From: a virus | Strand: one strand, 5' to 3' | IMG/VR virus record: IMGVR_UViG_3300045988_167206 | Span: 1 to 64,000 of that record | Length of the DNA: 64,000 bases | Shown here: in pieces, positions 1 through 64,000 of the stretch | Layout: each line of letters begins with the position of its first letter | Numbering within the stretch: position 1 is the first letter of the stretch | The notes under the pieces: generated by a model | Database searches by the model: none | What the model was told of the DNA's origin: nothing | The model's input: only the letters and a program-made list of their open reading frames with translations | Program-made: the position numbers and the translations under genes

Positions 1-32
1 CTTTTTTTTTTGCAGAAAATGAGGTCGATAAA

Positions 33-704
33 ATGAAAAAGGTAAAAAATAATATTTTAACTATTGAAGAAGCAGAAAAAGTTTCTGGAGTACATTATAC
101 ATTAAGACATACGGGCAAAATGGCTGGAATGATGAGTTTATCGACAAGCTGCACAATGAATAAAAATTGTTTATATAGATCAAAAAATCCTAAAACTGTG
201 TGTTCTCATTGTTATGCTCAAAGGCAGCTTAAGATCTATAAAACATTAGAGAAGTGTTTGATTAAGAATACTGAGATATTAACTGGCCGCGTCTTAGAAG
301 ATCGAGAGCTACCAATTATAAATGCATTATATTTTAGATTGGAATCTTTTGGAGATCTGAATAACACGACACAAGTTATTAATTACTTCAATTTATGTAA
401 GAAAAATAAAAATGTAAGATTTGCATTATGGACTAAAAACTTATGGCTCATTGAATCGGTGCTGAATGCCGGTGTTAAAAAGCCAAGTAACCTTCAAATT
501 ATTTATAGTTTGCCAATCTTAAATGATAAAAATGAAACCATTTTTGCGTGGTATCCATTTGTAGATAAGGTTTTTACAGTATTTACTAAGGATTATATTA
601 AAGAAAATAATATCGAGATTAATTGTGGAGCTGAAAGCTGTTTAAAATGTGCTAAATGTTATAAGAAGAATAACGTAAAATACATAAATGAACAGCTTAA
701 ATAG
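33..704 (+). CDS. Hypothetical Cys-rich protein (223 aa)
   Basis: Long ORF with purine-rich leader (aaaatgaggtcgataaaATG). Several cysteine clusters (STSCTMNKNC, CSHCYAQ, CLKCAKC). No family I can name confidently. Confidence 0.5.
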   Translation: MKKVKNNILTIEEAEKVSGVHYTLRHTGKMAGMMSLSTSCTMNKNCLYRSKNPKTVCSHCYAQRQLKIYKTLEKCLIKNTEILTGRVLEDRELPIINALYFRLESFGDLNNTTQVINYFNLCKKNKNVRFALWTKNLWLIESVLNAGVKKPSNLQIIYSLPILNDKNETIFAWYPFVDKVFTVFTKDYIKENNIEINCGAESCLKCAKCYKKNNVKYINEQLK

Positions 705-720
705 AAAACGAGGTGATATT

Positions 721-1290
721 ATGAGAACAGCAAAAGGTTATAAATTGTTTCGCGTATTAAAAACGCAGCCGGGTAAAATATTTCCTTTATATGTAAATGC
801 CTCTGAATCTATTCCAATTGGTAAATGGATTAAAGCAGAGTACGGTGAAATAAATGAAGACGGAAAAGTTAAAAGTAAACTTGGACCATTACGATTTCGA
901 CCAGGATTTCATATTAACGATCAGGTTCCTTATGTGTCTCACATTGGAAGGAAAGTAAACGGTAAAATTTGTTATATGAGGCCGGATACAGTATGGGCTG
1001 AGGTTGAGTATTGTATTGATCGTGATTATTCAGATGAAGCAAAACGTAATGGGATTATAAATGGAAGATTTAATCTTATGAAAGCAGATCTTGATTATAT
1101 CCCGGTGAATGGATTTTACAGATATAAAACAAATCCTGCGATGACTGGAGAATGGATTATAGCTGGAGAAATGAAGGTAAATCGGATCATGAATGATAAC
1201 GAAGTAAAAGAGTTGTGTCAGAAATACAATTCATCATATTTACCGAGAGAAAATGCGTTTCATTTAGAAGAATATGGTTTCGTTATTTAA
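721..1290 (+). CDS. Hypothetical protein (start moved to internal ATG)
   Basis: The ORF-track start at 688 overlaps the previous gene. ATG at 721 follows RBS aacGAGGTgatatt. No recognisable motif. Confidence 0.5.
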   Translation: MRTAKGYKLFRVLKTQPGKIFPLYVNASESIPIGKWIKAEYGEINEDGKVKSKLGPLRFRPGFHINDQVPYVSHIGRKVNGKICYMRPDTVWAEVEYCIDRDYSDEAKRNGIINGRFNLMKADLDYIPVNGFYRYKTNPAMTGEWIIAGEMKVNRIMNDNEVKELCQKYNSSYLPRENAFHLEEYGFVI

Positions 1291-1507
1291 TAATTATAAT
1301 ATGATTAAAAAATTATAAAGTACTAACAACAGTTTGTGGGGTATGATACAATGAGAGAGAAGAAAACAAAGATGAAGGAAATTTCAAGATTTGTAATAAA
1401 TGGCCGAAAATATATTACTGTGCAGTACAAAGGAAACGTTCATGTTCGTTCGATGTGTGAGTATAAACATTTTATGCGGATAGAAAAAGAACATAGAAGT
1501 CATTGAT

Positions 1508-1771
1508 ATGGTTGCATCGCATCTCGATTTCAACGAAAAAGTCAATATTATATGTGCAGATGTTTTTGAATGGAAACCTGAACGTGGTGTAAAATATGAC
1601 ATGGCATATATGGATATTTGGAATTGGGTTAATCAAGATGTATACAAAAAAGAAATGCAGCCATTGAAAAGAAAATATGCAAGATTTCTTAGGAGCAAAG
1701 ACATAAACCCAAACAGATTTAATGAATGTTGGGCTGAATATCAGGCAAAAAACGGATTAAGATTAGCATAA
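1508..1771 (+). CDS. Small hypothetical protein; possibly a remnant of a SAM-methyltransferase C-terminus
   Basis: 87-aa ORF. The segment ADVFEW..YDMAYMDIWN is reminiscent of class I methyltransferase motifs, but no GxGxG motif is present and the frame closes at a TAG at 1481-1483. Confidence 0.3.
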   Translation: MVASHLDFNEKVNIICADVFEWKPERGVKYDMAYMDIWNWVNQDVYKKEMQPLKRKYARFLRSKDINPNRFNECWAEYQAKNGLRLA

Positions 1772-1842
1772 TGAAAAATTACCATTTCATTAAAGAGAAT
1801 GTACCGAAATTCGTTACACAATAGTAATAATGGAGGAAGGAA

Positions 1843-2016
1843 ATGAAGCAAATGAGAAGTATAAGAATACCAGTGATAATAATTTCCTATTTATGTTTGT
1901 TCATGCAGCTGAGTAAAGATTATCCCCAAATTGATAAAATTGTAATAATACTTTTGATTCTTAGCTTATGCTTTGGAGTGGTTGGAATAATATTGAGCTT
2001 TTCTCCCAAAAGATGA
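1843..2016 (+). CDS. Small membrane peptide (57 aa, below ORF-track cutoff)
   Basis: ATG at 1843 after RBS tGGAGGAAGGaa. Two hydrophobic stretches (IPVIIISYLCLF, IVIILLILSLCFGVVGIILSF). Stop at 2014-2016. Confidence 0.35.
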   Translation: MKQMRSIRIPVIIISYLCLFMQLSKDYPQIDKIVIILLILSLCFGVVGIILSFSPKR

Positions 2017-2102
2017 AGATGCGAAAATCTATACTATAGAGGTATTCGTAGAAGAACAGGAATTCTCTAAGAGCAAAGCAGAAAGTGAAGCAAATAGCCA
2101 AA

Positions 2103-2261
2103 ATGGAGATAGAGGATTATGAGATCCAGACAAAGCGGCTTGAACGGGTCAATGACCTGATCAAAGAACTATGCCAGCAGATTAGGTATGCGGATAAGCT
2201 GCTTGAAATAAAAGGTATAGGAATAACAACAGTAGCTGATAACCTTAGTTCTATTCAATGA
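2103..2261 (+). pseudogene. Fragment resembling the C-terminal helix-hairpin-helix region of an IS110-family transposase
   Basis: The 52-aa reading frame MEIEDYEIQTKRLERVNDLIKELCQQIRYADKLLEIKGIGITTVADNLSSIQ matches the coiled-coil plus LL.I.GIG..TAA pattern of IS110/IS116/IS902 transposases. It is locally GC-richer and has no RBS and no remaining transposase body. Confidence 0.3.
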
Positions 2262-2331
2262 CAGGTATCAAAAGGTGTTGAATTTATTGAAAAAACACTT
2301 GATTATATGGAGAGTAGGAGAAAATAAAATT

Positions 2332-2727
2332 ATGAAATTTAAAGGAATTGAATTAAAAGATAACACAGAAGCAGAGTTATTAATAGAAATTGAAATCGTT
2401 GATATTAATGACGAAGATAATCTTGAAGAATATGGTGAAGAATTGGAAGGGAAATTAGAAGATATTTTAGACTATGATAATTGCTCTCCATATGTAGATT
2501 TTATAGATGATAATTTATTAAATATACGTTGTGACGAAATTACATTTGACGAAAAAGGTGTAGATCTTTTAACTGTTATCTATAAAAATATTCTAAATGC
2601 AAATTTACAGAATATAAAAATTATGATTGGAGTACGGGTGGATGGTTGGTTTAAAAATGAAGACGGAATCGAATACAATGAGGATGAAGTTACATTAGAA
2701 GATTTTTTAAATAATATCGAATATTAA
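2332..2727 (+). CDS. Acidic hypothetical protein
   Basis: ATG at 2332 after RBS gAGTAGGAGaaaa. Very D/E-rich. Confidence 0.5.
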   Translation: MKFKGIELKDNTEAELLIEIEIVDINDEDNLEEYGEELEGKLEDILDYDNCSPYVDFIDDNLLNIRCDEITFDEKGVDLLTVIYKNILNANLQNIKIMIGVRVDGWFKNEDGIEYNEDEVTLEDFLNNIEY

Positions 2728-2816
2728 TTTTAAATTTTTGAAAAACGATATGTAGTTAAAAAATCATTGCGACAGTAATTATAGATGAAAAATTGCTTTC
2801 AAGTGGAGGTTTGAAT

Positions 2817-3095
2817 ATGAACTACGGTAATTTGCTTCAAGAAAAAGGATTTATTTTAAATACTTATCCAGAAGGAAAATTCTGGGAATTAGTTATAACA
2901 AATGATGAAAGTAAAAAAGAGCATATTTGCAAAGTATTTAAAGCAGATATTGAATTATTTGATTCGGATACAACAGACATTGATACACTTATATTACAGT
3001 GTGCAGAAAATTTTACAAAATGTCTCTTTTATTACGACTGTAATCCGTTTGATATGGAAACCAAAACATTTATGAAATGCGTAGAGAATATATAG
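2817..3095 (+). CDS. Hypothetical protein
   Basis: ATG at 2817 after RBS aGTGGAGGtttgaat. Confidence 0.5.
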   Translation: MNYGNLLQEKGFILNTYPEGKFWELVITNDESKKEHICKVFKADIELFDSDTTDIDTLILQCAENFTKCLFYYDCNPFDMETKTFMKCVENI

Positions 3096-3128
3096 ATAAT
3101 TGAAAGATTGTTTTCATGGGAGGTATTT

Positions 3129-3332
3129 ATGAGTGAAAATAAAATGACAACTAATGAAGTTGTAAAATTATTATTAAATAAAGGAAATGAAATTGATAAT
3201 AAGATCATAAATGTAATATCTGAATTACTTCGATTAGGATACGATTCTAAAAGAGGTGAAGAGTATGTGCGTAATTTAATGGATTCTATAAGATATACTG
3301 TTGATGATATTGAAAGAATTTTAAACAGATAA
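3129..3332 (+). CDS. Hypothetical protein
   Basis: ATG at 3129 after RBS tGGGAGGtattt. Confidence 0.45.
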   Translation: MSENKMTTNEVVKLLLNKGNEIDNKIINVISELLRLGYDSKRGEEYVRNLMDSIRYTVDDIERILNR

Positions 3333-3385
3333 ATTAGATGCTTTAGAAATAAATAATAAGTATTTTCAATTAAGAGGTAATATTT

Positions 3386-3586
3386 ATGATTAGAGTAACA
3401 GGCAACAATATGAAATCTGAAATAGCATATGCAATTCAAGAATACAACGGAGCACCTATTTATTCTTATGGGGATTTAGCTCCGTTACATCCAGATGTTT
3501 ATTTAACAGACGATACCGAATGTGATCCATTAAGTTTCGGTAAATTTGTACTTAATGACATAGAAGAAAAAAGTAAAAGCAAATGA
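3386..3586 (+). CDS. Hypothetical protein
   Basis: 66-aa ORF after RBS tAAGAGGtaatattt. Confidence 0.45.
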   Translation: MIRVTGNNMKSEIAYAIQEYNGAPIYSYGDLAPLHPDVYLTDDTECDPLSFGKFVLNDIEEKSKSK

Positions 3587-3760
3587 ATATCTGCCAATCC
3601 CGATGATCATAATTTATACCAATTTAGATAGCTCGATTAGAATTGCAATTATAGCAAATTATATAAAAGAAATGGAAGATAAAGGTTTAGTCGGGAACGT
3701 AGTATTTATGACCAGATGAGCAAAATTTAAACTTAAATTCGAAAGGAGAGAAAATACGTT

Positions 3761-3973
3761 ATGTCAAAGAGAAGAAGATGGATGGTAACTTCAACATTTG
3801 TTTGCCCGGAGTGTGATACGGAGATTCCATTACCCCGGGAACATTGTACTCAGCGTGAAAAGGGACATATTAAAGATTTATATTGTCCAAAGTGCAAAAA
3901 GACACAGAAATTTAAAGAGTATACTTACAAAGAGTTTTATAAGACACTGGATGGAGAAGTGATTGGATTATAA
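3761..3973 (+). CDS. Zinc-ribbon protein (70 aa)
   Basis: CPEC..(24 aa)..CPKC four-cysteine ribbon. RBS gAAAGGAGAGaaaatacgtt. Confidence 0.55.
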   Translation: MSKRRRWMVTSTFVCPECDTEIPLPREHCTQREKGHIKDLYCPKCKKTQKFKEYTYKEFYKTLDGEVIGL

Positions 3974-3992
3974 AGAAAGTGTGGTAGAGATA

Positions 3993-4802
3993 ATGAGCGA
4001 AACAAATGAAGTAAAAAACAAACCAAAGTATTATGTTCCTGTGGATAGGGTTATTTCTAGTAGAATACAAAAAAGAATTAATTCTATGACTGATGAAGAA
4101 CGTAATAAAGTCGTTTATTTAGGCGGGATAAACGATGAGGTAACTACAGAGGAAAAAATAATGCATGATTTTTTGGAATTTGTAAAAGAAGAAGAGGAAA
4201 ATTATGCAAAAAGTCCACTGGCAAGAGAATGGAAGTATGAAAAAAAGCAGATGACAAAAGAGGAACGAATATATGATTGCAGTGTTTGGTGGATTAATGA
4301 TCGAATGGTTAGTTCTGGTTTCTGGCATAGTAGCATAGCATTTCCTTTGTTAAGAGAAATTGCTAGTGATTATGACCCCTCTTACCTACATCCAAGAAAT
4401 CACGTAGAAGAATACAACAAAAAATATAGAGATGCACAAAAGGAAGCAAAAGCGAAAGGAAAAACTGGAAAAGCTCTTGAGGGTAAAAAGGTTATGCAAG
4501 ATTATGAGAAAGCTCGAAAACCAGAAACTTCATTATCAGATGATTGGATTAAACATTTTGATGGAATAAGCGATAAATGGTTAAATAAATGGTGTAACTT
4601 TAGTGTTAATTGGGGTTGGGTACTTCCCTGTTTATTCTTGTGTTTATTCGTACAGAAGGGATTAAGCAGCGCGATCGGATTATTGGTGTTTATGGGTGTT
4701 GGAGAATGGTACTCTTGGAAAGCACAAGAATATTGTAGCGTAATTATACCATGGTATCAAAGAGCAGGACTTTTAATTGAAAGGAGATTACTGAGAAAAT
4801 GA
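3993..4802 (+). CDS. Hypothetical protein with hydrophobic C-terminal region
   Basis: ATG at 3993 after gtGGtAGAGataATG (an alternative start at 3963 overlaps the previous gene). C-terminal hydrophobic stretch WGWVLPCLFLCLFV..AIGLLVFMGV. Confidence 0.5.
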   Translation: MSETNEVKNKPKYYVPVDRVISSRIQKRINSMTDEERNKVVYLGGINDEVTTEEKIMHDFLEFVKEEEENYAKSPLAREWKYEKKQMTKEERIYDCSVWWINDRMVSSGFWHSSIAFPLLREIASDYDPSYLHPRNHVEEYNKKYRDAQKEAKAKGKTGKALEGKKVMQDYEKARKPETSLSDDWIKHFDGISDKWLNKWCNFSVNWGWVLPCLFLCLFVQKGLSSAIGLLVFMGVGEWYSWKAQEYCSVIIPWYQRAGLLIERRLLRK

Positions 4803-5782
4803 ATGGAAGATTAGAGCATGAACTTGAAATAAATAATCGTATTGAAAATATGATTTCGGGAATTCCAGAGTCGCAGTTGATAAATGATTTTTATCTGAGT
4901 ATTAAAACATCAAAAACTCCAACTACTTGTTACGATTATATAAAAGTAATACGTAGATTTAAAATGTTTCTAAATAATAAATCTTTTTTAGAAGTGACAG
5001 AAGAAGACGTACAAAGATATCTTGAAGAAAATAATTACAAAACGAATAAAAAAGGAGAAGTAAGAAAAGTCTCTGCACAATATATAAGACAAATCTGCAG
5101 CAGTCTAACTCAATTTTATAATTATTTAGAAAGAAAAAGAATTATTACAGAAAATCCATTGAGATATATTGAAAGACCATCAAGAAGAGATGTAATAGAG
5201 AGGCCAAAAGTAACATTTGATGATCTTGATTGTATTATAGATGCTGCGAAAGAGCAAAATAAATCGTTTAAATGGAGAAGAAAGGATCTTGCAATTCTCT
5301 ATTTACTTATGATAACCGGAATGAGAGAAACTGCATTAACAGAAATTAATGTATCTGATATTGACTGGGAGAATGAAACTCTTACTGTAGTAGATAAACG
5401 TGACAAAGAACAAGTGTATTATTTAAATTACAAACTTAAAAGAGCATTAAATTATTGGCTTCAGAGTAGAAAAGAATTACTTGAAGAAGCGGGTGTCACA
5501 GATATGGATGCGCTTTTCTTTTCTAGAAATTTCCAAAGAATAAGTGCTCAGGAAGTTTATCGAACAGTTAGAAGATGTTCATATAAAGGAATTGGAATTC
5601 GTTTGACTCCTCATCAATTAAGAGCTACATTTGTAACTTTGTATTATGAAAAAACAAAAGATATTGAAGCAACAAGACGGGCTGTTGGTCATGCAAATGT
5701 TGATACAACCGCTTTATATATCAAGAAAAATAATAAGGCAAGAAAAGATGCTATGGATTTCATGAGTGCCGGAATTATGTGA
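4799..5782 (+). CDS. Tyrosine recombinase / integrase (XerC/D-like)
   Basis: Catalytic signature TGMRETAL (Arg I), HQLRATF (H-x-x-R), GHANVDTTALYI (His..Tyr). N-terminal SAM-like core-binding region. ATGA overlap with the upstream gene. Confidence 0.85.
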   Translation: MNGRLEHELEINNRIENMISGIPESQLINDFYLSIKTSKTPTTCYDYIKVIRRFKMFLNNKSFLEVTEEDVQRYLEENNYKTNKKGEVRKVSAQYIRQICSSLTQFYNYLERKRIITENPLRYIERPSRRDVIERPKVTFDDLDCIIDAAKEQNKSFKWRRKDLAILYLLMITGMRETALTEINVSDIDWENETLTVVDKRDKEQVYYLNYKLKRALNYWLQSRKELLEEAGVTDMDALFFSRNFQRISAQEVYRTVRRCSYKGIGIRLTPHQLRATFVTLYYEKTKDIEATRRAVGHANVDTTALYIKKNNKARKDAMDFMSAGIM

Positions 5783-5800
5783 ATAATGTAAAATATGAAA
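5782..5800 (+). promoter_or_regulatory. Recurrent 19-nt intergenic element, copy 1
   Basis: aataatgtaaaatatgaaa, directly after the recombinase stop. Confidence 0.7.
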
Positions 5801-5871
5801 TATATTAAAATACAACTGGACATTTCTTATAAATTTTTGTATAATCAAAGATAGAGAGGTGAAATGACAAT

Positions 5872-7146
5872 ATGTTAATCAATAGGGATATACTTGAAAA
5901 TAAATTACATGAAAAATTTTGGAAGGTAGCTGTTGACACAGAATTCCAACAAAAGATGTTTGATTATGCAAAAAATGAATTTAATATGTCAGAAGAAGTA
6001 TTTTCGGATTTTGTAGCAGACAGAAAAGCATTACAAGAAGCAACGGAATATATGCTTTTTGTAATGCTAAAAAGCTATGAATATGTTAAAGAAACAAAAA
6101 CTTCTGCAATATCTGTTTATTTTAGTCAAAAGGAAATAGACACTTATAGTTTTTCAAAATTCGATAATGCAGATTTTGAATTTCCTATTGTATTTGAAAT
6201 GCTTCAGATTAATGATGATCAATGGATTGGGAAAATTGATGTAAATACATTAGATAAATTAAGAAAACATCAATTAATTAATTATAATCCAGATACACAG
6301 AGAACTATGCAAAAAGTTATTCGGAAAGGAAATGTAAATTATAAAATAACGGTAAACAAAAAAGCAGTTGCAGAAATCGCGGATAGCTTTGAAGAAGGAA
6401 CATATATCTCTGATGAATTAACTTTGAACATTAGACCTGATGATGAGAAAGCAGATTTTTATTATGATTTTAAAAAACGTATGTTGATTATAAATAATAT
6501 AACTGCGTTTGATATAAACGATGGATATCATAGATATTTAGGAATGTTTAGAGAAAAAATGGTTCATCCGGAATTTAACTACACTATGGAATTGAGAATT
6601 ACAAATTTTGATGTAGATAAATCGCAAAGATTTATTTATCAGAAAGATCAAAAAACAAAAATGGCTAAGGTTGATTCTCGAAGTTATAATGTGTATGATC
6701 CCGCTAATATTGTTATAAAAAAAATTAATGAAAGTGCTTCGTGCAATATCAGAGGATTTATTGGACGTAATGAAGCTAAAATTGATATGGGAACATTAAG
6801 CAGGATCATACATTTATTATATTTTAAAAATGTTCCAAAAGCAGAAGAAAGAAAAACAATTATTGAAGTTACAAAGGAGCTTATTGAAGACTTTAATATA
6901 TTAACTGAACAAAATATAGAATTTTTAGAAAAAACGTATTCTGCTTACGAGTTATTATGTATCATGTCTACATTCCACTATTTTAAAGGGAAAGATAATA
7001 AAGAAGATATTGGTGAGATAGTGAAATATTTAACTGATGCAGCTCAGGGTAATTCTGTTAAATTGAATAATAGAAGTGGTATAACTAGAAAAAAGATGGA
7101 ACAGTTAGAAGAAATTATAGAAAGGAGAAATAAAACATATGTATAA
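5872..7146 (+). CDS. Hypothetical protein with DGQHR-like (DndB/ParB-fold) motif
   Basis: The motif FDINDGYHRYLG resembles the DGQHR signature of DndB-type/ParB-like nuclease-fold domains. 8-nt overlap with the next gene. Confidence 0.35.
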   Translation: MLINRDILENKLHEKFWKVAVDTEFQQKMFDYAKNEFNMSEEVFSDFVADRKALQEATEYMLFVMLKSYEYVKETKTSAISVYFSQKEIDTYSFSKFDNADFEFPIVFEMLQINDDQWIGKIDVNTLDKLRKHQLINYNPDTQRTMQKVIRKGNVNYKITVNKKAVAEIADSFEEGTYISDELTLNIRPDDEKADFYYDFKKRMLIINNITAFDINDGYHRYLGMFREKMVHPEFNYTMELRITNFDVDKSQRFIYQKDQKTKMAKVDSRSYNVYDPANIVIKKINESASCNIRGFIGRNEAKIDMGTLSRIIHLLYFKNVPKAEERKTIIEVTKELIEDFNILTEQNIEFLEKTYSAYELLCIMSTFHYFKGKDNKEDIGEIVKYLTDAAQGNSVKLNNRSGITRKKMEQLEEIIERRNKTYV

Positions 7147-8035
7147 CCAGGAACGTAAACAGCGGTACATTAAATATAAAACAAGTAAAACTTCTGTAAA
7201 TAATTTAAACAGTATTTTTAATGCCGCTGAACATTTTGAAGTACAATCAAATAAAGACTTATGTGATTTTACAACTGATGAAATACGTAGGATGTATAAA
7301 TTGTCTAACATTAATTCAATTGATGTTTTAATAAATCGAAATAGTGTATATAAAAATTACACATCCTGGGCGCAAACAGAAGGACTGGTTATAGATAATC
7401 AAAATCATTACAGTGAATTTGATATTAATATGTTAGATTTATACTTAAATAAAAATGCATTAAAACAGACAATCGTTGATCGAGAAACTATTTTTTCATG
7501 GGCAGAGAGAATTGTAAATCCACGAGACGCTTTTGTATTGGTATGTATTTTTGAGTTTGGCAAAGGCGATTATTTTAATGATATTGTTTTGGCTAGAATG
7601 AAAGATATTGATTTAGAAGAGAAAACAATGAAGCTCACTTCCGGTAGAACCGTTAAAATTAGTGATCAATTAATTTATTTTGCAAAGAAAAGCAATGCAG
7701 CCGATTCTATAATTTCAGCGAATTCTGAACGAATTTTGTATGATGACGGAAGCATCATGAAAAGATATGGAAAAGCAAAAGGTACCGTAGATCCATATTA
7801 TTTAGGCAGGGCAGCTTATGCAGCATTGAAAAGAGCATTAGAATTTTTTGGCGTTAAAATATCAGCGACAAATATCATGTATTCTGGTATTATAGATATG
7901 ATAAAAAGAGAAAGTGAAAAATTATCTATTTCTGGTGAAGAATATTTGAAGAAATATTATTCTGATATTGAGTATCAATACGATGTAAAAATTAAACCAA
8001 CTATATTTATGAAAAAATATGGTGATTATATTTAA
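7139..8035 (+). CDS. Degenerate tyrosine-recombinase-fold protein; candidate MrpR/YopR-like repressor
   Basis: The N-terminus MYNQERKQRYIKYK.. and the layout resemble integrase SAM-like plus catalytic folds. However, the Arg-I position reads FGKGD and no HxxR...Y tail is present. Confidence 0.35.
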   Translation: MYNQERKQRYIKYKTSKTSVNNLNSIFNAAEHFEVQSNKDLCDFTTDEIRRMYKLSNINSIDVLINRNSVYKNYTSWAQTEGLVIDNQNHYSEFDINMLDLYLNKNALKQTIVDRETIFSWAERIVNPRDAFVLVCIFEFGKGDYFNDIVLARMKDIDLEEKTMKLTSGRTVKISDQLIYFAKKSNAADSIISANSERILYDDGSIMKRYGKAKGTVDPYYLGRAAYAALKRALEFFGVKISATNIMYSGIIDMIKRESEKLSISGEEYLKKYYSDIEYQYDVKIKPTIFMKKYGDYI

Positions 8036-8090
8036 TAATCACCATATTTAAAATACAATAAATATAAAATTTAAAAAGGAGATAAGAGAA

Positions 8091-8354
8091 ATGGAACTTT
8101 TAGAGAAAATGATAACCGGGGTTGATGATACAGAATTAATTGTACATATTACTACGCCAATTTGTAGAGCACATATAGAGTGTAATACAATGGATTTAAG
8201 TATAAAGAATGAAACTCTGTGCATTAATCCGGAAGATTTTGAAATGGAGATTGATTTAAATAAATGTAAGATTGAAGAAGGTTTACTGGAAGACATGCCA
8301 ACAATTGAGCTATCAAGAGGTGATACAGTATTGAATATTGACTTTATTCGATAA
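8091..8354 (+). CDS. Hypothetical protein
   Basis: 87-aa ORF after RBS aAAAGGAGAtaagagaa. Confidence 0.45.
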   Translation: MELLEKMITGVDDTELIVHITTPICRAHIECNTMDLSIKNETLCINPEDFEMEIDLNKCKIEEGLLEDMPTIELSRGDTVLNIDFIR

Positions 8355-8371
8355 TAATGTAAAATTTGAAA
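8353..8371 (+). promoter_or_regulatory. Recurrent 19-nt element, copy 2
   Basis: aataatgtaaaatttgaaa, 33 nt before the ligA ATG. Confidence 0.8.
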
Positions 8372-8385
8372 GGAATATAAAATAA

Positions 8386-10392
8386 ATGAAAAAAACGAAT
8401 GAGATGAAAGATCTTATTAAGAGATTAAATGTATATAGAGATGCTTATTATAATAGGTCGGAAAGCTTGATCTCTGATAAAGAATATGATCGAATGTTTG
8501 ATCGATTGATAGAACTGGAAAAAGAGACTGGTATTATTATGAGTAACTCTCCTACACAGAATATAGGATACGAAGTAAAAAGTGAGCTGCCTAAAATAAA
8601 ACATAGTCATTTGATGATGTCTTTGGACAAAACAAAAGATTATCATGAGCTGGTTGAATTTATAAATAATCACGGATGCATTCTGATGAATAAGATGGAC
8701 GGGCTGACTATTGGATTGACATATGAAAATGGTAAATTGATTAAAGCCGAAACTCGTGGAAATGGTGTTATAGGGGAAGATATTACTCATAATGCAAAAG
8801 TATTTGAGAATATTCCTTTGAATATTGAATGTATGCAGCATATGGAGTTTGAAGGTGAGGCTGTTATCACTTATGACGATCTTGAAAAGATTAATGCTAA
8901 AATAAAAGATCCGGATAAAAAATATAAAAATCCAAGAAACCTTGCTTCGGGATCAGCAAGACAGTTTGATAGTAAAATTGCAAAGGAAAGACATCTTAAG
9001 TTTGTTTTATGGAAAGTTCCGGCAGGGATGGAGAATGAAAATAGTTTCCTCGATCGCTTAGAAGACGCAAAGCAATTAGGTTTTGATATTGTCCCATATG
9101 TATATGTAGAAAAAAATACCACGGCAGAGCAGATAGAAAAGGTCATTGAATATTTAAAGGAGAAAGCAGAAGAATTATCATATCCTATTGATGGAATGGT
9201 GATTACTTATGATGATATCAATTATGGTATATCTCTTGGTATTACAGATCGATATCCAAAATATTCTCTTGCATTTAAGTTTAAAGATGATGAGTATGAT
9301 ACTGTTTTAATTGATATTGATTGGACTATTGGTAAAAGCGGGCAGCTTACGCCTACAGCAGTATTTGAGCCGGTTAAAATTGACGGAACGGAAGTTTCCA
9401 GGGCGAGCCTGCATAATGTAAGCATCTTTAAAGATCTGCAGTTACATCAGGGTGATACTGTTACTGTGTATAAGGCAAATCAGATCATCCCACAGATTGC
9501 AGAGAACCTGACTAGAGGATCTGAAGGTGGATATAAGTTTGAGGTTCCAGAAAAATGTAATTATTGTGGTGAACCTGCGGTGATTATTAAGGAAAATGAA
9601 TCAGAAGTGTTAACATGCATAAATGCTCAATGCGAAGGAAAACTTTTAGGAGAGTTATGTGCATTTGTAGGTAAGAAAGCGCATGATATAAAAGGTTTAT
9701 CTGAAGCTACGCTGTCATTAATGGTTCATACTAGAATGGTTAAATCACCAATTGATTTGTTTTCTTTATCAAACGAACGAAAAAAATTATCATATTTTCC
9801 AAGAATGGGAGCTAAGAAGGTAGACAATATCCTTAAGGCAATTGAAGACTGTCGAAATACAACATTAGAGAAATTTATTGTAGGACTGAATATTCCGCTG
9901 ATCGGAAGTCGTGCTGCCAAGGATATTGCAAAGCATGAAGAAATGAGAGCAAGAGAAAACGGAGAGAAATATTCTGTTACTCAGTTTGTTGCAGATGCAA
10001 ATAATAATTACGATTTTACATGTATTGAAGGATTGGGATCAGAACGAAATGATTTTATTCATAGGTATTTTAGAGAAAATGTTAGATATGTAATTGATCT
10101 TGCAGGAGAATTTAAATTTCCTGAAATAAATCTGGAAACAGAAAGTGTTTCAGCTGCAGCATCTTTAGAAGGGAAGAAATTCTGTATTACAGGGAAACTG
10201 CAGAAGTTTGCGAATCGAGATGCTCTTGTGGCCGATATTGAATCAAAGGGAGGTAAAGTTGTATCTGGAGTCACTAAGGCAACAGACTATTTGATTACGA
10301 ATGATAAAACAAGTGGATCAAGTAAAAATAAGAAAGCGGCAGATCTTGGAATACCCGTAATTACAGAAAAAGAGTATCTTGAAATAAAATAA
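8386..10392 (+). CDS. ligA: NAD+-dependent DNA ligase
   Basis: Adenylation motif NKMDG (KxDG), Cys4 zinc finger CNYCG..CINAQC, HhH region, and a C-terminal BRCT-like domain (GKKFCITGKL..GGKV..SVTKATDYL). 668 aa. Confidence 0.95.
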   Translation: MKKTNEMKDLIKRLNVYRDAYYNRSESLISDKEYDRMFDRLIELEKETGIIMSNSPTQNIGYEVKSELPKIKHSHLMMSLDKTKDYHELVEFINNHGCILMNKMDGLTIGLTYENGKLIKAETRGNGVIGEDITHNAKVFENIPLNIECMQHMEFEGEAVITYDDLEKINAKIKDPDKKYKNPRNLASGSARQFDSKIAKERHLKFVLWKVPAGMENENSFLDRLEDAKQLGFDIVPYVYVEKNTTAEQIEKVIEYLKEKAEELSYPIDGMVITYDDINYGISLGITDRYPKYSLAFKFKDDEYDTVLIDIDWTIGKSGQLTPTAVFEPVKIDGTEVSRASLHNVSIFKDLQLHQGDTVTVYKANQIIPQIAENLTRGSEGGYKFEVPEKCNYCGEPAVIIKENESEVLTCINAQCEGKLLGELCAFVGKKAHDIKGLSEATLSLMVHTRMVKSPIDLFSLSNERKKLSYFPRMGAKKVDNILKAIEDCRNTTLEKFIVGLNIPLIGSRAAKDIAKHEEMRARENGEKYSVTQFVADANNNYDFTCIEGLGSERNDFIHRYFRENVRYVIDLAGEFKFPEINLETESVSAAASLEGKKFCITGKLQKFANRDALVADIESKGGKVVSGVTKATDYLITNDKTSGSSKNKKAADLGIPVITEKEYLEIK

Positions 10393-10406
10393 TGTAAAAT
10401 TTAAAA
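10388..10406 (+). promoter_or_regulatory. Recurrent 19-nt element, copy 3
   Basis: aataatgtaaaatttaaaa overlaps the ligA stop, upstream of the sigma-A promoter. Confidence 0.8.
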
Positions 10407-10413
10407 ATATGTA

Positions 10414-10442
10414 TTGACATATAAGGAAATATAATGTATAGT
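10414..10442 (+). promoter_or_regulatory. Sigma-A (sigma-70) type promoter
   Basis: TTGACA-17 nt-TATAGT. Confidence 0.65.
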
Positions 10443-10455
10443 AAAGTGCATCAAG

Positions 10456-10474
10456 AATAATGTAAAAAATGAAA
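10456..10474 (+). promoter_or_regulatory. Recurrent 19-nt element, copy 4
   Basis: aataatgtaaaaaatgaaa lies downstream of the sigma-A promoter, 33 nt before the ATG at 10489. Confidence 0.7.
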
Positions 10475-10488
10475 GCGAATAAAGAGAA

Positions 10489-11100
10489 ATGAAATTTTGC
10501 GTTAAATCTAGAAATAATGAATACATAACAATATTATCAGATAGCTCTTTATGGCTAACATCTGATGTGAGTAAAGCATTTTTGTTTAAAAATAAAGAAA
10601 AAGCAAGAAATGTAGCGAGGCATGGTATTTCTAATAAATTCAGAAGACAACATGGTCCATTTTCGATATGTGCTGTTGAAGAAGAACCTGTAGCTATGCT
10701 ACCAGAAGGAAAACCAATACAAGTAGAAAATCAAGTACAGGAAATAGAAGTAGAAGTCCCTGTATTTGCCGAAAATTTCTTTATGGAAATGAAAAATTTA
10801 ATAGATGAAAACAAATCTGATATATCTGATAGATTATCAGAAATTGATCTTGAGTTATCAGATATGTTACATTATATTGAATTTCATAAATTTTCTGCTT
10901 GTGAGGGATATAAATTATGCAAGAAGTTACAAGAAATCTTGGATAGGAGGAGAGTGATAAAAAATGAAATGAAAGTTGTGCAAGAGACAGAGAGGATTTA
11001 TAATCCACTAAGTATTACTGATAAAGTTAAACATCAAATTTATGAACCAAGAGTTCTAAATACATTATTTGATGAAAACAAAGGTAAAATTCGCTCATAA
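10489..11100 (+). CDS. Hypothetical protein
   Basis: 203-aa ORF downstream of a sigma-A-type promoter and a copy of the 19-nt element. Confidence 0.5.
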   Translation: MKFCVKSRNNEYITILSDSSLWLTSDVSKAFLFKNKEKARNVARHGISNKFRRQHGPFSICAVEEEPVAMLPEGKPIQVENQVQEIEVEVPVFAENFFMEMKNLIDENKSDISDRLSEIDLELSDMLHYIEFHKFSACEGYKLCKKLQEILDRRRVIKNEMKVVQETERIYNPLSITDKVKHQIYEPRVLNTLFDENKGKIRS

Positions 11101-11119
11101 AATAATGTAAGATTTAAAA
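11101..11119 (+). promoter_or_regulatory. Recurrent 19-nt element, copy 5
   Basis: aataatgtaagatttaaaa. Confidence 0.75.
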
Positions 11120-11147
11120 TAATATCAATTAAAAGGAGATAAAAGAA

Positions 11148-13220
11148 ATGAGATTTGAAGAATTCAACAAAAAGCTGCAGAAACATTTTTCTGAAATGGT
11201 AAAAGGATCAGAGAGATTATTTGAAGTAGATTTTGATTATGAGGAGATGAATAATCTTTATCTTAACTCTTTCCCGGCAGGAACAAATGAAGTTTATCGT
11301 AAAAGAAGAGAGTATGATTGTAGTTGCTGCAGACATTTCATTAGAGACATCGGAAATGTCGTAGCCATTAAAAATGGGCAGCTGCATACACTTTGGGAAT
11401 TAAATCTCAATGATGAAGTATTCTCTATAGTAGCTAAAGCTCTTGACGAATATATTCGTGAAAAAGCTGTAAAAGGTGTGTACCTTAGAAAAGAGAAAAG
11501 AATTGGAACACAGTTTAGTAGAGAAATGCTTCCGACTGGTGAGGTTAATCGATACGATCATTACTTTATTGATCTTCCAGAAATTTGTATTTATGAAGAA
11601 AGTTGGAATACTACACTAGACGGAGAAAAAGGAAAGTTCAGAGATACAAGAAATGTGTTTAAACGTTCTCTTGATGAAATTGATTCTGAAGCTGTAGACA
11701 CTGTTCTTGAACTGATCAGCCAGAATTCATTGTATAAAGGTGCCGAATGGAAAGCGGTTTTACAGGAATTTAAAAAGTACCAGAAGGAATATAATAAACT
11801 TTCTCCAGAAGAAAAAGAACTTTGGACCTGGGAAAAATCGATTAGTGCCGGTATGTCAGTAGGCCGTATTAGAAATCATAGCATGGGAACATTACTTGTT
11901 AATCTTTCTGAAGGAATGGAGCTTGATACAGCAGTAAAGAAATATGAGCAGATTGTAGCCCCGGCAAATTATAAGAGACCGAAAGCAATCTTTACAAAGA
12001 AAATGCTTGAAGATGCAAAGAAAACTATTACAGAGCTTGGTTATATGGATGCTCTTCAGAGAAGATTTGCTACTCTTGATGACATCACAGTAAATAATAT
12101 CTTATTCTCAAATAAAGATGCTGCAAAGAGAATTACGGGTGCAGATGATCTGTTTGGAGAGATGGAAAAAGATGTTGCGATTAATCCTAAGAAATTCTCC
12201 AAGGTAGAAGAAATCAGTGTAAGAGATTTCATTAACAATGTTCTCCCTACAGCAAAAGAGCTTGAAGTATTCTTTGAGAATAAGCATGAGAAAAACATGG
12301 TATCACTTATTGCTCCGGAAAACAAAGAAGCAAAGACGATGTTCAAATGGAACAATCCATTTTCTTGGGCTTATACAGGAAATATTACAGATTCTGATAT
12401 TAAAGAAAATGTAAAGGCTGCTGGTGGATCTGTAACTGGTGTACTTAGATTTTCTATTCAGTGGAATGATGGAGGAAAAGATAATTCAGATCTTGATGCT
12501 CATTGCATTGAGCCAAATGGAACAGAAATTTATTATGCAACATTTAAAAAGCCACTAATGACTAATATGGGTGGCCAGCTTGATATTGATATAATGGAAC
12601 CGTTCGCACAGTGTGCGAATTCAAATGGAGTTGCGGTCGAAAATATCACATATGCTACAAAATCAAAAATGAAACCTGGCAGATATAAATTCTTTGTAAA
12701 TCAGTTTTGTTCAAGAGGATCAAAAGGATTTAAAGCTGAAGTTGAAGTAGATGGTGAAATTCACTCTTATGAATATGATCAGCCGGTACGAGGAGATGTT
12801 CATGTTGCTGAGGTAATTATGGATGATGATGGAAACTTTAAAGTTATTGATAGACTTAATGGAAATAGTGTAATGACAAGCAAAGAGGTTTGGAATGTTA
12901 AAACAAACCAGTTTATGCCGGTATCTGTTGTATGCTATTCTCCAAACTATTGGGACGAGCAGAAGGGAATTGGACATCAGCATTTGTTCTTTATGCTTAA
13001 AGATTGTGTGAATCCGGAAGAGCCAAATGGATACTACAATGAATTCCTTAAACCGGAACTTGAGCAGCACAAAAGAGTATTCGAAGCACTTGGTGCAAAG
13101 GCACATGTAAAAGATGTAGATGATCAGCTTTCTGGCATTGGATTTAGTCTAACTAAGAGAAATGATCTGATTGTTAAAGTCAAAGGTGCAACTGAAAGGG
13201 TATTGAAGATTAAATTTTAA
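11148..13220 (+). CDS. Large hypothetical protein (690 aa) with N-terminal Cys cluster and DUF2135-like C-terminal beta-sandwich
   Basis: RBS aAAAGGAGAtaaaagaa. N-terminal CSCCRH cluster. The C-terminal segment LRFSIQWNDGG.DNSDLDAHCIEPNGTEIYY....GGQLDIDI..PGRYKFFVNQF resembles the YfaP/DUF2135 pattern. Confidence 0.5.
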   Translation: MRFEEFNKKLQKHFSEMVKGSERLFEVDFDYEEMNNLYLNSFPAGTNEVYRKRREYDCSCCRHFIRDIGNVVAIKNGQLHTLWELNLNDEVFSIVAKALDEYIREKAVKGVYLRKEKRIGTQFSREMLPTGEVNRYDHYFIDLPEICIYEESWNTTLDGEKGKFRDTRNVFKRSLDEIDSEAVDTVLELISQNSLYKGAEWKAVLQEFKKYQKEYNKLSPEEKELWTWEKSISAGMSVGRIRNHSMGTLLVNLSEGMELDTAVKKYEQIVAPANYKRPKAIFTKKMLEDAKKTITELGYMDALQRRFATLDDITVNNILFSNKDAAKRITGADDLFGEMEKDVAINPKKFSKVEEISVRDFINNVLPTAKELEVFFENKHEKNMVSLIAPENKEAKTMFKWNNPFSWAYTGNITDSDIKENVKAAGGSVTGVLRFSIQWNDGGKDNSDLDAHCIEPNGTEIYYATFKKPLMTNMGGQLDIDIMEPFAQCANSNGVAVENITYATKSKMKPGRYKFFVNQFCSRGSKGFKAEVEVDGEIHSYEYDQPVRGDVHVAEVIMDDDGNFKVIDRLNGNSVMTSKEVWNVKTNQFMPVSVVCYSPNYWDEQKGIGHQHLFFMLKDCVNPEEPNGYYNEFLKPELEQHKRVFEALGAKAHVKDVDDQLSGIGFSLTKRNDLIVKVKGATERVLKIKF

Positions 13221-13262
13221 TCTTTAATAATAAATAATGATTTAATCAAAAGGAGTAGAAAA

Positions 13263-13640
13263 ATGGAATTAACAAACGTATTTGAAAGGGCAGCTATGAA
13301 TAAGTACAGATTTCCTTATAAGGGACAGATTTCTGTAGAAGATCTTTGGGATCTATCTCTTCCAGGACTTGATTCTGTATTCAAACATCTTAACAAGCTG
13401 AAAAAGGCAAATGAAGAGGAAAGTCTTCTTGAAGTGAAATCTGCAGCCGATGTAGAGCTGGAAGATAAGATTGCTATTGTGAAATTTATTGTTAAATACA
13501 AACAGGACGCAGCATTTGCAAGACTTACCGAAAAAGAAAATAAAGAATACAATCAGAAAATTATGGCTATTATTGAAAAGAAACAGGATCAGGCACTTGA
13601 AAATATGTCTGTAGAAGAACTTCAGAAACATTTAAGATAA
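13263..13640 (+). CDS. Hypothetical protein
   Basis: 125-aa ORF after RBS aAAAGGAGtagaaaa. Confidence 0.5.
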   Translation: MELTNVFERAAMNKYRFPYKGQISVEDLWDLSLPGLDSVFKHLNKLKKANEEESLLEVKSAADVELEDKIAIVKFIVKYKQDAAFARLTEKENKEYNQKIMAIIEKKQDQALENMSVEELQKHLR

Positions 13641-13657
13641 ATAAAGGAGAGAAACAA

Positions 13658-16282
13658 ATGAACGGATTGAGTAGTAAAGAAGTTTCTCAGAGTAGGGCTT
13701 TATATGGGAGCAATAAGCTCCCTGAGCCTAAAATGAAGAAATGGTATCATTTTGCAAAGGAAGCATTAACAGAGTCAATTACAATGATTCTTATTGCGAT
13801 TGCAGTATTTCAGATAATTCTTGGAGTTATTGGCGTAGCAGAAATTTCTGAACCAATTATGATTCTTGTGGTACTTTCAATTGTAACAGGAATTGCAATT
13901 AAAACAGGTCTTGGTGTACAGAAATCAGCGGCAGAATTAAAAGCGAAAACATCTCTTAGGTACTGTGATGTAATTCGAGATGGAAAATTACAGACAATTA
14001 ATAAAGATGATCTTGTAGTTGGTGATATTGTAATCATTAGAACTGGTCAGGAAATATTCGCTGATGGATATATTGTTGAAGGAAAAATTTCTGTAAACAA
14101 TGCAGCTATTAATGGAGAATCAAAGGAATGCAAAAAGACTCCGATTGATGGATATAAACATGTAAAAACTACATCAACAGATGCATATACAAATCAGAAC
14201 TGCTTATTTGCCGGCACCACTGTAATGTCTGGAGAAGGTAAGATGATTGTAACGGAAGTTGGTGTTAATACAGTAAATGGTGATACTCTTGTAAAGATGC
14301 AGACACTTGAAGCACCTAAAACAGCACTTGATATTGCTCTTGATAATCTGTGTGATTTTATTTCTAAATGGGGAACAATTGCAGCAGTATTAGCATTTGT
14401 GATCATGACAGTTTCTGGAATTATGCAGGCCGGTGGTATGTCTCAGTATTTCAATGGAGGTATCCTTGAAAATATCCAGAAGATTGCTACTAATTTCTCA
14501 ATTGCATTGACTATTATTGTTGCAGCTGTTCCGGAAGGATTACCGCTTATTGTAAAACTGGTAACGAAACAGAATGTAAGTACAATGGAAAAATTTAATA
14601 TCCTTGCTAAGAATCCAGGAAAAATTCCGGAGCTTGCATATGTAAATCTTATTTGTACTGATAAAACAGGGACACTTACAACAGGTATTATGACACCAAA
14701 AGTAATGGTGAATGGTGCTTGCGAAGATATTATGAATGATAAAGATTCTGTTGCTGCAGGTCTTATTAAGAATAATGTATGTTTAAATAATAGTGCTGAT
14801 TATGATGCTGACGGAAATATTACTGGTGGTAACTCAATTGATAGAGCAGTATTAGGATTATATTCAAATGGAAATTGTAGAATCGTTAAAGAATCATTTG
14901 CAGTAAAAAATAGACTTCCTTTTAGTAGCGAGAATAAGTATTCTGCTATAGAAGTTGCTAGTTTAACAGCTGATGCACAGATGACTTTATATAAAGGTGC
15001 TCCTGAAAAACTTATTCAGAGATGCTCTTACTACATTGCAAACAGTGGAGAAGTAAAACAGTTTACAGATTCTGATAGAAAAGCAATGGAAAGTTATATT
15101 AAAGGACTTACAGAAAAAGCAATGAGATGTATTGCTCTTACAATGTCTGATTTCTTTAAGGAAGACGAACTTCCGAAAGATATGACATTACTTGGAGTAA
15201 TCGGTGTTGTTGATCCACTTAGAGAAGAAGTTCCAGATGCTGTAAAGACTGCAAATGAAGCGGGGATCCAGGTAATTGAGATTACTGGTGATTGTCTTGA
15301 AACAGCAAAAGCAGTAGCAGCAGAAGCTGGTATTTATCATCCTTGGGATAAGGCAATTACAAATGATGAATTTGAAGCTATGTCAGATAACGAAGTAAAA
15401 GAAATCATTCCTAAATTAAGAGTTATTTCCAGATGTTCACCTAATACAAAACTTAGATTAGTAACTCTTGCTCAGGAAATTGGAATGTCTGTTGCTATGA
15501 CAGGCGATGGTGTTAATGATTCCCCAGCATTAAAGAAAGCTGATGTAGGATTTGGAATGGAATCTGGATCTGATGTTGCGAAAGAAGCAAGTGATATTAT
15601 TTTTACAGATAATAACTTTGCATCAACTGTAAAAGCAACGGAACTTGGTAGAACATTTATGCACAATATTATGATGTTCCTTGAGTTTCAGCTGCCAATT
15701 AACATTTCATTACTTATCTTAAGTATGATTTATCCGGTAATTTCTGGTGGAGCTGCGTTACTTGCATCAGTACAGATTCTGATTGTGAATATTATCATGG
15801 ACTCTCTCAACTCACTGAGTTTTGGTGGTGAGCCTCCAAAAGCGGAATATATGAAAGAAAAACCAATTAAAAAGGGATCTGGATTATTTATTCGTGGTGC
15901 TAAAAAGCGAATTGCTTTATCAACAATCGTATTTATTGTTTTGTTTGGTGCGATTACATATGGTCCAATTGCGGCGATATTTGCTACACCAGAACTGGCT
16001 ATTACAGCAAGATTTGCATTACTTTGTTTTATGGCTGTATTTAATGGATTTACAATTAGAACGGAAAGTATGAATCTTTTCAATGGCCTTGGTAAGAATA
16101 AAGCTTTTTCAGTAATTGCTGTTGGAATTATGATTATGACACTGCTCTTATGTAATATTGCAGGAAGTCTTGTTCAGACAACACCACTTGATTTAAAACA
16201 TTGGATTGTAGTGATTATTGTGGCATTTATGATTGTACCTGTTGATATTATTAGAAAAGGAATTAAAAAGATTAAAAAATAA
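13658..16282 (+). CDS. P-type (P2, Ca2+-type) cation-transporting ATPase
   Basis: Phosphorylation site CTDKTGTLT, actuator-like NGES, TM4 motif PEGLP, and hinge motifs TGD and MTGDGVNDSPALKKADVG. About 10 predicted TM helices. 874 aa. RBS AAAGGAGAGaaacaa. Confidence 0.9.
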   Translation: MNGLSSKEVSQSRALYGSNKLPEPKMKKWYHFAKEALTESITMILIAIAVFQIILGVIGVAEISEPIMILVVLSIVTGIAIKTGLGVQKSAAELKAKTSLRYCDVIRDGKLQTINKDDLVVGDIVIIRTGQEIFADGYIVEGKISVNNAAINGESKECKKTPIDGYKHVKTTSTDAYTNQNCLFAGTTVMSGEGKMIVTEVGVNTVNGDTLVKMQTLEAPKTALDIALDNLCDFISKWGTIAAVLAFVIMTVSGIMQAGGMSQYFNGGILENIQKIATNFSIALTIIVAAVPEGLPLIVKLVTKQNVSTMEKFNILAKNPGKIPELAYVNLICTDKTGTLTTGIMTPKVMVNGACEDIMNDKDSVAAGLIKNNVCLNNSADYDADGNITGGNSIDRAVLGLYSNGNCRIVKESFAVKNRLPFSSENKYSAIEVASLTADAQMTLYKGAPEKLIQRCSYYIANSGEVKQFTDSDRKAMESYIKGLTEKAMRCIALTMSDFFKEDELPKDMTLLGVIGVVDPLREEVPDAVKTANEAGIQVIEITGDCLETAKAVAAEAGIYHPWDKAITNDEFEAMSDNEVKEIIPKLRVISRCSPNTKLRLVTLAQEIGMSVAMTGDGVNDSPALKKADVGFGMESGSDVAKEASDIIFTDNNFASTVKATELGRTFMHNIMMFLEFQLPINISLLILSMIYPVISGGAALLASVQILIVNIIMDSLNSLSFGGEPPKAEYMKEKPIKKGSGLFIRGAKKRIALSTIVFIVLFGAITYGPIAAIFATPELAITARFALLCFMAVFNGFTIRTESMNLFNGLGKNKAFSVIAVGIMIMTLLLCNIAGSLVQTTPLDLKHWIVVIIVAFMIVPVDIIRKGIKKIKK

Positions 16283-16295
16283 AGGAGATTTTGAA

Positions 16296-17084
16296 ATGGG
16301 ACTGTTTAATAAACTTTTTGGAAATAAAGAGAAATCAGATGCTGTAGTCACACAGCAGCCATTTACAGGAGTAAAAGAAAGTACTCCTGTAATGACACTG
16401 AATTCATCTGCTGCGGCTGTAATTGATATGTCAAAATCAAAAGAAAACCTTAATACTGTTTTAATTGATATGTCAAAGGGAAGCAAAATTGACATGACAA
16501 AGCATGTTGCCAGGGTAGCACTTGCTATGGATTATTCTGGATCTATGGATCGTTTATTTGATAACGGGTCTGTACAGAAAACAATTTCAAGATTACTTCC
16601 TATTGCACTTAAATTTGATGATAATGGTGAGCTGGAATCCTGGTTATTCTCCACTGATTATAAACGTCTTGATGCTGTTACAGAAAAGAACTATGAAAAT
16701 TATGTAAAAAGAGTAATGCAGAGATCTGGAATGTATATGGGAGGTACATATTACGAACCGGTTTTAAGCGATATGGTTAATTATTATAAAAACATTGAAC
16801 CAAGCGAAATTCCAGCATTTATAATTTTTATTACTGACGGAGAGAATATGGATAAGAGTAATACAAACCGTATTATTCGAGAGTTATCTGAGTATAATAT
16901 TTTTGTTCAGTTTATTGGAATCGGAGATGAAGATTTTGATTATTTGAAATCACTTGATAAGCTTGAAGGAAGAAAGCATGACAATACTGGATTTACAGCT
17001 GTAAAAGATATGAATAAACTTGATGACCAGCAGCTTTATACGGAAATTCTTCGTCAGTATAAAGACTGGTTAAATAAGAAATGA
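16296..17084 (+). CDS. vWA-domain protein (TerF-C / TerY-like)
   Basis: MIDAS motif LAMDYSGSMD, with downstream FITDGEN. The start was moved to ATG 16296 (RBS AAAGGAGattttgaa) because the track start at 16233 lies inside the ATPase gene. Confidence 0.7.
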   Translation: MGLFNKLFGNKEKSDAVVTQQPFTGVKESTPVMTLNSSAAAVIDMSKSKENLNTVLIDMSKGSKIDMTKHVARVALAMDYSGSMDRLFDNGSVQKTISRLLPIALKFDDNGELESWLFSTDYKRLDAVTEKNYENYVKRVMQRSGMYMGGTYYEPVLSDMVNYYKNIEPSEIPAFIIFITDGENMDKSNTNRIIRELSEYNIFVQFIGIGDEDFDYLKSLDKLEGRKHDNTGFTAVKDMNKLDDQQLYTEILRQYKDWLNKK

Positions 17085-17135
17085 ATTGAAATGCATATAG
17101 TATATTGTTAAATAATTGTAAAAGGAGAACGAATA

Positions 17136-17774
17136 ATGGCAGTAATTAATATGAGTAAAAACCAGAAAATTAGTATGACAAAGGAAGATGGATCCGCAGT
17201 AAAGACTTTCTTTATTGGGGTTAATTGGGAAGAAAATAGATATGCAGGAGAGTCTGATATTGACTTTGATATTAATGGATTCATTACAAATTCTGATAGA
17301 AAAGTAATCTTTCCACAAGATGTTATTAATTATGCTACATATGGAAATGGATCTGATTATCCTTGGATTGAGTATTCTGGAGATAATAGAACCGGTGATG
17401 ATGCAGAAGGAATTACATTTAATGGAAAACATTTTGATGAATATTTTATTATTCATGCTGATACTTTCCCTACTGATCGAACTGATTTTACTATTTGCCT
17501 TACAATTTTCAGAGCTATTCAGAGAAAACAGAATTTTGGTATGGTTAGAAATGCTACGATGACTATTTGTGATTATGATAATCCGAATGGAGATAAGTAT
17601 GAGTTTGATCTTTCTGAGGATGAAAATTTTGAAAATCTGAATGCAGTTGAAATGGGTAGACTGTATAAATACGGAAATGGATTTAAGTTTCAGGCTCTTG
17701 GTACTGGTTATATGGGTGGAATGACAGAACTGTTTAAAAACTTTGGACTTGATATTGACGAAGGGAGAGATTGA
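17136..17774 (+). CDS. TerD-family (tellurite-resistance/Ca-binding) domain protein
   Basis: N-terminal L.KGQK..L-type opening (INMSKNQKISMTK), FFIGVNWE, and the Ca-binding signature GDNRTGDDAEG. Confidence 0.75.
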   Translation: MAVINMSKNQKISMTKEDGSAVKTFFIGVNWEENRYAGESDIDFDINGFITNSDRKVIFPQDVINYATYGNGSDYPWIEYSGDNRTGDDAEGITFNGKHFDEYFIIHADTFPTDRTDFTICLTIFRAIQRKQNFGMVRNATMTICDYDNPNGDKYEFDLSEDENFENLNAVEMGRLYKYGNGFKFQALGTGYMGGMTELFKNFGLDIDEGRD

Positions 17775-17777
17775 TTT

Positions 17778-18521
17778 ATGAATCTTACAGCAGGAGCAGT
17801 AATTGTTATTGCAGCGATTGTAATTGTTGGTATTTTAATCTTTTGTACTAAATCTGGAAAGCGTGTCAGACTGAGAATGTCTGGCACAGCTGACGAAGCG
17901 ATTTCAAAAGATGCATCTACCCCAGAAGGAGCAAAAGCATATTATAATGTTGCAATCGAAAAGAAACAGAATGATTATAGTGCAGCAAATAATCTGTTAA
18001 AACAAATTGAAGGTAAAAAGGCAGGATTTGAAGATCAGCTTCATCAGTTACAGAAAGATAGATTTGATTGTGTAGAAAAGCTCAATCAGTGTATTGATTC
18101 AAACAATGATGAAGGTGCAAAGCTTTACATTAAAGAACAGCAGAATATTGATGATAAAGTAAAAACTTTAAAAGCTGCGATTAAGGATCTTGAGAAAAAT
18201 GAACAGCTTCAGAAAGAAACTGTTGAATCATTAGAAGCAGAGTTAAATGATCTTAAGGCCGAAAAGGATAATGCTGTATTTACATTATCTACAGCACAGG
18301 TTACACAGTCACTTCAGGCGAACCCAGGAGCATCTTCAGCAGAAGAAGATAAAATGCTTGAAAAAGTTCGTGACGGGATTCAGAAGAAAAAAGAAGAAGC
18401 CGATGGAAATAGAATTATGTATGAGAATTCTACATATGTTCAGAAGCAGCGTCTTGAAAAGAAAATGAAGGATGATGAAGTTGATAGAAAACTGCAGGAA
18501 CTTAAGGCAAAGAGGAAATAA
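17778..18521 (+). CDS. Membrane-anchored coiled-coil protein, PspA/IM30-like
   Basis: N-terminal TM helix (AGAVIVIAAIVIVGILIF) followed by about 200 aa of heptad-rich sequence. The layout resembles PspA/LiaH (central ..DEGAKLYIKEQQ.., ELNDLKAEKDNA..). Assignment is tentative. Confidence 0.4.
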   Translation: MNLTAGAVIVIAAIVIVGILIFCTKSGKRVRLRMSGTADEAISKDASTPEGAKAYYNVAIEKKQNDYSAANNLLKQIEGKKAGFEDQLHQLQKDRFDCVEKLNQCIDSNNDEGAKLYIKEQQNIDDKVKTLKAAIKDLEKNEQLQKETVESLEAELNDLKAEKDNAVFTLSTAQVTQSLQANPGASSAEEDKMLEKVRDGIQKKKEEADGNRIMYENSTYVQKQRLEKKMKDDEVDRKLQELKAKRK

Positions 18522-18522
18522 T

Positions 18523-18606
18523 ATGATTACAATGAATCCAGGTATATTTATATTATGTCTTGCTGTCTTTATGACAGCAGGATTTATCTTAGGAAGGATG
18601 GAATAA
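18523..18606 (+). CDS. Possible 27-aa hydrophobic peptide
   Basis: ATG at 18523 encodes MITMNPGIFILCLAVFMTAGFILGRME. It fills the gap between neighbouring genes. Too short to be sure. Confidence 0.2.
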   Translation: MITMNPGIFILCLAVFMTAGFILGRME

Positions 18607-18608
18607 TT

Positions 18609-19121
18609 ATGTTACTTAAAGATGTTTTAGATTATTTTATGTTATATGAAAACTATAAAGATAAGGAAAAGGAAGAAAAAGAGATGCTTACTATTAAGGA
18701 TTTAAAAGTTGGAGATAAACTTAAGGTTAAAGGCGATAATATTATTTTAATTATTCGGTATATTGATCTGGAGAATAGATATATCCTTGTAAGTTTTGGA
18801 AGTGGAGAACCATATCTTATTCGAGATACCACATTAAGATTTTATGAAAAATACAAGGAATGTAAGAAATTAGAATGGACCGAGTGGAAAAAAGGAGTTA
18901 CTGTATATACAAATCCATTTAATGAAATGAAGGTAGGTCTTAATTATGAAATTAGGAATAATGGAAAGCGTGTGCAGGTTCGATCTGGATCTACAAAGGC
19001 TTTTGCGTCCTGTGATGAAACTAAGGGAGATAAATTTGATTATAAATTCGGAAAAAATCTTGCATTAAATAGGCTTATTATTAAGAGAATTGCTGAAGGA
19101 TTGGAATCTTCTGTAAAATAA
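18609..19121 (+). CDS. Hypothetical protein
   Basis: ATG at 18609 after RBS tAGGAAGGAtggaataatt. Confidence 0.5.
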   Translation: MLLKDVLDYFMLYENYKDKEKEEKEMLTIKDLKVGDKLKVKGDNIILIIRYIDLENRYILVSFGSGEPYLIRDTTLRFYEKYKECKKLEWTEWKKGVTVYTNPFNEMKVGLNYEIRNNGKRVQVRSGSTKAFASCDETKGDKFDYKFGKNLALNRLIIKRIAEGLESSVK

Positions 19122-19139
19122 ATAATGCAAAATTTGAAA
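19121..19139 (+). promoter_or_regulatory. Recurrent 19-nt element, copy 6
   Basis: aataatgcaaaatttgaaa, upstream of the sigma-A promoter. Confidence 0.75.
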
Positions 19140-19147
19140 AAATAACT

Positions 19148-19176
19148 GTTGACAAATTGATATACATGTGATATAA
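19148..19176 (+). promoter_or_regulatory. Sigma-A type promoter (consensus, extended -10)
   Basis: TTGACA-17 nt (ending TGA)-TATAAT. Confidence 0.8.
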
Positions 19177-19218
19177 TACATACATAGTCACAGAGGGAAA
19201 GAAATTTTTTTAGAAATA

Positions 19219-19237
19219 AATAATGTAAAATTTGAAA
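19219..19237 (+). promoter_or_regulatory. Recurrent 19-nt element, copy 7
   Basis: aataatgtaaaatttgaaa lies downstream of the sigma-A promoter, 38 nt before the ATG at 19257. Confidence 0.8.
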
Positions 19238-19256
19238 GATAAAAGGAGAAAGCAAA

Positions 19257-19901
19257 ATGACTACTGAGAGAATGACAATTCATAAAGCATTATCTGAATC
19301 AAAGATCCTTGATAGTAGAATTGATGGTGCGATTTATGAAGGAATTTATTGTTTAGCAAATAAACATTCCAATAATAAAATCAAAGGTGTTGGAATTGAA
19401 GATTATAAAAAAGTAATGCAGGGACATTACGATAAAGCAACCGATCTTATTGCAAGAAATAATGCGATCAAGAAAGCAGTAGTTCTTTCTAATGCAGTTA
19501 CAAAAGTAAAGATCGGTGACGTTGAATATACTGTTGCGGAAGCAATCTGGATGAAGAATCATGGAATTGAGCATAAAGAAGAGTTACTTGCAAAATTGAA
19601 GCAGCAGTATTCAAAAGCTCAGGTAGATATTGAGAAAAATAATGGAAAAGAGCTTGATGAACGAGCTGAGAAATATGCGATTGGGCTGTATGGTGGTACA
19701 AAGGATGTAAAAGTAGATCCGGAGGACATCGAGAAAACAAAGAAAGAATTCATCAAAGCAAACCAGTATGAACTTCTTGATCCGATTGGAATTCTTGCTA
19801 AGATCGAAGGCCTTGAAAAAGAAATTGATTCATTTAAGTCAGAAGTTGATTCGATCCTTTCTACAAGTAATGCTATTACAGAAATTGAAATTTCTTATTA
19901 A
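19257..19901 (+). CDS. Hypothetical protein (214 aa), probably highly expressed
   Basis: Preceded by a perfect TTGACA-N17-TATAAT promoter, a copy of the 19-nt element and a strong RBS AAAAGGAGAAAG. Confidence 0.55.
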   Translation: MTTERMTIHKALSESKILDSRIDGAIYEGIYCLANKHSNNKIKGVGIEDYKKVMQGHYDKATDLIARNNAIKKAVVLSNAVTKVKIGDVEYTVAEAIWMKNHGIEHKEELLAKLKQQYSKAQVDIEKNNGKELDERAEKYAIGLYGGTKDVKVDPEDIEKTKKEFIKANQYELLDPIGILAKIEGLEKEIDSFKSEVDSILSTSNAITEIEISY

Positions 19902-19907
19902 TAGTTA

Positions 19908-19926
19908 AATAATGTAAGATTTAAAA
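19908..19926 (+). promoter_or_regulatory. Recurrent 19-nt element, copy 8
   Basis: aataatgtaagatttaaaa, at the start of the 430-nt non-coding gap. Confidence 0.75.
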
Positions 19927-20145
19927 ATATATAAATAATATATTCACTGTTTGTCGAAAACTTTAAACTACAATTCATTAGACTTTTATAGGTATAGACT
20001 AATGTAAAAAAATAAAGAAACCTATATTCTAAAATCAAAAAATGGATTGGTTTGGTTTGATAGACATACTAATAATTTGAAAATGATTATTGTATTAAAT
20101 TCTAAAATATACAGATGATGATGTTTGCATAGAACATTAATAGGA

Positions 20146-20242
20146 CTGTAAAGTTTAAAGCTGTAAAGATCAAAGAGTAAAATTCAAAATTCAAAGTTTA
20201 TTTTCTGATCAAAGTTCAAACAGTAAAGGTTAAAGGTAAAAG
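20146..20242 (+). repeat. Degenerate A-rich tandem repeats (GTAAAG / TYAAAG units)
   Basis: ctgtaaagtttaaag / ctgtaaagatcaaag / agtaaaattcaaaattcaaag ... cagtaaaggttaaaggtaaaag, within an ORF-free gap. Confidence 0.5.
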
Positions 20243-20330
20243 TTTTACAAAATCCTTGATTCACAGTTTTGCGTATAATTGTACTTGACGTTAAGTATCT
20301 GCAAGGCTGACAAATGGTGAATATTCTTGA

Positions 20331-20404
20331 TGGGGTGTCGCCAAGAGGTAAGGCACAGCACTTTGACTGCTGCATTTTCGTGGGTTCGAATCCCACCACC
20401 TCAG
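20331..20404 (+). tRNA. tRNA-Gln (anticodon UUG)
   Basis: Hand-folded cloverleaf. Acceptor TGGGGTG/CACCTCA (U1-A72, as in E. coli tRNA-Gln), D arm GCC-AAGAGGTAA-GGC, anticodon arm CAGCA-CTTTGAC-TGCTG, T arm GTGGG-TTCGAAT-CCCAC. The variable region is about 2 nt longer than usual. Confidence 0.8.
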
Positions 20405-20431
20405 TTTAAACAAAATAAAAGGAGAAAAGAA

Positions 20432-21535
20432 ATGAAAATAATTAATTCAGGTAGTAGATATGAAATTTATGGAGATGATCTTAAAACACTTGATAAACTT
20501 CCAGCGCAGTTTTATTCTGTTGAATTTCATAAAATGATGGGATTCTTTCTTGATAAACATGCTGATATAGAAATTAAGGAAAGTAAAATCTATGGCGTAC
20601 ATATGAGCAAGGTTAAAAAAGTATTAAGAGCATTTCCTGAATTCGAAAGAAATCTTGGCGTGATTTTATCAGGTAATAAGGGAATTGGGAAATCATTATT
20701 CGCAAAAGAACTTGCGATTGAGTCTGTTAAAGTTGGATATCCAGTAATCATTGTTGATAGATATATTCCTGGTATTGCTGATTTTATTGAAAGTATTGAA
20801 CAGGAAGTAGTGATTTTATTCGATGAATTTGATAAAACATTTGGAGGAGTTAAAAAAGGAGACGGGATGATTGATCCACAAGATGAGATGCTTACATTGT
20901 TTGATGGTATTTCATGTGGAAAGAAAATGTTTGTGATTACATGTAATCGGATTAATAGTCTAAATGATTATCTTGTTAATCGACCAGGAAGATTCCATTA
21001 TCATTTTAGATTTGAATATCCTACTCCGGATGAAATTACAGAATATCTGAAAGATAAAATTGATGAAAAATATTATGAAGAGATTAGGGGAGTTATCGCA
21101 TTTTCACGAAAAGTCAATTTAAATTATGATTGTTTACGTGCGATTGCTTATGAACTAAATAATGGCGAGCCATTTAAAAATGCCATCAAGGATCTGAATA
21201 TTATTAATATGGATGATGTCAGATATGATGCTACAATTGTCATGGATGATGGTTCTACAGATATTGACTCTAGATGTATGGATTTGTTTGATAAAAATAA
21301 TGAGATTAGTTTAGATTTTATAGTACATAATGTATATTTTGAAGCAAACTTTAAAGTTTCAGCTTGTAAATTTGATATGGAAAAATGTATCAATATTGTA
21401 AATGGTGAGGATATTAAATTGAATATTGACAAGCATGACTTGGAAGAATTTAAGAAAAAAGGAAAAGAATTTCCAAAACCGAAATACATTACATTAACAC
21501 GTAAGGTTGATAAAAAACTGCATTATACTTTATAA
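20432..21535 (+). CDS. AAA+ ATPase (classical clade)
   Basis: Walker A GNKGIGKS, Walker B VILFDEFD, second region of homology NRPGRFHYHF. The start was moved to ATG 20432 (RBS AAAAGGAGAAAAG) because the track start overlaps tRNA-Gln. Confidence 0.75.
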   Translation: MKIINSGSRYEIYGDDLKTLDKLPAQFYSVEFHKMMGFFLDKHADIEIKESKIYGVHMSKVKKVLRAFPEFERNLGVILSGNKGIGKSLFAKELAIESVKVGYPVIIVDRYIPGIADFIESIEQEVVILFDEFDKTFGGVKKGDGMIDPQDEMLTLFDGISCGKKMFVITCNRINSLNDYLVNRPGRFHYHFRFEYPTPDEITEYLKDKIDEKYYEEIRGVIAFSRKVNLNYDCLRAIAYELNNGEPFKNAIKDLNIINMDDVRYDATIVMDDGSTDIDSRCMDLFDKNNEISLDFIVHNVYFEANFKVSACKFDMEKCINIVNGEDIKLNIDKHDLEEFKKKGKEFPKPKYITLTRKVDKKLHYTL

Positions 21536-21538
21536 TTA

Positions 21539-21557
21539 AATAATGTAAAATTTGACA
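21539..21557 (+). promoter_or_regulatory. Recurrent 19-nt element, copy 9
   Basis: aataatgtaaaatttgaca, 45 nt before tRNA-Leu. Confidence 0.75.
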
Positions 21558-21583
21558 AGCGTTCAAATTAAAACGAATGCTTG

Positions 21584-21664
21584 AGCGGATATGACGGAAT
21601 GGCAGACGTAGAAGACTCAAACTCTTCGGAAGAAATTCATGTGGGTTCGAATCCCATTATCCGC
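21584..21664 (+). tRNA. tRNA-Leu (anticodon CAA), type II
   Basis: Acceptor GCGGATA/TATCCGC, D arm ACG-GAATGGCAGA-CGT, anticodon arm GAAGA-CTCAAAC-TCTTC, long variable arm (GAA-GAAA-TTC), T arm GTGGG-TTCGAAT-CCCAT. Confidence 0.8.
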
Positions 21665-22097
21665 ATCAGGCAGATATATTGTGAAGAGTATGCTGGAGGC
21701 CAAGGCATTGACATAATAATTTGACCTGAAGGTTATAACCTATAAGCACTTCACGGCTTTGAGCGTGAACCATTATTGAAACTATTATTAAATCGAATTG
21801 AAATTGTTATGTTTGTACTGGAGCCTGTCGATGTTATAGGAAGACACAGTGTATTGGTTGTATGGTTTGGATACACAACACATTTATATAGATGATTGAT
21901 TATGATGAGGGAGAATTTGGAAGTGGTGAGGATAGTTATAAGAAGTAGCTGTGTAGTTGTAATCAATCGAAAATTATATCTTTCGTGGAGATTTCTGTAG
22001 TGAGGTAAGCGATTAAGCTAAATCAGTAGGTGATACGAAGCGGTAAGTTGGAAGATATTTACGGCATTGTGGTTGTGTGTAGCTGCAGAAATCAAAA
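21665..22097 (+). ncRNA. ORF-poor spacer between tRNAs; candidate structured RNA
   Basis: About 430 nt with no convincing ORF or RBS, and G-richer than the flanks. Local hairpins are present (AGGTTATAACCT; TTCACG..CGTGAA; GTGTAT..ATACAC), plus a 9-bp long-range complement GATTGATTA (21894-21902) / TAATCAATC (21960-21968). Confidence 0.3.
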
Positions 22098-22170
22098 GGG
22101 AACTTAGTTCAGCGGTTAGAGCAATCGCCTCATAAGCGATAAGTCCTGGGTTCGAATCCCAGAGTTCCCA
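22098..22170 (+). tRNA. tRNA with CAU anticodon (elongator Met or lysidine-Ile)
   Basis: Acceptor GGGAACT/AGTTCCC, D arm GTTC-AGCGGTTA-GAGC, anticodon arm ATCGC-CTCATAA-GCGAT, T arm CTGGG-TTCGAAT-CCCAG. It has a G1-C72 pair and lacks the initiator GGG/CCC stem, so it is not an initiator. Confidence 0.85.
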
Positions 22171-22223
22171 TCTCCTTGGAAATAATAAGGAGAGCTGCTT
22201 TCATTAAAATACCTTTCTAAAAG

Positions 22224-22301
22224 TGATATGTAGTTTAACTGGTAAAACAATCTAATGCGCCAACATTAGATAGATATTTGGTTCGAATCCAATCGTATCA
22301 C
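22224..22301 (+). tRNA. tRNA-like element with non-canonical anticodon arm
   Basis: Acceptor TGATATG/CGTATCA (one G-U pair), D arm GTTT-AACTGGTA-AAAC, T loop TTCGAAT. The anticodon arm is 22 nt (ATCTAATG-CGCCAA-CATTAGAT: 8-bp stem, 6-nt loop, no U33). No standard anticodon can be read. Confidence 0.4.
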
Positions 22302-22568
22302 ATTAGGGACCATAACCCTTTGATGTTTTACAAGGTAGCATCATAAATAAATGTGACTTTCTAGTGCTTAGAGTTTCAATACGAAAAATATAATAAGCCG
22401 TTGCAGTGAGGACGACAAACTGATGGAGATGTGGAAGAACATTGACGTTTTGAGATTGTTTTAAAATGAGATAAAACGTACTGCTTTAGAGAAAATGTAG
22501 GGAATTGAGTGAATCAAAGAACACATAATCCTTGGTGTATTGCAGATATTCAGGTAGGATCCTTAAGT

Positions 22569-22626
22569 TGATATGTTGAAGGCCAAAGTATAATAATACT
22601 TGCCGGTTCAATTCCGGCCATATCAA
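22569..22626 (+). ncRNA. Truncated tRNA-like element (acceptor stem plus T arm only)
   Basis: Perfect 7-bp acceptor TGATATG/CATATCA and T arm GCCGG-TTCAATT-CCGGC, but only 26 nt lie between them (about 42 expected). It has the same 5' acceptor strand as the element at 22224. Confidence 0.25.
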
Positions 22627-22671
22627 TTTGTAGCATAATTGCTGCGAAAATAAAATTTAAAGGAGAAGATA

Positions 22672-23064
22672 ATGAACTATTCAATGAATTATTTAGCAAT
22701 GTTAAAGACAGGAGATATTGTACTCTCTACAAAGGGAAGTTACGGCATTGTTTTAAAAGGAACTGCTGAAGGAGATCTTATTCGATGGTTTCTAAATAAA
22801 GAACGTCAGAGTATTAAGAAGTTTAGAACCTTCGGTATGATTAATTCAGATCTTACGTTTAAATTCGATGGAAAAGATAATCGAATTATTAAAGTATGGA
22901 GAACGAATGATAAGCATCATATCGGCACATTGTGTTCAGATACATTTACAAATTTTGAGTCTATGGGATTTAAACTTGTGTATGAAGAGAAAGTAAAAGA
23001 AGTAACGATGGATGAGATTGAAGCAAAATTTGGATGTAAAGTAAAAATCAAAAATGACGATTGA
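22672..23064 (+). CDS. Hypothetical protein
   Basis: 130-aa ORF after RBS tAAAGGAGAAGAtA. Confidence 0.5.
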   Translation: MNYSMNYLAMLKTGDIVLSTKGSYGIVLKGTAEGDLIRWFLNKERQSIKKFRTFGMINSDLTFKFDGKDNRIIKVWRTNDKHHIGTLCSDTFTNFESMGFKLVYEEKVKEVTMDEIEAKFGCKVKIKNDD

Positions 23065-23183
23065 TTAATAACTGTAATAAATGAATACAAAGAGAGGTAA
23101 ATATTGAGTCATCGCTTAATTGCGATGCAAAGTTGTCAGAGTGACATGCAATATTATTCTGCTTCGGAAAGTGAGGTGGAATA

Positions 23184-24101
23184 ATGGAGCGAAAGAGTTT
23201 TATGGATATTCAGAGATTGAAAGAAGGATTTGCTGATGATTTTAGACCTGGAGATGAAATTGTTATCCAGGAAAAATTCGATGGATCTAATGCATCTTTC
23301 AGATATGATGTAGAGACTGGTAAGTTAGTAGCCTTTTCAAGAAGACAAACACTTAATCCTCTCGATAATACATTGAGTGGTTTCTATAATTATATACAGT
23401 CTTTGAATGCAGATGAATTTAAGGATTATCCGGACTATGTAGTATTTGGAGAATGGTCTGGAGCAAGAAATGCAATTATTTATTATCCTGAATGCACTAA
23501 GAAATGGTATGTGTTCGATATTTATGATGTAAACGAGCAAGTATATTTACAACAATCTGAAGTAAAGAAATTTGCTGAAGAACATGGTTTAGATTACATC
23601 AATACATATTATGTTGGACCATTTATTAGTTGGGATCATGTAATGAGTTTTATGGGGACTTCTGCATATGGAGACATTCAAGAAGGAATTATTGTTAAAA
23701 ATCAAACAAAGCTTAATGATCCTAATACAAGATTACCATTTGTAGTAAAAATCGTTGGTGAAAAATTTCATGAGATTAAAAAGACAAATCACGCAAAAAA
23801 AGTTGTTGATCCAAAGAAATTACAAGAGAGGGCAGCAGCACAAGAACTAACTGAGTCTATTGTTACAAGACGAAGAGTAGAAAAAGAGTTATATAAAATG
23901 CGTGACGATGGCATTATTCCAGCTGACTGGTGTGAAAAAGATATGAAGACGGTCGCAAGAGAATTGCCTAGTAGAATTTATCAAGATTGTATAAAAGAAG
24001 AACCAGAAACTGTAACAGAAATCGGACAGTTTTTTGGAAAGTTTTGTTCTTCAACAGCCATGAAATATGCACGTAACATCATTCTTGGAGATCCGGCCTG
24101 A
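23184..24101 (+). CDS. ATP-dependent RNA ligase family protein
   Basis: Nucleotidyl-transferase motif I EKFDGSNAS (KxDGxN), with downstream FGEW and IIVK-type motifs. The size (305 aa) fits Rnl2/PF09414-like ligases. Confidence 0.6.
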   Translation: MERKSFMDIQRLKEGFADDFRPGDEIVIQEKFDGSNASFRYDVETGKLVAFSRRQTLNPLDNTLSGFYNYIQSLNADEFKDYPDYVVFGEWSGARNAIIYYPECTKKWYVFDIYDVNEQVYLQQSEVKKFAEEHGLDYINTYYVGPFISWDHVMSFMGTSAYGDIQEGIIVKNQTKLNDPNTRLPFVVKIVGEKFHEIKKTNHAKKVVDPKKLQERAAAQELTESIVTRRRVEKELYKMRDDGIIPADWCEKDMKTVARELPSRIYQDCIKEEPETVTEIGQFFGKFCSSTAMKYARNIILGDPA

Positions 24102-24137
24102 TTATTGAGACATAAGAAGAAAGGAGGACTTGAATGA

Positions 24138-24362
24138 GTGGAACAGTGGAAATACGAAGAATTAAAATGTGGCAGTTGCCATAAAACATTTTTATACAAT
24201 AAAGAAACAGATGTCCAGTTTGATGATCATGGATATGGTTATTCTACAAAACTTGTGAAATGTAAATGTTGCGGTAAATTGAATATAGTTCGTTATTACC
24301 AAGACAGAGCGATGAAATTAAATAATGACAGTAGATTTTATAATTACAGGAGAAATAAATAA
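24138..24362 (+). CDS. Zinc-ribbon protein (74 aa)
   Basis: CGSC..(about 34 aa)..CKCC four-Cys arrangement. Confidence 0.45.
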   Translation: MEQWKYEELKCGSCHKTFLYNKETDVQFDDHGYGYSTKLVKCKCCGKLNIVRYYQDRAMKLNNDSRFYNYRRNK

Positions 24363-25567
24363 TGGCAAAAGTAAAAGAAAAAAAACCGTTAGAGAAGAAA
24401 AATTGGGTTCAGAATTTTATCTTAATTGGAAAAGCATGTATTTCAGATTATACATTTAAGCTTGATGAACACTCAGAAAAAAGCGATTGGATTTATAATG
24501 TGATGAATCTCAATGTTGATTGCGGAGAGAAATACGGAAGAATCAGTTGCGAACTTAATGGTGGATATGGTGCAGGCAGAGATAATGTTTGTTATGTTCA
24601 TGGTAAAAAAGATGACAATACAGATGATTTTGATAATCGGTATACACTCGATTGGGATGACCGATTTAAAGAAGAGTATTTAAAAGACATTGGAGATCTT
24701 TGCTTTATTAATATTGGAATCGAAAAAGACACAAAAGGAAATACAGTAGTGTCTAAATTCCTTCAACCATATGACGCAGTTAAATATTTATCTGATTATC
24801 TTACTGATGACATGGAAATTAAGGTAAGAGGACAGCTTAGATATTCTGCATATCAGGGAAATGTACATGTAAAGAAAACAATTAATAGTATTTATCTTAA
24901 GAAAGATAACGAAAAATATACAGCTGCATTTACGCAGACGCTTCTTATTGATAAATATTCTGTTGGAAAACCAGATAAAGATAAATGTGTATTCCCTATT
25001 ACCGGTTGTGTGTTAGAGAAATTTAAAGAATATAACGGAAACGATCTGACTGAAGGCGGTAAGGTTAAAGGTGGAAAATTTGTACCGCTGAGAAAAGGAT
25101 TTGAATATGAATATGATCCTAGTGCAGATCCGGAACGTATTAAAAAAGGTGTTACATTAGCATTCAAAGCTAAAAAAGGTTATTCTCAGATTACATATGA
25201 AGGTGTATTTGTAGAAGGTGGAGCAGTTGTTCAGGCAACTGAAGCTGATCTTACAGATGAGATCAAAGAGCTTATTACTGCAGGATTATATAATCTTGAT
25301 GAAGCTCTTGCAAAATGTACTGAGAATAAAGGAAAAGAGAGAAGAATGATCATCAAACGCCCTCTGATTAAAATGGTTGGAGAAGAAGGATCTAAAGTTC
25401 CGCAGGTGCAGGTAACTGAGCAGAAATATTCTGAAGAAGATTTGCAGCTTGATTATCTTGTCGCTCACGAAGACGAGGATGAAGATATTGAGGAAGATGT
25501 GGATATTGAAGACCAGGAAGGAACTTCTGACGAAGATGAGGATTGGATGAAACAGTTAGGAATGTGA
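24362..25567 (+). CDS. Putative ssDNA-binding protein with acidic tail
   Basis: It heads the replication module and has an extremely acidic C-terminus (DEDEDIEEDVDIEDQEGTSDEDEDW), as in SSB protein-interaction tails. The OB fold was not verified. Confidence 0.35.
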   Translation: MAKVKEKKPLEKKNWVQNFILIGKACISDYTFKLDEHSEKSDWIYNVMNLNVDCGEKYGRISCELNGGYGAGRDNVCYVHGKKDDNTDDFDNRYTLDWDDRFKEEYLKDIGDLCFINIGIEKDTKGNTVVSKFLQPYDAVKYLSDYLTDDMEIKVRGQLRYSAYQGNVHVKKTINSIYLKKDNEKYTAAFTQTLLIDKYSVGKPDKDKCVFPITGCVLEKFKEYNGNDLTEGGKVKGGKFVPLRKGFEYEYDPSADPERIKKGVTLAFKAKKGYSQITYEGVFVEGGAVVQATEADLTDEIKELITAGLYNLDEALAKCTENKGKERRMIIKRPLIKMVGEEGSKVPQVQVTEQKYSEEDLQLDYLVAHEDEDEDIEEDVDIEDQEGTSDEDEDWMKQLGM

Positions 25568-25582
25568 TTTTTTTTAAGACTG

Positions 25583-25601
25583 AATAATGTAAAATTTGAA
25601 A
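25583..25601 (+). promoter_or_regulatory. Recurrent 19-nt element, copy 10
   Basis: aataatgtaaaatttgaaa. Confidence 0.8.
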
Positions 25602-25624
25602 ACACACAAAGAAAGAGAGCAGAA

Positions 25625-26770
25625 ATGGGATACGGTAAAAAGAATACAATTAAAATTGATCCACTTGCATATAATATTGGACTTATTGGAGAAAGTGGGA
25701 TCGGAAAGACAACTATCATTAAAGAGATGTGTGAGAAACTTGCAGGAGAAGATGGTTATATTTTCCTTGAATGTGGAAAAGAAGATGGAGCAGATGGAAT
25801 TAACGGTATCAACTATTTGAATTGTCCCGCATGGTCCATGGATTACGATGATGCAACGAACAGCATTGGATTTGAAGACTTTATTGATGATGTTGTTGAA
25901 AATAAAACTACAGAGTATCCAGATCTTAGGACTGTAGTAGTTGATACTTACGATCAGCTTTTAGAAATATCAAAACCAGAAGTAATTAGAATGCATAATG
26001 CAGAAAATCCAGATAAACCAGTAAAATCAATTAAAGCAGCTTTTGGTGGATATATGGCCGGCGAAGATAAAGCAACAGAAATTGTCCTGGATAAGTTATG
26101 GGAACTGAAAACAGTAGGCGTTCATTTTATTATCATCGGTCATGTTAAACAGCGTCAGCAGGATGATGTTGTAACAGGGCAGACATATACATCTTTAACT
26201 ACAAATATGTCAATGAGAGATTTTAATGCAATTAAAACTAAACTTCATTTTCTTGGAGTAGCTTCTATTGATAGAGAAATCGTTCAGGAGAAGACAGGTA
26301 AAACCAAAAAGGAAAAAGGCAAAGATGTTGATGTAATGAAAGGTGTTATTACTAAGGAAAGTCGAAAGATTACTTTCCGAGATGATTCATATTCTATTGA
26401 TTCAAAATCTAGATTTGCCGATATTGTTCCAGAGATTCCGTTTACTGTAGATGCATTTATTAATGCGCTTACGGATGCAATTAAAGCTGAAGCTTCTAAA
26501 GGTAGTAAATCTATTGAAGAACTCGCCAAAGAGCAGAAAGCAGCGGAAGAAGAGCGTATGAAACAGATTGCAGCAGTTGAGGCTGAAAATAAAGTAAAAA
26601 AGGAACTTGATGAGATTAACAGCAAGATAAAAGAGTTTTGCACTGAAAACAGAGGAAAGCAGACAATTTTAAAACCTCTTATGGATGTAGCGAAGAAACA
26701 TGGATTAAAGAATCCTCTTGCAGCGGAAGATATTGCTACCGCCAAAGAAATTCTTTCTGCAATTGCATAA
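25625..26770 (+). CDS. P-loop ATPase (AAA_24 / Sak4-like phage nucleotide-binding protein)
   Basis: Walker A GESGIGKTT and Walker B VVVDTYD. Coiled-coil C-terminal half. Confidence 0.55.
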   Translation: MGYGKKNTIKIDPLAYNIGLIGESGIGKTTIIKEMCEKLAGEDGYIFLECGKEDGADGINGINYLNCPAWSMDYDDATNSIGFEDFIDDVVENKTTEYPDLRTVVVDTYDQLLEISKPEVIRMHNAENPDKPVKSIKAAFGGYMAGEDKATEIVLDKLWELKTVGVHFIIIGHVKQRQQDDVVTGQTYTSLTTNMSMRDFNAIKTKLHFLGVASIDREIVQEKTGKTKKEKGKDVDVMKGVITKESRKITFRDDSYSIDSKSRFADIVPEIPFTVDAFINALTDAIKAEASKGSKSIEELAKEQKAAEEERMKQIAAVEAENKVKKELDEINSKIKEFCTENRGKQTILKPLMDVAKKHGLKNPLAAEDIATAKEILSAIA

Positions 26771-26780
26771 TTTAAATAAT

Positions 26781-26800
26781 CCCAGGGTTAACTCCCTGGG
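26781..26800 (+). terminator. Stem-loop after the AAA_24 gene
   Basis: CCCAGGG-ttaact-CCCTGGG perfect 7-bp GC-rich hairpin 11 nt after the stop codon. The U-tract is weak (aaaactttt). Confidence 0.35.
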
Positions 26801-26834
26801 AAAACTTTTAAGCATGTGAGGGAGGAATTAAACT

Positions 26835-27341
26835 TTGGCAAAAAAAATGACTAGACGGAAAACAAGTGATAAACCCAAAAAAGATACTACATTCACTAGA
26901 AAAGATGAAGAATTTATGAAAATGTGTGAATGGATCGAAGTTGAAATTTTTCATTATAATATTGCAAATAAAGAGAGACTTCATAGAATGGCCTGCTTGA
27001 GACTTCAGGGATTAAGAAAGGGTAAGCCAATTGGAAATAATAAAACTGAAGATTTTGGAGATTACTCTGTAGAATGCGTATTCAATACATTTAAGGCTTA
27101 TAAAGAAGAAATTTTGAAGGCAATCAAAGGTAAAAATTTTGCTGATGAAAGTAGAAAGATGGCTTATATTTGCAGGATCGTAGAAAATCACCTAAATGAT
27201 ATGGCTATTAGAATGAAAAATGCAAAAGCAAGTCAGGAAAAACAAGAGTATATAGATACACAAACGCAGAATAATGATACCGCTAAATACCAGAAACAGA
27301 CAACAGAAGTACAAAATGATACATTTGAAGGTATTTGGTAA
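26835..27341 (+). CDS. Hypothetical basic protein (TTG start, or ATG 12 nt downstream)
   Basis: 168-aa ORF after RBS GAGGGAGGaattaaac. Confidence 0.45.
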   Translation: MAKKMTRRKTSDKPKKDTTFTRKDEEFMKMCEWIEVEIFHYNIANKERLHRMACLRLQGLRKGKPIGNNKTEDFGDYSVECVFNTFKAYKEEILKAIKGKNFADESRKMAYICRIVENHLNDMAIRMKNAKASQEKQEYIDTQTQNNDTAKYQKQTTEVQNDTFEGIW

Positions 27342-28867
27342 TGAGTGGAGCCACTAAGAATGCAAACGTTCGCAGTGGTGCTGATAAGAAGACTGCTACT
27401 CCATTTCAAAAGGAGTGCATAGAGACATTTAAAAAAGTAAACGAGTATAAATTAATAGCTGAAGCTAATGCAGTTGCTTCTATATACAAGGATCCCGATT
27501 TAATCAGAGAAACTTCTTTGACGTTGGAAGATATAAGTAATAATGCATGGAGAGTTTATTTTTCGATCGCAAACGACATTATTAACATAGAACAGAAAAA
27601 TACTCTTGATGAGATTACGATAAATATGTATCTTTCGAAGCATTCTAAACTCAGTCTTAAGTATGATGAATACGGTGGATTCGAAAAGATTGACAGGGCT
27701 GCGGCGTACATACAGACGGAAAATTTTGAATCTTATGTAAATGAGATAAAAAAATGGAATGCAGTGATGAAGCTTGTCAAATATGGGTTCCCTGTAAAAG
27801 ATAAGCTGAGTCAATATGTAGATGCAAAAGCAGAAGATATTTATAATGAACTGGAAGCATTACTAAATCATACTTTTGTAAATGTTGAAACGGAAGTAAA
27901 AACATATAATGCTTGCGAAGGATTATTTGAACTCATTGATGAGTTAAACGCTGGAAGCCAAGTCGGAATGCCACTGGCAAACGCTGATATTTTGAATAGA
28001 GAGATTGGCGGTGTTAATTTTAACGGTAATATTTATGGGCTTGGAGCAAATTCTGGTGTTGGAAAATCCACAACTGCAATTAACTATCTAATGCCATCTG
28101 TATTACATTACGATGAAAAGATGGTCATGATGATAAATGAGGAAGACCAGACAAAGGTAAAAAAAGAGCTGCTTGTATGGACCGCGAATAATGTATTTGG
28201 TGGAAAAGTAAAGAAATTTATGCTTCGTGATGGTCATTTTGATGAAGAAACATTAGCTATATTAAGGAAAGCAGCAGGATGGCTAGAAGAACAAAAAGAA
28301 AAGAGAAACATAACGATCATTCCATTTGAAAAATATACTGTCAAGGCCGCCATAAAGATTATAAAAAAATATGCTTCTATGGGAGTGAGACTGTTTGTTC
28401 TTGATACATTAAAAGAGTCTGCTGATTCTAGAAATATAGAAACATGGAAATCAATGGAACGAGATATGGTAGATCTCTATGATGTTGTTAAGCCGGCCGC
28501 CAAGAATGTTGCATTGTTTGTTACATATCAGCTTGGAAAAGCATCTGTAAAATTAAGATATCTGACAAATAATGAAATTGGACAGGCAAAAAATATCCTT
28601 GATGTATTTAGCGTTAATTTGATGATGAGAAAACCATTTGAAGACGAATTTCCTGGTGGATCACATGAAATAAAAGCTTATAAACTTGGATCGAAAGCAA
28701 ATACTAAGATTCCATATATATTGCAGCGAGATAAGCATTATATGATTACATTTATTACAAAAAATAGATTTGGAGTAACAGATCAGTTTCAGATTATATC
28801 AGAATATGATTTAAGCATGAATAAACATCAAGATGTTGCGATCTGTAATATAGCACAAGATTTTTAA
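27341..28867 (+). CDS. DnaB-like replicative DNA helicase
   Basis: RecA-type C-terminal domain with Walker A GANSGVGKST and Walker B-like LFVLDTL. The ATG at 27341 overlaps the upstream stop (TAATG). Confidence 0.65.
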   Translation: MSGATKNANVRSGADKKTATPFQKECIETFKKVNEYKLIAEANAVASIYKDPDLIRETSLTLEDISNNAWRVYFSIANDIINIEQKNTLDEITINMYLSKHSKLSLKYDEYGGFEKIDRAAAYIQTENFESYVNEIKKWNAVMKLVKYGFPVKDKLSQYVDAKAEDIYNELEALLNHTFVNVETEVKTYNACEGLFELIDELNAGSQVGMPLANADILNREIGGVNFNGNIYGLGANSGVGKSTTAINYLMPSVLHYDEKMVMMINEEDQTKVKKELLVWTANNVFGGKVKKFMLRDGHFDEETLAILRKAAGWLEEQKEKRNITIIPFEKYTVKAAIKIIKKYASMGVRLFVLDTLKESADSRNIETWKSMERDMVDLYDVVKPAAKNVALFVTYQLGKASVKLRYLTNNEIGQAKNILDVFSVNLMMRKPFEDEFPGGSHEIKAYKLGSKANTKIPYILQRDKHYMITFITKNRFGVTDQFQIISEYDLSMNKHQDVAICNIAQDF

Positions 28868-28885
28868 GAAGCAGGTTAATAGAAA

Positions 28886-29965
28886 ATGACCGCATTAGAG
28901 TTAAAAACCTATATTTTCAAAAATCAAAAAATTCCATTTGTATTAGAGCAGATTGGATGTGGAAATATTTTATATCATGGCAATAAAGATTATTATAGTT
29001 GTTCAAATGCGAGAGGTGGAGACTGTAATAATCCTGCAGCCATTAATATAAGAAACAACTCTTACTTAAATTATAGAAATTATACCAGAAATGTCTCTTA
29101 CGATGACGGGCAAGATCTTATTTGTCTGGTTGAATATAATCTTCAAATGGATTTTGTTGATGCGGTTAAGTATCTTCATAAAATATTAGGGCTTCAATAT
29201 TCCTTTTATAAAAAAGAAGAAAAGAAAGAAAAAGATGATTCCTGGTTTATATTTTCTAGATTTGCAAAGAGAAGAGTAAAAAATAATGTAGATGATTTTG
29301 AACGAATGAACGAAGATGTTCTTACGGACTTTGTACCTTTCATTCATATAGATTTGTTTCGTGAAGGAATAATAGGCAAAACAATTAAAAAATTTGAACT
29401 TGGATATTCATATAAATGGAGAAGAACAATATTTCCAATTCGTTATTGGTTGGATGGATCTTTGATGGGATACAACGCCAGAAGCTCTGTAGAGAATTGT
29501 GAGGAGTTTGGAATTAAGAAATATTTTCTTACTCCAGGAATCAAAAAAGAAATAAATCTGTATGGATTATGGCAGAACTATAAAGATATTCAAAAGGCCG
29601 GGTACATTGTAGTTTATGAAGCGGAGAAATCAGTTCTTAAACGAGATAGTTTAAATGACCCTACGGGAGTTGCATTAGAAGGACATTTTATGTCAGATGA
29701 GCAGGTACGGATTATTTTGGGAGTCGGGGTGAAAGAAGTTGTTATTGCAATGGATAAAGATGTTCCGATCGAAGAGGTCTGGAGCATGTGTGAAAAGTTT
29801 TACGGGCTGCGTAAAGTTAGTTACATATATGATGAATATGGTGTTCTTGGTCCAAAAGATTCGCCTGCAGATGCAAAAAACAAAGTTTATAAAATTTTAT
29901 TCAAATACAGAAGAGTTTATGATGCAAAAATGCATCGAGAATATTTAAAGAGATTAAAGAAATAG
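28886..29965 (+). CDS. DNA primase (TOPRIM type)
   Basis: TOPRIM glutamate VVYEAEKS and DxD motif VIAMDKDV. The N-terminal Cys/His-rich region is a possible Zn-binding domain. Confidence 0.6.
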   Translation: MTALELKTYIFKNQKIPFVLEQIGCGNILYHGNKDYYSCSNARGGDCNNPAAINIRNNSYLNYRNYTRNVSYDDGQDLICLVEYNLQMDFVDAVKYLHKILGLQYSFYKKEEKKEKDDSWFIFSRFAKRRVKNNVDDFERMNEDVLTDFVPFIHIDLFREGIIGKTIKKFELGYSYKWRRTIFPIRYWLDGSLMGYNARSSVENCEEFGIKKYFLTPGIKKEINLYGLWQNYKDIQKAGYIVVYEAEKSVLKRDSLNDPTGVALEGHFMSDEQVRIILGVGVKEVVIAMDKDVPIEEVWSMCEKFYGLRKVSYIYDEYGVLGPKDSPADAKNKVYKILFKYRRVYDAKMHREYLKRLKK

Positions 29966-29966
29966 A

Positions 29967-31154
29967 TTGAGAGTAAATTATGAAGATTTAAAAAAGTTGT
30001 GCGAGGCACTTGGAACAGATAGATTAAATTCATGGAGCAGAGTTAACTGTGTACATAATTCTTTATATGAGTATTACCTTAAATATATTCTTCATAAAGA
30101 AGAAGATAGAGCTGATTCTATTTATGTAGTAACCGGAGGTCTTTCTCATAATACTTTAGAAGATTTTTATGGCAATAAAATTAAATATGAAGACATGGTT
30201 GACGAATTTGATGATGGCTGGACTTTGGCATTTGATGTATCTGAATTAAAATTTGTAAGAGGTGATGGAGAAAGAAATAAGAGTATTGCAGATAAATATT
30301 ATTATGATCTGCGAAATTTCTTTACAACACATGAAGTTATTACAGAACCGATTGATATTGAGCAGTTTGTAACTGTAAAAGTCGGGGATGAATATTATCA
30401 AGGTTACATTGATGCTTTGATTAAACATGAAGATGGTAGTTATACGATATTAGACTGGAAGACAAGTTCAATATATAAGGGAGATAAAGCAAAAAATGAA
30501 TGCGGGCAGTTAGTTATGTATTCTCTAGCTTTACATCAAAAAGGCATTCCATTTGAAAAAATCAAGATTGCTTGGAACTTTCTGAAATATCAGTGCGTAA
30601 CCGTACAGTCTAAAAAGGGCGTAAAAAAAGTCAGAGAGATCGAACGCTGCACTCTTGGAGAAAAGCTACAGGCTAATGCGAAGATGTGGCTAAGAGAATT
30701 TGGCTATACAGAAGATCAGGTGTTCGAATATCTTGATAAGCTGGTCCAGACAAATGATATTAAGGTTCTTCCAGAAGAAGTACAAGAGAAATATGAATTT
30801 CATGATTGTTATGTATATGTTGAACTTACTGAAGAACTAATTAAATATTGGACTAATTTTATTACAGATACAATGAAAGAGATCCGGAGTAAAGAAGCTC
30901 AATATAAAGATTTGATGGCAGCAGGTAAATATGAGGAAGCGGATAAACTTTGGTGGGAAGATGAAGAATCTATAAAGAAACAAAGTTATTATCTGTCTAA
31001 CCTTTGCAGCTACTCTCCTAAATTACATAAACCATACAAGGCATATTTGGATTCTCTTGAGGCAAAGAAAAATGGTGATATTTTCGGTGCGAAAAAGAAA
31101 CCAGAAGATGAAGAATATGCAGTTGATAACTTAGATTGGCTTAACGATCTGTAA
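29967..31154 (+). CDS. PD-(D/E)XK nuclease (RecB/Cas4-like exonuclease)
   Basis: The motif GYIDALIKHEDGSYTILDWKTS has the D...(D/E)xK architecture. TTG start as given in the track. Confidence 0.6.
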   Translation: MRVNYEDLKKLCEALGTDRLNSWSRVNCVHNSLYEYYLKYILHKEEDRADSIYVVTGGLSHNTLEDFYGNKIKYEDMVDEFDDGWTLAFDVSELKFVRGDGERNKSIADKYYYDLRNFFTTHEVITEPIDIEQFVTVKVGDEYYQGYIDALIKHEDGSYTILDWKTSSIYKGDKAKNECGQLVMYSLALHQKGIPFEKIKIAWNFLKYQCVTVQSKKGVKKVREIERCTLGEKLQANAKMWLREFGYTEDQVFEYLDKLVQTNDIKVLPEEVQEKYEFHDCYVYVELTEELIKYWTNFITDTMKEIRSKEAQYKDLMAAGKYEEADKLWWEDEESIKKQSYYLSNLCSYSPKLHKPYKAYLDSLEAKKNGDIFGAKKKPEDEEYAVDNLDWLNDL

Positions 31155-31169
31155 ATAGGAGAGAAGAAA

Positions 31170-34100
31170 ATGAAATATACCAATTACGTTGCATATCATG
31201 TTCATTCGTGGAATTCTCTTCTTGATAGTTGTACTGACTTTCGTGATTACGCAGATCGAGCAGCAGAATTAGGTCAGAAAGCATTAGCAATTACCGAACA
31301 TGGTAATATTTATAACTGGGTTGAAAAGAAAATGTATATTAACTCCAAAGGATTAAAATATATCCATGGAGTTGAGTGTTATCTTACAGCTTCACTAGAA
31401 GATAAAGTACGTGATAATTACCATACAATTCTTTTAGCGAAAAATTATAGAGGCGTTCAAGAGATTAATCTTCTGATTGATAAATCCACACAGCCGGATC
31501 ATCGCTATTATAAACCACGAATTACTTTTAATGAATTTTTTAATATTTCTGATAATGTAATTAAAATTTCTGCTTGTTTAGCTTCTCCATTGAATAAATA
31601 TCCTAATGATATTGGCAAATCGATTCAGGAACAAACATTTGAATTGAATAAAGAAATGGAAGAGAAAATTCAAGAAATTGAATGTTTAAAACAAGATAAG
31701 AAAAAGGAAGCTGAATGGATTAAGGAATATGATGAGGATCCAACGCCGCCATGGTACTACAACGGAACACCACATGAAGTATGGACAGACTATTTAGATA
31801 AAAAAATATTTTCGTATCGTCAAAGTTACGAAGAAAAAATAAACACCGTAAAAGAAATAAATGATTCGTCAAGAAAAATATTTTATAAATTACTTAACGC
31901 ATATGATTATTATGAAATTCAGCCGCATGATTCTCCAGAGCAGAAAAGATATAATGAATTCCTTTATCAAGCATCATTGCAAACCGGAGTACCTTTAATT
32001 GCCGGAACAGATACACATAGCATCAATTCATATAAAGCACAATGTCGTAGTATTCTTCAGAAAGCAAAAAAGATTGAATATGCTGATGAAGACAAATTTG
32101 ATCTTACATATAAGAGCTATAAAGAGCTTGTAAAAATGTTTCGAAAACAAGGTTGTAATATTCCTTTTGAAATTATTTTGGAAGCTATAGAAGAAACAAA
32201 TAGAATGGCAGATTCTATTGAAGATTTTATACTTGATACTTCTATAAAATATCCAAAAGCATACGACAATGAAGAAGAAGTTTTAAAAAAACGTATTCTT
32301 AGAATGCTTAAAGAGAAAGTTGATGCCGGAATTATTGATAAAAAGAAGATTCCAGAATATAAAAAGAGAATCGCAGAAGAAATGCGTGTTTTCAAAAAAA
32401 TTAATATGGTTGGTTTCATGCTTTTTATGTCTGAACTTGTTTGTTGGTGTTGGGATAATGGAATCCCAGTTGGTCCATGTAGAGGATCTGTAGGTGGTTC
32501 CGAGATTGCTTACATTACAGATATTATTGATGTAGACCCTATTGTATGGAACACAATTTTCTCACGATTTGCCAATGAAGATCGAGAAGAAGTTGGAGAT
32601 ATTGACCTTGATATTTCTCCTGATCAGAGAGAATTAGTATACAACCATATTATTGAATCATTTGGATATGATAAAACTGCGTATATCCTTGCTATCGGAA
32701 CAATATCTGATAAAGGTACCATTGATGAAATTGGTCGTGCTTTAAATATTCCACTTGATGAAGTTGCAAAAATCAAAGAATTATATAGCTCTTACAAGGA
32801 TTCAATTGATAATACTGCAAAACGTATTAAGGATATTGAAGGCAGAAATGATTTTGAAGAAATTAGGAATGCTGCAAAAGATTCTGAATTATATGGATTA
32901 AGAAGGGATTACGAAAATAAACTATCAGAACATAAAAACGCTCTTAAGAACATGAATAATTTAAAAGAAAATCAGTATAGAGAAGTATTTTATTATTTTG
33001 ATGGATTAAACGGAACCCCAATTTCACAATCAATTCATCCAGCTGGTATTGTTGTATCACCAGTAACGCTTCCGGATAATTATGGTACATTCTGGAGTGA
33101 CGGGAAAAGAATCCTCTGTATCAATATGGAAGAGATTCATGATGGTGCCGGTCTTGTAAAATACGATCTCCTTGGATTAAAGAACTTGCAGATTATTCGT
33201 AAGTGTTATGAGTATGTAGGAAAACCATACCCAAGATCACACCAGATTAACTGGAAAGATAAAAAAGTGTGGGATGATATTATTACTTCTCCTGCCGGGA
33301 TATTTCAGTTCGAGTCGCCATATGCGTTCGAAATGCTCAAAAATTACAAACCTCAATGTGTCAATGACTTATCTATGGTTAATGCATCATTAAGACCTTC
33401 TGGTGCATCATATAGAGATCGATTATTGGCAGGAGAAACAAACAAGAATCCATCACCTTTGATCGATGAGTTACTAAAGGATAATAGAGGATTTCTTATT
33501 TTCCAGGAAGATACAATTAAATTCCTTCAGAATATATGTGGGTTGAGCGGATCTGAGGCTGATAATGTAAGGCGAGCTATTGGACGTAAACAGATGGATC
33601 GACTTCAGAAAGCTCTTCCAAGCATTTTGGAAGGATATTGTAAAATGTCTCCGCAGCCGAAAGAAATTGCAGAACAAGAAGCAAAGACATTTTTACAGAT
33701 TATTGAGGACAGTGCAAACTATCAGTTCGGATTTAATCATTCGACAGGCTATTCAATGATTGGTTATATGTGTGCGTTTTGCAGATTTTATTATCCGGAA
33801 GAGTTCATAGCTGCTTATCTGAACTGTGCAAGCAATACAGACGATATTGTAATGGGGACAGAACTGGCAAAAATTAAACATATAACTATGAATAATATTA
33901 AATTCAGAAAGTCTGGACCAGAGTATACAGTAGATAAAAAGAACCATGCTTTATATAAAGGAATTGCTTCAATTAAATTCTGTAACGCTCAGATTGCAAC
34001 AGAGTTACTTAATTTATCTGATAATACCTATAAAACTTTTGTTGGTGTTCTAGCTGATGTTCATTCAAAAACATCGGTAAACTCCAGGCAGTTAACTATT

Positions 34101-34679
34101 CTTATGGGATTAAACTTTTTTTCAGAATTTGGTAATAATAAATATCTTATGCAGGTATCTGAGTTATATGATAAATTTGCTACATGCAAGATTATTAGTA
34201 AGAAGAAGATGGAAGAACTTGGATTATCAGAATATCTCATGAAAAAGTACGCCGGAAGAGAGACGGCTTCACAGTATAGAGAACTTGATAACAATGGACT
34301 TATCACAGAATTGTCATCAAGACTTGAAGATAAATCAATGTCTGTTGTGGATCAGGTTAAATTTGAAAAAGAATATCTGCAGTATGTAGTTTATACGAAT
34401 CCAAAAGTAAATAAAAGTTTTTATATTGTTACAGAGTATAAAACTTTTAAAGAAGCAAGAAAACCATATTGTACTTTACATAATATCAAGACTGGAGAAG
34501 ACATTAAGACTCGTGTGATCCAGGTTAAAGTATACGAGGATAACCCATTTGGAGAATATTCCGTATTGAAAGTAGATCATTTTGATCAGAAACATAAAAA
34601 GAAATGTGTAAATGGAACATGGCAGGAGACAGAAGAATTAGAAGATATCTTAAATGATTACGAGGTAATTAAAAAATAA
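31170..34679 (+). CDS. dnaE: DNA polymerase III alpha-type (DnaE-family) replicative polymerase
   Basis: PHP motifs HVHS and AITEHGN, palm motif PCRGSVGGSEIAY, catalytic DIDLDIS, finger motif IHPAGIVVSP. 1169 aa. Confidence 0.9.
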   Translation: MKYTNYVAYHVHSWNSLLDSCTDFRDYADRAAELGQKALAITEHGNIYNWVEKKMYINSKGLKYIHGVECYLTASLEDKVRDNYHTILLAKNYRGVQEINLLIDKSTQPDHRYYKPRITFNEFFNISDNVIKISACLASPLNKYPNDIGKSIQEQTFELNKEMEEKIQEIECLKQDKKKEAEWIKEYDEDPTPPWYYNGTPHEVWTDYLDKKIFSYRQSYEEKINTVKEINDSSRKIFYKLLNAYDYYEIQPHDSPEQKRYNEFLYQASLQTGVPLIAGTDTHSINSYKAQCRSILQKAKKIEYADEDKFDLTYKSYKELVKMFRKQGCNIPFEIILEAIEETNRMADSIEDFILDTSIKYPKAYDNEEEVLKKRILRMLKEKVDAGIIDKKKIPEYKKRIAEEMRVFKKINMVGFMLFMSELVCWCWDNGIPVGPCRGSVGGSEIAYITDIIDVDPIVWNTIFSRFANEDREEVGDIDLDISPDQRELVYNHIIESFGYDKTAYILAIGTISDKGTIDEIGRALNIPLDEVAKIKELYSSYKDSIDNTAKRIKDIEGRNDFEEIRNAAKDSELYGLRRDYENKLSEHKNALKNMNNLKENQYREVFYYFDGLNGTPISQSIHPAGIVVSPVTLPDNYGTFWSDGKRILCINMEEIHDGAGLVKYDLLGLKNLQIIRKCYEYVGKPYPRSHQINWKDKKVWDDIITSPAGIFQFESPYAFEMLKNYKPQCVNDLSMVNASLRPSGASYRDRLLAGETNKNPSPLIDELLKDNRGFLIFQEDTIKFLQNICGLSGSEADNVRRAIGRKQMDRLQKALPSILEGYCKMSPQPKEIAEQEAKTFLQIIEDSANYQFGFNHSTGYSMIGYMCAFCRFYYPEEFIAAYLNCASNTDDIVMGTELAKIKHITMNNIKFRKSGPEYTVDKKNHALYKGIASIKFCNAQIATELLNLSDNTYKTFVGVLADVHSKTSVNSRQLTILMGLNFFSEFGNNKYLMQVSELYDKFATCKIISKKKMEELGLSEYLMKKYAGRETASQYRELDNNGLITELSSRLEDKSMSVVDQVKFEKEYLQYVVYTNPKVNKSFYIVTEYKTFKEARKPYCTLHNIKTGEDIKTRVIQVKVYEDNPFGEYSVLKVDHFDQKHKKKCVNGTWQETEELEDILNDYEVIKK

Positions 34680-34680
34680 A

Positions 34681-36915
34681 ATGAACAATGAAAAACAAGT
34701 AAAATTTGTTGGAAAAGTTGCAAGATGTATATATAACAAACAAGGATCTGACTGGTCTATTTATGCAATGGAGGTTGATCCTAAAGAGTATCCGAATATT
34801 AAACAGAATCAATATGATAATGTATCGATAAGTGGAGAATTACCTGATTTAAGTGTGACACGGCCGTATTCAATTACGGCTGTGGAGCAAGAAAGTAAAT
34901 ATGGCCCAACATATAAAGTCGTTAAAATGAGCATTATGAGACCAAAAACTGGGGAAGAAGTATATTCTTTTCTGCGTGAAATTTTGACAGAAAATCAGGC
35001 AGCAGTATTGTATAAAGAATATCCTGATATTATTGAACTTGTAGAAAACGAAACAGCAGATGAAAAGGTTGATCTTTCTAAGCTGCCAGGAATTGGTGAA
35101 AAAACATTTGCAAAAATTAAAGATAAAATTAATACCAATATTAGATTACTTGATTTAGTAGTTGAATTTGGTGGAGTATTATCATTGACTGTAATCAAAA
35201 AGCTATATGAGGCATATCCTGCAATGGAGTTAGTTCGAAAGAAATTACGTACAGAACCATATAAATGTCTTACCAACATTTCTGGCATTGGGTTCATAAA
35301 AGCAGATAGTATGCTTCTGGAGCTTGAGAGAGAAAAAAAGATTGACTTTGGTTTTAATCTTAGAAAAAGTCCGCAGAGATGTGCAGCTTGTATGCAGTAT
35401 TATCTTGAAGAGAATCAAAAAGAAGGAAATACGAAAATGGATCTTCGCGATCTTCGTAAGCAAGTGCTTAAATTAGTCCCAGCGTGTGCAAATCATTATG
35501 TTGATTGTTTAAAAAATGGTGATTTTTATTATAGCAAAGATACATTTGAAGTGGCATTGAAGACTACTTATGAGACAGAAGAGTATATTGCAGAGAAAAT
35601 CAAACTTGCTAATCAGAAACCTAAGATTTGGGATATTAATTGGAAGAAATATCAGAATGAAGGCGAATATCCGTTGACAGATGAGCAGCTTAGTGCTCTT
35701 GAGTGTATATGCAATAATAATATTATGATATTAAATGGATTTGGTGGATCTGGAAAGTCAGCTACATCAGCGATGATCATTAAAATGTTGGAAGATAATG
35801 ATATTACATATAAATTATTTGCGCCTACAGGAAGAGCTGCTAAAGTTTTGGCTGATTATACAGAGAAGCCGGCTGCAACTATTCATCGAGGCTTAGGTTA
35901 TATGCCGCCTTCAAATTGGTGTTTTAACGAAGACAATAAGATCACAGTAAGAGTTATTTTGATTGACGAATTTTCAATGACGGATGTTTTCTTATTTAAA
36001 CATGTAATCGAAGCCATTGATTTTAATGTAACTAAATTAATTTTAGTTGGAGATTCGGCACAGCTTCCAAGTGTTGGACCAGGAAATCTACTTCATGATT
36101 TTGTACGATTAAGAAAGCTTCCAATAGTTACATTAAATAAGATATTTCGATATGGTGAAGGTGGCTTAATGACTGTTGCTACAGATATTAGGAATAGACA
36201 GAAGTATTTAACAGATGAAGATTGTCAGTTTTTTGGAGAGAAAAAAGATTATGTGTTTATACGTGCATCTAATGAAAAAATAGTAGGTCAAATACTCTTG
36301 TTATACGCAACATTATTGAAAAAATATAGGCCAGAAGATATTCTTGTTTTGTCTGCATATAACAAAGGAAGTTGTGGAACTGTTGAAATTAATAATAGAT
36401 TGCAGGTTATCGCAAATGAAAATTATGGATCTGAAAATTTCTTAAAAGTTGGAGAGGTAAAATATTTTGAAGGCGATATTGTAATTCAAACTTCAAATAA
36501 TTATCATGCACCAGTGTATTATGATGGCCTTGATATTGCTCATTTGGAATGGGCAGAAGATTTAGAAGAAACATTTGTTCCAAATGGTATGATTGGAAAA
36601 ATTACTTCTATACAAAAAAACGGAGTGATTATTGACTTTGATGGTGTAGAAGTAGTATATACTAAAACAGACATGCAGAATGTGGCATTAGGATATTCTA
36701 TCAGTATTCATAAATCTCAGGGCGGCAGTGCGAAGATTGTTATCTTGCTTTCACCTTCATCGCATGAATTCATGATGAATTCGAATTTACTTTACGTAGG
36801 CATTACCAGAACGAAAGAGAAGTGTTACCATTTTGGAAGCATTGAGTCTGTTAATAGATCAATCAGAAAGAAGGAGAATTTTAACAGAAAAACATTAATG
36901 TATAATTTTTTTTGA
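34681..36915 (+). CDS. RecD-like (SF1B) ATP-dependent DNA helicase
   Basis: Walker A GFGGSGKSAT, Walker B LIDEFSMTD, LVGDSAQLPSVGPG, and C-terminal SIHKSQGGSA. Confidence 0.85.
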   Translation: MNNEKQVKFVGKVARCIYNKQGSDWSIYAMEVDPKEYPNIKQNQYDNVSISGELPDLSVTRPYSITAVEQESKYGPTYKVVKMSIMRPKTGEEVYSFLREILTENQAAVLYKEYPDIIELVENETADEKVDLSKLPGIGEKTFAKIKDKINTNIRLLDLVVEFGGVLSLTVIKKLYEAYPAMELVRKKLRTEPYKCLTNISGIGFIKADSMLLELEREKKIDFGFNLRKSPQRCAACMQYYLEENQKEGNTKMDLRDLRKQVLKLVPACANHYVDCLKNGDFYYSKDTFEVALKTTYETEEYIAEKIKLANQKPKIWDINWKKYQNEGEYPLTDEQLSALECICNNNIMILNGFGGSGKSATSAMIIKMLEDNDITYKLFAPTGRAAKVLADYTEKPAATIHRGLGYMPPSNWCFNEDNKITVRVILIDEFSMTDVFLFKHVIEAIDFNVTKLILVGDSAQLPSVGPGNLLHDFVRLRKLPIVTLNKIFRYGEGGLMTVATDIRNRQKYLTDEDCQFFGEKKDYVFIRASNEKIVGQILLLYATLLKKYRPEDILVLSAYNKGSCGTVEINNRLQVIANENYGSENFLKVGEVKYFEGDIVIQTSNNYHAPVYYDGLDIAHLEWAEDLEETFVPNGMIGKITSIQKNGVIIDFDGVEVVYTKTDMQNVALGYSISIHKSQGGSAKIVILLSPSSHEFMMNSNLLYVGITRTKEKCYHFGSIESVNRSIRKKENFNRKTLMYNFF

Positions 36916-36918
36916 TTA

Positions 36919-36937
36919 AATAATGTAAAATTTGAAA
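36919..36937 (+). promoter_or_regulatory. Recurrent 19-nt element, copy 11
   Basis: aataatgtaaaatttgaaa, upstream of the sigma-A promoter. Confidence 0.8.
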
Positions 36938-36945
36938 ATTACATG

Positions 36946-36974
36946 TTGACATATGAAGCAAAGCATGATATGAT
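36946..36974 (+). promoter_or_regulatory. Sigma-A type promoter (extended -10)
   Basis: TTGACA-17 nt (ending TGA)-TATGAT. Confidence 0.7.
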
Positions 36975-36990
36975 ACTAACCGTAGCAAGC

Positions 36991-37009
36991 AATAATGTAA
37001 AGTTTAAAA
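36991..37009 (+). promoter_or_regulatory. Recurrent 19-nt element, copy 12
   Basis: aataatgtaaagtttaaaa lies downstream of the sigma-A promoter, 34 nt before the ATG at 37025. Confidence 0.75.
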
Positions 37010-37024
37010 AGGAGTAAAGAAGAT

Positions 37025-37795
37025 ATGAAAGTTTATTTAACAGAAATGCATTCGATCAGAGATGCAATCAGAACAATGTATATGAGTAAACGAAGTTGGA
37101 CACCTGAATTTGAAATCAAACTCAAAGAAACAGTAAATCATTGTACAAACAGAGATGGTAGGCCATATGTAAATCTAGATCTTAACAATGATGATCCAGT
37201 TAAAGTTGAATTTGAAGATATGGTTAATAAACTTTTTAAATGGGGCAAGCAGCATATAACAATGCTTCGGTTCTTAGATGTATCCGTTGTGGTAGAAGGA
37301 CTTCACAGAGGAGCTACAGATGACCTTGATGCTCATGCTAAGAGAATGGATAATCGTATTATTCGAAGCAGTACAAGACTTGCGAATTATCAGTCTTCAG
37401 AAATGTCTGATTGGTATAAAGGAAAAATTATTCCTACTGATATGGCATTAAAAATCTTACTCATGGATCTTCCGGAAGAAATTGAATATGAAGGAAATAC
37501 ATATGTAAGAGCCGAGAATGGATATATTCTTAAAGGGCAGGAAAACAACAAAGATGTAAAACGTGGATTATATATGCTTTCTCTTCCAATGAATTTTACT
37601 TTTAAAATTAATATTGTAGAATTTGCTCATGTTTACATTGAAAGAGGTAAAAGTAAAAAGAACGGCGGCCTTGCACATGGTACAGCGGCTCCAGAACTTC
37701 AAGATATGATTGAAAATCTTGTTGACCAGATCCATGAGTGGTATCCTCAGATCGATAGAGAATTCCTTCTGGAGGTAGAAAATAACAATGTATGA
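37025..37795 (+). CDS. ThyX-fold protein (divergent flavin-dependent thymidylate synthase homologue)
   Basis: HITMLRFLDVSVVVEGLHRGATDDLDAHAKR...IIRSSTR aligns with the ThyX core H.S.LEH.SF.F.I.G.SR....QL.RHR..S..Q.S.RY. The RHR triplet reads AHA. Confidence 0.55.
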   Translation: MKVYLTEMHSIRDAIRTMYMSKRSWTPEFEIKLKETVNHCTNRDGRPYVNLDLNNDDPVKVEFEDMVNKLFKWGKQHITMLRFLDVSVVVEGLHRGATDDLDAHAKRMDNRIIRSSTRLANYQSSEMSDWYKGKIIPTDMALKILLMDLPEEIEYEGNTYVRAENGYILKGQENNKDVKRGLYMLSLPMNFTFKINIVEFAHVYIERGKSKKNGGLAHGTAAPELQDMIENLVDQIHEWYPQIDREFLLEVENNNV

Positions 37796-38006
37796 TAATA
37801 TTTATTATTGTAGAAACGCTAATAACACATGTGAAAAAAGAGACACTTGCTTAAGATATCTTAATGCAGCAGATAATCCAACAGCTACATTATTTAAATG
37901 TGCATGCACATCAAATAATCAATATTTATTATACATTAATAAATCAAAAGAAACGGAGAGTGAAGATGGAAAAGAATCCGGAGATGACACAGAATCAACA
38001 GAATAA
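37788..38006 (+). CDS. Small Cys-rich hypothetical protein
   Basis: 72-aa ORF with an ATGTATGA overlap with the upstream gene. Its 3' end overlaps the kinase start by about 40 nt. Confidence 0.35.
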   Translation: MYDNIYYCRNANNTCEKRDTCLRYLNAADNPTATLFKCACTSNNQYLLYINKSKETESEDGKESGDDTESTE

Positions 38007-38565
38007 TCTTCCTGTAAAGTTTCTTGTTGTTGGCAGAACTGCTTCTGGAAAATCTTCAATTGTAAGAGAAGTATGTAAGAAACTTGAATTAAAACAGGTA
38101 AAAAGTCTAACAACAAGACCGCCACGAGATGTAGAGCTGAATAATCCTGATTCTGATCATTACTTTGTTACAGACGAAGAATTTGAATCTGAAAGAGACA
38201 AAGGATTTGTAGCTTACACTGAAATAAATGATTATAAATATGCTACAACGGTTGATGAGTTTGATAGATCAGATATTTATGTTATCGACCCAAAAGGTAT
38301 AGAATATCTTAAACAAACATGTGGTGATAAATATAAATTTGTCGAGATTTATATTCGAGTTCCATTTATAACTGCGATAAATAGATTTATTGAACGTGGT
38401 GGTATAGAGAGTGAATTTAAGGCAAGATTCAATCAGGAAAATTTACAATTTAAAGAATATGAAAAGAAACAAGGATTTGATTATCACGTATTAAATGATC
38501 AGGCATTAGAAGATGCGGTTGAAAAAGTATGCGAGATAATCAAAAAAAATAATTTGATAATGTAA
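37966..38565 (+). CDS. Guanylate-kinase-like nucleoside monophosphate kinase
   Basis: P-loop GRTASGKSS plus the guanylate-kinase hallmark TTRPPR..D..HYFV..EEF. The start was moved to ATG 37966 (RBS aaACGGAGAGtgaag). Confidence 0.7.
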   Translation: MEKNPEMTQNQQNNLPVKFLVVGRTASGKSSIVREVCKKLELKQVKSLTTRPPRDVELNNPDSDHYFVTDEEFESERDKGFVAYTEINDYKYATTVDEFDRSDIYVIDPKGIEYLKQTCGDKYKFVEIYIRVPFITAINRFIERGGIESEFKARFNQENLQFKEYEKKQGFDYHVLNDQALEDAVEKVCEIIKKNNLIM

Positions 38566-38574
38566 AATTTGGCA
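38556..38574 (+). promoter_or_regulatory. Recurrent 19-nt element, copy 13 (overlaps the kinase stop codon)
   Basis: gataatgtaaaatttggca. The TAA inside the element is the stop of the upstream gene. Confidence 0.65.
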
Positions 38575-38590
38575 GAATGGTGAAGAAAAA

Positions 38591-40861
38591 ATGAAAACAA
38601 AGGAATGGCTTGGAGAAAATAACACGCTTGGATTAGATATTTGGAAAAATAAATATCAGTACAATAATGAAACATTTGACGAATGGGTTGAGAGAATTTC
38701 TGCAGGAAATAAAGATATTGCTAAATTGATTAAAGAAAAGAAGTTTCTTTTTGGCGGGAGAATCTTAGCAAATAGAGGGCTAGAGAATAAAGGTAGAAAA
38801 ATTAGTCTTTCTAATTGCTATGTAATTGCTCCACCAGAAGATAATATTGAAAGTATCTTTGATTGTGCAAAAAAACTCGCTCGCACATATAGTTATGGTG
38901 GTGGCTGCGGAGTAGATATTAGCAAACTCTCTCCAAGAGGAGCAAGAGTTAATAATGCAGCAAAAGAAACAACAGGCTCTGTATCATTCATGGATTTATA
39001 TTCAATGGTAACAGGTTTAATCGGGCAGAGTGGACGTAGAGGTGCATTAATGCTTAGTATTTCTTGTGAACATCCGGATCTTGAAGAATTCATAGAAATC
39101 AAATCAGATCTTGATAGAGTTACTAAAGCAAATATTTCAATTCGTATTACAGATAAATTTATGGCCGCCGTAAGAAATAAACAGCCATTTGAATTATCTT
39201 TTACAAGAATTGAGACTGGAGAAACAATCACTAAAACAGTTGATGCATATTCAATCTTTCATAAGATGTGCGAAATGAACTGGGATTATGCAGAACCTGG
39301 AATGCTGTTTTGGGACAGAATTAATAACTGGAACTTACTTAGTTGTGATGATGAGTTTGAATATGCAGGGACAAATCCATGTGCAGAAGAACCTTTGCCA
39401 GCAGGCGGGTCGTGCCTTCTCGGTAGTATCAACTTATCAGAATTTGTAAAAGATAATAAAACGTTTGATTTCGATTCTTTTAGAGAATGTGTTGATAAAG
39501 CAGTAATTGCTTTAAATGAAGTATTAGATGAAGGGTTGCCACTCCACCCATTAAAGGAGCAGAGAGAATCTGTATATAATTGGAGACAGATTGGATTAGG
39601 AATTTTTGGCCTTGCAGATATGCTGATAAAAATGGAAATTAGATATGGTAGCGTTGAATCAATTAATTTATGTAATATGATCGGACATCTGATGGCTAAT
39701 CAGGCATTAAAAACATCTGCGTTACTTTCGAAAGAATATGGTCCATATCCTAAATATGATCCAGATGCAGTTGAAGGATCGGCATATTATAGTCTAAATG
39801 CTCTTGACGATACAAAAGATTTAATTAAAGCTTTTGGTCTTCGTAATTCTCAGCTTCTGACAATCGCTCCAACTGGATCACTTTCAACAATGTTTGGTGT
39901 GTCCGGTGGCATTGAACCTATTTTTGCAAATTACTATACAAGAAAGACGGAATCTTTAAAAGGACATGATGAATATTATAAAGTATATACTCCAATTGTA
40001 AAAGAATATATGGATGTACATTCAATTACAGATGATAAAAAATTACCAGATTTCTTTATTACCGCACAGACATTAGATTATAAACAGAGAATAACTATGC
40101 AAGGTATTTGGCAACGTCATATTGATGCATCTATCAGTTCTACTGTTAATTTACCAAATACAGCAACTATAGAAGACGTAGAAAATCTTTATATATACGC
40201 ATGGGATTTTGGATTAAAAGGAGTAACAATTTTTAGAGATGGTTGTAAAAGGGCTGGAATTTTAACTACTGATACTAAGAAAAAAGAAGAAGATAATAAT
40301 ACAAATTCAAAAAAATACACTCTTGAAAGAGGAATGATTATCAAAGCTGATGATAATTGCATTGGTAAGAAACGTACACTAAAGACTGGATGTGGAACTC
40401 TTCACTGTGAAGCATTCTTTGATCCTGAGACTGGACAGCTTTTAGAGACATATTTCAGTAAAGGTTCGTCAGGTGGATGTAATAATTTTATGATTGGATT
40501 ATCAAGAGCAATTTCGCTTTGTGCAAGAGGCGGTATTGATATTTATTCAATTGTTGATCAGCTTTTATCTTCTGGAACTTGCCCTTCTTACGCAGTAAGA
40601 AAAGCAACAAAACATGATACATCTAAAGGAAGTAGTTGTCCAGTAGCAATTGGCAATGCTTTACTTGATATGTATAAAGAAATTCAAAATGAATTAATCG
40701 ATTCTGATGATGGCGAAATATCTGAATTAATAGCAGAAAATAATAATTCTATATCAAAAGATAGTATTCCTAAGCCTAAATGCCCACAGTGTGGTGGAGA
40801 ATTAATTTTTGAAGGTGGATGTAATACCTGCAAATCTTGTGGCTGGAGTAAATGTGATTAA
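38591..40861 (+). CDS. nrdJ: Class II (adenosylcobalamin-dependent) ribonucleotide reductase
   Basis: Single 756-aa chain with the active-site region TNPCAEEPL. The C-terminal Cys-rich tail CPQCGG..GGCNTCKSCGWSKC is typical of monomeric NrdJ. Confidence 0.85.
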   Translation: MKTKEWLGENNTLGLDIWKNKYQYNNETFDEWVERISAGNKDIAKLIKEKKFLFGGRILANRGLENKGRKISLSNCYVIAPPEDNIESIFDCAKKLARTYSYGGGCGVDISKLSPRGARVNNAAKETTGSVSFMDLYSMVTGLIGQSGRRGALMLSISCEHPDLEEFIEIKSDLDRVTKANISIRITDKFMAAVRNKQPFELSFTRIETGETITKTVDAYSIFHKMCEMNWDYAEPGMLFWDRINNWNLLSCDDEFEYAGTNPCAEEPLPAGGSCLLGSINLSEFVKDNKTFDFDSFRECVDKAVIALNEVLDEGLPLHPLKEQRESVYNWRQIGLGIFGLADMLIKMEIRYGSVESINLCNMIGHLMANQALKTSALLSKEYGPYPKYDPDAVEGSAYYSLNALDDTKDLIKAFGLRNSQLLTIAPTGSLSTMFGVSGGIEPIFANYYTRKTESLKGHDEYYKVYTPIVKEYMDVHSITDDKKLPDFFITAQTLDYKQRITMQGIWQRHIDASISSTVNLPNTATIEDVENLYIYAWDFGLKGVTIFRDGCKRAGILTTDTKKKEEDNNTNSKKYTLERGMIIKADDNCIGKKRTLKTGCGTLHCEAFFDPETGQLLETYFSKGSSGGCNNFMIGLSRAISLCARGGIDIYSIVDQLLSSGTCPSYAVRKATKHDTSKGSSCPVAIGNALLDMYKEIQNELIDSDDGEISELIAENNNSISKDSIPKPKCPQCGGELIFEGGCNTCKSCGWSKCD

Positions 40862-40873
40862 TTTTTTTGAATT

Positions 40874-40892
40874 AATAATGTAAAATTTAAAA
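40874..40892 (+). promoter_or_regulatory. Recurrent 19-nt element, copy 14
   Basis: aataatgtaaaatttaaaa followed by tagcataaaggagaaaac. Confidence 0.8.
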
Positions 40893-40914
40893 TAGCATAA
40901 AGGAGAAAACAAAA

Positions 40915-41895
40915 ATGGCAAAAATTACAATGAAATCAACAAAACAGGAAATTATGGATGCTTATGAGGCAGCAAAGAGCAAGATTGAAGAAATTGAGTC
41001 TATTAAAGATGATCCGCTTGCATCTGCAAAAGCAGAAAAGTCAGCAGAAATTATTAAGTCTGCGGATGCGGTTGCAGAAAATGATATCCTAAATCCTGCT
41101 GTTATTGCTCAGTATAACGATCTGAAAGCAGCCATCCAGATGAAAAAAGAGGAACTTCAGAACCTTTATGGTATTGAAGCAAAAGCCAATTCTCTTGTGG
41201 CAATTATTAATGCTCATAAAGACAAAGAGGCTGAATTAAAAGAGAAATTTAAGGCAGAAGAGGCTACTCTTATGGCTGATATGGCAGCTCAGGAAGAGGC
41301 TTTAAATTCCGATATTAAAGAACTTGAGAAGAAAAAAGAGGATCTGATTGCAGCTACTAAAGCAGAACACGATGAACTGAAAAAAGAACTTGATAAACAG
41401 CGTAAACGTGAAGCAGAAGAGTATAATTATGATCTGAAACGTGCTCGTCAGCTTGAAGAAGACAAATGGACTGATGAAAAGAATGCTCGTGAAAAAGAAC
41501 TGACAGAACGTGAGGCAGCTGTAAGAGCAGATGAACAGGAATTAGCTGAAAAGACTGCTTATATTGAAGAACTGGAACAGAAAGTTGAAGAAATTCCTAC
41601 TCTTGTACAGGAAGCTACAGAAGAAGGTGTTAAAAAGGGTAAAGTAGATGCGGATAAATCAAATGCTTTTGAAGTGCGCGCTCTTAAACAGAAGAATGAT
41701 TATGATGTACAGATTCTCGAAGATAAAGTAAATAGACTTGAATTAGAGGTTGATTCTCTTAGAAATGAAAAAGCAGATTTACAGATGAAACTTGATGATG
41801 CTTATGCACAGATGAGAGATCTTGCGGCCGAGACAGTCAAATCTACAGGTGGGGTTAAAATTCTTAACGGACAGAATTCTCAGTTAAGCAAATAA
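40915..41895 (+). CDS. Long coiled-coil protein (326 aa)
   Basis: A/E/K-rich heptad sequence throughout. Preceded by the 19-nt element and strong RBS AAAGGAGAAAAC. Confidence 0.55.
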   Translation: MAKITMKSTKQEIMDAYEAAKSKIEEIESIKDDPLASAKAEKSAEIIKSADAVAENDILNPAVIAQYNDLKAAIQMKKEELQNLYGIEAKANSLVAIINAHKDKEAELKEKFKAEEATLMADMAAQEEALNSDIKELEKKKEDLIAATKAEHDELKKELDKQRKREAEEYNYDLKRARQLEEDKWTDEKNAREKELTEREAAVRADEQELAEKTAYIEELEQKVEEIPTLVQEATEEGVKKGKVDADKSNAFEVRALKQKNDYDVQILEDKVNRLELEVDSLRNEKADLQMKLDDAYAQMRDLAAETVKSTGGVKILNGQNSQLSK

Positions 41896-41909
41896 TGTAA
41901 AATTTAAAA
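41891..41909 (+). promoter_or_regulatory. Recurrent 19-nt element, copy 15
   Basis: aataatgtaaaatttaaaa followed by tagtataaaggagaaaat, a leader nearly identical to copy 14. Confidence 0.8.
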
Positions 41910-41931
41910 TAGTATAAAGGAGAAAATAAAA

Positions 41932-42096
41932 ATGCCGCCAGTATTTGTATTTTTAGTAATCTGTGGAGCTGTTGCGGTATGGTTCCTTCTTTCGGGAATC
42001 TTTCAGCCTCTTGGAAGATTCCTTGGAAGGATCTGGAGTGACGCATGTGATGAAATAGAGAAAGAAAATAAAGAAGAAGACAAGGAGAACAAATAA
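41932..42096 (+). CDS. Small membrane protein (54 aa, below track cutoff), coupled to the SPFH gene
   Basis: ATG at 41932 after AAAGGAGAAAAT. TM helix PPVFVFLVICGAVAVWFLL. Its stop overlaps the next start (TAATG). Confidence 0.45.
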   Translation: MPPVFVFLVICGAVAVWFLLSGIFQPLGRFLGRIWSDACDEIEKENKEEDKENK

Positions 42097-43046
42097 TGAA
42101 GAATGGTAAATTAGGAGCAATTGGATTAGCAGTATTTATTATCGCAGGATTAATTTGTGTAAATAAATGTACGATTCGAGTGCCGGCTGGTTATGTAGCG
42201 GTCGAGTATAAACCTAACGGGGGAATTGCAAAAGAAGCATTAGGTCAGGGATGGCATATTATTTCTCCGACTATTAAAACATCACTTTATTCTATTGGAA
42301 TTGAACAGTCTTATCTTACATCTGAGGATAAAGGTGATTCACCGAAGGACGAAAGTTTCAAGACACCTACAGCAGATGGTAAACAGCTTCTTGTAGATCT
42401 TGAGTTTTCTTATAAGTTTGATCAGGATACAGTCTCTGACGTATTTACAAGATTTAAAGGGCAGTCTGGAGAAGCTGTAAAAAATACTTTTATTAAACCT
42501 AAAATGAAAGCTTGGACTCAGGAAGTAACTGCAAAATATCCTGTTACAGATGTTTTTGGAGACAAACGACAGGAACTGAACGAAGCCCTTGATGCATACT
42601 TAAAACAGAAATTTGAACCATACGGAATTATTATTGATACTGTAAACTTTACTTCCATTTCTACAGATGATGAAACTCAGGCAGCAATTCAGAAGAAAGT
42701 AAATGCACAGCAGGAACTTGAGCTTGCAAATATTGAAGCTAAGACAGCAAAAGTACAGGCTGATAAAGATAAAGAAGTAGCTCTTATTGCAGCGGAGCAG
42801 GATAAAGAGAAAGCCGCTATTCAGGCAGAGCAGGCAAAAATTACAGCACAAGGACAGGCTGAAGCTGTAAAAATTAAAGCTCAGGCAGAAGCTCAGGCGA
42901 ATAAAGAAATTGCAGAATCGCTTACTCCAGAACTGATTGAGAAGCAGAAGATTGACAAATGGAATGGTGAGGTTCCGAAAATCCAGGGTGGAGATGCTTC
43001 TACAATTGTTGATACCAAGGATATGACTGAGGACGCAGCAGAATAA
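42096..43046 (+). CDS. SPFH / band-7 / prohibitin-family membrane protein
   Basis: N-terminal TM helix, then an SPFH-like core. The C-terminal A/Q/E/K-rich coiled coil (..AQQELELANIEAKTAKVQADKDKE..AEAQANKEIAES) is typical of HflC/prohibitin-type proteins. Confidence 0.8.
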   Translation: MKNGKLGAIGLAVFIIAGLICVNKCTIRVPAGYVAVEYKPNGGIAKEALGQGWHIISPTIKTSLYSIGIEQSYLTSEDKGDSPKDESFKTPTADGKQLLVDLEFSYKFDQDTVSDVFTRFKGQSGEAVKNTFIKPKMKAWTQEVTAKYPVTDVFGDKRQELNEALDAYLKQKFEPYGIIIDTVNFTSISTDDETQAAIQKKVNAQQELELANIEAKTAKVQADKDKEVALIAAEQDKEKAAIQAEQAKITAQGQAEAVKIKAQAEAQANKEIAESLTPELIEKQKIDKWNGEVPKIQGGDASTIVDTKDMTEDAAE

Positions 43047-43057
43047 TTTGAATTTGC

Positions 43058-43087
43058 CCTATGCACGACTTTAACATCGTGCATAGG
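43058..43087 (+). terminator. 11-bp perfect hairpin after the SPFH gene
   Basis: CCTATGCACGA-ctttaaca-TCGTGCATAGG. There is no clear U-tract, so it may be a terminator or an RNA-stability element. Confidence 0.4.
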
Positions 43088-43101
43088 AATTAGGAGAAAA
43101 T

Positions 43102-43509
43102 ATGACATTAGATGGAATTATTAAAACTCATAAAATATTTAAAGATAAACCATGGATCATATTGAAGAAGAGAGAGATTAATATTCCTTTTAAGAAGAAA
43201 TACATTGAAGTCTGTGAATATTATTATGACTTAGAAGACAGGCCGGAGTTCAATAACTGGATTGATGTTGAAGGTATTGGATATGGTTGGATGTGGTGTG
43301 CTAATAAACTTAGAAGTAAATTTGAATTTTTGCAGCGTAGAGCAGTTAAAAAATACGCTTTGGGTTTATTAAAAACGATCGATGATGATACAGACATGGT
43401 AGCTTTTTACTATAGAAATCTTTTTGTTTGTGGATTCATTCCTAAAGATAATCCAACGATTTATATTCAGATCAGATTGAGCAATGAAGAGTTACATTAT
43501 AGTTTTTGA
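43102..43509 (+). CDS. Hypothetical protein
   Basis: 135-aa ORF after RBS tAGGAGAAAAt. Confidence 0.5.
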   Translation: MTLDGIIKTHKIFKDKPWIILKKREINIPFKKKYIEVCEYYYDLEDRPEFNNWIDVEGIGYGWMWCANKLRSKFEFLQRRAVKKYALGLLKTIDDDTDMVAFYYRNLFVCGFIPKDNPTIYIQIRLSNEELHYSF

Positions 43510-43519
43510 GGTAGAAAAT

Positions 43520-43885
43520 ATGATTGTAGGAAAAATTGGAAAGTTTAATTCACATAAATGTAATAAATGTGGTAGCGACGTTATGTTTATAAAAGTAAAA
43601 GGAAATAACGTTGGATTATATTGTCATGAGTGTGGCACCTGGCAGAAATGGCTAAATAAAAGTGAAAGAAATCTATTTGAAGCCAGTCAAAATAGAACAA
43701 TTGAAGAGCGACTGAAAGACTTTATTGACGCAATTGAAAATAAAATTGATGTAGAAATGATGGAACTTCCAAAATCTGACGCAGATCAAATCAGAAAGAA
43801 TGCCTGCTGTTTAGCATTAGAACAATGTAAGACATCGCTTGAAAATATTTTGGCCGATAGGGAATTCAATGATTATGGGAAATAA
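43520..43885 (+). CDS. Zinc-ribbon protein
   Basis: CNKCGS..(about 16 aa)..CHECGT. The start was moved to ATG 43520 (RBS tGAGGTAGaaaat). Confidence 0.5.
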   Translation: MIVGKIGKFNSHKCNKCGSDVMFIKVKGNNVGLYCHECGTWQKWLNKSERNLFEASQNRTIEERLKDFIDAIENKIDVEMMELPKSDADQIRKNACCLALEQCKTSLENILADREFNDYGK

Positions 43886-43886
43886 G

Positions 43887-44588
43887 ATGGTTGAAGACAA
43901 AGTTTGTATTGTTTCTGCACCAAGTATATATGAGCCTTATGATTTGGTCGGAAGAATTGGGAAAATTATAAGGGCAGATATAACACTAAACAAAATAGTG
44001 TATGGAATAAAGCTTAATTGCGGATTAATAAATGCAGGAAGAGACGATGGATTATTTTACCTTAATAAAAATGATTTTTGTGTTATTTTTCCACCACAAA
44101 AACCATCTAGTCTTACAAATGATATTACATATGCAAATTTAAAAGAAGAAGAGGAGAGTAAAAATATGGCAGCATTAACAGGATTTAAAGCGGTAGCAGT
44201 AATTGAACAGGGTACAGGATATTATAAAAAAGATTATCATTATGCGATTTATGATGATGGAACAACATATATGCCAGGAGATAAAGTATATGTTTCTGGT
44301 ACTAGCAATACCTGTATTTTAAAAATTAAAGAAATTATTACGCCAAAAGAAGCTGCGGATAGATGTAAGAAAAATATTACCGCAGAGATTATTTGTAGAG
44401 TTAATACAGAAGCTTACGATACAAGGGTTAATCAGCGTAAAGAAGCTGCGGCTCTAAAAAAAGAAATGGATAAAATGATTAAACAAATGGACGAGACAAA
44501 GAAGTATGATATGTATGCAGCTGAAAACCCAGAATTAAAAGAAATGCTTGATAGATATAAAGAACTTAGAGGTGAGAAATATGAATAA
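43887..44588 (+). CDS. Hypothetical protein
   Basis: The ATG at 43887 lies directly after the upstream stop. Confidence 0.5.
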   Translation: MVEDKVCIVSAPSIYEPYDLVGRIGKIIRADITLNKIVYGIKLNCGLINAGRDDGLFYLNKNDFCVIFPPQKPSSLTNDITYANLKEEEESKNMAALTGFKAVAVIEQGTGYYKKDYHYAIYDDGTTYMPGDKVYVSGTSNTCILKIKEIITPKEAADRCKKNITAEIICRVNTEAYDTRVNQRKEAAALKKEMDKMIKQMDETKKYDMYAAENPELKEMLDRYKELRGEKYE

Positions 44589-44724
44589 AATAATCAAATT
44601 TATCATTTGTACTATATGCTACGCAGGGATATTAAGAATAGCTAATGTTGAGATTGCAAGTGCGGAATATTGGATTGTAGTAATATTATTAATTATTGAA
44701 AGTGTAGCGTGGGGTACATATTAA
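44581..44724 (+). CDS. Possible small membrane peptide (47 aa)
   Basis: MNKIIKFIICTICYAGIL...YWIVVILLIIESVAWGTY. It overlaps both neighbours (ATGAATAA upstream, TAATG downstream). Confidence 0.3.
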   Translation: MNKIIKFIICTICYAGILRIANVEIASAEYWIVVILLIIESVAWGTY

Positions 44725-45461
44725 TGATTTGGGTTACAGGTGATACTCATGGTGATTGGGTCCATAGATTAAATATGGATACCTTCCCGGAACAAAAAGA
44801 AATGACAAAAGAAGATTATGTGATTATCTGTGGTGACTTCGGAATTTGGAGAGATAGTGCCCAACAAAGATGGTATTTAAAATGGCTTGAAGAAAGAAAT
44901 TTTACCACACTATTTATAGACGGAAATCATAGTAACTTTGATGTACTTGATTCTTACCCGGTATCTGAATGGCATGGTGGAAAAGTACATTTTATAAATC
45001 CATCAGTAATTCATCTTATGAGAGGGCAAATATTTAATATAGAAGAAAAAATATTTTTTACTTTTGGTGGTGCTGCCAGTTACGATATTCAAGATGGAAT
45101 TCTTGAGATTGATGATCCAAGAATTAAATCCTGGAGAAAAGATCCATATAAAATGTATAGAGTCAACCATGTATCATGGTGGAAACAAGAGATGCCTGAC
45201 GAAGAAGAAATGGCTGAAGGAAGAGAGAATCTTGAATTAGCAGGTAATAAAGTGGATTTTGTTGTTACTCATTGTGCTCCATCATCTACTCAGGCCATAT
45301 TGAGCGGTGGATTTTATGAATCAGATAAGCTTACTAATTATTTGGAAACGATAAAATCTGGCATTGATTATAAAAGATGGTTTTTCGGCCATTATCATAT
45401 TAATCAAGCTGTTAGTGACAAAGACATTGCTCTATTTGAACAAATTGTGAGGATTAATTAA
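44724..45461 (+). CDS. Calcineurin-like metallophosphoesterase
   Basis: Motifs GDTHGD, CGDFG, DGNHSN, THCAP and GHYH, in canonical order. Confidence 0.8.
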   Translation: MIWVTGDTHGDWVHRLNMDTFPEQKEMTKEDYVIICGDFGIWRDSAQQRWYLKWLEERNFTTLFIDGNHSNFDVLDSYPVSEWHGGKVHFINPSVIHLMRGQIFNIEEKIFFTFGGAASYDIQDGILEIDDPRIKSWRKDPYKMYRVNHVSWWKQEMPDEEEMAEGRENLELAGNKVDFVVTHCAPSSTQAILSGGFYESDKLTNYLETIKSGIDYKRWFFGHYHINQAVSDKDIALFEQIVRIN

Positions 45462-45613
45462 TTTATTATTAGTAAATAAGGAATTAAATAATCGAAAAGG
45501 ACACGCTTCATATAGACATAAAGGTGCTTATGGTCCAGCAGATAATTATTCAAAACATGATAAGCAGCAAGTTGAAGATGGAATACAGCAAATTAAAGAA
45601 TGGGAGAATGAAG

Positions 45614-46165
45614 ATGAAAGAAGAGAAAAAGAAGGTTCTGATTGTAATTGATGTGCAGAATGATTTTGTGACAGGAGTTCTTGGAACACCGGAAGCACAA
45701 GCTATTGTACCAAATGTGAAAAAGAAATTTGATGAATATAAGAATAATAAGAGCTATGTAATTCTTACAAAGGATACTCATCATTCAGATTACGCAGATA
45801 CTTCAGAGGGCAGAAAACTTCCTGAACATTGTATGTATGGTACTAAAGGTTGGGAAATTATTGATGAACTTGATTATAAAAATCTCGATAGTTTTATGGT
45901 GTGTTGTAAACCTACATTTGGACTTGATAACTGGGATTGGGAAGAAATATTTAATACTACAGATGATTCTTTATTAGATATTGAAATTATTGGAGTATGC
46001 ACAGATATCTGTGTGATTACAAATGCTCTTCTTATTAAAACTTATTATCCAGAGGCAAAAATCACAGTGGATGCATCATGTTGCGCAGGATCAACACTGG
46101 AAAAGCATAAAGCGGCTCTTGATGTGATGGAAAGTTGCCAGATTAATGTAACCAATAGAAATTAA
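45614..46165 (+). CDS. Isochorismatase-family cysteine hydrolase (nicotinamidase PncA-like)
   Basis: VIDVQNDFV (catalytic Asp), a conserved Lys region, and the catalytic Cys in GVCTDICV. The start was moved to ATG 45614 (RBS tGGGAGaatgaag). Confidence 0.7.
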   Translation: MKEEKKKVLIVIDVQNDFVTGVLGTPEAQAIVPNVKKKFDEYKNNKSYVILTKDTHHSDYADTSEGRKLPEHCMYGTKGWEIIDELDYKNLDSFMVCCKPTFGLDNWDWEEIFNTTDDSLLDIEIIGVCTDICVITNALLIKTYYPEAKITVDASCCAGSTLEKHKAALDVMESCQINVTNRN

Positions 46166-46173
46166 ATTAAACA

Positions 46174-46797
46174 ATGGAGGAAATTAAAATGATGAATAAT
46201 TTTATGAATGGAATGTTTGGGAAAATTGGTAGTGGAATGTGTAAGTTATCCATGAGCGGTAATATTGCAGTAAAAACTTCCAATGGATATAAGAGCTACA
46301 ATGTTAAATCCGGAAAGCTCACAAACTGTGGCAATTTCGTATTTCCTGGAGTAGATGAAAACTTCTTCTTCGTCATTCCAACAAATAAGGTAGCTAAAGG
46401 AGACATCATCCTTGTAAATGGCAAGCCAAAATGTGTTATTGAGGCAGACAAAACCAAGATCACTGTAATTAATTATGAAGATTCAACAATTGAAACAATT
46501 TTACCAGAACGTCACGTATTTATGGGTAATACATATTTTTATGGAAAAATTGTTTCAATGTTTGGAAGTAATTTTGGCAAAGACAAAAATAGTGCAAATA
46601 AAATTTTTAAATATATGATGATGACTCAGATGATGGGCGGATCTTCTACATCTGGCATTGGGATAGATAGTAATCCAATGAATGCCATGATGCCATTTAT
46701 GATGATGAATGGCAATATTGGAGACATGTTTGATGGCATGCTTGATTTTGATATGGATGACACAGATGAAGAGGTTGATTTAGAGGAGGATGAATAA
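46174..46797 (+). CDS. Met-rich hypothetical protein with acidic tail
   Basis: 207-aa ORF with runs such as MMMTQMMGG and MMPFMMMNG. C-terminus DMDDTDEEVDLEEDE. Confidence 0.5.
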   Translation: MEEIKMMNNFMNGMFGKIGSGMCKLSMSGNIAVKTSNGYKSYNVKSGKLTNCGNFVFPGVDENFFFVIPTNKVAKGDIILVNGKPKCVIEADKTKITVINYEDSTIETILPERHVFMGNTYFYGKIVSMFGSNFGKDKNSANKIFKYMMMTQMMGGSSTSGIGIDSNPMNAMMPFMMMNGNIGDMFDGMLDFDMDDTDEEVDLEEDE

Positions 46798-46799
46798 TT

Positions 46800-47696
46800 A
46801 TGGGATGTGGAAATTGGGATACTAAAAGTTTTGTATCTTATGCATCATCAAGAGGATTTGATACTGATACGCGAGGAGTAATCAGAGGAGATTATTCTAA
46901 TCAGGAAATGTTTAAAGCTAAAAAACTTGATCCTGCGCTTGATCCTAAAAATGCAATTAGAGAATGCTGCGATAGTGAAGAACATCCGAACACCTTGCCG
47001 GTTATTCTTGCTTTAGATGTTACTGGATCAATGGGGCAAACAGCAGTAGAAATTGCAAAAAAGCTTAATGAAATTATGACAAAATTATATGAACAAATCA
47101 ATGATGTGGAATTTATGATTATGGGTATTGGTGATCTGGCATATGATGTCTATCCAATTCAGGCCTCACAGTTTGAATCGGATATTAGAATTGCAGAGCA
47201 GCTTGACAAAATTTATTTTGAATTTGGTGGCGGTAGCAATCCATATGAATCCTATACCGCAGCTTGGTATTTTGCTTCTCGTCATACAGAACTCGATTGT
47301 TGGAATAGAGGCAAAAAAGGTGTAATTATCACGATTGGAGATGAACAGCTTAATCCATATCTTCCAATATCAGGCGAATATAATGGTTTGTCTACTGCTA
47401 CAGGTGATAATCTTCAATCAAATGTCGAGACAAAAGATTTATATCTGGAAGTTGCTAAAAAATTTGATGTTTATCATATTAATGTGGACCATCGTAATTA
47501 TTATAGTACTGAACAAGAAAATATTAAAAAGTCTTTTATGGAATATCTTGATGCAGATCATTTTAGAACAATTAATAACATTGATGACATTACAGATGAA
47601 ATTGTAAAAATTGTTACAGCTGCAAATAACGAACAAACAGTAGTACTACCGATAATTTCTGCAAAAACCGATGAATCGGGAGATATTGTTTGGTAA
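46800..47696 (+). CDS. vWA-domain protein (second one in the window)
   Basis: MIDAS-type motif LALDVTGSMG, with later ITIGDEQ. Confidence 0.6.
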   Translation: MGCGNWDTKSFVSYASSRGFDTDTRGVIRGDYSNQEMFKAKKLDPALDPKNAIRECCDSEEHPNTLPVILALDVTGSMGQTAVEIAKKLNEIMTKLYEQINDVEFMIMGIGDLAYDVYPIQASQFESDIRIAEQLDKIYFEFGGGSNPYESYTAAWYFASRHTELDCWNRGKKGVIITIGDEQLNPYLPISGEYNGLSTATGDNLQSNVETKDLYLEVAKKFDVYHINVDHRNYYSTEQENIKKSFMEYLDADHFRTINNIDDITDEIVKIVTAANNEQTVVLPIISAKTDESGDIVW

Positions 47697-47705
47697 GGAG
47701 AAAAT

Positions 47706-48809
47706 ATGAAAGATATAAAAATTGTCATTGGAGCAAATTTCGGTGACGAGGGAAAGGGTAAACTTACAGATTATTATACTAAAGATAAAAATAATTGTAT
47801 TGTTGTTTGCTCAAATGGAGGAGCGCAGAGAGGACATACAGTATTGAAACCTAATGGGATACGTCATGTTTTTCATCATTTTGGTTCCGGGACATTAAAT
47901 GGAGCCGATACATATTTACCAGAGGATTTTATTTTAAATCCTCTGGTGTTTAAAGAAGAATGGGATGAATTAAAAAAAATGGGATTTGAACCGCATGTAT
48001 ATGCCAATAAAAAGTATATGATTACAAATCCTCTTGATATGATGGCTAATCAAATAATTGAAAGAAATCGCAAAGATAACAAACATGGTAGCTGCGGAAT
48101 GGGAATCTATAATACCATTCAAAGACATAAAAATGACATTATAGATTATTTGGATTCCTGGGCATATTATATGAATATGTTCAGAAGGATGAAAATTACT
48201 TTATCAGAAGAAGAAGCTGAATTATTCGACCAATATAAAAAAGGAAAAGAGATTCGTCTTCATTATTTTAAAGATTTGGATTTTATGATGGAACATATAA
48301 AAATTGTTCAGGATGATCAAATATTAAATAAATATGACACAATAGTATTCGAAAATGGCCAAGGATTGCTTCTCGATCAGAATAATATGGAATATTATCC
48401 ACATCTTACTCCGTCAAATACTGGTATAAAAAATCCTTCCAGGATTATAAAAGCAGTAAATTGGGACGCTGAAATTAACGTAGAGGCATGCTATGTAACC
48501 CGTTCATATATGACAAGACATGGAGCAGGTGCATTCCCAACTGAATGTAATAAGACAGAGATAAATACAGATATAACAGACTTAACTAATGTACCTAATC
48601 CACATCAGGACGTTTTAAGATATGGAACACTTGATGTAAATGAATTATACGATAGATGCCAAAGGGATGTAAAAGTCGCTGGCATTCCATGTCATAAAGT
48701 GTTAGCTATAACTCAAGTAAATGCATGTAAATCAATTATTCCATATATTTATAAAAAATTCAAAAAAAATAATTGGAATATAAAATTTTTTCATTTGGAG
48801 GAGAATTAA
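47706..48809 (+). CDS. Short adenylosuccinate-synthetase-family enzyme (PurA/PurZ-like)
   Basis: P-loop GDEGKGK, GGAQRGHT (versus PurA GGHNAGHT), GSCGMGI (versus TTGRGIGP), FENGQGLLLD..YPHLTPSNT (versus FEGAQGTLLD..YPYVTSSNT), TRHGAGAFPTE. Only 367 aa versus about 430 for cellular PurA, and the Asp-binding GATTGRxRR segment is not recognisable. Confidence 0.8.
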   Translation: MKDIKIVIGANFGDEGKGKLTDYYTKDKNNCIVVCSNGGAQRGHTVLKPNGIRHVFHHFGSGTLNGADTYLPEDFILNPLVFKEEWDELKKMGFEPHVYANKKYMITNPLDMMANQIIERNRKDNKHGSCGMGIYNTIQRHKNDIIDYLDSWAYYMNMFRRMKITLSEEEAELFDQYKKGKEIRLHYFKDLDFMMEHIKIVQDDQILNKYDTIVFENGQGLLLDQNNMEYYPHLTPSNTGIKNPSRIIKAVNWDAEINVEACYVTRSYMTRHGAGAFPTECNKTEINTDITDLTNVPNPHQDVLRYGTLDVNELYDRCQRDVKVAGIPCHKVLAITQVNACKSIIPYIYKKFKKNNWNIKFFHLEEN

Positions 48810-49063
48810 TGTATTTACATGATAGACTTATGGATTTATCTCAAAAAACAGAATGTATGGATGTAATATTACATAATGAGTTTAAAAATGATTATCCTTA
48901 TCGAGAAAATTTGCATGATGTAACATTTTTGATTGGCGAACTTATAGATATTTTACAACAATCAACTCTTACATATGATGATCTCATTCAATTAGAACAA
49001 CAATATAACGAAAGGTATGACAGCAAAATTAAACAAGAAAAAGATAATGAAATTATTTGGTAA
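48809..49063 (+). CDS. Hypothetical protein
   Basis: The ATG overlaps the upstream stop (TAATG). RBS tGGAGGAGaat. Confidence 0.4.
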   Translation: MYLHDRLMDLSQKTECMDVILHNEFKNDYPYRENLHDVTFLIGELIDILQQSTLTYDDLIQLEQQYNERYDSKIKQEKDNEIIW

Positions 49064-49075
49064 AGGAGTCTACAT

Positions 49076-49894
49076 ATGATTAAGATTAATAATAATGTAT
49101 TTAAGCCAGAATATTTTCCGGATGGAACGATGAAATTAAAACTTGATGGAGATATAAATTATTGGATTTATTGGCTTTATGATTCAGAAGATGAATTACT
49201 CCAGCTTTATTACATTATGAATTATATTGATGAAAATCATGCACAATCAAGTACATCATTATTTATGCCATATATTCCAAATGCTAGATTTGACCGAACT
49301 AAAAATTATTATGAAATTTTTACCTTAAAATATTTCGCTAAATTTATTAATTATCTTCATTTTGATGAAGTGATAGTATTTGATCCTCATTCACATGTAT
49401 CCGAAGCGTTAATTGATAGGCTTTGCATTCATAACCCTTTAAATTCAATTATTAAAACCATTAAAAAGATTACAAATACATCAAAAGAGTTACTTTTATT
49501 TTTTCCAGATGAAGGAAGCACAAAAAGATATGAGAATGTAATTAAAACATATTCAGAATCTCCATATACTTTCGGTATTAAAAACAGGGATTGGGTCACA
49601 GGAGAGATTAAAGGATTATCTGTAAACGGACAAGTTGATCAGATCAAAGATAGAGACGTACTTATTATTGATGATATTTGCAGCAAAGGTGGCACGTTTT
49701 ATCACAGTGCTAAAAAACTTAAAGAACTTGGCGCGAATAAGATTTATCTTTATGTAAGTCATTGTGAAAATACAATTTATGCTGGAGAATTGCTTAAAGA
49801 TAACGGATTGATTGAAAAAATTTTCACTACAGATAGCATTTTAACAGATCTTACAAGTCCTAAAATTGAATTAGTAGAGGAGTGGAGAAAATAA
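49076..49894 (+). CDS. Ribose-phosphate pyrophosphokinase (Prs)-family protein
   Basis: FPDGT.. (Prs FSDGE), MPYIPNARFDR (Prs IPYFGYARQDR), VFDPHS (DLHA), FPDEGS (SPDIGG), and the PRPP-loop LIIDDICSKGGT. 272 aa. Confidence 0.75.
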   Translation: MIKINNNVFKPEYFPDGTMKLKLDGDINYWIYWLYDSEDELLQLYYIMNYIDENHAQSSTSLFMPYIPNARFDRTKNYYEIFTLKYFAKFINYLHFDEVIVFDPHSHVSEALIDRLCIHNPLNSIIKTIKKITNTSKELLLFFPDEGSTKRYENVIKTYSESPYTFGIKNRDWVTGEIKGLSVNGQVDQIKDRDVLIIDDICSKGGTFYHSAKKLKELGANKIYLYVSHCENTIYAGELLKDNGLIEKIFTTDSILTDLTSPKIELVEEWRK

Positions 49895-50262
49895 TGAAAC
49901 CAATTATTAGTCCTTGGACGATTTATTTTGCCAGTAGAGTAGATTCTTTGAAAATTCTTGCTGGGTGTATTTTAGTATGTTGCATAATTGCGATATGCAT
50001 AGCATTCATTGAGGGCGATATAGACTACGGATCAGTATTAACTCATAGAAGTTTCATGAAGAAATGTGTAATAATATCTATTATCAGTGCGGTTGTTTTG
50101 GTAATCACGCCAAGTACAGAAACAGTTTATACAATGGTAGTAGCAAATGAAATTACACCAGACAATATTCAAGCATTTGGTAAAACTGGTAAGAATGTAG
50201 TTGATTACATTACAGATCAGATTGACAAAATTATAAATAAAGATGACGAAAAGGAGAAGTAG
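49894..50262 (+). CDS. Small membrane protein (2 TM)
   Basis: TAATG-coupled to the Prs-like gene. Hydrophobic helices ILAGCILVCCIIAICIAFI and VIISIISAVVLVI. Confidence 0.45.
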   Translation: MKPIISPWTIYFASRVDSLKILAGCILVCCIIAICIAFIEGDIDYGSVLTHRSFMKKCVIISIISAVVLVITPSTETVYTMVVANEITPDNIQAFGKTGKNVVDYITDQIDKIINKDDEKEK

Positions 50263-50265
50263 AAT

Positions 50266-51732
50266 ATGTACGATACATTAGCGATTTTATTATGCGACAC
50301 TTATAAAACATGCCATAACCGAATGTTTCCTAATAAACTTACAAAATTAGTATCTTATTGGACTCCAAGAAGATCTATGTTGAAATATCAAGATCATATG
50401 GTATTCTTTGGACTTCAAGCATTTATTAAAAAGTTTCTGATCGAAGATTTTAATAAAAATTTCTTTGATTTACCAGAAAGTGCAGTAATGTATGAATACT
50501 CCTACACAATGAATACGCAGTTAAAACCAGGAGATTACGATATTGGGCCAATCATTGAATTACATAGATTAGGATTTCTTCCTATTCAGATTCGTGCATT
50601 ACCGGAAGGAACACTGGTTCCAATGGGAGTTCCTTGTATTGAAATCTTTAATACAAAACCAGAATTTGCATGGGTAGTCCAGTGGATTGAGTGTATTCTG
50701 CAGGTGGAACTTTGGAAACCATGTTGTCATGCGACAATCGGGCATATGTATAGGGAATCTGCAAATTATTGGTATAAAAGAACAGTTGATAATGTAAAAC
50801 CATCAATGGCCGCCTCTGACTTTGGAATGAGAGGAATGTCTTGTATGGAAGAAGCAGAAAGATGCTCCGCTGCTTGGTTGCTTTCGTTTGATAAAACATC
50901 CACAATTCCAGCAATCGATTATATTTATAATTATTATTCTACGAACTGTCAAAAACTCAATATTGGACTTGGAGCAGTAAGTACAGAACATTCTGTAATG
51001 GCTTCAAATTTTGCAGTAGACGGTGACGAAATTACATTTGTAAAACGATTACTTACAGAATTATATCCAAATACTTCATTTAGTATGGTTTCTGATACCT
51101 ATGATTATTGGAATATGATCGATAATATTCTTCCGGCCTGCAAAGAAGAAATTATGAATCACAATGGTAAATTGCTTGTAAGACCAGATTCTGGAAATAT
51201 GGTTGATATCTCAGTAAAGACAGTAAAAAAACTTTGGGATATATTTGGTGGGACTATTAATAGTAAAGGTTATAAAGTACTCGATCCACATATTGGTATT
51301 ATTTATGGCGATGGTTGTAGCTTATACAATGTGAACGAGATTTGGAGTTTACTCGCAGATGAAAGATTTGCAGCAAATAATATTGTATTTGGTGTCGGAG
51401 CCTTTTGTTTCTCGGCAATTGTTGAGGGTGACGGTCATATGGCAGTAGTTACCAGAGATACATTTGGAATTGCAATGAAAGCCACATATGGTGTCGTGGA
51501 TGAAAAACCTATTATGATTTATAAAGATCCCAAAACAGATACTTCTCATCTTAAAAAATCCCATAAAGGTTGTTGCAAAATTTATCGTGATCAGAGCGGA
51601 GAATTAATCTGTGAAGATGGTTTTGATAAGCCACAGCATGGAGAGTTGCATATTGTATATTGCAATGGCGATATTATTGAAGAAGAAACATTTGAGGATA
51701 TTCGTAGAAGATTAAATACTCAGGAGAATTAA
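50266..51732 (+). CDS. Nicotinamide phosphoribosyltransferase (Nampt/NadV)-family protein
   Basis: N-terminal LLCDTYKTCH..SYWTPRR (NadV: L.TDSYK.SH...Y.E.R), FGMRGMS..EEAE, VRPDSGN, IIYGDG. 488 aa. Confidence 0.85.
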   Translation: MYDTLAILLCDTYKTCHNRMFPNKLTKLVSYWTPRRSMLKYQDHMVFFGLQAFIKKFLIEDFNKNFFDLPESAVMYEYSYTMNTQLKPGDYDIGPIIELHRLGFLPIQIRALPEGTLVPMGVPCIEIFNTKPEFAWVVQWIECILQVELWKPCCHATIGHMYRESANYWYKRTVDNVKPSMAASDFGMRGMSCMEEAERCSAAWLLSFDKTSTIPAIDYIYNYYSTNCQKLNIGLGAVSTEHSVMASNFAVDGDEITFVKRLLTELYPNTSFSMVSDTYDYWNMIDNILPACKEEIMNHNGKLLVRPDSGNMVDISVKTVKKLWDIFGGTINSKGYKVLDPHIGIIYGDGCSLYNVNEIWSLLADERFAANNIVFGVGAFCFSAIVEGDGHMAVVTRDTFGIAMKATYGVVDEKPIMIYKDPKTDTSHLKKSHKGCCKIYRDQSGELICEDGFDKPQHGELHIVYCNGDIIEEETFEDIRRRLNTQEN

Positions 51733-51734
51733 AT

Positions 51735-52172
51735 ATGAATAAATCAATGATTTATAAAAGAAATGTATATATGAGCAGAGACTCAAAAGATGTTGAAGAA
51801 ATGTTCAGTGAAATTTTAAATAATTATGAAGAAAAAGAAGAAACGATTAAGTATCTTCGGGAAGAAAATAAAAGAATTAAAGATGAAAAATATAAGGATT
51901 CTGAACTAACTTCTATGAAAAGAGAACTTGAAGGTGTAAAAGGAGACTTATATAGAGGATTTCCGATTTCAATAAAAGAAAAAAAAGCTATCGAAGAATG
52001 GCGATTAAAACATGAAGCTGAGGCTCACGGAAGAAAAACACTTGAACAAAGGTTATCGGCACACGGAGCAATTGGCGGCAGTTACACTTATGTTTTCACG
52101 CCGACAAGCATTGGTGTTGTTGGCGAGTTTAAGTGTAGTTGTGGCGAATCATTTACATTTCAAGATATTTAA
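51735..52172 (+). CDS. Hypothetical protein (coiled-coil N-terminus, Cys pair at C-terminus)
   Basis: 145-aa ORF tightly packed between the Nampt-like and nucleotidyltransferase genes. Confidence 0.5.
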   Translation: MNKSMIYKRNVYMSRDSKDVEEMFSEILNNYEEKEETIKYLREENKRIKDEKYKDSELTSMKRELEGVKGDLYRGFPISIKEKKAIEEWRLKHEAEAHGRKTLEQRLSAHGAIGGSYTYVFTPTSIGVVGEFKCSCGESFTFQDI

Positions 52173-52184
52173 TAAGGGGTATTT

Positions 52185-52952
52185 ATGACATTAAAAGAGA
52201 TTAAAGAAAAAATAAGGACAGATCCGGCATACGGGTTTCTTCGTACAGATCCTCATCTTGGAGATAATATCTGTCTTCTTTATTTAAGCGGTAGTTATGC
52301 TTACGGAACAAATGTTGAAGATAGTGATATTGATCTTCGTGGGGTTACTTTAAATAGCAAAGAAGAAATTCTTCTTGGACAGGATTTTAGAAGTGTTACA
52401 GATGGAAGTACCGATACAACAATTTATTCATTTAAAAGAATGGTCAAAATGCTTTGTAGTAATACTCCAACTGCTATTGAGATATTTGGTCTTAAACCGG
52501 AACATATTTTATACGCTAATTCAATAGGAAAAGAATTGTTGACTAAGCAAAATATGTTTCTTACAAAAAGAGTCGCTTCTGCTTTCAAAGGATATATTCA
52601 GGCTAGTTTAAAATTGCTTGAATCAGAAAAATGCCTAAATGATAAAACTATGATGTCCAAATATATGGTTCATCCATTTCGATTGTATTTTATGATTATT
52701 GATATTTTAACTGATCGGACAATAACGACATATCGTGAAGAAGAACACGAAATACTTATGGATATTCGTAATGGAAAATGGCTTGAAAATAATAAACCTT
52801 CTAATGATTATATGAATTTTATAAGAAATTATAACAGAGTGATTCCATTTCTTCTTAAAGAAAAAAGTAATCTTCCAGAAGATTTAAATTTGTGTAACAT
52901 TGATGATTATGTGATAGCAGTACATGAAAAAATTGTCAAAGGAGAAATTTAA
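52185..52952 (+). CDS. Pol-beta-superfamily nucleotidyltransferase (RlaP/YcgL-like)
   Basis: GS-x(10)-DxD signature YLSGSYAYGTNVEDSDIDLRG. Confidence 0.65.
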   Translation: MTLKEIKEKIRTDPAYGFLRTDPHLGDNICLLYLSGSYAYGTNVEDSDIDLRGVTLNSKEEILLGQDFRSVTDGSTDTTIYSFKRMVKMLCSNTPTAIEIFGLKPEHILYANSIGKELLTKQNMFLTKRVASAFKGYIQASLKLLESEKCLNDKTMMSKYMVHPFRLYFMIIDILTDRTITTYREEEHEILMDIRNGKWLENNKPSNDYMNFIRNYNRVIPFLLKEKSNLPEDLNLCNIDDYVIAVHEKIVKGEI

Positions 52953-53045
52953 TGATTAAAGTAATCAATGGAAGCATTTTAAATGCTAAAACAGATTTTA
53001 TTATTATTACAAGGAAAACTCAGTACCAAAAGAGGAGGAATAAAT

Positions 53046-53402
53046 ATGGATATTATTTATTTTGAGCTTAATAACTGGTTTTGTGGTAGAGATTATCCAA
53101 ATGATGAGCCATTTATTTCATGGATGAGTAATGATTTACAATTAAAATTCGATAACGAAGATTGGATTATTGAAAATAAATTATGTGTAGTAAAAACATT
53201 TGTAGACATGTCTTGTAATTTCTGTATTACTGCCACAAAGGAATGGGTAGAAGAGAATTGTCCTAAATTACTTACAGAATATAATGAGTTTTTAAGATAT
53301 CCTGATAAATATGGAGATACTTATGGAAAATTTGGAACATTATTTTTGGAATATTGTGTAGAAAATATTGGGTTGGAAGATAGAGAAGAAGATGATATTT
53401 AA
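53046..53402 (+). CDS. Hypothetical protein
   Basis: ATG at 53046 after RBS AGAGGAGGAataaat. Confidence 0.5.
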   Translation: MDIIYFELNNWFCGRDYPNDEPFISWMSNDLQLKFDNEDWIIENKLCVVKTFVDMSCNFCITATKEWVEENCPKLLTEYNEFLRYPDKYGDTYGKFGTLFLEYCVENIGLEDREEDDI

Positions 53403-53418
53403 TGAAAGGATATAAGAT

Positions 53419-54174
53419 ATGAATTATTATTTTGATGCTAAAAAAGTAAAAGATGATTGCGTACAGTGGATTAGAGATTATTTTACAAAGAATGGACTAG
53501 ATTGCAATGCAATTGTTGGAATTTCTGGAGGAAAAGATTCTTCTGTTGTGGCTGCACTTTGCGCAGAAGCACTTGGAAAAGATAGGGTTATTGGTATTCT
53601 AATGCCACAGGGAATACAGTCTGATATTGGATATGCTCAAGAACTTTGTGCCGAACTTGATATTGAGAATTATACTATTAATATTGAATCTGCTTATAAA
53701 GCAATTAGAAATCAAGTAAAAGAGACTCTTAATGGGCATTGGAGCCAGCAGAGTGCCATTAATTTACCGGCAAGATTAAGAATGAGCATATTATATGCTT
53801 ATGCACAGACATTAAATGGAAGAGTGGCAAATACATGTAATCTTAGTGAAGATTGGGTAGGATATGCAACACGATACGGAGACTCTGCAGGAGATTTTAG
53901 TCCGCTTGCAAACTTTACAGTTGAAGAAGTAAAAGCTATTGGTAGAGAATTAGGTCTGAATGAGCTTTTAATTGAAAAAGTGCCAACAGATGGTCTTTGC
54001 GGTAAAACAGACGAAGATAACCTTGGTTTTACATATGCAGTTCTTGATAGATATATTAGAACTGGTAAAATTGACGATTTGGAAACCAAGAAGAAAATTG
54101 ATTATCTTCATGAAAAAAATGCGTTTAAGTTAAGATCAATGCCTACATTCAAATATCCACCTTGTCCATTTTAA
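53419..54174 (+). CDS. nadE: NH3-dependent NAD+ synthetase
   Basis: PP-loop GISGGKDSSVVAAL, with downstream ..NLSE..GY.T.YGD and DE..LG..Y..LD motifs. 251 aa. Confidence 0.85.
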   Translation: MNYYFDAKKVKDDCVQWIRDYFTKNGLDCNAIVGISGGKDSSVVAALCAEALGKDRVIGILMPQGIQSDIGYAQELCAELDIENYTINIESAYKAIRNQVKETLNGHWSQQSAINLPARLRMSILYAYAQTLNGRVANTCNLSEDWVGYATRYGDSAGDFSPLANFTVEEVKAIGRELGLNELLIEKVPTDGLCGKTDEDNLGFTYAVLDRYIRTGKIDDLETKKKIDYLHEKNAFKLRSMPTFKYPPCPF

Positions 54175-54186
54175 GGAGAATTAGAT

Positions 54187-54312
54187 ATGAAGCATGATAA
54201 TATTACAAAATGCATAGCATGGATTACAATCTGTATAGCAGTACTCGCCGGCTTATATTGGACAAAATCTCCGTCATGCTTATGGGCGTTCTGGATCCTA
54301 TTACTTATATGA
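54187..54312 (+). CDS. Possible small membrane peptide (41 aa)
   Basis: RBS AAGGAGAattagat. Sequence MKHDNITKCIAWITICIAVLAGLYW...WAFWILLLI. Confidence 0.3.
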   Translation: MKHDNITKCIAWITICIAVLAGLYWTKSPSCLWAFWILLLI

Positions 54313-54320
54313 GGTGTAAA

Positions 54321-54671
54321 ATGAAAAATAAAGATCAAATTAAATATACGATTAACCATAGAAAAGCTTTTCGAAAAGTAGAAAAAGAACTTCTTGGACA
54401 CAACACAGTAAGAAGTTTGTTTCATGACTTAGATAAAGTATTTTTGTACATGGTGTTCGACCATGAGAAAGTACATAATTGGCATAGATATCATAGTAGA
54501 CATCATCTAAAAGCCAGAACTCATGATGATTATGTGCAGATGGCAATTGATTGGGAATGTGCAAGGTTTACTAAACCAGATAAGCCATTAAATGCGAGAG
54601 AAACATTAAAGAAGATTCACCCAGAAGTCACAGATGAAATGCTTCCTGTATTAGAAGAATTGGGACTATGA
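54321..54671 (+). CDS. Small His-rich protein with HD-like motif (DUF5662-like, tentative)
   Basis: The pattern H..(x)..FHDLDK...HRYHSRHH...IDWECA is reminiscent of small HD-like phage proteins. The start was moved to ATG 54321 (RBS tGAGGTGtaaa). Confidence 0.4.
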   Translation: MKNKDQIKYTINHRKAFRKVEKELLGHNTVRSLFHDLDKVFLYMVFDHEKVHNWHRYHSRHHLKARTHDDYVQMAIDWECARFTKPDKPLNARETLKKIHPEVTDEMLPVLEELGL

Positions 54672-54806
54672 ATGAATAAAGAAGATATTGTAGTATTATT
54701 TATTATATTAATTTTTATTGGATTCTTTTGTATGTATTTAATGGCGGCACGTATTTGGAAAGATATAGATAAAGAGATAGAAGAAGACAAACAAAGGAGA
54801 ATACAT

Positions 54807-55325
54807 ATGGCAAAACGAGTAGCAAAGTTCGAAAAAGTATCAAAACAGCAGTTTATTCAGGACTGGCAGCATGAATTTATGGGATCTGAAGAATGGGCTG
54901 GATTTATCTATGATCGAATTAAATTACCAGCAAGAGCAACAAAATTTTCAGCAGGATATGATTTCTTTGCACCAATGGACTTTACACTGAACCCGGGAGA
55001 AACTGTCAAGATCCCTACCGGTATCCGTTGTGGAATCAATACAGACTGGGTATTAATGATTTATCCTCGAAGCGGCCTTGGCTTTAAATATAGAGAAATG
55101 CTTGCAAATACAGTTGGAGTAGTAGATAGCGATTATTTTTATTCAGACAATGAAGGCCATATTTTTATCAAAGTTGTAAATGCCGGAGATAAAACACTTC
55201 ATATTGAAAGCGGGAATGGTTTTGCACAGGGGATTTTTACTGAATATGGTATCACAGAAGATGATCATGTTGAAGCAGAACGAAACGGTGGATTCGGAAG
55301 TACAGATAAAAAGGAACTTAAATAA
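54807..55325 (+). CDS. dut: dUTP diphosphatase (trimeric dUTPase)
   Basis: Motifs AGYDFFAP, IYPRSG, GVVDSDY and RNGGFGSTD. Strong RBS AAAGGAGAatacat before ATG 54807. The ORF also continues in frame upstream to 54672 (see findings). Confidence 0.85.
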   Translation: MAKRVAKFEKVSKQQFIQDWQHEFMGSEEWAGFIYDRIKLPARATKFSAGYDFFAPMDFTLNPGETVKIPTGIRCGINTDWVLMIYPRSGLGFKYREMLANTVGVVDSDYFYSDNEGHIFIKVVNAGDKTLHIESGNGFAQGIFTEYGITEDDHVEAERNGGFGSTDKKELK

Positions 55326-55741
55326 TGGAGAAATGGAAAGAAAAACAATTGAAGGAAGAAGGAATCACAGCAGATAAAATTGCAAAAAATGAATTAACCG
55401 ATGAACAATATAGATCGTTGGTAATGCTTGCAAAATGTATTAATGTTCATCGTCCTTTTAGACCTAAAAAAAGTAGTTCGTATGAAATTGATTATTACTC
55501 ACATATCGTTCAATTTGAAAATCGTTACTTTCATTTAACAGAAACAGTAACCACAGATTTTTGTAAAAGAACCTGTATATTTACTTATAGTGATGTATAT
55601 GAAATGGAACAATGGAAATACGAAGAGGTAGTTCCTGTGACTGAATATGTAAAAAAAGGAGAAATAACACTTTCTGATTTTGAAGCAGAAATTTCAGTAT
55701 TTGGAGGAAGGGTAGTGCCACATGTAAAAAACAAAGATTAG
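55325..55741 (+). CDS. Hypothetical protein
   Basis: TAATG-coupled to dut. 138 aa. Confidence 0.5.
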   Translation: MEKWKEKQLKEEGITADKIAKNELTDEQYRSLVMLAKCINVHRPFRPKKSSSYEIDYYSHIVQFENRYFHLTETVTTDFCKRTCIFTYSDVYEMEQWKYEEVVPVTEYVKKGEITLSDFEAEISVFGGRVVPHVKNKD

Positions 55742-55770
55742 TTTCTAAAAAAATTATGAAAGGATTATTT

Positions 55771-56004
55771 ATGAATATTAGAATTAATGATACAAATGCG
55801 GCCAGAAAGCTTGTTTCTATTGCCAGCAACAAAAAATATGCAGACTACGATATTGATTGCATCTGCGGACGTTATATCATTGATATGAAGTCAATTATGG
55901 GAATGCTTTCATTTGCGCTTCCCACGGATGTAGATATTGTGATCCGGGCAGATGGGGATATAGAAAAAGAGTTTTACGAACATGTTAAACGTATAGCGTC
56001 ATAG
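55771..56004 (+). CDS. HPr-fold protein lacking His15 (Crh-like)
   Basis: It aligns with HPr: DTNAARKLV.. (HPr GIHARPATLLV; His15 replaced by Asn), and the Ser46 region is retained as IIDMKSIMGMLSF (HPr VNLKSIMGVMSL). Confidence 0.45.
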   Translation: MNIRINDTNAARKLVSIASNKKYADYDIDCICGRYIIDMKSIMGMLSFALPTDVDIVIRADGDIEKEFYEHVKRIAS

Positions 56005-56096
56005 ATGTATTACATCTTTATTTGAAAAAAATATGTATATATGATAATATAATGATGAAGTTATCTCATTACATATTTTGAAAGGATAAAGATGTA

Positions 56097-57269
56097 ATGG
56101 GAAAAGATTTAAAAGGTAAAGAACTTGGAAAGGGGATTACACAAAGAAAAGATGGTAGATATCAAGCAAGATTTACTAATCGTTTTGGAAAAAGACAGAC
56201 GATATATGGTAAAACACTTAAAGAAATTAAAAATGCATTACATGAAGAAACTATAAAAGATTTACGAGAAGAAAATGTAAAAAATATTAAATTAACAGTA
56301 GATGAATGGTTTGAAATATGGTCCAAAACATATAAGGAAACTACAATTAAAAAAACTACATTTGCTAAAAATAAAAGAAATTATCAACATCAAATTAAAC
56401 CAGTTATAGGGAATAAAAAAGTCTCCGAAGTAACATCATTTGATATTGTTTCTTTAACCAGTAACATGGCAAAAAAATATACAAAAGGTTTTATAAGAGA
56501 TGTACATGGTATTTTATATGATATGTTCGAACAAGCGTACATAAATGAGCTATGCAAAAAAAATCCTGTTTATGGAACTAAATTTGGTGGAAAACCAAAT
56601 AGAAAAATACAAGCATTAAATATTGAAGATCAAAGTGAATTTTTAAAATCAAGTAAAGATAATTTTTATTATAATGCGTTTGTTGTACAATTAAATACCG
56701 GTTTAAGACTTGGAGAAATCATAGGTTTATGTGTTGAAGATATTGATTTAAAAAATAATATGCTTCATGTTAGACATAATATGATTATGGTTAGGAAAGA
56801 TGGAGATATTCCATCTTATTTAGAAATAAGTACACCAAAAACGAATGCTGGAATTAGAGATGTTCCAATAAATAAAGCATGTAGAAAAGCTTTGATCAAT
56901 CAACTTGAAATGCGATCTAATGTTATTTTTCCACATAAATTTCATCAATTAGTATTTTTTAGTAAAGATAATTTTTTACCAATAAGCCGATCAACATATT
57001 ATCGAAACATTAATAGTGTTGTTAAGAAAATTAATATTAAAAGAGCAAAAAATAATCAACCTCTTATAAAACAGTTTGGATCACATACTTTTAGACATAC
57101 ATTTGCAACGAGATGTTTTGAAGCTGGTATTCCACCTAAAACAGTACAGGTTTTACTAGGACATGCCAGCATACAAATGACATTAGATATTTATACATCT
57201 GTAATGCAAGATAAACGGGTTGAAGACTTAAAAAAATTTGACACTTTGATGGACACGTTATGTTTATAA
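56097..57269 (+). CDS. int: Tyrosine integrase (phage-type site-specific recombinase)
   Basis: N-terminal arm-binding-type region (KDGRYQARFTNRFGKRQTIYGKT), Arg I TGLRLGE, HTFRHTFAT (HxxR), GHASIQMTLDIYTSV (His..Tyr). Confidence 0.9.
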   Translation: MGKDLKGKELGKGITQRKDGRYQARFTNRFGKRQTIYGKTLKEIKNALHEETIKDLREENVKNIKLTVDEWFEIWSKTYKETTIKKTTFAKNKRNYQHQIKPVIGNKKVSEVTSFDIVSLTSNMAKKYTKGFIRDVHGILYDMFEQAYINELCKKNPVYGTKFGGKPNRKIQALNIEDQSEFLKSSKDNFYYNAFVVQLNTGLRLGEIIGLCVEDIDLKNNMLHVRHNMIMVRKDGDIPSYLEISTPKTNAGIRDVPINKACRKALINQLEMRSNVIFPHKFHQLVFFSKDNFLPISRSTYYRNINSVVKKINIKRAKNNQPLIKQFGSHTFRHTFATRCFEAGIPPKTVQVLLGHASIQMTLDIYTSVMQDKRVEDLKKFDTLMDTLCL

Positions 57270-57290
57270 ATGGTGTAAAAATGGTGTCAA
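57268..57290 (+). repeat. Direct repeat copy 1 (tandem AATGGTGTNAA half-sites)
   Basis: aaatggtgtaaaaatggtgtcaa overlaps the integrase stop. It matches 22/23 with the copy at 57656. Confidence 0.8.
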
Positions 57291-57329
57291 TTAAAAGTAA
57301 ACACTGTGGAATACTGTAAAAATAAGTAA

Positions 57330-57656
57330 AGAGTTTCCACCTGTATGTATTACACCGGTATCCATCCGCTTACAGGGGAGAAGGTTTACATTCCGCGTGA
57401 CCCGCATGAAAAAGCCATCCAGCGTGCGCTGATGCAGTATAAGAACCCGGCAAACAGAAGCCTTGTACTGGAGGGGCTCAAGATCGCAGGACGCATGGAT
57501 CTGGTCGGTTTCGGCCCGAAATGTCTGCTCCGCCCGGAGAGAGACCGAAGGAAAGAATCCGGCAGAAATCCATCAGGAGGAGACCGCAGGAAGCCACAGA
57601 ACCAGGGACGTAAGCCCGCAAAGAAAACGATCCGCAATACGCATAAGAAAAAATAA
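57330..57656 (+). pseudogene. 3'-terminal fragment of a host-type ygiQ (UPF0313 radical-SAM) gene
   Basis: The translation ..MYYTGIHPLTGEKVYIPRDPHEKAIQRALMQYKNPANRSLVLEGLKIAGRMDLVGFGPKCLLRP.. followed by a basic tail matches the conserved C-terminus of YgiQ-family proteins. The frame opens only at 57330, there is no radical-SAM core, and the segment is conspicuously GC-richer than the surroundings. Confidence 0.6.
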
Positions 57657-57678
57657 AATGGTGTCAAAATGGTGTCAA
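57656..57678 (+). repeat. Direct repeat copy 2
   Basis: aaatggtgtcaaaatggtgtcaa overlaps the stop of the ygiQ fragment. Confidence 0.8.
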
Positions 57679-57724
57679 AAAAAACTATAAATTACGTAAT
57701 GAGATAACTTTAAATACAATAAAT

Positions 57725-57758
57725 AAAAAGCAGAGGCTCTTTGTAACCTCTGCTTTTT
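57725..57758. terminator. Bidirectional rho-independent terminator
   Basis: AAAAA-GCAGAGG-ctctttgtaa-CCTCTGC-TTTTT. The A-run and T-run flank a GC-rich stem. Confidence 0.75.
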
Positions 57759-57888
57759 ATTGCAATACATCTTTTGGTTTTTGTCTGACCATTTCAGAAT
57801 ACATTTTTATTATACATCAAGTATAAGTGCATTGCAATTTCTAAATTTGTCGAGATTATTCGAAATAAGCATACTTGATGTTAAAAGT

Positions 57889-57921
57889 AAAAAAAGGGAT
57901 ATCACTTAATTGTGATATCCC
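57889..57921 (-). terminator. Rho-independent terminator of the minus-strand lysis operon
   Basis: GGGATATCAC-ttaatt-GTGATATCCC is preceded on the + strand by AAAAAAA, which is a U-tract on the - strand. It lies 134 nt beyond the holin stop. Confidence 0.7.
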
Positions 57922-58054
57922 AAATTTATAGAATAATAATTTAATGCAATGCGTATTTTGCTCTAAAATCGATCTCGTGTCAACTCCCTAAGAAGTTTAC
58001 ACTGAACTATCTAGAAACGATTCTAAGCCATACTACACGCCGTAGAAGCCGCTA

Positions 58055-58321
58055 TTATTCATCCTTTTTTGGCTCGGTATATTCAAGTGCCTGAGTACTA
58101 TCTGTAATACCTGCAGTAGTAGGGTCAGTAACGACTCCTAAGATTGCGAGGATCATAAATACTGCGTTTACAACATCAAGCAGCTTATTTCCGAGATCTC
58201 CAAGGTCAATCTGAATTCCAAATACAGCAGCTACAACCTGAATGAGTAGTAGGACAGCAGGAATTAGAGCAATCCAGAATGCTTTGTTTTTTACACGTAC
58301 TAACCAGTTAATGTTTCTCAT
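58055..58321 (-). CDS. Holin (phi-LC3-type)
   Basis: 88 aa: MRNINWLVRVKNKAFWIALIPAVLLLIQVVAAVF...AILGVVTDPTTAG..EPKKDE. It has two TM helices and a charged C-terminus, and lies adjacent to the endolysin. Confidence 0.8.
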   Translation of the reverse strand: MRNINWLVRVKNKAFWIALIPAVLLLIQVVAAVFGIQIDLGDLGNKLLDVVNAVFMILAILGVVTDPTTAGITDSTQALEYTEPKKDE

Positions 58322-58322
58322 A

Positions 58323-58925
58323 TTAAATTCCTTCTTTCTGTGAGTAAATACTTCCTTTTGGATAGCGAATTTCTAATTCTTCGATCTCTGGAAGCAATTT
58401 TTCATGATAAATATCATCTCCACCGGCAGCCTCATAAAGTTTTCCCATTTCCATAAATGTTTTTAGACCATCCGGGGTAATATATCCTTGAGAGGTAAAA
58501 ATTTTATGCATTTGCCATAATGAACTGCGAAATGATGCAACAGTACGATCATTTTGTATGTCGATGTACGAACTTACCATTTGAGCTAAATCTGATATTT
58601 GATTGCTTAAGCCTTTTTGATTTTGCTTTAATTCATTTCTAATCTGAATACTTTGTTCGTGATAACCCTGTTGCTTCTTATAAAGATTATCTTCTCGGTT
58701 ATCTATTTCTTGAGTAAGTTTTTTTACTGAATCTTCAAGATTTAAAATTTTTTGTTCTTGAGCTTTTTTATAAAGACTGGATTTTGTTTCAAATCCAAAT
58801 ATCTCCATCAACTTTTTCCCAATTGTATATAATGCAATAACAATAAGTGCTATGTACAAAAGGGATATGAGAGCATTAAACTCTCCAATTTCATGAATTT
58901 CTTTTATAGCATTGATTCCATCCAT
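58323..58925 (-). CDS. Membrane-anchored coiled-coil protein in the lysis cassette
   Basis: One TM helix (FNALISLLYIALIVIALYTI) followed by coiled coil. It sits between the endolysin and the holin. Function unknown. Confidence 0.45.
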   Translation of the reverse strand: MDGINAIKEIHEIGEFNALISLLYIALIVIALYTIGKKLMEIFGFETKSSLYKKAQEQKILNLEDSVKKLTQEIDNREDNLYKKQQGYHEQSIQIRNELKQNQKGLSNQISDLAQMVSSYIDIQNDRTVASFRSSLWQMHKIFTSQGYITPDGLKTFMEMGKLYEAAGGDDIYHEKLLPEIEELEIRYPKGSIYSQKEGI

Positions 58926-58944
58926 TCTATTCTCCCTTCGTTAT

Positions 58945-60642
58945 TTATTGTTTTGCAATATATTTTTTAGCAGCGTATCCATAGTACTTTCCTGCAATTC
59001 GGATATAATACCATTCGCTATTATCTTTAGCTTTTACTGTATCACATACATCTACAAGATTTCCTTTTTTAAGCATAGGATAGCTTTTGAGTTGCGTATT
59101 CTCAGTTCCTGCACCAGTACGAACATTTAAAGAATCAGCTGTTATCTTTCCGACAAATTTAGGTGTTTTTGATGGTGCTTTATTCGTAGTAGTATTTTTA
59201 TTCTGTGCAGCGATCACAGCATCAAGTTTTGCAATAGTGTTCTTTCCTGCAATGCCATCGATTTCAAGCTTATATTTAGTCTGGAATGATTTTACAGCAG
59301 ATCTGGTTGCATTACCATAAGAACCATCTACAGCTAATTTATATCCAACCTTATTAAGCTTAGTCTGAAGTGTCTTTACATCAGATCCTGTATCGCCATA
59401 CTGAAGATAATTTTTAGTGTTTGTAGGAGTAATAACAGAAGTGGTTACACCAGAAGTTCCAGATAAAATAGATGTGACAAGAGAATAGTTAGGAGTACAG
59501 AATTTAGTTCCTGGAAGCTGCGAATTATAATAAGATTTCTCGCATACACCGCCACCGTTGGCAACGATCCCAGACGCGCCGGAAGTATTCCCCTCGATAG
59601 TCCAAAATTTGTCTCCTTGAACTCTTGTAACCAAACCGGTATGAGCAAATGTTCCGTTACGATAGAAAATTACAATGTCACCGACTTTAGGATTTGCATT
59701 TTTAGTAAATAGTTCTCCAAGAGTAGGACAATATACATAAGGCCAGTGCTTTAATAATTTTTTGGCTGTTTCAAGTCCAAATACCTTCATGAATAACCAT
59801 GAAATGAAGCAAGCACACCATGGTTGTCCTTGATAAGCTGGATATACATCTCTCCAGTACTTTGTTATATTGTTGTATCCTGCATTAGCTGACTTACTAT
59901 CTAACTGAGCATTTGTTTTCTTTTCAAGATAACCGATCTCATCTGTGGCAATTTTAATCATAGCATTAATTGCCTGATCTTTTGTTACTTTATTTGCTGT
60001 GGTATTATTTGAGGAAGAATTGGTAGAATTACCAAGTAGTTTAGAATTATAACAGATATCTCCGTCAAAATTTTGATTGAATCCAGTTAATCTTGCGCGA
60101 CTAGAATACTGGAAAATATCACATGCAATTGGGGCTTCATGATAAGAGTAGTCAGATTTGTATTGAGCCAACCAAAATACATATCCTTTAGATTTCACAC
60201 GATCAGAATACATATTGTAATAATAATCGGTATTACAATAATATCCAGGTATTAATTTAGCAGCTTTTATTGTATCACAAAAAGCAATTGTAAAATCATT
60301 ACATTCTTTTGATCCAAGAGTAACCCCTTTCGCCTTTGCTTTTTTCACAGTGTCATATTCAAAATCATAAAAGATAATTGGAATATTATAAGGTTTACAA
60401 ATATCCATACATAATTTTGCTTCATTTTTAGCTTGAGTTGCATTTAATGCATATGTAAACCAATAAGCTCCAATAATTTTGATTCCTGTAGATTGACATG
60501 CTTTTGCATATTGATCAAACTTGGGATCTTTTGTTGTGCCATAGCCGGCACGTAAAATAATATAGTTAATTCCCGCAGATTTGAGTTTATTAAAATCGAG
60601 GTTTCCTTGCCAGTAACTAATATCAATTAATTTTGTGGACAT
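58945..60642 (-). CDS. Multidomain endolysin: GH25 muramidase + CHAP + PG_binding_1 + SH3-like
   Basis: GH25 opening IDISYWQG..ILRAGYG; CHAP Cys/His (GQPWCACFISW ... FAHTGLV ... EGN); PG-binding repeat GDTGSDVKTLQTKLN..DGSYGNATRSAV..FQ; C-terminal SH3-like LNVRTGAGT. The start was set at the ATG (60642) behind RBS GGAGGG. Confidence 0.9.
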   Translation of the reverse strand: MSTKLIDISYWQGNLDFNKLKSAGINYIILRAGYGTTKDPKFDQYAKACQSTGIKIIGAYWFTYALNATQAKNEAKLCMDICKPYNIPIIFYDFEYDTVKKAKAKGVTLGSKECNDFTIAFCDTIKAAKLIPGYYCNTDYYYNMYSDRVKSKGYVFWLAQYKSDYSYHEAPIACDIFQYSSRARLTGFNQNFDGDICYNSKLLGNSTNSSSNNTTANKVTKDQAINAMIKIATDEIGYLEKKTNAQLDSKSANAGYNNITKYWRDVYPAYQGQPWCACFISWLFMKVFGLETAKKLLKHWPYVYCPTLGELFTKNANPKVGDIVIFYRNGTFAHTGLVTRVQGDKFWTIEGNTSGASGIVANGGGVCEKSYYNSQLPGTKFCTPNYSLVTSILSGTSGVTTSVITPTNTKNYLQYGDTGSDVKTLQTKLNKVGYKLAVDGSYGNATRSAVKSFQTKYKLEIDGIAGKNTIAKLDAVIAAQNKNTTTNKAPSKTPKFVGKITADSLNVRTGAGTENTQLKSYPMLKKGNLVDVCDTVKAKDNSEWYYIRIAGKYYGYAAKKYIAKQ

Positions 60643-60744
60643 ATAAATCCCTCCTTGTATTTTTAGAACGCGAATATATTTCACGATATAAGAAAAAATA
60701 GAAATGTAAGATTAGAATATTGTATATAGATTATGTGTCAATGT

Positions 60745-61449
60745 TTAAGCAATTCTTTGCCAAATATAAACACAAAAGAATGGAGGCATATTGTTATGTG
60801 CTGTACCACTTCCATTTGTACCAGTAGTTGATGCTTTTGTCGTAATGGTATGAGTATGAGCACCATTAGAGTTGGCAGTACCAACTGTACCACTTACTTC
60901 ACCAGCTCCAGAATATGGAATTGCTGGATATGAATCATCATTTGCAAAAGTTGTATTAATGCATTTTTTTTTAATTGTTACATTGTGAGTATGAGCACCA
61001 TTATGAGCTGCACTACCACTTAAAGCAGGAATACTATGTGAATGAGATGGAAGATTGGCAGTTTTAAGAGATACCGAAGTTGAGCCGCCAGTTGCCCCAA
61101 CAGCATAAGTATCAGTTCCTGAATATCCATATAAAAATTTTCCATCAATTCTTTGCCAAGTTCCTCCAAAATAAACATGCATTTTTTCGGCAGTGCTTAA
61201 ATCTGGTGCGTTTGTAAGAACCGTTCCGTCTGGCTCGTAATTACACCATGTAAATATGTAACCAATAGGATAGGTGGCTTCAATTTTTTTATTTAATACA
61301 TTACCTTGATTTGCAGAAAGTGGAACTTTAGCAGACGTACTACTGCAATTATCTACGATATTAGCATTTTTAACAAATACCTGTCGTATTGTGATATAAA
61401 AATTTTCAAAACTTTGCAAAATTAATTCTCTTGGAGATTTCATTGCCAT
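60745..61449 (-). CDS. Tail-fibre protein with phage tail-collar domain
   Basis: Motifs LPSHSHS, GAHTHN, GAHTHT and the terminal HNNMPPF. Confidence 0.7.
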   Translation of the reverse strand: MAMKSPRELILQSFENFYITIRQVFVKNANIVDNCSSTSAKVPLSANQGNVLNKKIEATYPIGYIFTWCNYEPDGTVLTNAPDLSTAEKMHVYFGGTWQRIDGKFLYGYSGTDTYAVGATGGSTSVSLKTANLPSHSHSIPALSGSAAHNGAHTHNVTIKKKCINTTFANDDSYPAIPYSGAGEVSGTVGTANSNGAHTHTITTKASTTGTNGSGTAHNNMPPFFCVYIWQRIA

Positions 61450-62267
61450 TATAATTCCTCCTTGTGTTCATTAAAATCAACATCATTATTATTTTTAGAA
61501 GTTAAAGCCTCAAGATATTTCTGCACAACAAGCTGTGACTGTTCCATAATCATATTATAAGTTTCAAGATATTCTCCTGATAATTCAAAACCATAATTTA
61601 TAGATTCAACAGACTCTTTATCATCAAGAGTTTTGATATACATTTTGAGCTGATTTGTATAAGTTTGATTATGTGTAAGATTAGTCATTTCCTTAATGTA
61701 TAAAGTCGTGATTTCTTCTGGTGTAAACAATCTACAATTCTCCCCATCAGCATGATATGGCATATTCATTTGTGTAGCAATTGCAAGTTGAACGGCATTA
61801 AGTAAATTAGATTGATCTTCTGTTTTATAGGAAAATAATTTTACATCTCCATCAAGCTCCATATAAACTCCATGAATGATATTGAAATTACAAGCATTTG
61901 TTATTTCTTCGATCTTTTGTGCTTTTAATTCATCAAGAGTAAGTTCTCGTGAATCATCAGGTTCAATAGGAACGACAGGTTCTATAAGTTCAGATGATTT
62001 AAATATGCTGCCATCATTACTAAGTGAAAGAGTATTAGTTGTAATATCTTTTTGATAAACAGTATTAAATCCTTTGTATTTTCCTGATATTGAACCACCG
62101 CGTGTTAAAATATAAATAGTATCAAATGTAGACATATCTTCTAAAAGCAAAGATATGTCTACATTTTTATCGAATACAATCGTCATAATGTTAGAAAATA
62201 GTGAAATATTATCAAAATCATATATTTTATCATTTGACAGTTTGATTTTTTCTTTTAATATCGGCAT
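61449..62267 (-). CDS. Tail-fibre-associated protein (DUF4376-like; possible fibre assembly/chaperone)
   Basis: It lies between two fibre genes with a 1-nt overlap. The central segment KAQKIEEITNACNFNI..G....DG....FSYKTEDQSNLLNAV resembles DUF4376. Confidence 0.4.
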   Translation of the reverse strand: MPILKEKIKLSNDKIYDFDNISLFSNIMTIVFDKNVDISLLLEDMSTFDTIYILTRGGSISGKYKGFNTVYQKDITTNTLSLSNDGSIFKSSELIEPVVPIEPDDSRELTLDELKAQKIEEITNACNFNIIHGVYMELDGDVKLFSYKTEDQSNLLNAVQLAIATQMNMPYHADGENCRLFTPEEITTLYIKEMTNLTHNQTYTNQLKMYIKTLDDKESVESINYGFELSGEYLETYNMIMEQSQLVVQKYLEALTSKNNNDVDFNEHKEEL

Positions 62268-62301
62268 GTAAATAGCTCCTTTCTTTATTAATAAACACCG
62301 C

Positions 62302-64000
62302 CTATTCTATTATATCTATATCTGGAAGATCATCTTTTTCTATTTTAGTGATCATTTTTAAAAAATCATCTTTTGTAATTGTTACACTATCATCAAAATA
62401 TTTTACTAAAGTATCAAGATTGGATTTATCGTTTGTAGACATAAAGCCAGAAGTAGATGTGGTAACATTATTGTGATTATGACCAGAAGCAGCAGCACCT
62501 ATTTCATTCAACGACCATGAAACATCTGCAGAACCATTTACGGATTTTTTTGCATTACCAATAGTAATATTTCGTGCTGTTCCCCAATTCACGGTAGTAA
62601 TATCTGCAGATCCATTAAATGAAGTTCCATTGATTTTATGAGAATCTTTTAGAACAGTAGTTGTCCTGGCATTACCATTTAAAGAACCGTAAAAATTTGA
62701 AGCTACTACAGCGGCAGGAAATGTAACATTTTGGTTACTATCATATGAATAAATAGAACCATATCGGGCCATATTTGATGGAATTGTCCATCCAACACCG
62801 CCAAATCCCATTATACGTAAAACCTGTAAACCAAAATATTTTCCATCATTCCCAGAAGTACATCCAAATGTAAAACGAATTAAACCATATTGGCTACTAG
62901 GTGTATTTGCATAAGATCTAAATTTAGTTACATTAATAATATTCCAACCACTCCAACCAGAAATTTTTACCTTGTCTGCAAACGATACAAATGTACTAGG
63001 GGCTGATTCTAAAGAAGCATCAATCGTACAATAACATCCAGAGCTACCATTTGTAGAAACGTATAATGCAAATTTATTGAATTCAGTATAAACAGGAATT
63101 TTATCAGTATCTAATATAATTCTAAGCATGCATTTTTCATTAGCCATATTTTTACTATCTGACTTTCCAATTGCAAAACCAAAATCACCAGTACTTAATA
63201 TCGAACACTTTTGAGCATCAGTTGCTTCATAATTAAGCCAAGTTTTACCGCTATCACGAGAATATTCAATAGTTATTCCAGCAGGTTTACCAAAAGCTAA
63301 TCTATTCGCCCCTAAATCAGGAACCATAGCGGCATCAATACAACCAAAATCTCCAGAAAAATTTTTACCTCCCCATGATAAATAACTTTCTTTTACAGAA
63401 TCAATAGGAATACTTATATTTCCTGAACCATCGAAATTAGCTCCATTATTGGATATAGCCCCGCCAGATACTTTAATATTACGAGTAGTTGTTAATTTGT
63501 CTGCACGAACGGCTGCTAATGCACTTGTTGCAGTTTTTACAGATGCATTAGAAATATCTGAAATCTGTGAAATAGAATGAGTATGGGTAGAAGGTGTATA
63601 ACTTGTAGGTTTTCCAGTAATGTTTGTCCAATCAATACTTTCTGGTATTGCTACAATTTCTTCTGTAGCATTTGTTGGAAAATTTTCTTGGCGAGAAAAT
63701 AATGACATCCATGTAAGTTTTCCGCTTCTATCATTTAATGTTTTTTCAAAAAATTTTACTTCGTTCCATGGGACAACATGATACCATACTTCTAATTTAG
63801 AACATTTATTTACTTCGTCTTTATAAATGAACCCTTTAAGATTATCCTTTATAAAATCAGGACATAAACTATTAATTTTATACGAAATTTTAACATTATA
63901 AAAATAGGAATCACCATTATTTTGAATGTAAAATTTAATATAAGCAAATCCGTTATCTCTTTGAGCTATAGCAATTTCATAATTAAAATTTGCCCAGGCA
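62302..64000 (-). CDS. Tail fibre / receptor-binding protein, 5'-partial (continues beyond the window)
   Basis: The reading frame stays open upstream of the Met listed at 63708 all the way to the window edge (..AWANFNYEIAIAQRDNGFAYIKFY..TWMSLFSRQ..). Fibre-type repeats are present (NGTSFNGSADIT, VNGSADVS, HTHSISQISD, GFMS.NDKSNLD). Confidence 0.7.
   Translation of the reverse strand, partial: AWANFNYEIAIAQRDNGFAYIKFYIQNNGDSYFYNVKISYKINSLCPDFIKDNLKGFIYKDEVNKCSKLEVWYHVVPWNEVKFFEKTLNDRSGKLTWMSLFSRQENFPTNATEEIVAIPESIDWTNITGKPTSYTPSTHTHSISQISDISNASVKTATSALAAVRADKLTTTRNIKVSGGAISNNGANFDGSGNISIPIDSVKESYLSWGGKNFSGDFGCIDAAMVPDLGANRLAFGKPAGITIEYSRDSGKTWLNYEATDAQKCSILSTGDFGFAIGKSDSKNMANEKCMLRIILDTDKIPVYTEFNKFALYVSTNGSSGCYCTIDASLESAPSTFVSFADKVKISGWSGWNIINVTKFRSYANTPSSQYGLIRFTFGCTSGNDGKYFGLQVLRIMGFGGVGWTIPSNMARYGSIYSYDSNQNVTFPAAVVASNFYGSLNGNARTTTVLKDSHKINGTSFNGSADITTVNWGTARNITIGNAKKSVNGSADVSWSLNEIGAAASGHNHNNVTTSTSGFMSTNDKSNLDTLVKYFDDSVTITKDDFLKMITKIEKDDLPDIDIIE

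Follow-up and report, generated by a model that had tools for sequence, protein, structure and literature searches.

A dispersed 19-bp box in a large SPbeta-like phage as a probable operator of its MrpR-like repressor

Repressor boxes of SPbeta-like phages

MrpR, also called SroF, of the Bacillus subtilis phages SPbeta and phi3T is an inactive integrase-fold repressor. In SPbeta, MrpR binds SPBRE, the SPbeta repeated element (Lazarevic 1999, cited in PMC10516654), at ten promoter regions, according to ChAP-seq, gel shift and reporter assays (PMC10516654). In phi3T, one SroF monomer occupies an asymmetric, AT-rich box of 26 bp, of which it reads 24 bp. SroE (YopQ) is described as a second repressor needed for lysogeny, and SPbeta-like phages differ in their specific repressor variants (bioRxiv 10.1101/2025.11.27.690993). 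In the SPbeta genome we counted 12 boxes, all co-oriented with the downstream gene (12/12). Boxes are embedded in promoters, form a box-promoter-box-RBS array at yonX, or abut the Shine-Dalgarno sequence at yopM and yopV.

We analysed 64,000 nucleotides of viral DNA (the window; positions 1 to 64,000 of IMG/VR record IMGVR_UViG_3300045988_167206). The window, part of a ~170 kb genome, comes from a large SPbeta-like phage and corresponds to its lysogeny and early/replication arm. At the DNA level it most closely matches phages of Clostridioides and Clostridium; its host is not a Bacillus. A 19-nt element, AATAATGTAAAATTTRAAA, occurs here in 15 strong copies, all on the + strand (15/15). The element is probably the operator box of the phage master repressor, an MrpR/YopR/SroF homologue encoded at 7139-8035. 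Sites of this kind have been described before in Bacillus phages; the window provides a new example and the mechanism is not new.

Like SPBRE, the box is repeated, asymmetric, AT-rich, dispersed over the early region and co-oriented with the downstream gene. In both phages, boxes flank sigma-A promoters or abut Shine-Dalgarno sequences, the box-promoter-box pattern occurs, a yopP-yopQ-yopR-type trio is encoded and the repressor's own operon has a box. The sequences differ (AATAATGTAAAATTTRAAA in the window, ACAAATACAAAWAATATGTATATAAT for SPBRE), with only short AT-rich cores in common, as does density (15 copies in 36 kb compared with ~12 in 134 kb). Several SPbeta boxes make up the promoter spacer and -10 hexamer, whereas those of the window lie beside promoters. 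Unlike in SPbeta, about half of the copies occupy promoter-less gaps within operons, and a general scan of window ORFs recognised no arbitrium genes. Phi3TRE is also long, non-palindromic and AT-rich with A-tracts, and forms a lineage-specific pair with its repressor. However, its conserved block is 24-26 nt rather than 19 nt, and again only short AT-rich cores are shared. Phi3TRE is read by one monomer (structure 9rd5), as is proposed for the window box.

Number and placement of the boxes

With up to 3 mismatches allowed, all 15 copies of the preliminary description were recovered at their listed coordinates, together with one weak site at 8058; the - strand had none. Dinucleotide-preserving shuffles gave a mean of 1.1 matches (maximum 4). 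Position-weight-matrix scores were sharply bimodal; the 15 copies scored 21.5-28.2 bits and the best non-family site in the window, on either strand, 8.1 bits. The repeat as described is confirmed. Conservation sets in and is lost sharply at the edges of the 19-nt block. As described previously, the minus-strand lysis/tail arm is free of copies; both searches found none in 42-64 kb. The proposed family range of 5782-41909 was too narrow, since contigs 100% identical to the window carry two further + strand copies, ~1.9 and 3.0 kb 5' of its start. The boxes, promoters and RNA features are as follows.

5782-5800, + strand: box copy 1; overlaps YopP-like stop codon, ends 16 nt upstream of -35
5817-5845, + strand: sigma-A-like promoter TGGACA-17-TATAAT (11/12); precedes YopQ-like and MrpR-like genes
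8017-8047, + strand: strong terminator-like hairpin; spans MrpR-like stop codon, kept in all box classes
8058-8076, + strand: degenerate copy (3 mismatches, 6.5 bits); 14 nt 5' of 87-aa acidic gene
8353-8371, + strand: box copy 2; on 87-aa stop codon, 14 nt 5' of ligase start
10388-10406, + strand: box copy 3; includes ligase stop codon, ends 7 nt 5' of -35 hexamer
10414-10442, + strand: sigma-A-like promoter TTGACA-17-TATAGT; between copies 3 and 4
10456-10474, + strand: box copy 4; starts 13 nt past -10, ends 14 nt 5' of p203 start
11101-11119, + strand: box copy 5; promoter-less gap 5' of DUF8224/phrog_1735 gene
13235-13252, + strand: perfect copy of class-B box, TAATGATTTAATCAAAAG; precedes 125-aa gene
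19121-19139, + strand: box copy 6; ends 9 nt 5' of -35 hexamer
19149-19177, + strand: sigma-A-like promoter TTGACA-17-TATAAT (12/12, with TG); between copies 6 and 7
19219-19237, + strand: box copy 7; in leader, ends 19 nt 5' of start codon at 19257
19908-19926, + strand: box copy 8; ends 16 nt 5' of RAGATH-27 RNA (19943-20026)
21507-21536, + strand: sigma-A-like promoter TTGATA-18-TATAAT (11/12); directly 5' of copy 9
21539-21557, + strand: box copy 9; starts 2 nt past -10, ends 27 nt 5' of tRNA-Leu
25583-25601, + strand: box copy 10; promoter-less gap 5' of AAA_24 (Sak4-like) gene
36919-36937, + strand: box copy 11; ends 8 nt 5' of -35 hexamer
36946-36974, + strand: sigma-A-like promoter TTGACA-17-TATGAT (11/12, with TG); between copies 11 and 12
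36991-37009, + strand: box copy 12; starts 16 nt past -10, ends 15 nt 5' of thymidylate synthase start
38556-38574, + strand: box copy 13; overlaps last codons of upstream gene, precedes ribonucleotide reductase (RNR) large subunit
40874-40892, + strand: box copy 14; promoter-less gap
41891-41909, + strand: box copy 15; upstream stop codon inside box, leader near-identical to that of copy 14

The reported placement also held. Every copy (15/15) lies in a gene gap or overlaps no more of a gene than the stop codon upstream; only 7.2% of the 5.7-42 kb region is gap sequence. Ten of the 15 start 33-47 nt 5' of the next start codon or tRNA-Leu and end 14-28 nt 5' of it, several close to a Shine-Dalgarno sequence. 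Copy 8 starts 35 nt 5' of the RAGATH-27 RNA. The remaining four copies are upstream members that precede sigma-A-like promoters. Some copies lie within apparent polycistronic units. The near-identity of the leaders of copies 14 and 15 through the ribosome-binding site was confirmed, and copy 13 is the most diverged of the family.

When + strand sigma-A-like promoters in 5-45 kb are ranked by match, the top five (at least 11 of 12 positions) are each within 45 nt of a box, and three of them are sandwiched by two boxes each. The gap from an upstream box to the -35 hexamer is 7-16 nt, and that from the -10 hexamer to a downstream box 2-41 nt. Copy 9, being 2 nt from the -10 hexamer, covers the expected transcription start. 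No sigma-A promoter is recognisable in the gaps that contain 7 of the 15 copies. Copy 2 alone has a -35-like hexamer suitably spaced from the box itself (TTGACT, spacer 16); other copies are at background level. The core TGTAAAAT, formerly taken for an extended -10, is not canonical because TG abuts TAAAAT without a spacer base; that reading was off by one.

The repressor region and co-variation with box class

The genes in and near the repressor region are listed here.

4799-5782, + strand: YopP/SroD-like tyrosine recombinase; directly upstream of YopQ-like gene
5872-7146, + strand: YopQ/SroE-like protein, phrog_5732; 28% identical to SPbeta YopQ
7139-8035, + strand: MrpR/YopR/SroF-like integrase-fold repressor homologue; proposed box reader
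8091-8354, + strand: 87-aa acidic protein, pI 4.2; specific to the window's box class
10489-11100, + strand: p203, 203 aa; modelled as small N-terminal domain and coiled-coil hairpin

The 7139-8035 protein matched the Pfam family MrpR_N_CB (E = 2.8e-17). A profile of this protein and its relatives aligned over the full length with the SPbeta YopR/MrpR structures (E = 2e-13), and its best-matching chain was phi3T SroF (9rd5; E = 1.4e-15). Detection takes a profile; a tblastn search of the SPbeta genome at E <= 1e-4 gave no match to the repressor. The gene order, YopP-like, YopQ-like and MrpR-like, mirrors SPbeta yopP-yopQ-yopR.

At matching positions, relatives have a repeated box of another sequence, for instance before the ligase, p203, DUF8224, 125-aa and RNR genes. 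These boxes also flank the same promoters and one precedes a tRNA; class-B phages have their own box at the position of copy 13. Between box classes A and B, flanking genes share 87-100% identity. The MrpR-like protein is at least 91% identical inside class C and at least 98% inside class B but 30-41% between classes. Corresponding values are at least 87% and 41-47% for the YopQ-like protein, and at least 91% and 30-37% for p203, in which the N-terminal domain is the class-specific part and the C-terminal coiled coil is kept. Box class does not track the YopP-like or 188-aa proteins, which both vary inside a class; hence, the YopP-like protein is not the specificity determinant. In the region aligned with the DNA-reading helix alpha-2 of phi3T SroF, no column is invariant between classes. 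An intermediate relative, L091, encodes an MrpR-like protein 61% identical to that of the window and has a moderately changed box, TATAATAGTAAAAATTAAA, at orthologous sites. Repressor identity is not a neat predictor of box similarity; class D and class A boxes agree at 14 of 18 positions, and their repressors are only 31-37% identical. A second relative, L049, mixes two box types. In the window, the class-B box at 13235-13252 is the box of another lineage, within a recently exchanged segment.

Weighing the readings

The preliminary description offered three roles, an operator, a promoter and an RNA signal, and chose none. We favour the operator, for which homology, SPBRE-like architecture, promoter adjacency and box-repressor co-variation all argue. 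The 7139-8035 protein is a full-length MrpR/SroF homologue with YopQ- and YopP-like neighbours, the best sigma-A-like promoters adjoin boxes, three of them in the bracketed form of SPbeta yonX. The boxes of relatives differ in sequence and occupy matching positions. Which box class a phage has goes with its MrpR-like, YopQ-like and p203 proteins rather than with neighbouring genes, a pattern drawn from only ~five independent box classes. Neither a sigma factor nor an RNA polymerase gene was recognised in the window, and there is no RNA structure at the element.

The element could instead be a phage-specific middle-gene promoter, read by redirected host RNA polymerase or a phage polymerase, with each lineage's sequence matched to its own specificity factor. 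Promoters of the T7, T3 and SP6 polymerases are likewise contiguous blocks of ~20 nt upstream of genes, co-oriented and different between related phages. The box is one highly conserved, co-oriented 19-nt block ending 14-28 nt 5' of starts; a tRNA and a small RNA are also preceded by copies, and 7 copies have no other promoter nearby. Furthermore, lineage-specific variants co-vary with p203 and the YopQ-like protein, and p203 is the first gene after an early sigma-A-like promoter. However, we found no sigma factor, RNA polymerase domain or YonO homologue in the ~75 ORFs of the window; the rest of the ~170 kb genome could still encode a polymerase. The p203 model has no sigma-like fold, significant structural match or recognisable DNA-binding fold. 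Unlike in the T7/T3/SP6 or SPbeta YonO systems, the boxes bracket host-type promoters; pairs round a strong sigma-A-like promoter, seen three times, are typical of operators and odd for promoters. The box variants of relatives do not keep the -10-like core, and the homologous SPbeta boxes are repressor sites by experiment (PMC10516654). The boxes occupy the early arm rather than the late arm, whereas YonO serves late transcription in SPbeta. We consider such a promoter, including the -35-independent form suggested earlier, unlikely.

It is similarly improbable that the boxes are operators whose reader, either by itself or as the subunit that gives a complex its specificity, is the YopQ/SroE-like protein or p203. 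Co-variation alone cannot name the reader, because the MrpR-like protein tracks box class no more tightly than these two do. SroE is described as a second lysogeny repressor (bioRxiv 10.1101/2025.11.27.690993), and the class-specific portion of p203 is its N-terminal domain. However, the direct reader in SPbeta and phi3T is MrpR/SroF, by ChAP-seq, gel shift and a DNA co-crystal structure. The YopQ-like gene would be co-inherited with its adjacent MrpR-like gene in any case, and p203 lacks a recognisable DNA-binding fold. Least probable is an element that acts in mRNA, as a linear endoribonuclease site or a translational regulator site near the ribosome-binding site. Such a role would suit the use of the coding strand in every copy, the 10 copies close upstream of a start codon or tRNA-Leu, several near Shine-Dalgarno sequences, the proximity of copy 8 to the RAGATH-27 RNA, and copies inside apparent polycistronic units. 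However, tRNA-Leu and the RAGATH-27 RNA are untranslated, and 4 copies lie upstream of promoters. Copy regions are less, not more, structured than shuffled controls (z-scores +0.2 to +1.6) and had no Rfam matches. The experimentally defined homologous system works on DNA.

For the MrpR-like repressor, we infer physical binding and repression at the window boxes. By analogy with phi3T SroF, one monomer would clamp each asymmetric AT-rich box, possibly assisted by the YopQ/SroE-like protein. In the early/replication arm, boxes beside the strong sigma-A-like promoters would keep RNA polymerase from binding or escaping, and repressor on the scattered boxes would keep early genes silent in dormancy. 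Copy 1 precedes the repressor's own promoter; hence, autoregulation is likely. Several points count against the operator reading. Classical promoter occlusion does not account for the 7 of 15 promoter-less copies, and a DNA-binding site would not need to face the direction of transcription every time, as these boxes do. Further points are the limited similarity to SPBRE and Phi3TRE, the equally tight co-variation of the YopQ-like protein and p203, the few independent box classes, the loose fit between box similarity and repressor identity, and the mixed boxes of L049. We suspect that promoter-less copies are extra roadblocks against read-through in the lysogen, which is the weakest step of the proposal.

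The 87-aa acidic protein may be a Sar-like antirepressor (bioRxiv 10.1101/2025.11.27.690993). Sar of phi3T is LexA-controlled, whereas this candidate gene has no LexA box. The L091 site orthologous to the degenerate copy at 8058-8076 is a good match to the L091 box.

Boxes and promoters in the window

Searching the window with the box sequence AATAATGTAAAATTTRAAA, and allowing up to three mismatches, identified 15 copies and a weak site at 8058, each of them on the + strand. In dinucleotide-preserving shuffles, matches averaged 1.1 and never exceeded 4. When both strands were scanned with a weight matrix, the scores were bimodal; 15 sites scored between 21.5 and 28.2 bits and the runner-up scored 8.1 bits. 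These 15 sites are those listed in the preliminary description, and its claims that the repeat exceeds AT-rich background and is exclusive to the + strand were upheld. Alignment of the copies revealed a conserved 19-nt block with sharp edges, flanked by sequence close to background. The box is AT-rich, non-palindromic and contains AAAATTT. It is not self-complementary, because it was found on one strand only.

As previously noted, the copies are tied to gene boundaries. All 15 lie in gene gaps, which make up 7.2% of the 5.7–42 kb interval, or touch only the upstream stop codon. Within this interval, half of the gaps of at least 20 nt (12/24) contain a copy. Between 42 and 57 kb, none of six such gaps does. 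The box starts 33–47 nt ahead of a start codon or tRNA-Leu for ten copies, which bears out the spacing described for most of them. Contigs 100% identical to the window carry two extra + strand copies, approximately 1.9 and 3.0 kb upstream of its start. The family thus spans 15 copies in 36 kb, plus these two.

We then compared the boxes with sigma-70-type promoter matches. The five best + strand matches between 5 and 45 kb (5817, 10414, 19149, 21507 and 36946) each fit at least 11 of 12 positions, and each is within 45 nt of a box. Three of these promoters have a box on each side (10388/10456, 19121/19219 and 36919/36991), with the upstream box ending 7–9 nt ahead of the −35 hexamer. Two further boxes are arranged as follows.

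Single boxes beside promoters
5782, + strand: box ahead of the promoter for the YopQ-like and MrpR-like genes
21539, + strand: box starting 2 nt past a −10 hexamer, with tRNA-Leu downstream

For the remaining seven copies, the −35-like hexamer is not above background, except at 8353. The preliminary description had read an extended −10 element into the internal TGTAAAAT. This does not hold; with no base between TG and TAAAAT, the sequence is not a canonical extended −10. Across the family, 14 of 15 copies have background −35 scores. Hence, we rejected the element as an extended −10 type promoter for host sigma-A.

An MrpR-like repressor locus

The protein encoded at 7139–8035 matches the Pfam domain MrpR_N_CB (E = 2.8e-17). 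Its family profile aligns over (nearly) the full length of the SPbeta YopR/MrpR structures (E = 2e-13) and also matches phi3T SroF (9rd5; E = 1.4e-15). In other contigs, both MrpR_N_CB and MrpR_C_cat are found on the identical protein. The adjacent genes encode a YopP-like protein with a Phage_integrase (tyrosine recombinase) domain (4799–5782) and a protein 28% identical to SPbeta YopQ (5872–7146; E = 1e-15). Hence, the order yopP(sroD)-yopQ(sroE)-yopR(sroF) is kept, with all three genes adjacent on the same strand.

MrpR is the master repressor of SPbeta. In ChAP-seq experiments it was located at ten promoter regions with the SPbeta repeated element (SPBRE); it also shifts SPBRE-bearing DNA in gels and represses two such promoters (PMC10516654). 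Phi3T SroF acts as a monomer; its two domains wrap around an asymmetric AT-rich box of 26 bp (Phi3TRE), of which 24 bp are read (bioRxiv 10.1101/2025.11.27.690993). We extracted twelve full boxes from the SPbeta genome. All twelve are co-oriented with the downstream gene, including minus-strand yonP. The box is embedded in a sigma-A promoter at yonP, yorE, yorZ, yosX and yorM, arranged as box-promoter-box-RBS at yonX, and abuts the Shine-Dalgarno sequence at yopM and yopV. The window's box, SPBRE and Phi3TRE are all long (15–26 bp), asymmetric and AT-rich, with an A-tract. The window and SPbeta also share dispersed boxes, at promoters and intergenic regions, co-oriented with genes. The sequences themselves have in common only AATAAT/TGTA cores (SPBRE) or TAAAATT (reverse complement of Phi3TRE), which is not significant in AT-rich DNA. 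The window differs from the SPBRE/Phi3TRE kind in having denser boxes, many operon-internal copies and one documented foreign box.

Two features adjoin the repressor gene. A perfect hairpin of 12–16 bp crosses its stop codon (8017–8047) and is present in every lineage (also L091, L029, L033 and L052), with z-scores from −4.9 to −6.5. The stem is formed by the codons for the conserved C-terminal YGDY and their complement. The hairpin looks like a terminator ending the lysogeny operon. Directly after the repressor gene, 8091–8354 encodes a strongly acidic 87-aa protein (pI 4.2; 20 Asp+Glu versus 7 Lys+Arg). It is 67% identical in L091, and a homologue is absent from box classes B–D. This protein is a candidate DNA-mimic antirepressor like phi3T Sar. 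A LexA box was not found near its gene. Among SPbeta-like phages, multiple specific repressor variants occur with cognate small antirepressors (bioRxiv 10.1101/2025.11.27.690993).

Box classes in related phages

We examined 60 viral contigs with relatives of the DUF8224 protein (11148–13220). In those that also encode an MrpR homologue, the window's box (class A) is replaced by the contig's own repeated box.

Box types of the relatives
Class B: TAATG[AT]TTTAATCAAAAG
Class C: AAATTTAATTAWACA
Class D: ATACTGTAAAATATAAAC

These boxes occupy the same positions as in the window: before the ligase, p203 (a 203-aa protein, 10489–11100), DUF8224, 125-aa and ribonucleotide reductase genes, before a tRNA, and flanking the same sigma-A-like promoter on either side. 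In every case the box is on the strand of the gene. Another candidate for the class D motif, GATGTATTTAAAAG, was just the flank of the real box. Class-A-like matches in other classes (e.g. L033:2912 and L029:7133) are located in coding sequence and were dismissed as chance. Among the matches listed, exact-pattern scans with the class A box (viral_contigs and genome_contigs) and the class B box (viral_contigs) returned single chance matches only.

Most proteins of class B phages share 87–100% identity with those of the window. Identity is low for the MrpR-like (37%), YopQ-like (50%), YopP-like (at most 43%), p203 (34%) and 188-aa (33%) proteins. Comparing 29–38 loci per protein, the MrpR-like protein, the YopQ-like protein and p203 show conservation inside each box class and divergence from one class to another. 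The YopP-like and 188-aa proteins vary inside a class and were therefore excluded as specificity determinants. The MrpR-like protein follows the box over A, A′, B, C and D, which are few independent classes, and the YopQ-like protein and p203 co-vary too. Class A′ is the Logan contig L091, an intermediate. Its MrpR-like, YopQ-like and p203 proteins are 61%, 63% and 72% identical to the window's, respectively, and its box, TATAATAGTAAAAATTAAA, differs moderately from the window's and is found at orthologous sites. The p203 protein, product of the first gene after a box-flanked promoter, combines an N-terminal domain specific to the class with a C-terminal coiled-coil hairpin that is nearly invariant and contains the motif ISDxLHYIEFxKFSAxEGYK.

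The class D contig L049 mixes TTATTAATAAATTT and ATACTGTAAAATAT (7268, 9885 and 12078 versus 6895, 9943 and 16173). At these positions its sister phage L052, whose repressor is 70% identical, has a single box type. A further group, 'class E' (L062/L087), was left out of the co-variation test because its locus has no MrpR homologue and the DUF8224 marker is widespread in unrelated large phages. L062, a more distant phage with DUF8224, carries its own repeat ACAAAGTACAAAATGAA (7772–7885 and 21305–21366). The repeat is located within the spacer region of sigma-A-like promoters and is preceded by an inverted half-site. Its similarity to the left-hand portion of SPBRE (ACAAATACAAA) may be coincidental.

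The window itself contains one perfect class B box, TAATGATTTAATCAAAAG (13235–13252), ahead of the 125-aa gene. The surrounding 5.3-kb cargo segment (approximately 13.15–18.45 kb) encodes P-type ATPase, vWA-TerF-like, TerD and PspA-like proteins and is 98–100% identical to class B contigs L029 and L066. Judged by this identity, the segment looks like a recent module exchange that imported a non-cognate box. Since the class B box sits within a class-B-identical segment, boxes appear to travel with the surrounding DNA, whereas the resident boxes correspond to the phage's own repressor module. The idea that boxes mark recombination junctions was not supported; identity to L029 climbs gradually and has already attained 99% ahead of the box at 13235.

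Function of the boxes and wider gene content

The most probable interpretation of our data is that the boxes are operators of the MrpR-like repressor. Binding and promoter repression are inferred. That the box is instead a phage-specific promoter, used by an RNA polymerase or sigma factor that the phage encodes, is unlikely, though conceivable for the promoter-less copies. No polymerase or sigma factor domain, and hence no cognate reader, was detected in the window ORFs scanned, and no YonO match was found in the window, which is part of a genome of approximately 170 kb. The predicted fold of p203 (mean pLDDT 77) is a small N-terminal domain and a long coiled-coil hairpin, which is not sigma-like. 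Its model has no significant structural neighbours in the PDB. On this predicted fold, we rejected p203 as a sigma factor. Double-box bracketing of strong host-type promoters is also the layout of operators rather than promoters. An improbable variant of the operator interpretation has the YopQ-like protein or p203, not the MrpR-like protein, reading the box. Both co-vary with box class as the MrpR-like protein does, and co-variation alone cannot separate these readers. SroE (YopQ), the neighbour of SroF, is a second repressor whose mechanism is unknown (bioRxiv 10.1101/2025.11.27.690993). Experimental precedent favours the MrpR-like protein.

An RNA-level signal is the least plausible explanation, and very improbable. 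Some copies precede untranslated RNAs, four copies sit upstream of promoters, and folding energies at the copies are no better than for shuffled sequence; all three argue against it. Rfam families gave no match at the copies. Separately, an Rfam RAGATH-27 RNA (95 bits; gathering threshold 76) lies at 19943–20026, between the box at 19908, 35 nt ahead of it, and tRNA-Gln. This looks like a copy, carried by the phage, of an RNA motif of unknown function.

If the boxes are operators of the MrpR-like repressor, each would hold one repressor monomer. Boxes next to promoters would block polymerase binding or escape, and the box at 5782 would mediate autoregulation. Downstream boxes and the hairpin that follows the repressor gene would jointly shield lytic genes from the lysogeny operon. 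Boxes lacking a promoter would be extra roadblocks, which is the weakest step of this scheme. Beyond promoter occlusion, an asymmetric box bound by a clamp-type repressor monomer might form an orientation-dependent roadblock. We propose this tentatively, because about half of the boxes are promoter-less in operons and all, as in SPbeta, are co-oriented with transcription. Were it true, a chain of roadblocks would keep the entire 40-kb early arm silent by stopping read-through from the lysogeny operon, which is transcribed constitutively. The foreign box at 13235–13252, on its exchanged cargo module, would then naturally form a 'blind spot'. Another possibility is that, after repressor removal, boxes also serve as weak internal lytic promoters.

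The SPBRE/Phi3TRE kind of control is already known; the example is new, the mechanism is not, and to specialists it would come as expected, not as a surprise. As operators, the boxes would extend SPbeta-type immunity (a catalytically dead integrase, a monomer clamp and long asymmetric boxes) beyond Bacillus arbitrium phages, to a large family of low-GC phages (about 100–210 kb) for which metagenomes are the only source. Otherwise near-identical genomes would then provide five or more natural classes of repressor/box specificity. These could be used to derive the recognition code of the repressor fold, to predict cross-immunity between co-resident prophages and to annotate early promoters.

The phage is of a distant uncultured lineage, probably with clostridial hosts. 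A megablast search with 20 kb of the window found no match among GenBank phages, and distant blastn gave short matches only, to large phages of Clostridioides, Clostridium and Bacillus. The window is approximately 32% G+C, with genes on the + strand as far as approximately 57 kb. It encodes NAD-dependent ligase, DnaB-type helicase, DnaE, RecD2-type helicase, ribonucleotide reductase, thymidylate synthase, RNA ligase, three tRNAs, NAD-salvage genes, a tyrosine integrase and a minus-strand lysis and tail-fibre arm. Detectable SPbeta homologues are YorI, YorJ, YorL, NrdE and YopQ. The NAD-salvage cluster (45524–54174) comprises an isochorismatase-family protein, possibly a nicotinamidase, with PRPP synthetase, NAMPT and NAD synthase. 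Adjoining it, 47706–48809 encodes an adenylosuccinate-synthetase-like protein (PurA/PurZ-type; PHROG name '2-aminooxy adenylosuccinate synthetase'). Within 56097–57656, the tyrosine integrase is followed by an ORF of 103 aa whose sole match is DUF3362, a domain from the C-terminus of a radical-SAM protein family; this ORF may be the phage-borne 3′ end of a host attachment-site gene. The same phage also has a gene for a 421-aa RVT_1 reverse transcriptase (L280–L282, 1815–4149), located approximately 7 kb ahead of the start of the window.

Follow-up and report, generated by a model that had tools for sequence, protein, structure and literature searches.

A PMCA-type P-type ATPase gene linked to vWA, TerD and PspA-like genes in a probably temperate phage of gut Clostridia

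Gene content and layout of the locus

Analysis of a 64,000-nucleotide stretch of viral DNA (positions 1 to 64,000 of IMG/VR record IMGVR_UViG_3300045988_167206; hereafter the window) demonstrated that positions 13658-18521 hold four co-oriented open reading frames, at exactly the coordinates given in a first-pass annotation of the sequence. These genes, which are real, intact and correctly identified, and the sites considered alongside them are as follows:

10414..10442, + strand: promoter-like site TTGACA-17-TATAGT in the ligase/g203 intergenic gap, 11/12 matches (tentative)
13658..16282, + strand: PMCA-type (P2B-like) cation-exporting P-type ATPase, 874 aa, ~10 TM segments
16296..17084, + strand: vWA-TerF-like MIDAS protein, cytosolic, 262 aa
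17136..17774, + strand: TerD-domain protein, cytosolic, 212 aa
17778..18521, + strand: PspA/IM30 (ESCRT-III superfamily)-like protein, TM-anchored, 247 aa
18557..18583, + strand: terminator-like hairpin with an 11-bp stem, 36 nt past the PspA-like stop codon (tentative)

The layout of the module is operon-like: successive gaps from the ATPase gene to the PspA-like gene measure 13, 51 and 3 nt, a hairpin lies 3' of the last gene, and each gene has a strong Shine-Dalgarno sequence, AAAGGAG upstream of ATG 13658, ATG 16296 and ATG 17136, and GAAGGGAG upstream of ATG 17778. An alternative start of the vWA open reading frame at TTG 16233 was rejected in favor of ATG 16296. The hairpin is intergenic provided that the next gene begins at ATG 18609, and because its T-tail is weak its designation as a terminator is tentative. 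Promoter-like sites do exist at 10414 and 19149, where the block had been proposed to be flanked by host-type promoters, but their total in the window is not above chance (68 found versus 69.7 expected), and the site at 10414 is therefore only tentatively a promoter. Three other conserved phage genes (10489-13640) lie between this site and the ATPase gene, and the site could possibly mark the start of a transcription unit that includes them. Given these intervening genes and a base composition of the four-gene block that is not distinctive, the proposal that the block is a moron set between two promoters is weak.

The four family assignments made in the first-pass annotation hold when assessed using Pfam, NCBIfam, solved structures and Foldseek, and all four proteins already belong to PHROG families. 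The ATPase matches E1-E2_ATPase (1e-33), Cation_ATPase_C (6e-30) and Cation_ATPase_N (5e-10) in Pfam, and its closest solved structures are ACA8 (4e-101) and LMCA1 (6e-91), with identities to solved pumps of 30-35%. The top NCBIfam model is PMCA-type TIGR01517, at 501.4 bits, 5.6 bits short of the equivalog cutoff of 507.05, and the second is a PMR1-type Ca2+ ATPase; PMR1-type pumps transport Mn2+ too. As had been noted for DKTGT, PEGLP and GDGVND, the motifs are intact: these three, together with KGAPE, TGD, the TM5 Asn and the TM6 Asn/Asp, are conserved across 97 homologues, all full length, in which the catalytic and ion-site residues are invariant. The A-domain motif is NGES instead of TGES, likewise in the host homologues. 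Ca2+ is the putative substrate, although sequence does not by itself reveal ion specificity. A host chromosome is the probable source of the pump, which shares ~65% identity with chromosomal ATPases of Ruminococcus/Oscillospiraceae; the host homologues (64-67% identical, on Ruminococcus MAG contigs of 260-285 kb) have no TerD, vWA or PspA gene nearby, their neighbors being housekeeping genes (DnaD/DnaI-like, isopropylmalate synthase, CDF transporter).

The vWA protein matches PF10138 (vWA-TerF-like, 1e-59) and Pfam Copine (9e-9), has a conserved N-terminus (MGLFNKLFG) and no predicted TM segment, and carries the intact MIDAS motif (DYSGS...T...D) previously described, DYSGS being present in 35 of 36 relatives as well. 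The TerD protein matches PF02342 (1e-32) and aligns with the solved TerD structures 3IBZ and 2KXT (~1e-21). The Ca2+-binding signature attributed to it is canonical in the first half of the loop (GDNRTGD), but the second half is degenerate, with an 8-residue insertion followed by GKHFDE where GDGDDE is expected.

The membrane-anchored, PspA/IM30-like character of the fourth protein is borne out by several approaches. Its match to PF04012 is subthreshold (28.0 bits against a threshold of 33.9, E 2e-6) and in register across the entire domain, and the top PDB matches of its family profile are Vipp1/PspA. The AF2 model is a confident helical hairpin for which the best 19 Foldseek matches are all Vipp1/PspA/CdvB, and to which residues 1-144 of E. 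coli PspA align with a TM-score of 0.75 and an rmsd of 2.0 A. The amphipathic helix alpha0 is absent, and in its place is a true TM helix, single and N-terminal, spanning approximately residues 5-23; the K/R-rich stretch after it predicts a cytoplasmic location for the helical domain.

Linkage, cassette exchange and recurrence among phages

A scan of IMG/VR with the ATPase yielded at least 149 viral contigs. Among ~86 related phage loci, 76 retain the entire module, which exists in two versions, ATPase-vWA-TerD-PspA-like (36 complete loci) and ATPase-TerD x3-PspA-like (40 complete loci), while most loci lacking a complete module are cut by contig ends. When the scan was run in the opposite direction, starting with the PspA-like gene, the full four-gene order was present at 44 of 50 loci and the TerD x3 type at one, the others being cut by contig ends (three) or disrupted (two); with the truncated loci set aside, 45 of 47 thus carry the ATPase. 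For one PspA-like variant the index lists 1644 collection blocks, and the context is the same in all four places shown. The linkage of the module genes is not due to chance, and a random, independent distribution among related phages is ruled out. Median dN/dS values are 0.13 for the ATPase, which is intact in relatives, 0.10 for the vWA gene, 0.065 for TerD, the most constrained of the four, and 0.20 for the PspA-like gene. The four genes therefore form a genuine unit, co-occurring, co-linear and under purifying selection.

Though linked, the four genes do not move as one block, as comparison of two loci reveals. Across the 10.5 kb that end at the ATPase stop codon, L052 and L078 share 96.5% identity, which returns, at 97%, from the PspA-like stop codon; between these points they are non-homologous, one carrying TerD x3 with PspA_B and the other vWA and TerD with PspA_A. 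The mobile unit is thus the TerD/vWA plus PspA-like cassette, TerD/vWA moving together with its own PspA-like type, and the two cassettes are interchangeable partners of the same pump. Disrupted natural copies of the module (an IS110 insertion, a split ATPase, a deletion) indicate that it is dispensable for phage viability.

A separate huge-phage lineage (contigs of 214-355 kb) encodes a PMCA-type ATPase only ~35% identical to that of the window, with two to four TerD genes directly upstream or downstream. No PspA-like gene was found within 7 kb in this lineage, and the three-way link is therefore lineage-specific. Adjacency of ATPase and TerD nonetheless recurs in at least three arrangements across these two ATPase lineages, while TerD is rare in phages (32 of 50,697 GenBank records). 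The window phage carries integrases and its relatives are embedded in contigs of 0.5-3.7 Mb, in keeping with the lysogeny considered earlier; it is a large, probably temperate phage of gut Clostridia, with Lachnospiraceae/Ruminococcus-type hosts.

Proposed function and alternative explanations

Taken together, these data lead us to favor, with a probability of roughly 0.55, the reading that the four genes constitute one co-expressed accessory operon encoding a Ter-like, Ca2+-linked membrane-protection module. The architecture is best read, by analogy, as Ter/yceCDEFGH-type (yceCDEFGH being a Ter stress-response operon of B. subtilis), with a P-type ATPase for TerC and a PspA-like protein for TelA. 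The pump would export Ca2+, and possibly also Mn2+, from the cytoplasm; the cytosolic TerD and MIDAS vWA proteins would bind divalent cations and may act as sensor, buffer or adaptor on the inner face of the membrane; and the TM-anchored PspA/ESCRT-III-like protein would stabilize or repair that membrane. The module could thereby hold cytosolic Ca2+ at a low level and maintain a sealed, energized membrane, during infection or lysogeny, in a gut rich in Ca2+, bile and bacteriocins, where superinfecting phages or pore-forming effectors of abortive infection could be further sources of membrane lesions. Involvement in the handling of Ca2+ and in the integrity of the membrane is the most economical reading. 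The observation of the first-pass annotation is confirmed, and its interpretation is partly supported.

A doubtful, though possible, alternative is that the module serves a prophage in superinfection exclusion or Ter-type anti-phage defence, an altered membrane or cation state blocking DNA injection or productive infection by rivals. The phage looks temperate, fast cassette swapping in near-identical phages is typical of conflict genes, and such a function would resemble the phage inhibition and colicin resistance in which the plasmid ter operon is implicated (PMC8123226), and it is the very use proposed by Iyer et al. for Ter genes of jumbo phages (PMC7824862). Against this, dN/dS is low and not diversifying, PADLOC found no known defence system in the window, and no TerB, TerC or metabolite-synthesis gene lies in the module's vicinity. 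The TerY-P triad, a candidate defence system of vWA TerY, PP2C phosphatase and Ser/Thr kinase, shares the TerF/TerY-type vWA with MIDAS, but neither kinase nor phosphatase is encoded nearby. This explanation overlaps that of membrane protection and does not exclude it. It is unlikely that the ATPase gene is a host-derived auxiliary gene working on its own to reset host Ca2+, with TerD/vWA and PspA-like as unrelated stress genes in an accessory hot spot: the pump's capture from a host, cassette swaps that leave it in place and the Jug phages, whose ATPase does not adjoin TerD and pairs with a small upstream gene (PMC12880540), would fit, but the recurrent adjacency to so rare a gene as TerD, the ATPase's presence at nearly all untruncated PspA-like loci and the operon-like spacing argue otherwise.

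Quite unlikely is a role in metal delivery, in which the pump would export Mn2+/Ca2+ to metalate secreted or membrane enzymes, as TerC does, with TerD/vWA as cytosolic metallochaperones. TerC proteins, membrane proteins related to metal transport, metalate Mn-requiring exoenzymes (PMC12096827), known phages combine TerD with TerC, and the PMR1-type match is compatible with this role, but the ion-site residues fit single-site Ca2+ pumps, the operon holds no obvious client enzyme and the PspA-like partner is left unexplained. Very unlikely is a function in lysis timing, whereby the PspA-like protein and pump would hold membrane potential against premature holin triggering and lengthen the latent period. 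PspA-family proteins do maintain PMF under membrane stress, and the large genome presumably entails a long replication programme; yet the lysis genes lie ~40 kb off (endolysin at 58945-60684), no holin or antiholin is adjacent, and the need for TerD/vWA would go unexplained.

Comparison with known systems

The ATPase shares domain order, catalytic motifs and an ion site of TM4 Glu and TM6 Asn/Asp with single-site Ca2+ pumps (Listeria LMCA1, plant ACA8/PMCA and the chlorella-virus pump), but has the NGES variant and no calmodulin-binding autoinhibitory extension. The PspA-like protein shares the helical hairpin fold of PspA/Vipp1 (IM30)/ESCRT-III, with Pfam and profile matches in register, but lacks the PspB/C/F, LiaI/F and Toastrack partners. 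Eukaryotic Ca2+-triggered ESCRT-III repair of the plasma membrane uses ALG-2, annexins and copines together with PMCA. The module may be a functional analogue, in that it would combine a Ca2+-binding sensor and a copine-like vWA with a polymer of the ESCRT-III family and a pump that extrudes Ca2+, although its putative sensors are not homologous to ALG-2 and a Vps4-type ATPase is absent.

Ter operons, including terZABCDEF of plasmids and chromosomes and the TerD-x-TerD-TerC blocks of the Herelleviridae phages LysYB1 (Lysinibacillus) and YungSlug (Bacillus), resemble the module in their tandem TerD paralogues and/or TerF-type vWA and in that a membrane cation transporter and a helical partner associated with the membrane are encoded in a single block of co-oriented genes. 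They differ in that the module has no TerC, TerB, TelA or nucleoside-metabolite genes, uses a PMCA-type P-type ATPase as its transporter, and has a PspA/ESCRT-III-like protein with a TM anchor as the helical partner.

The combination has more precedent than first stated: phage Ca2+-ATPases, phage Ter modules and the terD-pspA-like pair are each already published. Ter operons of jumbo phages were reviewed in 2021 (PMC7824862). Huge phages of the gut and four phages of 159-197 kb are reported to encode Ca2+-translocating P-type ATPases, whose greatest similarity is to the enzymes of Bacteroidaceae or Bacillota (PMC12880540, Sci Adv 2026); the same paper also cites the chlorella-virus Ca2+-ATPase. 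Jug and other huge gut phages carry terD genes as well, one adjoining a pspA-like gene. In Jug phages of the gut, operons for the Ca2+-ATPase and for terD/pspA-like genes show high transcription, and the ATPase, in an operon with a small upstream gene (77-91 aa) apart from the terD loci, is proposed to reset host Ca2+ for phage replication (PMC12880540). A comparative-genomics survey of PSP makes no mention of a TerD/ion-pump association, the terms 'P-type', 'calcium' and 'vWA' being absent from its text (PMC11237479). The three-way linkage of ATPase, TerD(/vWA) and PspA-like appears to be undescribed: the window phage has in common with Jug and other huge gut phages a host-derived Ca2+-type P-type ATPase, but whereas Jug hosts are Bacteroides, those here are Clostridia, and the ATPase gene is contiguous with those for TerD(/vWA) and the PspA-like protein and is inherited along with them.

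Gene layout, genomic setting, and host

The block was recovered as four co-oriented open reading frames at exactly the positions that the first-pass annotation had assigned to them:

13658-16282, + strand, P-type ATPase
16296-17084, + strand, vWA protein
17136-17774, + strand, TerD-domain protein
17778-18521, + strand, PspA-like protein

Intergenic gaps within the block measure 13, 51, and 3 nt, and each gene is preceded by a strong Shine-Dalgarno sequence, the vWA gene starting at ATG 16296 rather than at a TTG located further 5'. A hairpin (18557-18583) lies 3' of the PspA-like stop codon, and would be intergenic, as the following open reading frame (18555-19121) probably begins not at 18555 but at ATG 18609, where the Shine-Dalgarno sequence is GGAAGGATGG. 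As judged from sequence, the four genes are almost certainly expressed together. The block had also been likened to a moron lying between two promoters; promoter-like sites do exist at 10414 and 19149, but matches of this kind occur across the region at chance level (68 found versus 69.7 in shuffled sequence), and the site at 10414 also lies 5' of three other conserved phage genes. Similarly, a reading of the block as a compositional island was ruled out, as its GC content (0.32-0.36) falls inside the overall range of the window (0.25-0.38).

The window derives from a large phage genome, encoding a DnaE-type polymerase, a RecD-like helicase, a ribonucleotide reductase, an endolysin, three tRNAs, and three tyrosine recombinases, one of which is a Tn916-type integrase. 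Also encoded are a nicotinamide phosphoribosyltransferase (NAMPT; 50266-51732, PHROG 2.5e-159) and an NAD-dependent DNA ligase (8386-10392), for which a function in NAD+ salvage or counter-defence is possible. The 690-aa gene 5' of the module (11148-13220; phrog_1735, with DUF8224 in relatives) has conserved counterparts in 546 phage records of GenBank, from very different hosts, shares 58% protein identity with those of Bacillus Bastille-like phages, and in some relatives lies 3' of the module instead. A tRNA cluster (Gln, Leu, Met; 20331-22170) flanks an AAA+ ATPase gene (20432-21535; phrog_2376) with weak similarity to nSTAND3 and PADLOC PDC-S73, the true start of which is probably ATG 20432, since a start at the listed TTG 20327 makes the frame overlap tRNA-Gln.

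A strand switch at ~57.3-58.3 kb comes after the Tn916-type integrase (56097-57269), and the two other tyrosine recombinases, one of them MrpR-like, are found at 4799-5782 and 7139-8035. The isolate Ruminococcus sp. AM36-2AA carries the complete syntenic phage block in a scaffold of 499 kb, and the block also lies within contigs of 3.69 Mb and 885 kb; together, the integrases and the presence of relatives inside contigs of 0.5-3.7 Mb suggest a large temperate phage. Blautia faecis is the named source of one PspA-like homologue, and these placements, taken with the integrases, indicate a temperate phage whose probable hosts are gut Lachnospiraceae/Ruminococcus-type bacteria. The window polymerase is closest (44%) to those of LIBA6276 and LIBA2945, two large phages of C. 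difficile. Pump homologues 64-67% identical to the phage protein reside amid housekeeping genes on Ruminococcus MAG contigs of 260-285 kb, with no TerD, vWA, or PspA gene nearby, and these chromosomal homologues make it probable that the phage acquired its pump from a clostridial host.

Family assignments of the four proteins

The family assignments made initially have held for all four proteins. The ATPase matches the Pfam N-terminal, E1-E2_ATPase, Hydrolase, Cation_ATPase, and C-terminal domains, contains ~10 hydrophobic segments, and, in common with 85 or more of the 86 homologues linked to the module, carries the P-type core (DKTGT, KGAPE, TGD, GDGxND). Its ion-site segments AVPEGLPLI (TM4 Glu), FQLPINISLL (TM5 Asn), and LIVNIIMDSL (TM6 Asn...Asp) align with the corresponding residues of plant ACA8 and Listeria LMCA1, the nearest solved structures, and these residues are conserved across 97 sequences. 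In every member of the phage and host-chromosomal clade the A-domain motif is NGES or NGET, not TGES, such that the catalytic Glu is kept while Thr is replaced by Asn. The PMCA-type model TIGR01517 outscores other NCBIfam models by ~100 bits for every ATPase scored, giving the window protein 501.4 bits, which falls 5.6 short of the 507.05 set as equivalog cutoff, and giving 515.4 bits to the relative at locus L032 and 486.5 bits to the host homologue at L094. The window ATPase is predicted to be a single-site Ca2+-type pump that exports cations.

The vWA protein matches PF10138 (vWA-TerF-like) at 202.6 bits against a gathering cutoff of 29.4 (Pfam 1e-59), and a PDB sequence search with it returned no match at E <=0.01. 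Its MIDAS motif (DxSxS...T...D) is complete, with DYSGS, GGTYYE, and ITDGEN readable in the translation; DYSGS is kept in 35 of 36 vWA relatives, and the N-terminus, MG(L/F)xxKLFG, is conserved. TerD and other Ter proteins are widespread and bind Ca2+, and resistance to tellurite, colicins, and phages has been linked to them. The TerD protein of the window matches PF02342 at 113.6 bits (cutoff 25.3; Pfam 1e-32), and its residues 4-206 align with the solved TerD structures 3IBZ (2.6e-21) and 2KXT (2.1e-20). The canonical 13-residue Ca2+ loop, which a structure paper on Klebsiella TerD is said to give as GDN(R/L)TG(E/A)GDGDDE, is kept in the window only in its first half: GDNRTGD is followed by an 8-residue insertion and by GKHFDE in place of GDGDDE. 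The three TerD paralogues found in many relatives possess the full loop motif, as in GDNRTGEGDGDDE.

The PspA-like protein is the least certain of the four assignments. PF04012 matches it in register (residues 53-245 against 25-217 of the 220 model positions) at 28.0 bits, below the gathering score of 33.9 (E 2e-6), and the homologue accompanying the three TerD paralogues scores 25.7 bits. A homologue on a fecal contig (L105) exceeds the threshold at 42.3 bits and is joined to the module family by the family HMM (3.9e-39), while many database homologues carry precomputed PF04012 matches. The top PDB matches of the family profile are Vipp1/PspA. The AF2 model contains an alpha1-alpha2/3 hairpin of helices 49-107 and 111-180 (pLDDT >90), and Foldseek places Vipp1, PspA, or archaeal CdvB at each of its first 19 ranks, with a TM-score of 0.75 and an rmsd of 2.0 A to PspA 4WHE. 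The amphipathic membrane-binding helix alpha0 is absent from the N-terminus, where a hydrophobic TM helix (residues ~5-23) and a KR-rich linker stand in its place, the K/R-rich segment after the TM helix predicting a cytoplasmic location for the helical domain. By profile and predicted structure, then, this protein is a divergent member of the PspA/ESCRT-III superfamily. A homologue of this TM-anchored family also occurs in Bacillus phage G (L104, 2693-5696) as gp247 (family HMM 1.7e-32), which comes after genes for an ABC-transporter permease and ATPase (gp243, gp245), again placing a PspA-like gene beside a transporter; gp246, directly 5' of gp247, is not a TerD and contains no detectable domain.

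Linkage, cassette exchange, and recurrence

A scan of IMG/VR with the ATPase yielded at least 149 viral contigs, of which 80 were kept for analysis. The ATPase is full length in all 80 and its motifs are conserved, consistent with the earlier view of an intact pump rather than a gene decayed in relatives. Two layouts predominate: ATPase-vWA-TerD-PspA-like, the window form, in 36 complete loci, and ATPase-small two-TM ORF-three canonical TerD paralogues-PspA-like in 40, counts that include six loci from bacterial genome and MAG records; the majority of the other loci run into a contig end. The PspA-like protein of the second layout is only ~33% identical to that of the window. When 50 loci were instead collected from the PspA-like gene, the full four-gene order was found at 44 and the form with three TerD genes at one, the rest being cut by contig ends (3) or disrupted (2). 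A single variant of the PspA-like gene accounts for 1644 indexed collection blocks, with the same context at all four places shown. All four genes are under purifying selection (median dN/dS 0.07-0.20, values that are approximate because dS is near saturation, at ~1.7). Both scans thus bear out the co-occurrence and co-linearity originally proposed, and the four-gene combination is more than chance.

Damaged copies are occasional among the related loci. They comprise an ATPase split into 318 and 518 aa (L185, 5758-8279), an IS110 between the ATPase and vWA genes (L186, 7008-8174), a ~1.5 kb insert in the ATPase (L198, 1007-5276), a deletion fusing the C-terminal part of the ATPase with the PspA-like gene (L203, 6033-7741), a broken middle TerD (L068, 11189-11799), and the loss of TerD2, TerD3, and the PspA-like gene (L034). 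The PspA-like gene of L105 has no TerD within the ~9.7 kb examined. In some relatives genes for further membrane-associated families lie just 3' of the PspA-like gene, encoding LemA together with a 254-aa protein in L101 (10846-12154) and a flotillin-like Band_7 protein in L184 (15356-16318). The predicted two-TM ORF, 63-67 aa in length and absent from the window, is conserved and adjoins the ATPase in many relatives (e.g., L008 5122-5313, L032 10618-10821), lying 5' of it in some vWA-type loci and 3' in loci with three TerD genes; it is reminiscent of a small gene that Jug phages, a group of huge gut phages, transcribe along with their ATPase, and of small regulators of P-type pumps.

The relationship between the two layouts is best seen in a comparison of L052, which carries three TerD genes, with L078, which carries the vWA form. 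Over the 10.5 kb that end with the ATPase stop codon the two loci share 96.5% identity; their cassettes are unrelated, and identity returns, at 97%, with the PspA-like stop codon. The restriction of the break to the cassette identifies the two cassettes as interchangeable partners of one pump. Moreover, each TerD/vWA set travels with its own PspA-like type, a pattern that would be expected of co-adapted, physically interacting proteins. The two architectures are likewise interleaved in a neighbor-joining tree of the ATPases, which was midpoint-rooted without resampling support and serves only to show this interleaving.

An association of pump and TerD also recurs elsewhere. On a 4.5-kb fecal contig from a phage collection, a distant ATPase (34% identity) is followed by three TerD genes, and use of this ATPase as a probe identified 13 huge-phage contigs, mostly of 214-355 kb, in which a PMCA-type ATPase (TIGR01517 546-608 bits; ~35% identity with the window ATPase) directly adjoins two to four TerD genes, either 5' or 3'. 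No PspA-like gene was found within 7 kb of these loci. TerD genes occur in just 32 of 50,697 GenBank phage records, and the repeated adjacency of so rare a gene to a rare pump, in varied order, points to selection for linkage. Taken together, these comparisons show the joint inheritance of a predicted pump, two putatively divalent-cation-binding cytosolic proteins, and a predicted membrane-anchored ESCRT-III-family protein.

Proposed function and comparison with known systems

The favoured reading of the module is that of a protective device. The pump would keep cytosolic Ca2+ low, TerD and vWA would sense or buffer Ca2+ at the membrane, and the PspA-like protein would seal or stabilise that membrane, such that the infected or lysogenic cell would be protected from lesions and Ca2+ influx. 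Superinfection exclusion, suggested by Iyer et al. for Ter operons in jumbo phages (PMC7824862), overlaps with such protection and is not exclusive of it, and ter operons have been implicated in both phage inhibition and colicin resistance (PMC8123226). Alternatively, the ATPase could be an independent Ca2+ auxiliary gene, a proposal to be weighed with the Jug phages, in which the operon partner of the ATPase is a small gene rather than terD (PMC12880540), on one side, and with the repeated adjacency of pump and TerD on the other. Metal delivery is a further rival, and TerC proteins do have a role in metal transport and metalation (PMC12096827); the pump of the module is predicted to export Ca2+. 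A role in lysis timing is another rival reading. The earlier interpretation stands as to a genuine unit with a Ca2+ and membrane theme, and was overstated as to novelty and the moron between promoters.

A more specific version of the protective reading, which we would credit with roughly one chance in five, makes the module a viral machine for Ca2+-triggered membrane repair of the ESCRT-III type. In this scheme TerD, the copine-like vWA protein, or both would sense the Ca2+ that comes in through a lesion and would recruit or activate the membrane-anchored PspA homologue there, and the PMCA-type pump would clear the signal. Were this so, the module would be a phage and bacterial counterpart of eukaryotic Ca2+/ALG-2/ESCRT-III repair, and TerD proteins would finally be assigned a biochemical role. 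Phage genomes repeatedly join TerD to a predicted Ca2+ pump, with an ESCRT-III-like protein as third partner in one large lineage; this repeated linkage offers strong, sequence-derived evidence for a role of TerD in Ca2+-coupled membrane physiology. The compact and abundant three- or four-gene system lends itself to testing the long-standing puzzle of TerD function. Gut metagenomes contain the module very commonly, as the indexing of a single variant attests, and its abundance is such that it may affect how fit common Lachnospiraceae lysogens are when exposed to bile, bacteriocins, or phages.

All four module proteins fall in existing PHROG families. A megablast of the block against GenBank phages gave no match, and tblastn with the ATPase retrieved mostly host-contaminated "phage" fragments at identities of <=32%, with no Bacillus or Lysinibacillus phage record among them. 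PADLOC returned no match for the four proteins. Among the neighbours within ~8 kb of the module there was no Pfam match to TerC, TerB, or TelA, and the module is for this reason described as working like the classical Ter system, not as a member of it. Flanking genes contain no kinase or phosphatase domain of the TerY-P triad, and PspB/PspC/PspF and LiaI/LiaF/Toastrack partners were not found among the neighbours. A comparative-genomics survey of PSP systems does not mention P-type ATPases, calcium, or vWA (PMC11237479), and a full-text literature search for TerD with calcium, PspA, and membrane returned only the Jug work as relevant, in which three highly transcribed terD genes are described, one of them beside a pspA-like gene (PMC12880540).

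The layout of Ter operons parallels that of the module, with the P-type ATPase here in the place of TerC and the PspA-like gene in that of TelA. The yceCDEFGH operon of B. subtilis comprises three TerD paralogues, TerC, and TelA, and the phage Ter modules of the Herelleviridae LysYB1 and YungSlug show the order TerD-x-TerD-TerC. A P-type ATPase identity for the 857-aa genes 5' of TerD in these two phages was rejected; the LysYB1 gene, the only one of the pair scanned, had no Pfam match, and phages of neither host genus were among the tblastn matches of the ATPase. The novelty initially claimed is therefore narrower, in that the parts and two pairwise links were already known or noted in passing, while the contiguous, co-inherited ATPase-TerD(/vWA)-PspA-like operon appears undescribed, as do the two interchangeable forms of its cassette and how prevalent it is among Clostridia phages. 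Phage Ca2+-ATPases are hereby extended from the huge phages of Bacteroides to Clostridia phages of ~100-250 kb, and the module supplies candidate functional partners for the phage Ca2+ pump.

Follow-up and report, generated by a model that had tools for sequence, protein, structure and literature searches.

The DNA analysed here, a stretch of 64,000 nucleotides of a large gut phage (hereafter the window), carries between nucleotides 44724 and 54174 a dense island of genes for NAD+-related enzymes. This raises the question of whether they specify a single pathway and, if so, which form of NAD+ synthesis it would represent.

Gene content of the locus

The ORFs of the 44.7–55.3 kb region are closely spaced and without exception on the plus strand (Table 1), and no plus-strand terminator-like sites were found in this region. 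Profile searches bore out all of the enzyme families named in the original prediction, the Prs-like and Nampt-like assignments being refined to Adps-like and Namat-like. These two genes had been regarded as additional to a NARP system, but the pair is itself of the NARP1 Adps/Namat type, and the Pfam pattern of the island (PF14572 with PF18127/PF04095) is the published NARP1 pattern.

Table 1. Features of the NAD+-related island
Position	Strand	Product	Status and predicted reaction	Matches and distribution
44724..45461	+	calcineurin-like metallophosphoesterase	neighbour	Metallophos 1e-10; phrog_1649 7e-46; 28/98 related loci
45608..46165	+	PncA-like nicotinamidase, isochorismatase family	core gene 1; predicted nicotinamide to nicotinate	Pfam Isochorismatase 2e-22
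46174..48809	+	trio: 207-aa Met/Asp-rich protein, vWA-like, PurA/PurZ-family	separate inserted module	
46800–47696	+	vWA-like	part of trio	weak VWA_2 match, 15.6 bits, E 0.025
47706–48809	+	PurA-like	part of trio	Adenylsucc_synt 5e-36; phrog_1211 3e-75
48773..49063	+	96-aa ORF upstream of Adps		no family match; 7/98 related loci
49076..49894	+	Adps-like ADP-ribose pyrophosphokinase, Prs-family homologue	core gene 2; predicted ADPR + ATP to ADPR-PP	Prs family
49882..50262	+	126-aa membrane protein between Adps and Namat	accessory	phrog_3878 1e-16; 29/98 unique related loci
50266..51732	+	Namat variant, remodelled pyridine-base pocket	core gene 3; predicted ADPR-PP + nicotinate to NaAD + PPi	NAPRTase + NAMPT_N
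51735..52172	+	145-aa coiled-coil protein downstream of Namat	accessory	no significant family match
52185..52952	+	Pol-beta/RlaP-type nucleotidyltransferase	neighbour	RlaP 3e-12; phrog_388 3e-38; 23/98 related loci, positions variable
52983..53402	+	139-aa ORF		no family match; homologue in 0/98 related loci
53419..54174	+	NH3-dependent NAD+ synthetase NadE	core gene 4; predicted NaAD + ATP + NH3 to NAD+	Pfam NAD_synthase 7e-54

The conserved unit comprises four genes, those for the PncA-like nicotinamidase, Adps, the Namat variant and NadE. NadE-like genes are present in only 48 of 50,697 phage records and the window's type of isochorismatase in 14 of 50,697, yet approximately 100 unique related loci hold all four core genes together; the clustering is therefore not due to chance. 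Across many lineages the set forms a compact operon of approximately 4 kb, as it also does in the distant phage Phass-1, the Namat of which is 32% identical. That the NAD+-regeneration module exceeds the two-gene NARP systems, as had been proposed, holds in the form of this four-gene core.

The metallophosphoesterase, Pol-beta nucleotidyltransferase, PurA-like and vWA-like genes, formerly taken for parts of the module, lie outside the core, each being found in approximately 20–30% of related loci. The metallophosphoesterase gene starts at an ATG which matches the homologue N-terminus. The PurA-like protein scores under the NCBIfam cut-offs for both PurA (104 vs 402 bits) and PurZ (39 vs 300 bits). 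Its gene and those for the vWA-like and 207-residue proteins are not island members as such: they occur as a unit in MT835469 (75%, 65% and 58% identity), where the nearest 12 kb are free of NARP genes, and are located elsewhere in loci L116 and L143. The RlaP-type nucleotidyltransferase does not belong to the NMNAT (CTP_transf_like) type. Of 98 unique related loci, 34 encode a homologue of the coiled-coil protein (44–69% identity), again located downstream of Namat.

Enzymes of the conserved core

The top PDB match of the putative nicotinamidase is the pyrazinamidase/nicotinamidase of P. horikoshii (1ILW). Its catalytic triad and metal ligands, by the residue roles of 1ILW, are intact: D14, K100 and C134 (catalytic) and D55, H57 and H73 (metal-binding) are invariant in nine sequences including 1ILW.

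The Adps-like protein matches Pfam PF14572 below threshold (1e-5), and with TIGR01251 it scores 101 bits and the Adps of SPbetaL1 106 bits, both under the cut-off of 113. With the latter enzyme, which is biochemically characterised, it shares 36–38% identity (136–144 bits), compared to 64 bits with the highest-scoring cellular Prs of the PDB. The catalytic lysine is kept (K162 in SPbetaL1, K169 in the window).

NadE scores 181 bits with TIGR00552 (cut-off 63.65) and is a short-type enzyme which matches 2E18, 3FIU and 3P52 in the PDB. This type includes Francisella NadE, an NMN synthetase, which counts against the reading preferred below. No NMNAT/NadD homologue was detected in the 64 kb window using tblastn, nor was PncB found there, in agreement with the original prediction. 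The latter had considered the route either incomplete or dependent on non-orthologous enzymes; the second option appears correct, with Adps and the Namat variant in place of PncB and NadD.

The Namat variant exceeds the NF006629 cut-off (452 vs 405 bits), and its top PDB match is SPbetaL1 Namat (9W5X/9W5W; E-value 9e-112), human Nampt giving 1e-53. The catalytic residues H242 (human H247), R306, D308, F186 and Y13 are kept. The pyridine-base pocket is remodelled: S184, K210, S212 and S239 take the places of human Nampt H191, G217, D219 and A244. In the alignment S212 corresponds to D215 of SPbetaL1 as well as to human D219, and in a profile-profile alignment it falls on the invariant serine of the 'TSN' motif of true phage NAPRTs. 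With the amide-recognising Asp lost, and a Lys and a NAPRT-like Ser gained, the pocket looks like that of a NAPRT.

In SPbetaL1 Namat, the D215A exchange reduces the formation of NAD+ from nicotinamide by a factor of 8.1 (PMC12774641). In a review table human Nampt D219S is given as a substrate-affinity switch (PMC4919578; origin Khan et al. 2006), while H191R, G217R and A244M are tabulated as blocking inhibitor binding (PMC4919578). Two points count against a switch to nicotinate: its experimental precedent is a single human Nampt mutant, and the key position is Ala rather than Ser in some remodelled relatives. The Ala equivalents, human D219A and SPbetaL1 D215A, lower activity with nicotinamide. 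A 10-residue insertion (384–393) in the adenine-clamp helix region is a feature of the window's clade, in which the equivalent of Y396 is Val; for these reasons a preference of the variant for ADPR-PP over PRPP is not assured.

Pocket class and gene context

The comparison of gene context covered 123 unique Namat sequences, all of them full-length and flanked on both sides by 4 kb or more of DNA. All four pocket positions differ between the remodelled and canonical classes, and pocket class co-occurs strictly with NadE and nicotinamidase. Among the 101 sequences with a remodelled pocket, NadE was nearby in 101, nicotinamidase in 100 and Adps in 100, whereas the 22 with a canonical H-G-D/E-A pocket had Adps nearby in every case and neither NadE (0/22) nor nicotinamidase (0/22). 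All seven reference phages, including SPbetaL1, Staphylococcus G1, ICP1 and a Felixounavirus, possess HGDA and lack both genes. The two remodelled clades were jointly monophyletic in 56 of 100 bootstrap replicates and may share a single origin, so that the association could reflect one ancient event which has since been maintained.

Proposed pathway and alternatives

We consider the core to be, with a probability of about 0.6, a deamidated form of NARP1, the phage pathway for NAD+ reconstitution, comprising four enzymes. After a host NADase had split NAD+ to ADPR and nicotinamide, the nicotinamidase would produce nicotinate, the Adps-like enzyme ADPR-PP, the Namat variant NaAD from these two and NadE, finally, NAD+. 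In this scheme Adps and the Namat variant would replace PncB and NadD of the Preiss-Handler route, which would explain the absence of both. We infer the substrates and products of all four steps and, from homology to NARP1, the anti-defence role. The island had been thought to cover both the amidated and deamidated branches; a NAPRT-like pocket without the nicotinamide-recognising residue points instead to a single complete deamidated route. Removal of nicotinamide would lift product inhibition of sirtuin-type NADases, which obscures the selective rationale of such a route and counts against this reading.

Alternatively, the Prs-like protein might make PRPP and the Namat variant act as a nicotinate phosphoribosyltransferase yielding NaMN, which host NadD or the NadM-type NMNAT of some relatives would convert to NaAD for NadE to finish; ADPR would not be reused. 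This PRPP-based Preiss-Handler route, which we regard as unlikely, fits the nicotinate-type pocket equally well, and SPbetaL1 Namat accepts PRPP if ADPR-PP is absent. A NadM-type NMNAT is present in 20 of 98 related loci (~20%), in one of them (L215) directly upstream of the Namat variant, which again fits PRPP and counts against the NARP1-type reading, as does the altered adenine clamp of the window's clade. A classical version of the PRPP-based route is encoded by jumbo phages. On the other hand, Phass-1-type members retain the aromatic clamp residues, and NMNAT/NadD is absent from approximately 80% of related loci as well as from the window. The Prs-like protein, moreover, is far closer to characterised Adps than to any cellular Prs and fails the Prs model cut-offs as Adps does, and SPbetaL1 Adps gave no product in a PRPP synthetase activity assay. 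The two-branch picture of the original prediction corresponds to a canonical nicotinamide-using NARP1 with two independent helpers, nicotinamidase and NadE boosting the host's own Preiss-Handler route at its first and last steps. Both branches are represented at the annotation level, and the salvage of nicotinamide by most Firmicutes via PncA-PncB-NadD-NadE is in its favour; it is nevertheless very improbable, since it leaves unexplained the four-residue pocket change, including the nicotinamide Asp, in all Namats linked to NadE and nicotinamidase and in no others, and D215A costs SPbetaL1 Namat 8-fold in nicotinamide activity.

The chemistry may also be as proposed and serve general metabolic support, providing NAD+ for the phage's own NAD+-consuming enzymes. 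The phage does specify an NAD+-dependent DNA ligase (8386–10392), but this enzyme frees NMN and not ADPR, and a pathway starting from ADPR is sensible solely where NAD+ is cleaved at the nicotinamide-ribose bond. Gut jumbo phages with NAD+ synthesis genes likewise have NAD+-consuming enzymes (PMC11662467). Set against this, counteraction by canonical NARP1 is established for Thoeris, DSR1/2, SIR2-HerA and SEFIR, a Macro-domain phosphatase extends this pathway against aRES defence, and the related loci are rich in ADP-ribose-processing domains (Macro-like 70/98, NADAR 38/98), making a purely metabolic role doubtful. No description of a nicotinate-based NARP1 variant was found in the searchable literature; the deamidated NARP1 proposed here, if true, would be an undescribed nicotinic-acid variant of a known phage escape from NAD+-destroying bacterial immunity.

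Relationship to known systems

With NARP1 (Adps + Namat; Osterman et al. 2024, 10.1101/2024.02.11.579819) the window shares the adjacent Adps-type/Namat-type pair, the Pfam signature and the conserved Adps Lys and Namat His and Arg, and the closest solved structure to its variant is SPbetaL1 Namat. It differs in the Ser which replaces the nicotinamide-recognising Asp (Ala in some relatives), in three more pocket residues, in the clamp-helix insertion of its clade, in the accompanying nicotinamidase and NadE, both lacking from canonical NARP1, and in the predicted Namat product, NaAD rather than NAD+. The Asp to Ser change at the amide-reading position is that tabulated for human Nampt D219S (PMC4919578), there a single exchange engineered into an enzyme that uses PRPP, as opposed to a natural four-position remodelling with a new Lys or Arg.

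NARP1-AP, in which NARP1 is joined by the Macro-domain ADPR-1''-phosphate phosphatase Adpp (Osterman et al. 2026, 10.64898/2026.01.28.702374), provides a precedent for enzyme-extended NARP1 operons, the extra enzymes broadening the usable substrates. Most relatives of the window locus have a Macro-like ORF between Namat and NadE; the window itself has no Macro gene, and its extension would concern the pyridine half (nicotinamide to nicotinate, NaAD to NAD+) and not the ADPR half. NARP2 (Nampt + NMNAT, phage KVP40) and NARP3 (PnuC + NadR; PMC13464706) likewise rebuild NAD+ against NAD+-depleting immunity, but the window lacks NMNAT, PnuC and NadR, and its pocket differs from that of Nampt, HGDA in the T4-like phage Aes012.

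That the deamidated route is used by phages is shown by the jumbo phages G and Phosso, which possess the classical genes PncA-PncB-NadD-NadE. In the Preiss-Handler clusters of Bacillus phage G, Sinorhizobium phage Phosso and the gut 'NAD-jumbo phages' (PMC11662467), nicotinamidase comes first and NadE last, with nicotinate and NaAD as intermediates, as proposed for the window. Their middle steps are those of true PncB (NAPRT) and NadD, whereas the window has Adps and the Namat variant in this place, by which ADPR would be recycled directly.

Gene content and relatives

The window (G+C approximately 32%) is part of a large phage genome, and every gene between 42 kb and 57 kb is carried on the + strand. 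Family profile searches upheld the original prediction, gene for gene and in place, for a metallophosphoesterase, an isochorismatase, a PurA-like enzyme, Prs- and Nampt-family proteins, a Pol-beta/RlaP nucleotidyltransferase and NadE. The vWA protein named with them also gave a match, though a weak one and to VWA_2 alone. The presence of an NAD+-dependent DNA ligase implies that the replication of this phage itself consumes NAD+.

Features of the window and examples from related loci
Feature	Position	Basis and remarks
NAD+-dependent DNA ligase	8386-10392	phrog_3869, 6e-172; upstream of module
P-type cation-transporting ATPase, full-length	13658-16282	Pfam E1-E2_ATPase and Cation_ATPase_N/C; upstream of module
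Three tRNAs (Gln, Leu, Met)	20.3-22.2 kb	Upstream of module
DNA polymerase	31170-34679	Upstream of module
DnaB-like helicase, RecD-like helicase, ribonucleotide reductase		All upstream of module
Metallophosphoesterase	44724-45461	phrog_1649
PncA-like nicotinamidase	45608-46165	Core gene
Trio (207-aa, vWA-like and PurA/PurZ-family genes)	46174-48809	vWA-like, phrog_2971; PurA/PurZ-family, phrog_1211
Adps-like	49076-49894	Core gene
Namat variant	50266-51732	Core gene
RlaP-type nucleotidyltransferase	52185-52952	
NadE	53419-54174	Core gene
153-aa ORF	54210-54671	Before dUTPase; HD-domain-like motif, matches no family
dUTPase	54672-55325	N-terminal extension of ~80 aa, seemingly membrane-spanning
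HPr-like protein	55756-56004	Pfam PTS-HPr 1.4e-7; kept downstream of module in relatives (41-64% identity)
Tn916-type tyrosine integrase	56097-57269	Downstream of module
103-aa basic ORF, then convergent - strand genes (holin-like, endolysin of 579 aa, tail fibres)	57345-64000	After integrase
Macro-like/NADAR ORFs, examples in related loci	L091 9461-9922; L100 9919-10332	

Long ORFs (872-874 aa) with N-terminal similarity to the P-type ATPase lie near the NAD module in other gut-phage lineages (L149, 10643-13267; L187, 2827-5445). An AAA-ATPase ORF (20327-21535) is listed with a TTG start that overlaps tRNA-Gln (20331-20404), so its true start must be further downstream. A scan for promoters and terminators gave counts no higher than the shuffled expectation.

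The nearest relatives comprise a prophage in Ruminococcus sp. AM36-2AA and IMG/VR contigs 100-180 kb long, many of which derive from the human gut; further relatives sit in metagenome-assembled Lachnospiraceae genomes. The integrase and the layout of the lysis and tail-fibre genes suggest a temperate lifestyle, which agrees with the Ruminococcus prophage. Megablast found no close relative among GenBank phages, the sole match (74% identity) extending across the inserted trio.

The Adps- and Namat-like genes

NARP1 is defined by PF14572 beside PF18127/PF04095; its 'Prs' is the ADPR pyrophosphokinase Adps and its 'Nampt' the nicotinamide ADPR-transferase Namat (Osterman et al. 2024, 10.1101/2024.02.11.579819). 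The Adps-like protein of the window shows 36-38% identity (136-144 bits) to Adps of the reference phage SPbetaL1, whereas the highest-scoring cellular Prs in PDB reaches 64 bits. The catalytic lysine of the former (K162), invariant in five Adps sequences, corresponds to K169 in the window. With the NCBIfam Prs model the two proteins score 101 (window) and 106 bits (SPbetaL1; cut-off 113), and both fall far under the Prs equivalog cut-offs. The Prs-like gene thus appears to belong with Adps and, as in NARP1, it adjoins a Namat-type gene, which starts 372 bp downstream with one small ORF between them.

The product of this second gene matches the crystal structures of SPbetaL1 Namat (9W5X/9W5W) at 9e-112 and human Nampt at 1e-53, and it has kept the catalytic core (R306, H242, D308, F186, Y13). 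Judged by sequence, the pair is of the NARP1 type. In the adenine clamp, F380 corresponds to F392, the equivalent of Y396 is a valine followed by a 10-aa insertion, and that of R40 (SCL) is a methionine. The SCL has been described as variable (PMC12774641). The SCH aromatics are kept as 'YTYQY' in relatives of the Phass-1 type.

A remodelled substrate pocket

Alignment columns were searched for positions that separate two classes of Namat. The positions that differ include those of H191, G217, D219 and A244 of human Nampt (HGDA in canonical enzymes). These are S184 in the window (S/A/G in relatives), K210 (K/R/N), S212 (S/A) and S239 (almost always S), respectively. Ser212 is equivalent to SPbetaL1 D215 and human D219, the aspartate that recognises nicotinamide. 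In SPbetaL1 Namat the D215A replacement lowers NAD+ formation from nicotinamide 8.1-fold (PMC12774641). Human D219S is tabulated in a review as switching substrate affinity, and the other three residues appear in the same table as blocking inhibitor binding (PMC4919578); we place these three positions in the lining of the nicotinamide tunnel. A profile-profile comparison with true phage NAPRTs (gp277 of Bacillus phage G and PncB of Phosso) pairs Ser212 with the invariant serine of their 'TSN' motif (80% probability, E-value=1.5e-5). The acidic residue that reads the amide has therefore been lost in favour of a NAPRT-like serine, with a new basic residue two positions upstream.

Several protein clusters of this Namat variant have hundreds to thousands of members in public metagenomes. 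A HAD-like domain is fused to the C-terminus in two large ones, P0007 (646 aa, 2406 members) and P0036 (628 aa). The remodelled form was also seen on contigs that binning assigned to a Methanomassiliicoccaceae archaeon and a Treponema (L217, L220); either the host range is wide or these assignments are artefacts.

The flanking nicotinamidase and NadE

In an alignment of the isochorismatase-family protein with P. horikoshii PncA, residues D14, K100 and C134, together with D55, H57 and H73, are invariant; we take these to be the Asp-Lys-Cys catalytic triad and the Asp-His-His metal site of the latter. Under the NCBIfam PncA equivalog the window protein scores 31 bits (cut-off 174). NadE scores 181 bits with TIGR00552 (cut-off 63.65) and possesses the 'SGGKDS' P-loop. 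As predicted enzymes, the two fit a route in which nicotinate is the base used by the Namat variant.

Pocket state and gene context

Approximately 220 loci were fetched through IMG/VR scans, one scan of bacterial and archaeal genomes, and GenBank phage records. The window, SPbetaL1 and Phass-1 Namat sequences served as IMG/VR queries. The alignment-based IMG/VR scan returned the closest clade alone, and the canonical controls come from the SPbetaL1- and Phass-1-query scans and from seven reference phages. Counting distinct full-length Namat sequences flanked by 4 kb or more in both directions gave a sample of 123. Where the pocket is remodelled (n=101), NadE is nearby in all 101 cases, and the nicotinamidase and Adps in 100 each; with a canonical H-G-(D/E)-A pocket (n=22) Adps is present in all 22, NadE and the nicotinamidase in none. 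The presence of NadE follows the pocket state without exception. All seven reference phages (SPbetaL1, Staphylococcus G1, Mycobacterium Whirlwind, Felixounavirus warpig, Vibrio ICP1, Listeria SH3-3 and the T4-like Aeromonas Aes012) are HGDA, with neither NadE nor nicotinamidase within 6 kb. In the whole GenBank phage collection, 2,045 records have a Namat/Nampt homologue, only 48 a NadE-like gene and 14 an isochorismatase of this type.

Many lineages have the four genes packed into an operon of about 4 kb, with NadE 1.9 kb after the Namat start, and the nicotinamidase and Adps 1.4 and 0.8 kb before it, respectively. The distant gut phage Phass-1, whose Namat is 32% identical to that of the window and has the pocket GRAS, shows the order nicotinamidase, 'Prs', 'Nampt', 139-aa ORF, NadE. 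Its record (L069, OQ749652.1) belongs to the 'code 15' clade of Caudoviricetes, and the NadE of this five-gene operon (8861-9784) was deposited as 'hypothetical protein'.

The remodelled Namat proteins fall into two clades (bootstrap support 100% in both cases), which are jointly monophyletic in 56/100 replicates. A first neighbour-joining tree had pointed to two independent switches from Asp to Ser/Ala; given the bootstrap value this is not claimed. With sisterhood at this level, the association of pocket and gene context may trace to one ancient event, in which case it has outlasted divergence to ~32-40% identity and many rearrangements.

Accessory genes

For accessory genes the count covered 98 distinct remodelled loci, each flanked by 6 kb or more in both directions. 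A Macro-like ORF is present at 70 of these, a HAD-like domain at 39, NADAR at 38, a 145-aa ORF downstream of Namat at 34, a 126-aa membrane ORF between Adps and Namat at 29, the trio at ~22 and a NadM-type NMNAT at 20. In many relatives the interval between Namat and NadE contains the Macro-like ORF (18 bits with Pfam Macro, full profile length covered) and the NADAR ORF (97 bits), which matches the link between NARP1 and Macro domains known from the literature. The HAD-like domain (~140-155 aa) has a DxDxT/V motif and weak Pfam matches (E ~0.07); it is fused to Namat or located just after it (Phass-1, L069 9784-10203), and may be a phosphatase feeding or driving the pathway. Many close relatives carry the NadM-type NMNAT (GRFQTFHKGH; 44 bits with CTP_transf_like) after NadE (L084, 13541-14089; L138, 12243-12806), and at L215 (624-1187) it is directly upstream of the Namat variant, which suggests that some relatives also run a PRPP-based route. 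The 153-aa ORF of the window occupies the position of this gene in close relatives.

No NMNAT, NadD or PncB had been recognised in the original prediction, and none was found in the window by tblastn (NMNAT, NadD) or NAPRT family models. Searches of the window for Macro (Adpp), NADAR, HAD-like and RyR-type genes were also negative, the best tblastn match to Macro in the 64 kb having an E-value of 0.06.

Two insertions interrupt the operon in the window. One is the trio, between nicotinamidase and Adps; the other, which separates Namat from NadE, is made up of a 145-aa ORF, the nucleotidyltransferase and a 139-aa ORF. The trio, whose 207-aa member has a Met/Asp-rich tail, travels as a unit in other gut phages and stands alone in MT835469 at 75/65/58% identity to the window genes. 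A PurZ (Z-genome) function for the PurA-like protein was rejected, the score with NF038379 being 39 bits (cut-off 300); the NCBIfam PurA cut-off was failed too. It matches no PDB entry named PurZ at an E-value of 1e-3, and its gene neighbours are the vWA-like gene and one of unknown function, not DatZ or MazZ. Nor is there support for the nucleotidyltransferase taking the place of an NMNAT: its type is RlaP, not CTP_transf_like, and it occurs at only 23 of the 98 loci, in variable positions. The metallophosphoesterase, from a generic phage family and present at 28 loci, gave no evidence of being an ADPR/cADPR enzyme.

Proposed pathway and alternatives

The most economical reading of these data, in which we infer all substrates and products, is a nicotinate route of four steps. 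Nicotinamide would be converted to nicotinate, and ADPR to ADPR-PP; the Namat variant would join ADPR-PP and nicotinate to give NaAD, which would then be converted to NAD+. Adps and the Namat variant would thereby occupy the slot of PncB and NadD. We put at roughly 0.55 the probability that human-gut phages carry a fourth, previously undescribed kind of NAD+ reconstitution pathway with ADPR-PP + nicotinate -> NaAD as a new reaction. It is part of this reading that the pocket of the Namat lineage converged on the NAPRT solution, that nicotinamidase and NadE bracket the NaAD step, and that ADP-ribose derived from NADases is recycled via the deamidated branch.

A PRPP-based Preiss-Handler pathway would combine a Prs-like and a NAPRT-like enzyme with host NadD or phage NadM, and NadE. 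The NMNAT genes of some relatives, the altered adenine clamp in the clade of the window and the ability of Namat to use PRPP speak for it, but the kinase is Adps-like in character and most loci are without NMNAT, and we regard it as unlikely. Canonical NARP1 accompanied by two independent helper genes is more doubtful still, as it leaves the joint change of pocket and gene context unexplained. The module might instead give general support to the NAD+-dependent ligase of the phage, with no role in counter-defence; we rate this as improbable, since a pathway that would start from ADPR, together with the many ADP-ribose-processing domains at related loci, speaks rather for a link to NADase activity.

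Few bacterial anti-phage strategies are as common as the depletion of NAD+, and among the known phage answers to it NARP1 is the most frequent. The nicotinate route predicts a new enzyme specificity tied to four named pocket residues and accounts for the recurring gut-phage sets of Nampt, Prs, PncA and NadE, which seem incomplete without PncB, NadD or NMNAT. It bears on how the nicotinate-rich gut shapes phage counter-defence, and may be of use in the enzymatic synthesis of NaAD or NAD+.

Comparison with known systems

The literature describes NARP1, NARP2, NARP1-AP, RyDEP within NARP1 loci, NARP3 (PnuC + NadR) and the classical clusters of jumbo phages. In the searchable part of it, which leaves out most subscription journals, no description of a nicotinate-dependent, NadE-linked Adps/Namat pathway was found, nor does one appear in the main text of Osterman 2024 or the supplements of Osterman 2026.

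The window shares with NARP1 the Pfam pattern PF14572 + PF18127/PF04095 and the catalytic residues of both enzymes (Lys in Adps, His and Arg in Namat); whereas the tested canonical references are HGDA, it is without the nicotinamide-recognising Asp. The locus points to a putative second, chemically distinct form of NARP1. In large phages of human-gut Clostridia this form seems to be the prevailing one. NARP1-AP differs in the Macro-domain ADPR-1''-phosphate phosphatase of its operon, absent from the window, although the Macro-like ORF of relatives recalls its Adpp. NARP2 pairs Nampt with an NMN adenylyltransferase, and the window has no NMNAT/NadD homologue. With the classical Preiss-Handler pathway the window has in common the nicotinamidase active-site residues and NadE, but neither NadD nor a PncB-type NAPRT (TIGR01513 and NF009131 ~20 bits, cut-offs ~300). 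The jumbo phages G and Phosso possess the full PncA-PncB-NadD-NadE set, as gut 'NAD-jumbo phages' are likewise reported to do (PMC11662467), and the former two provide a precedent for the chemistry of the flanking enzymes.
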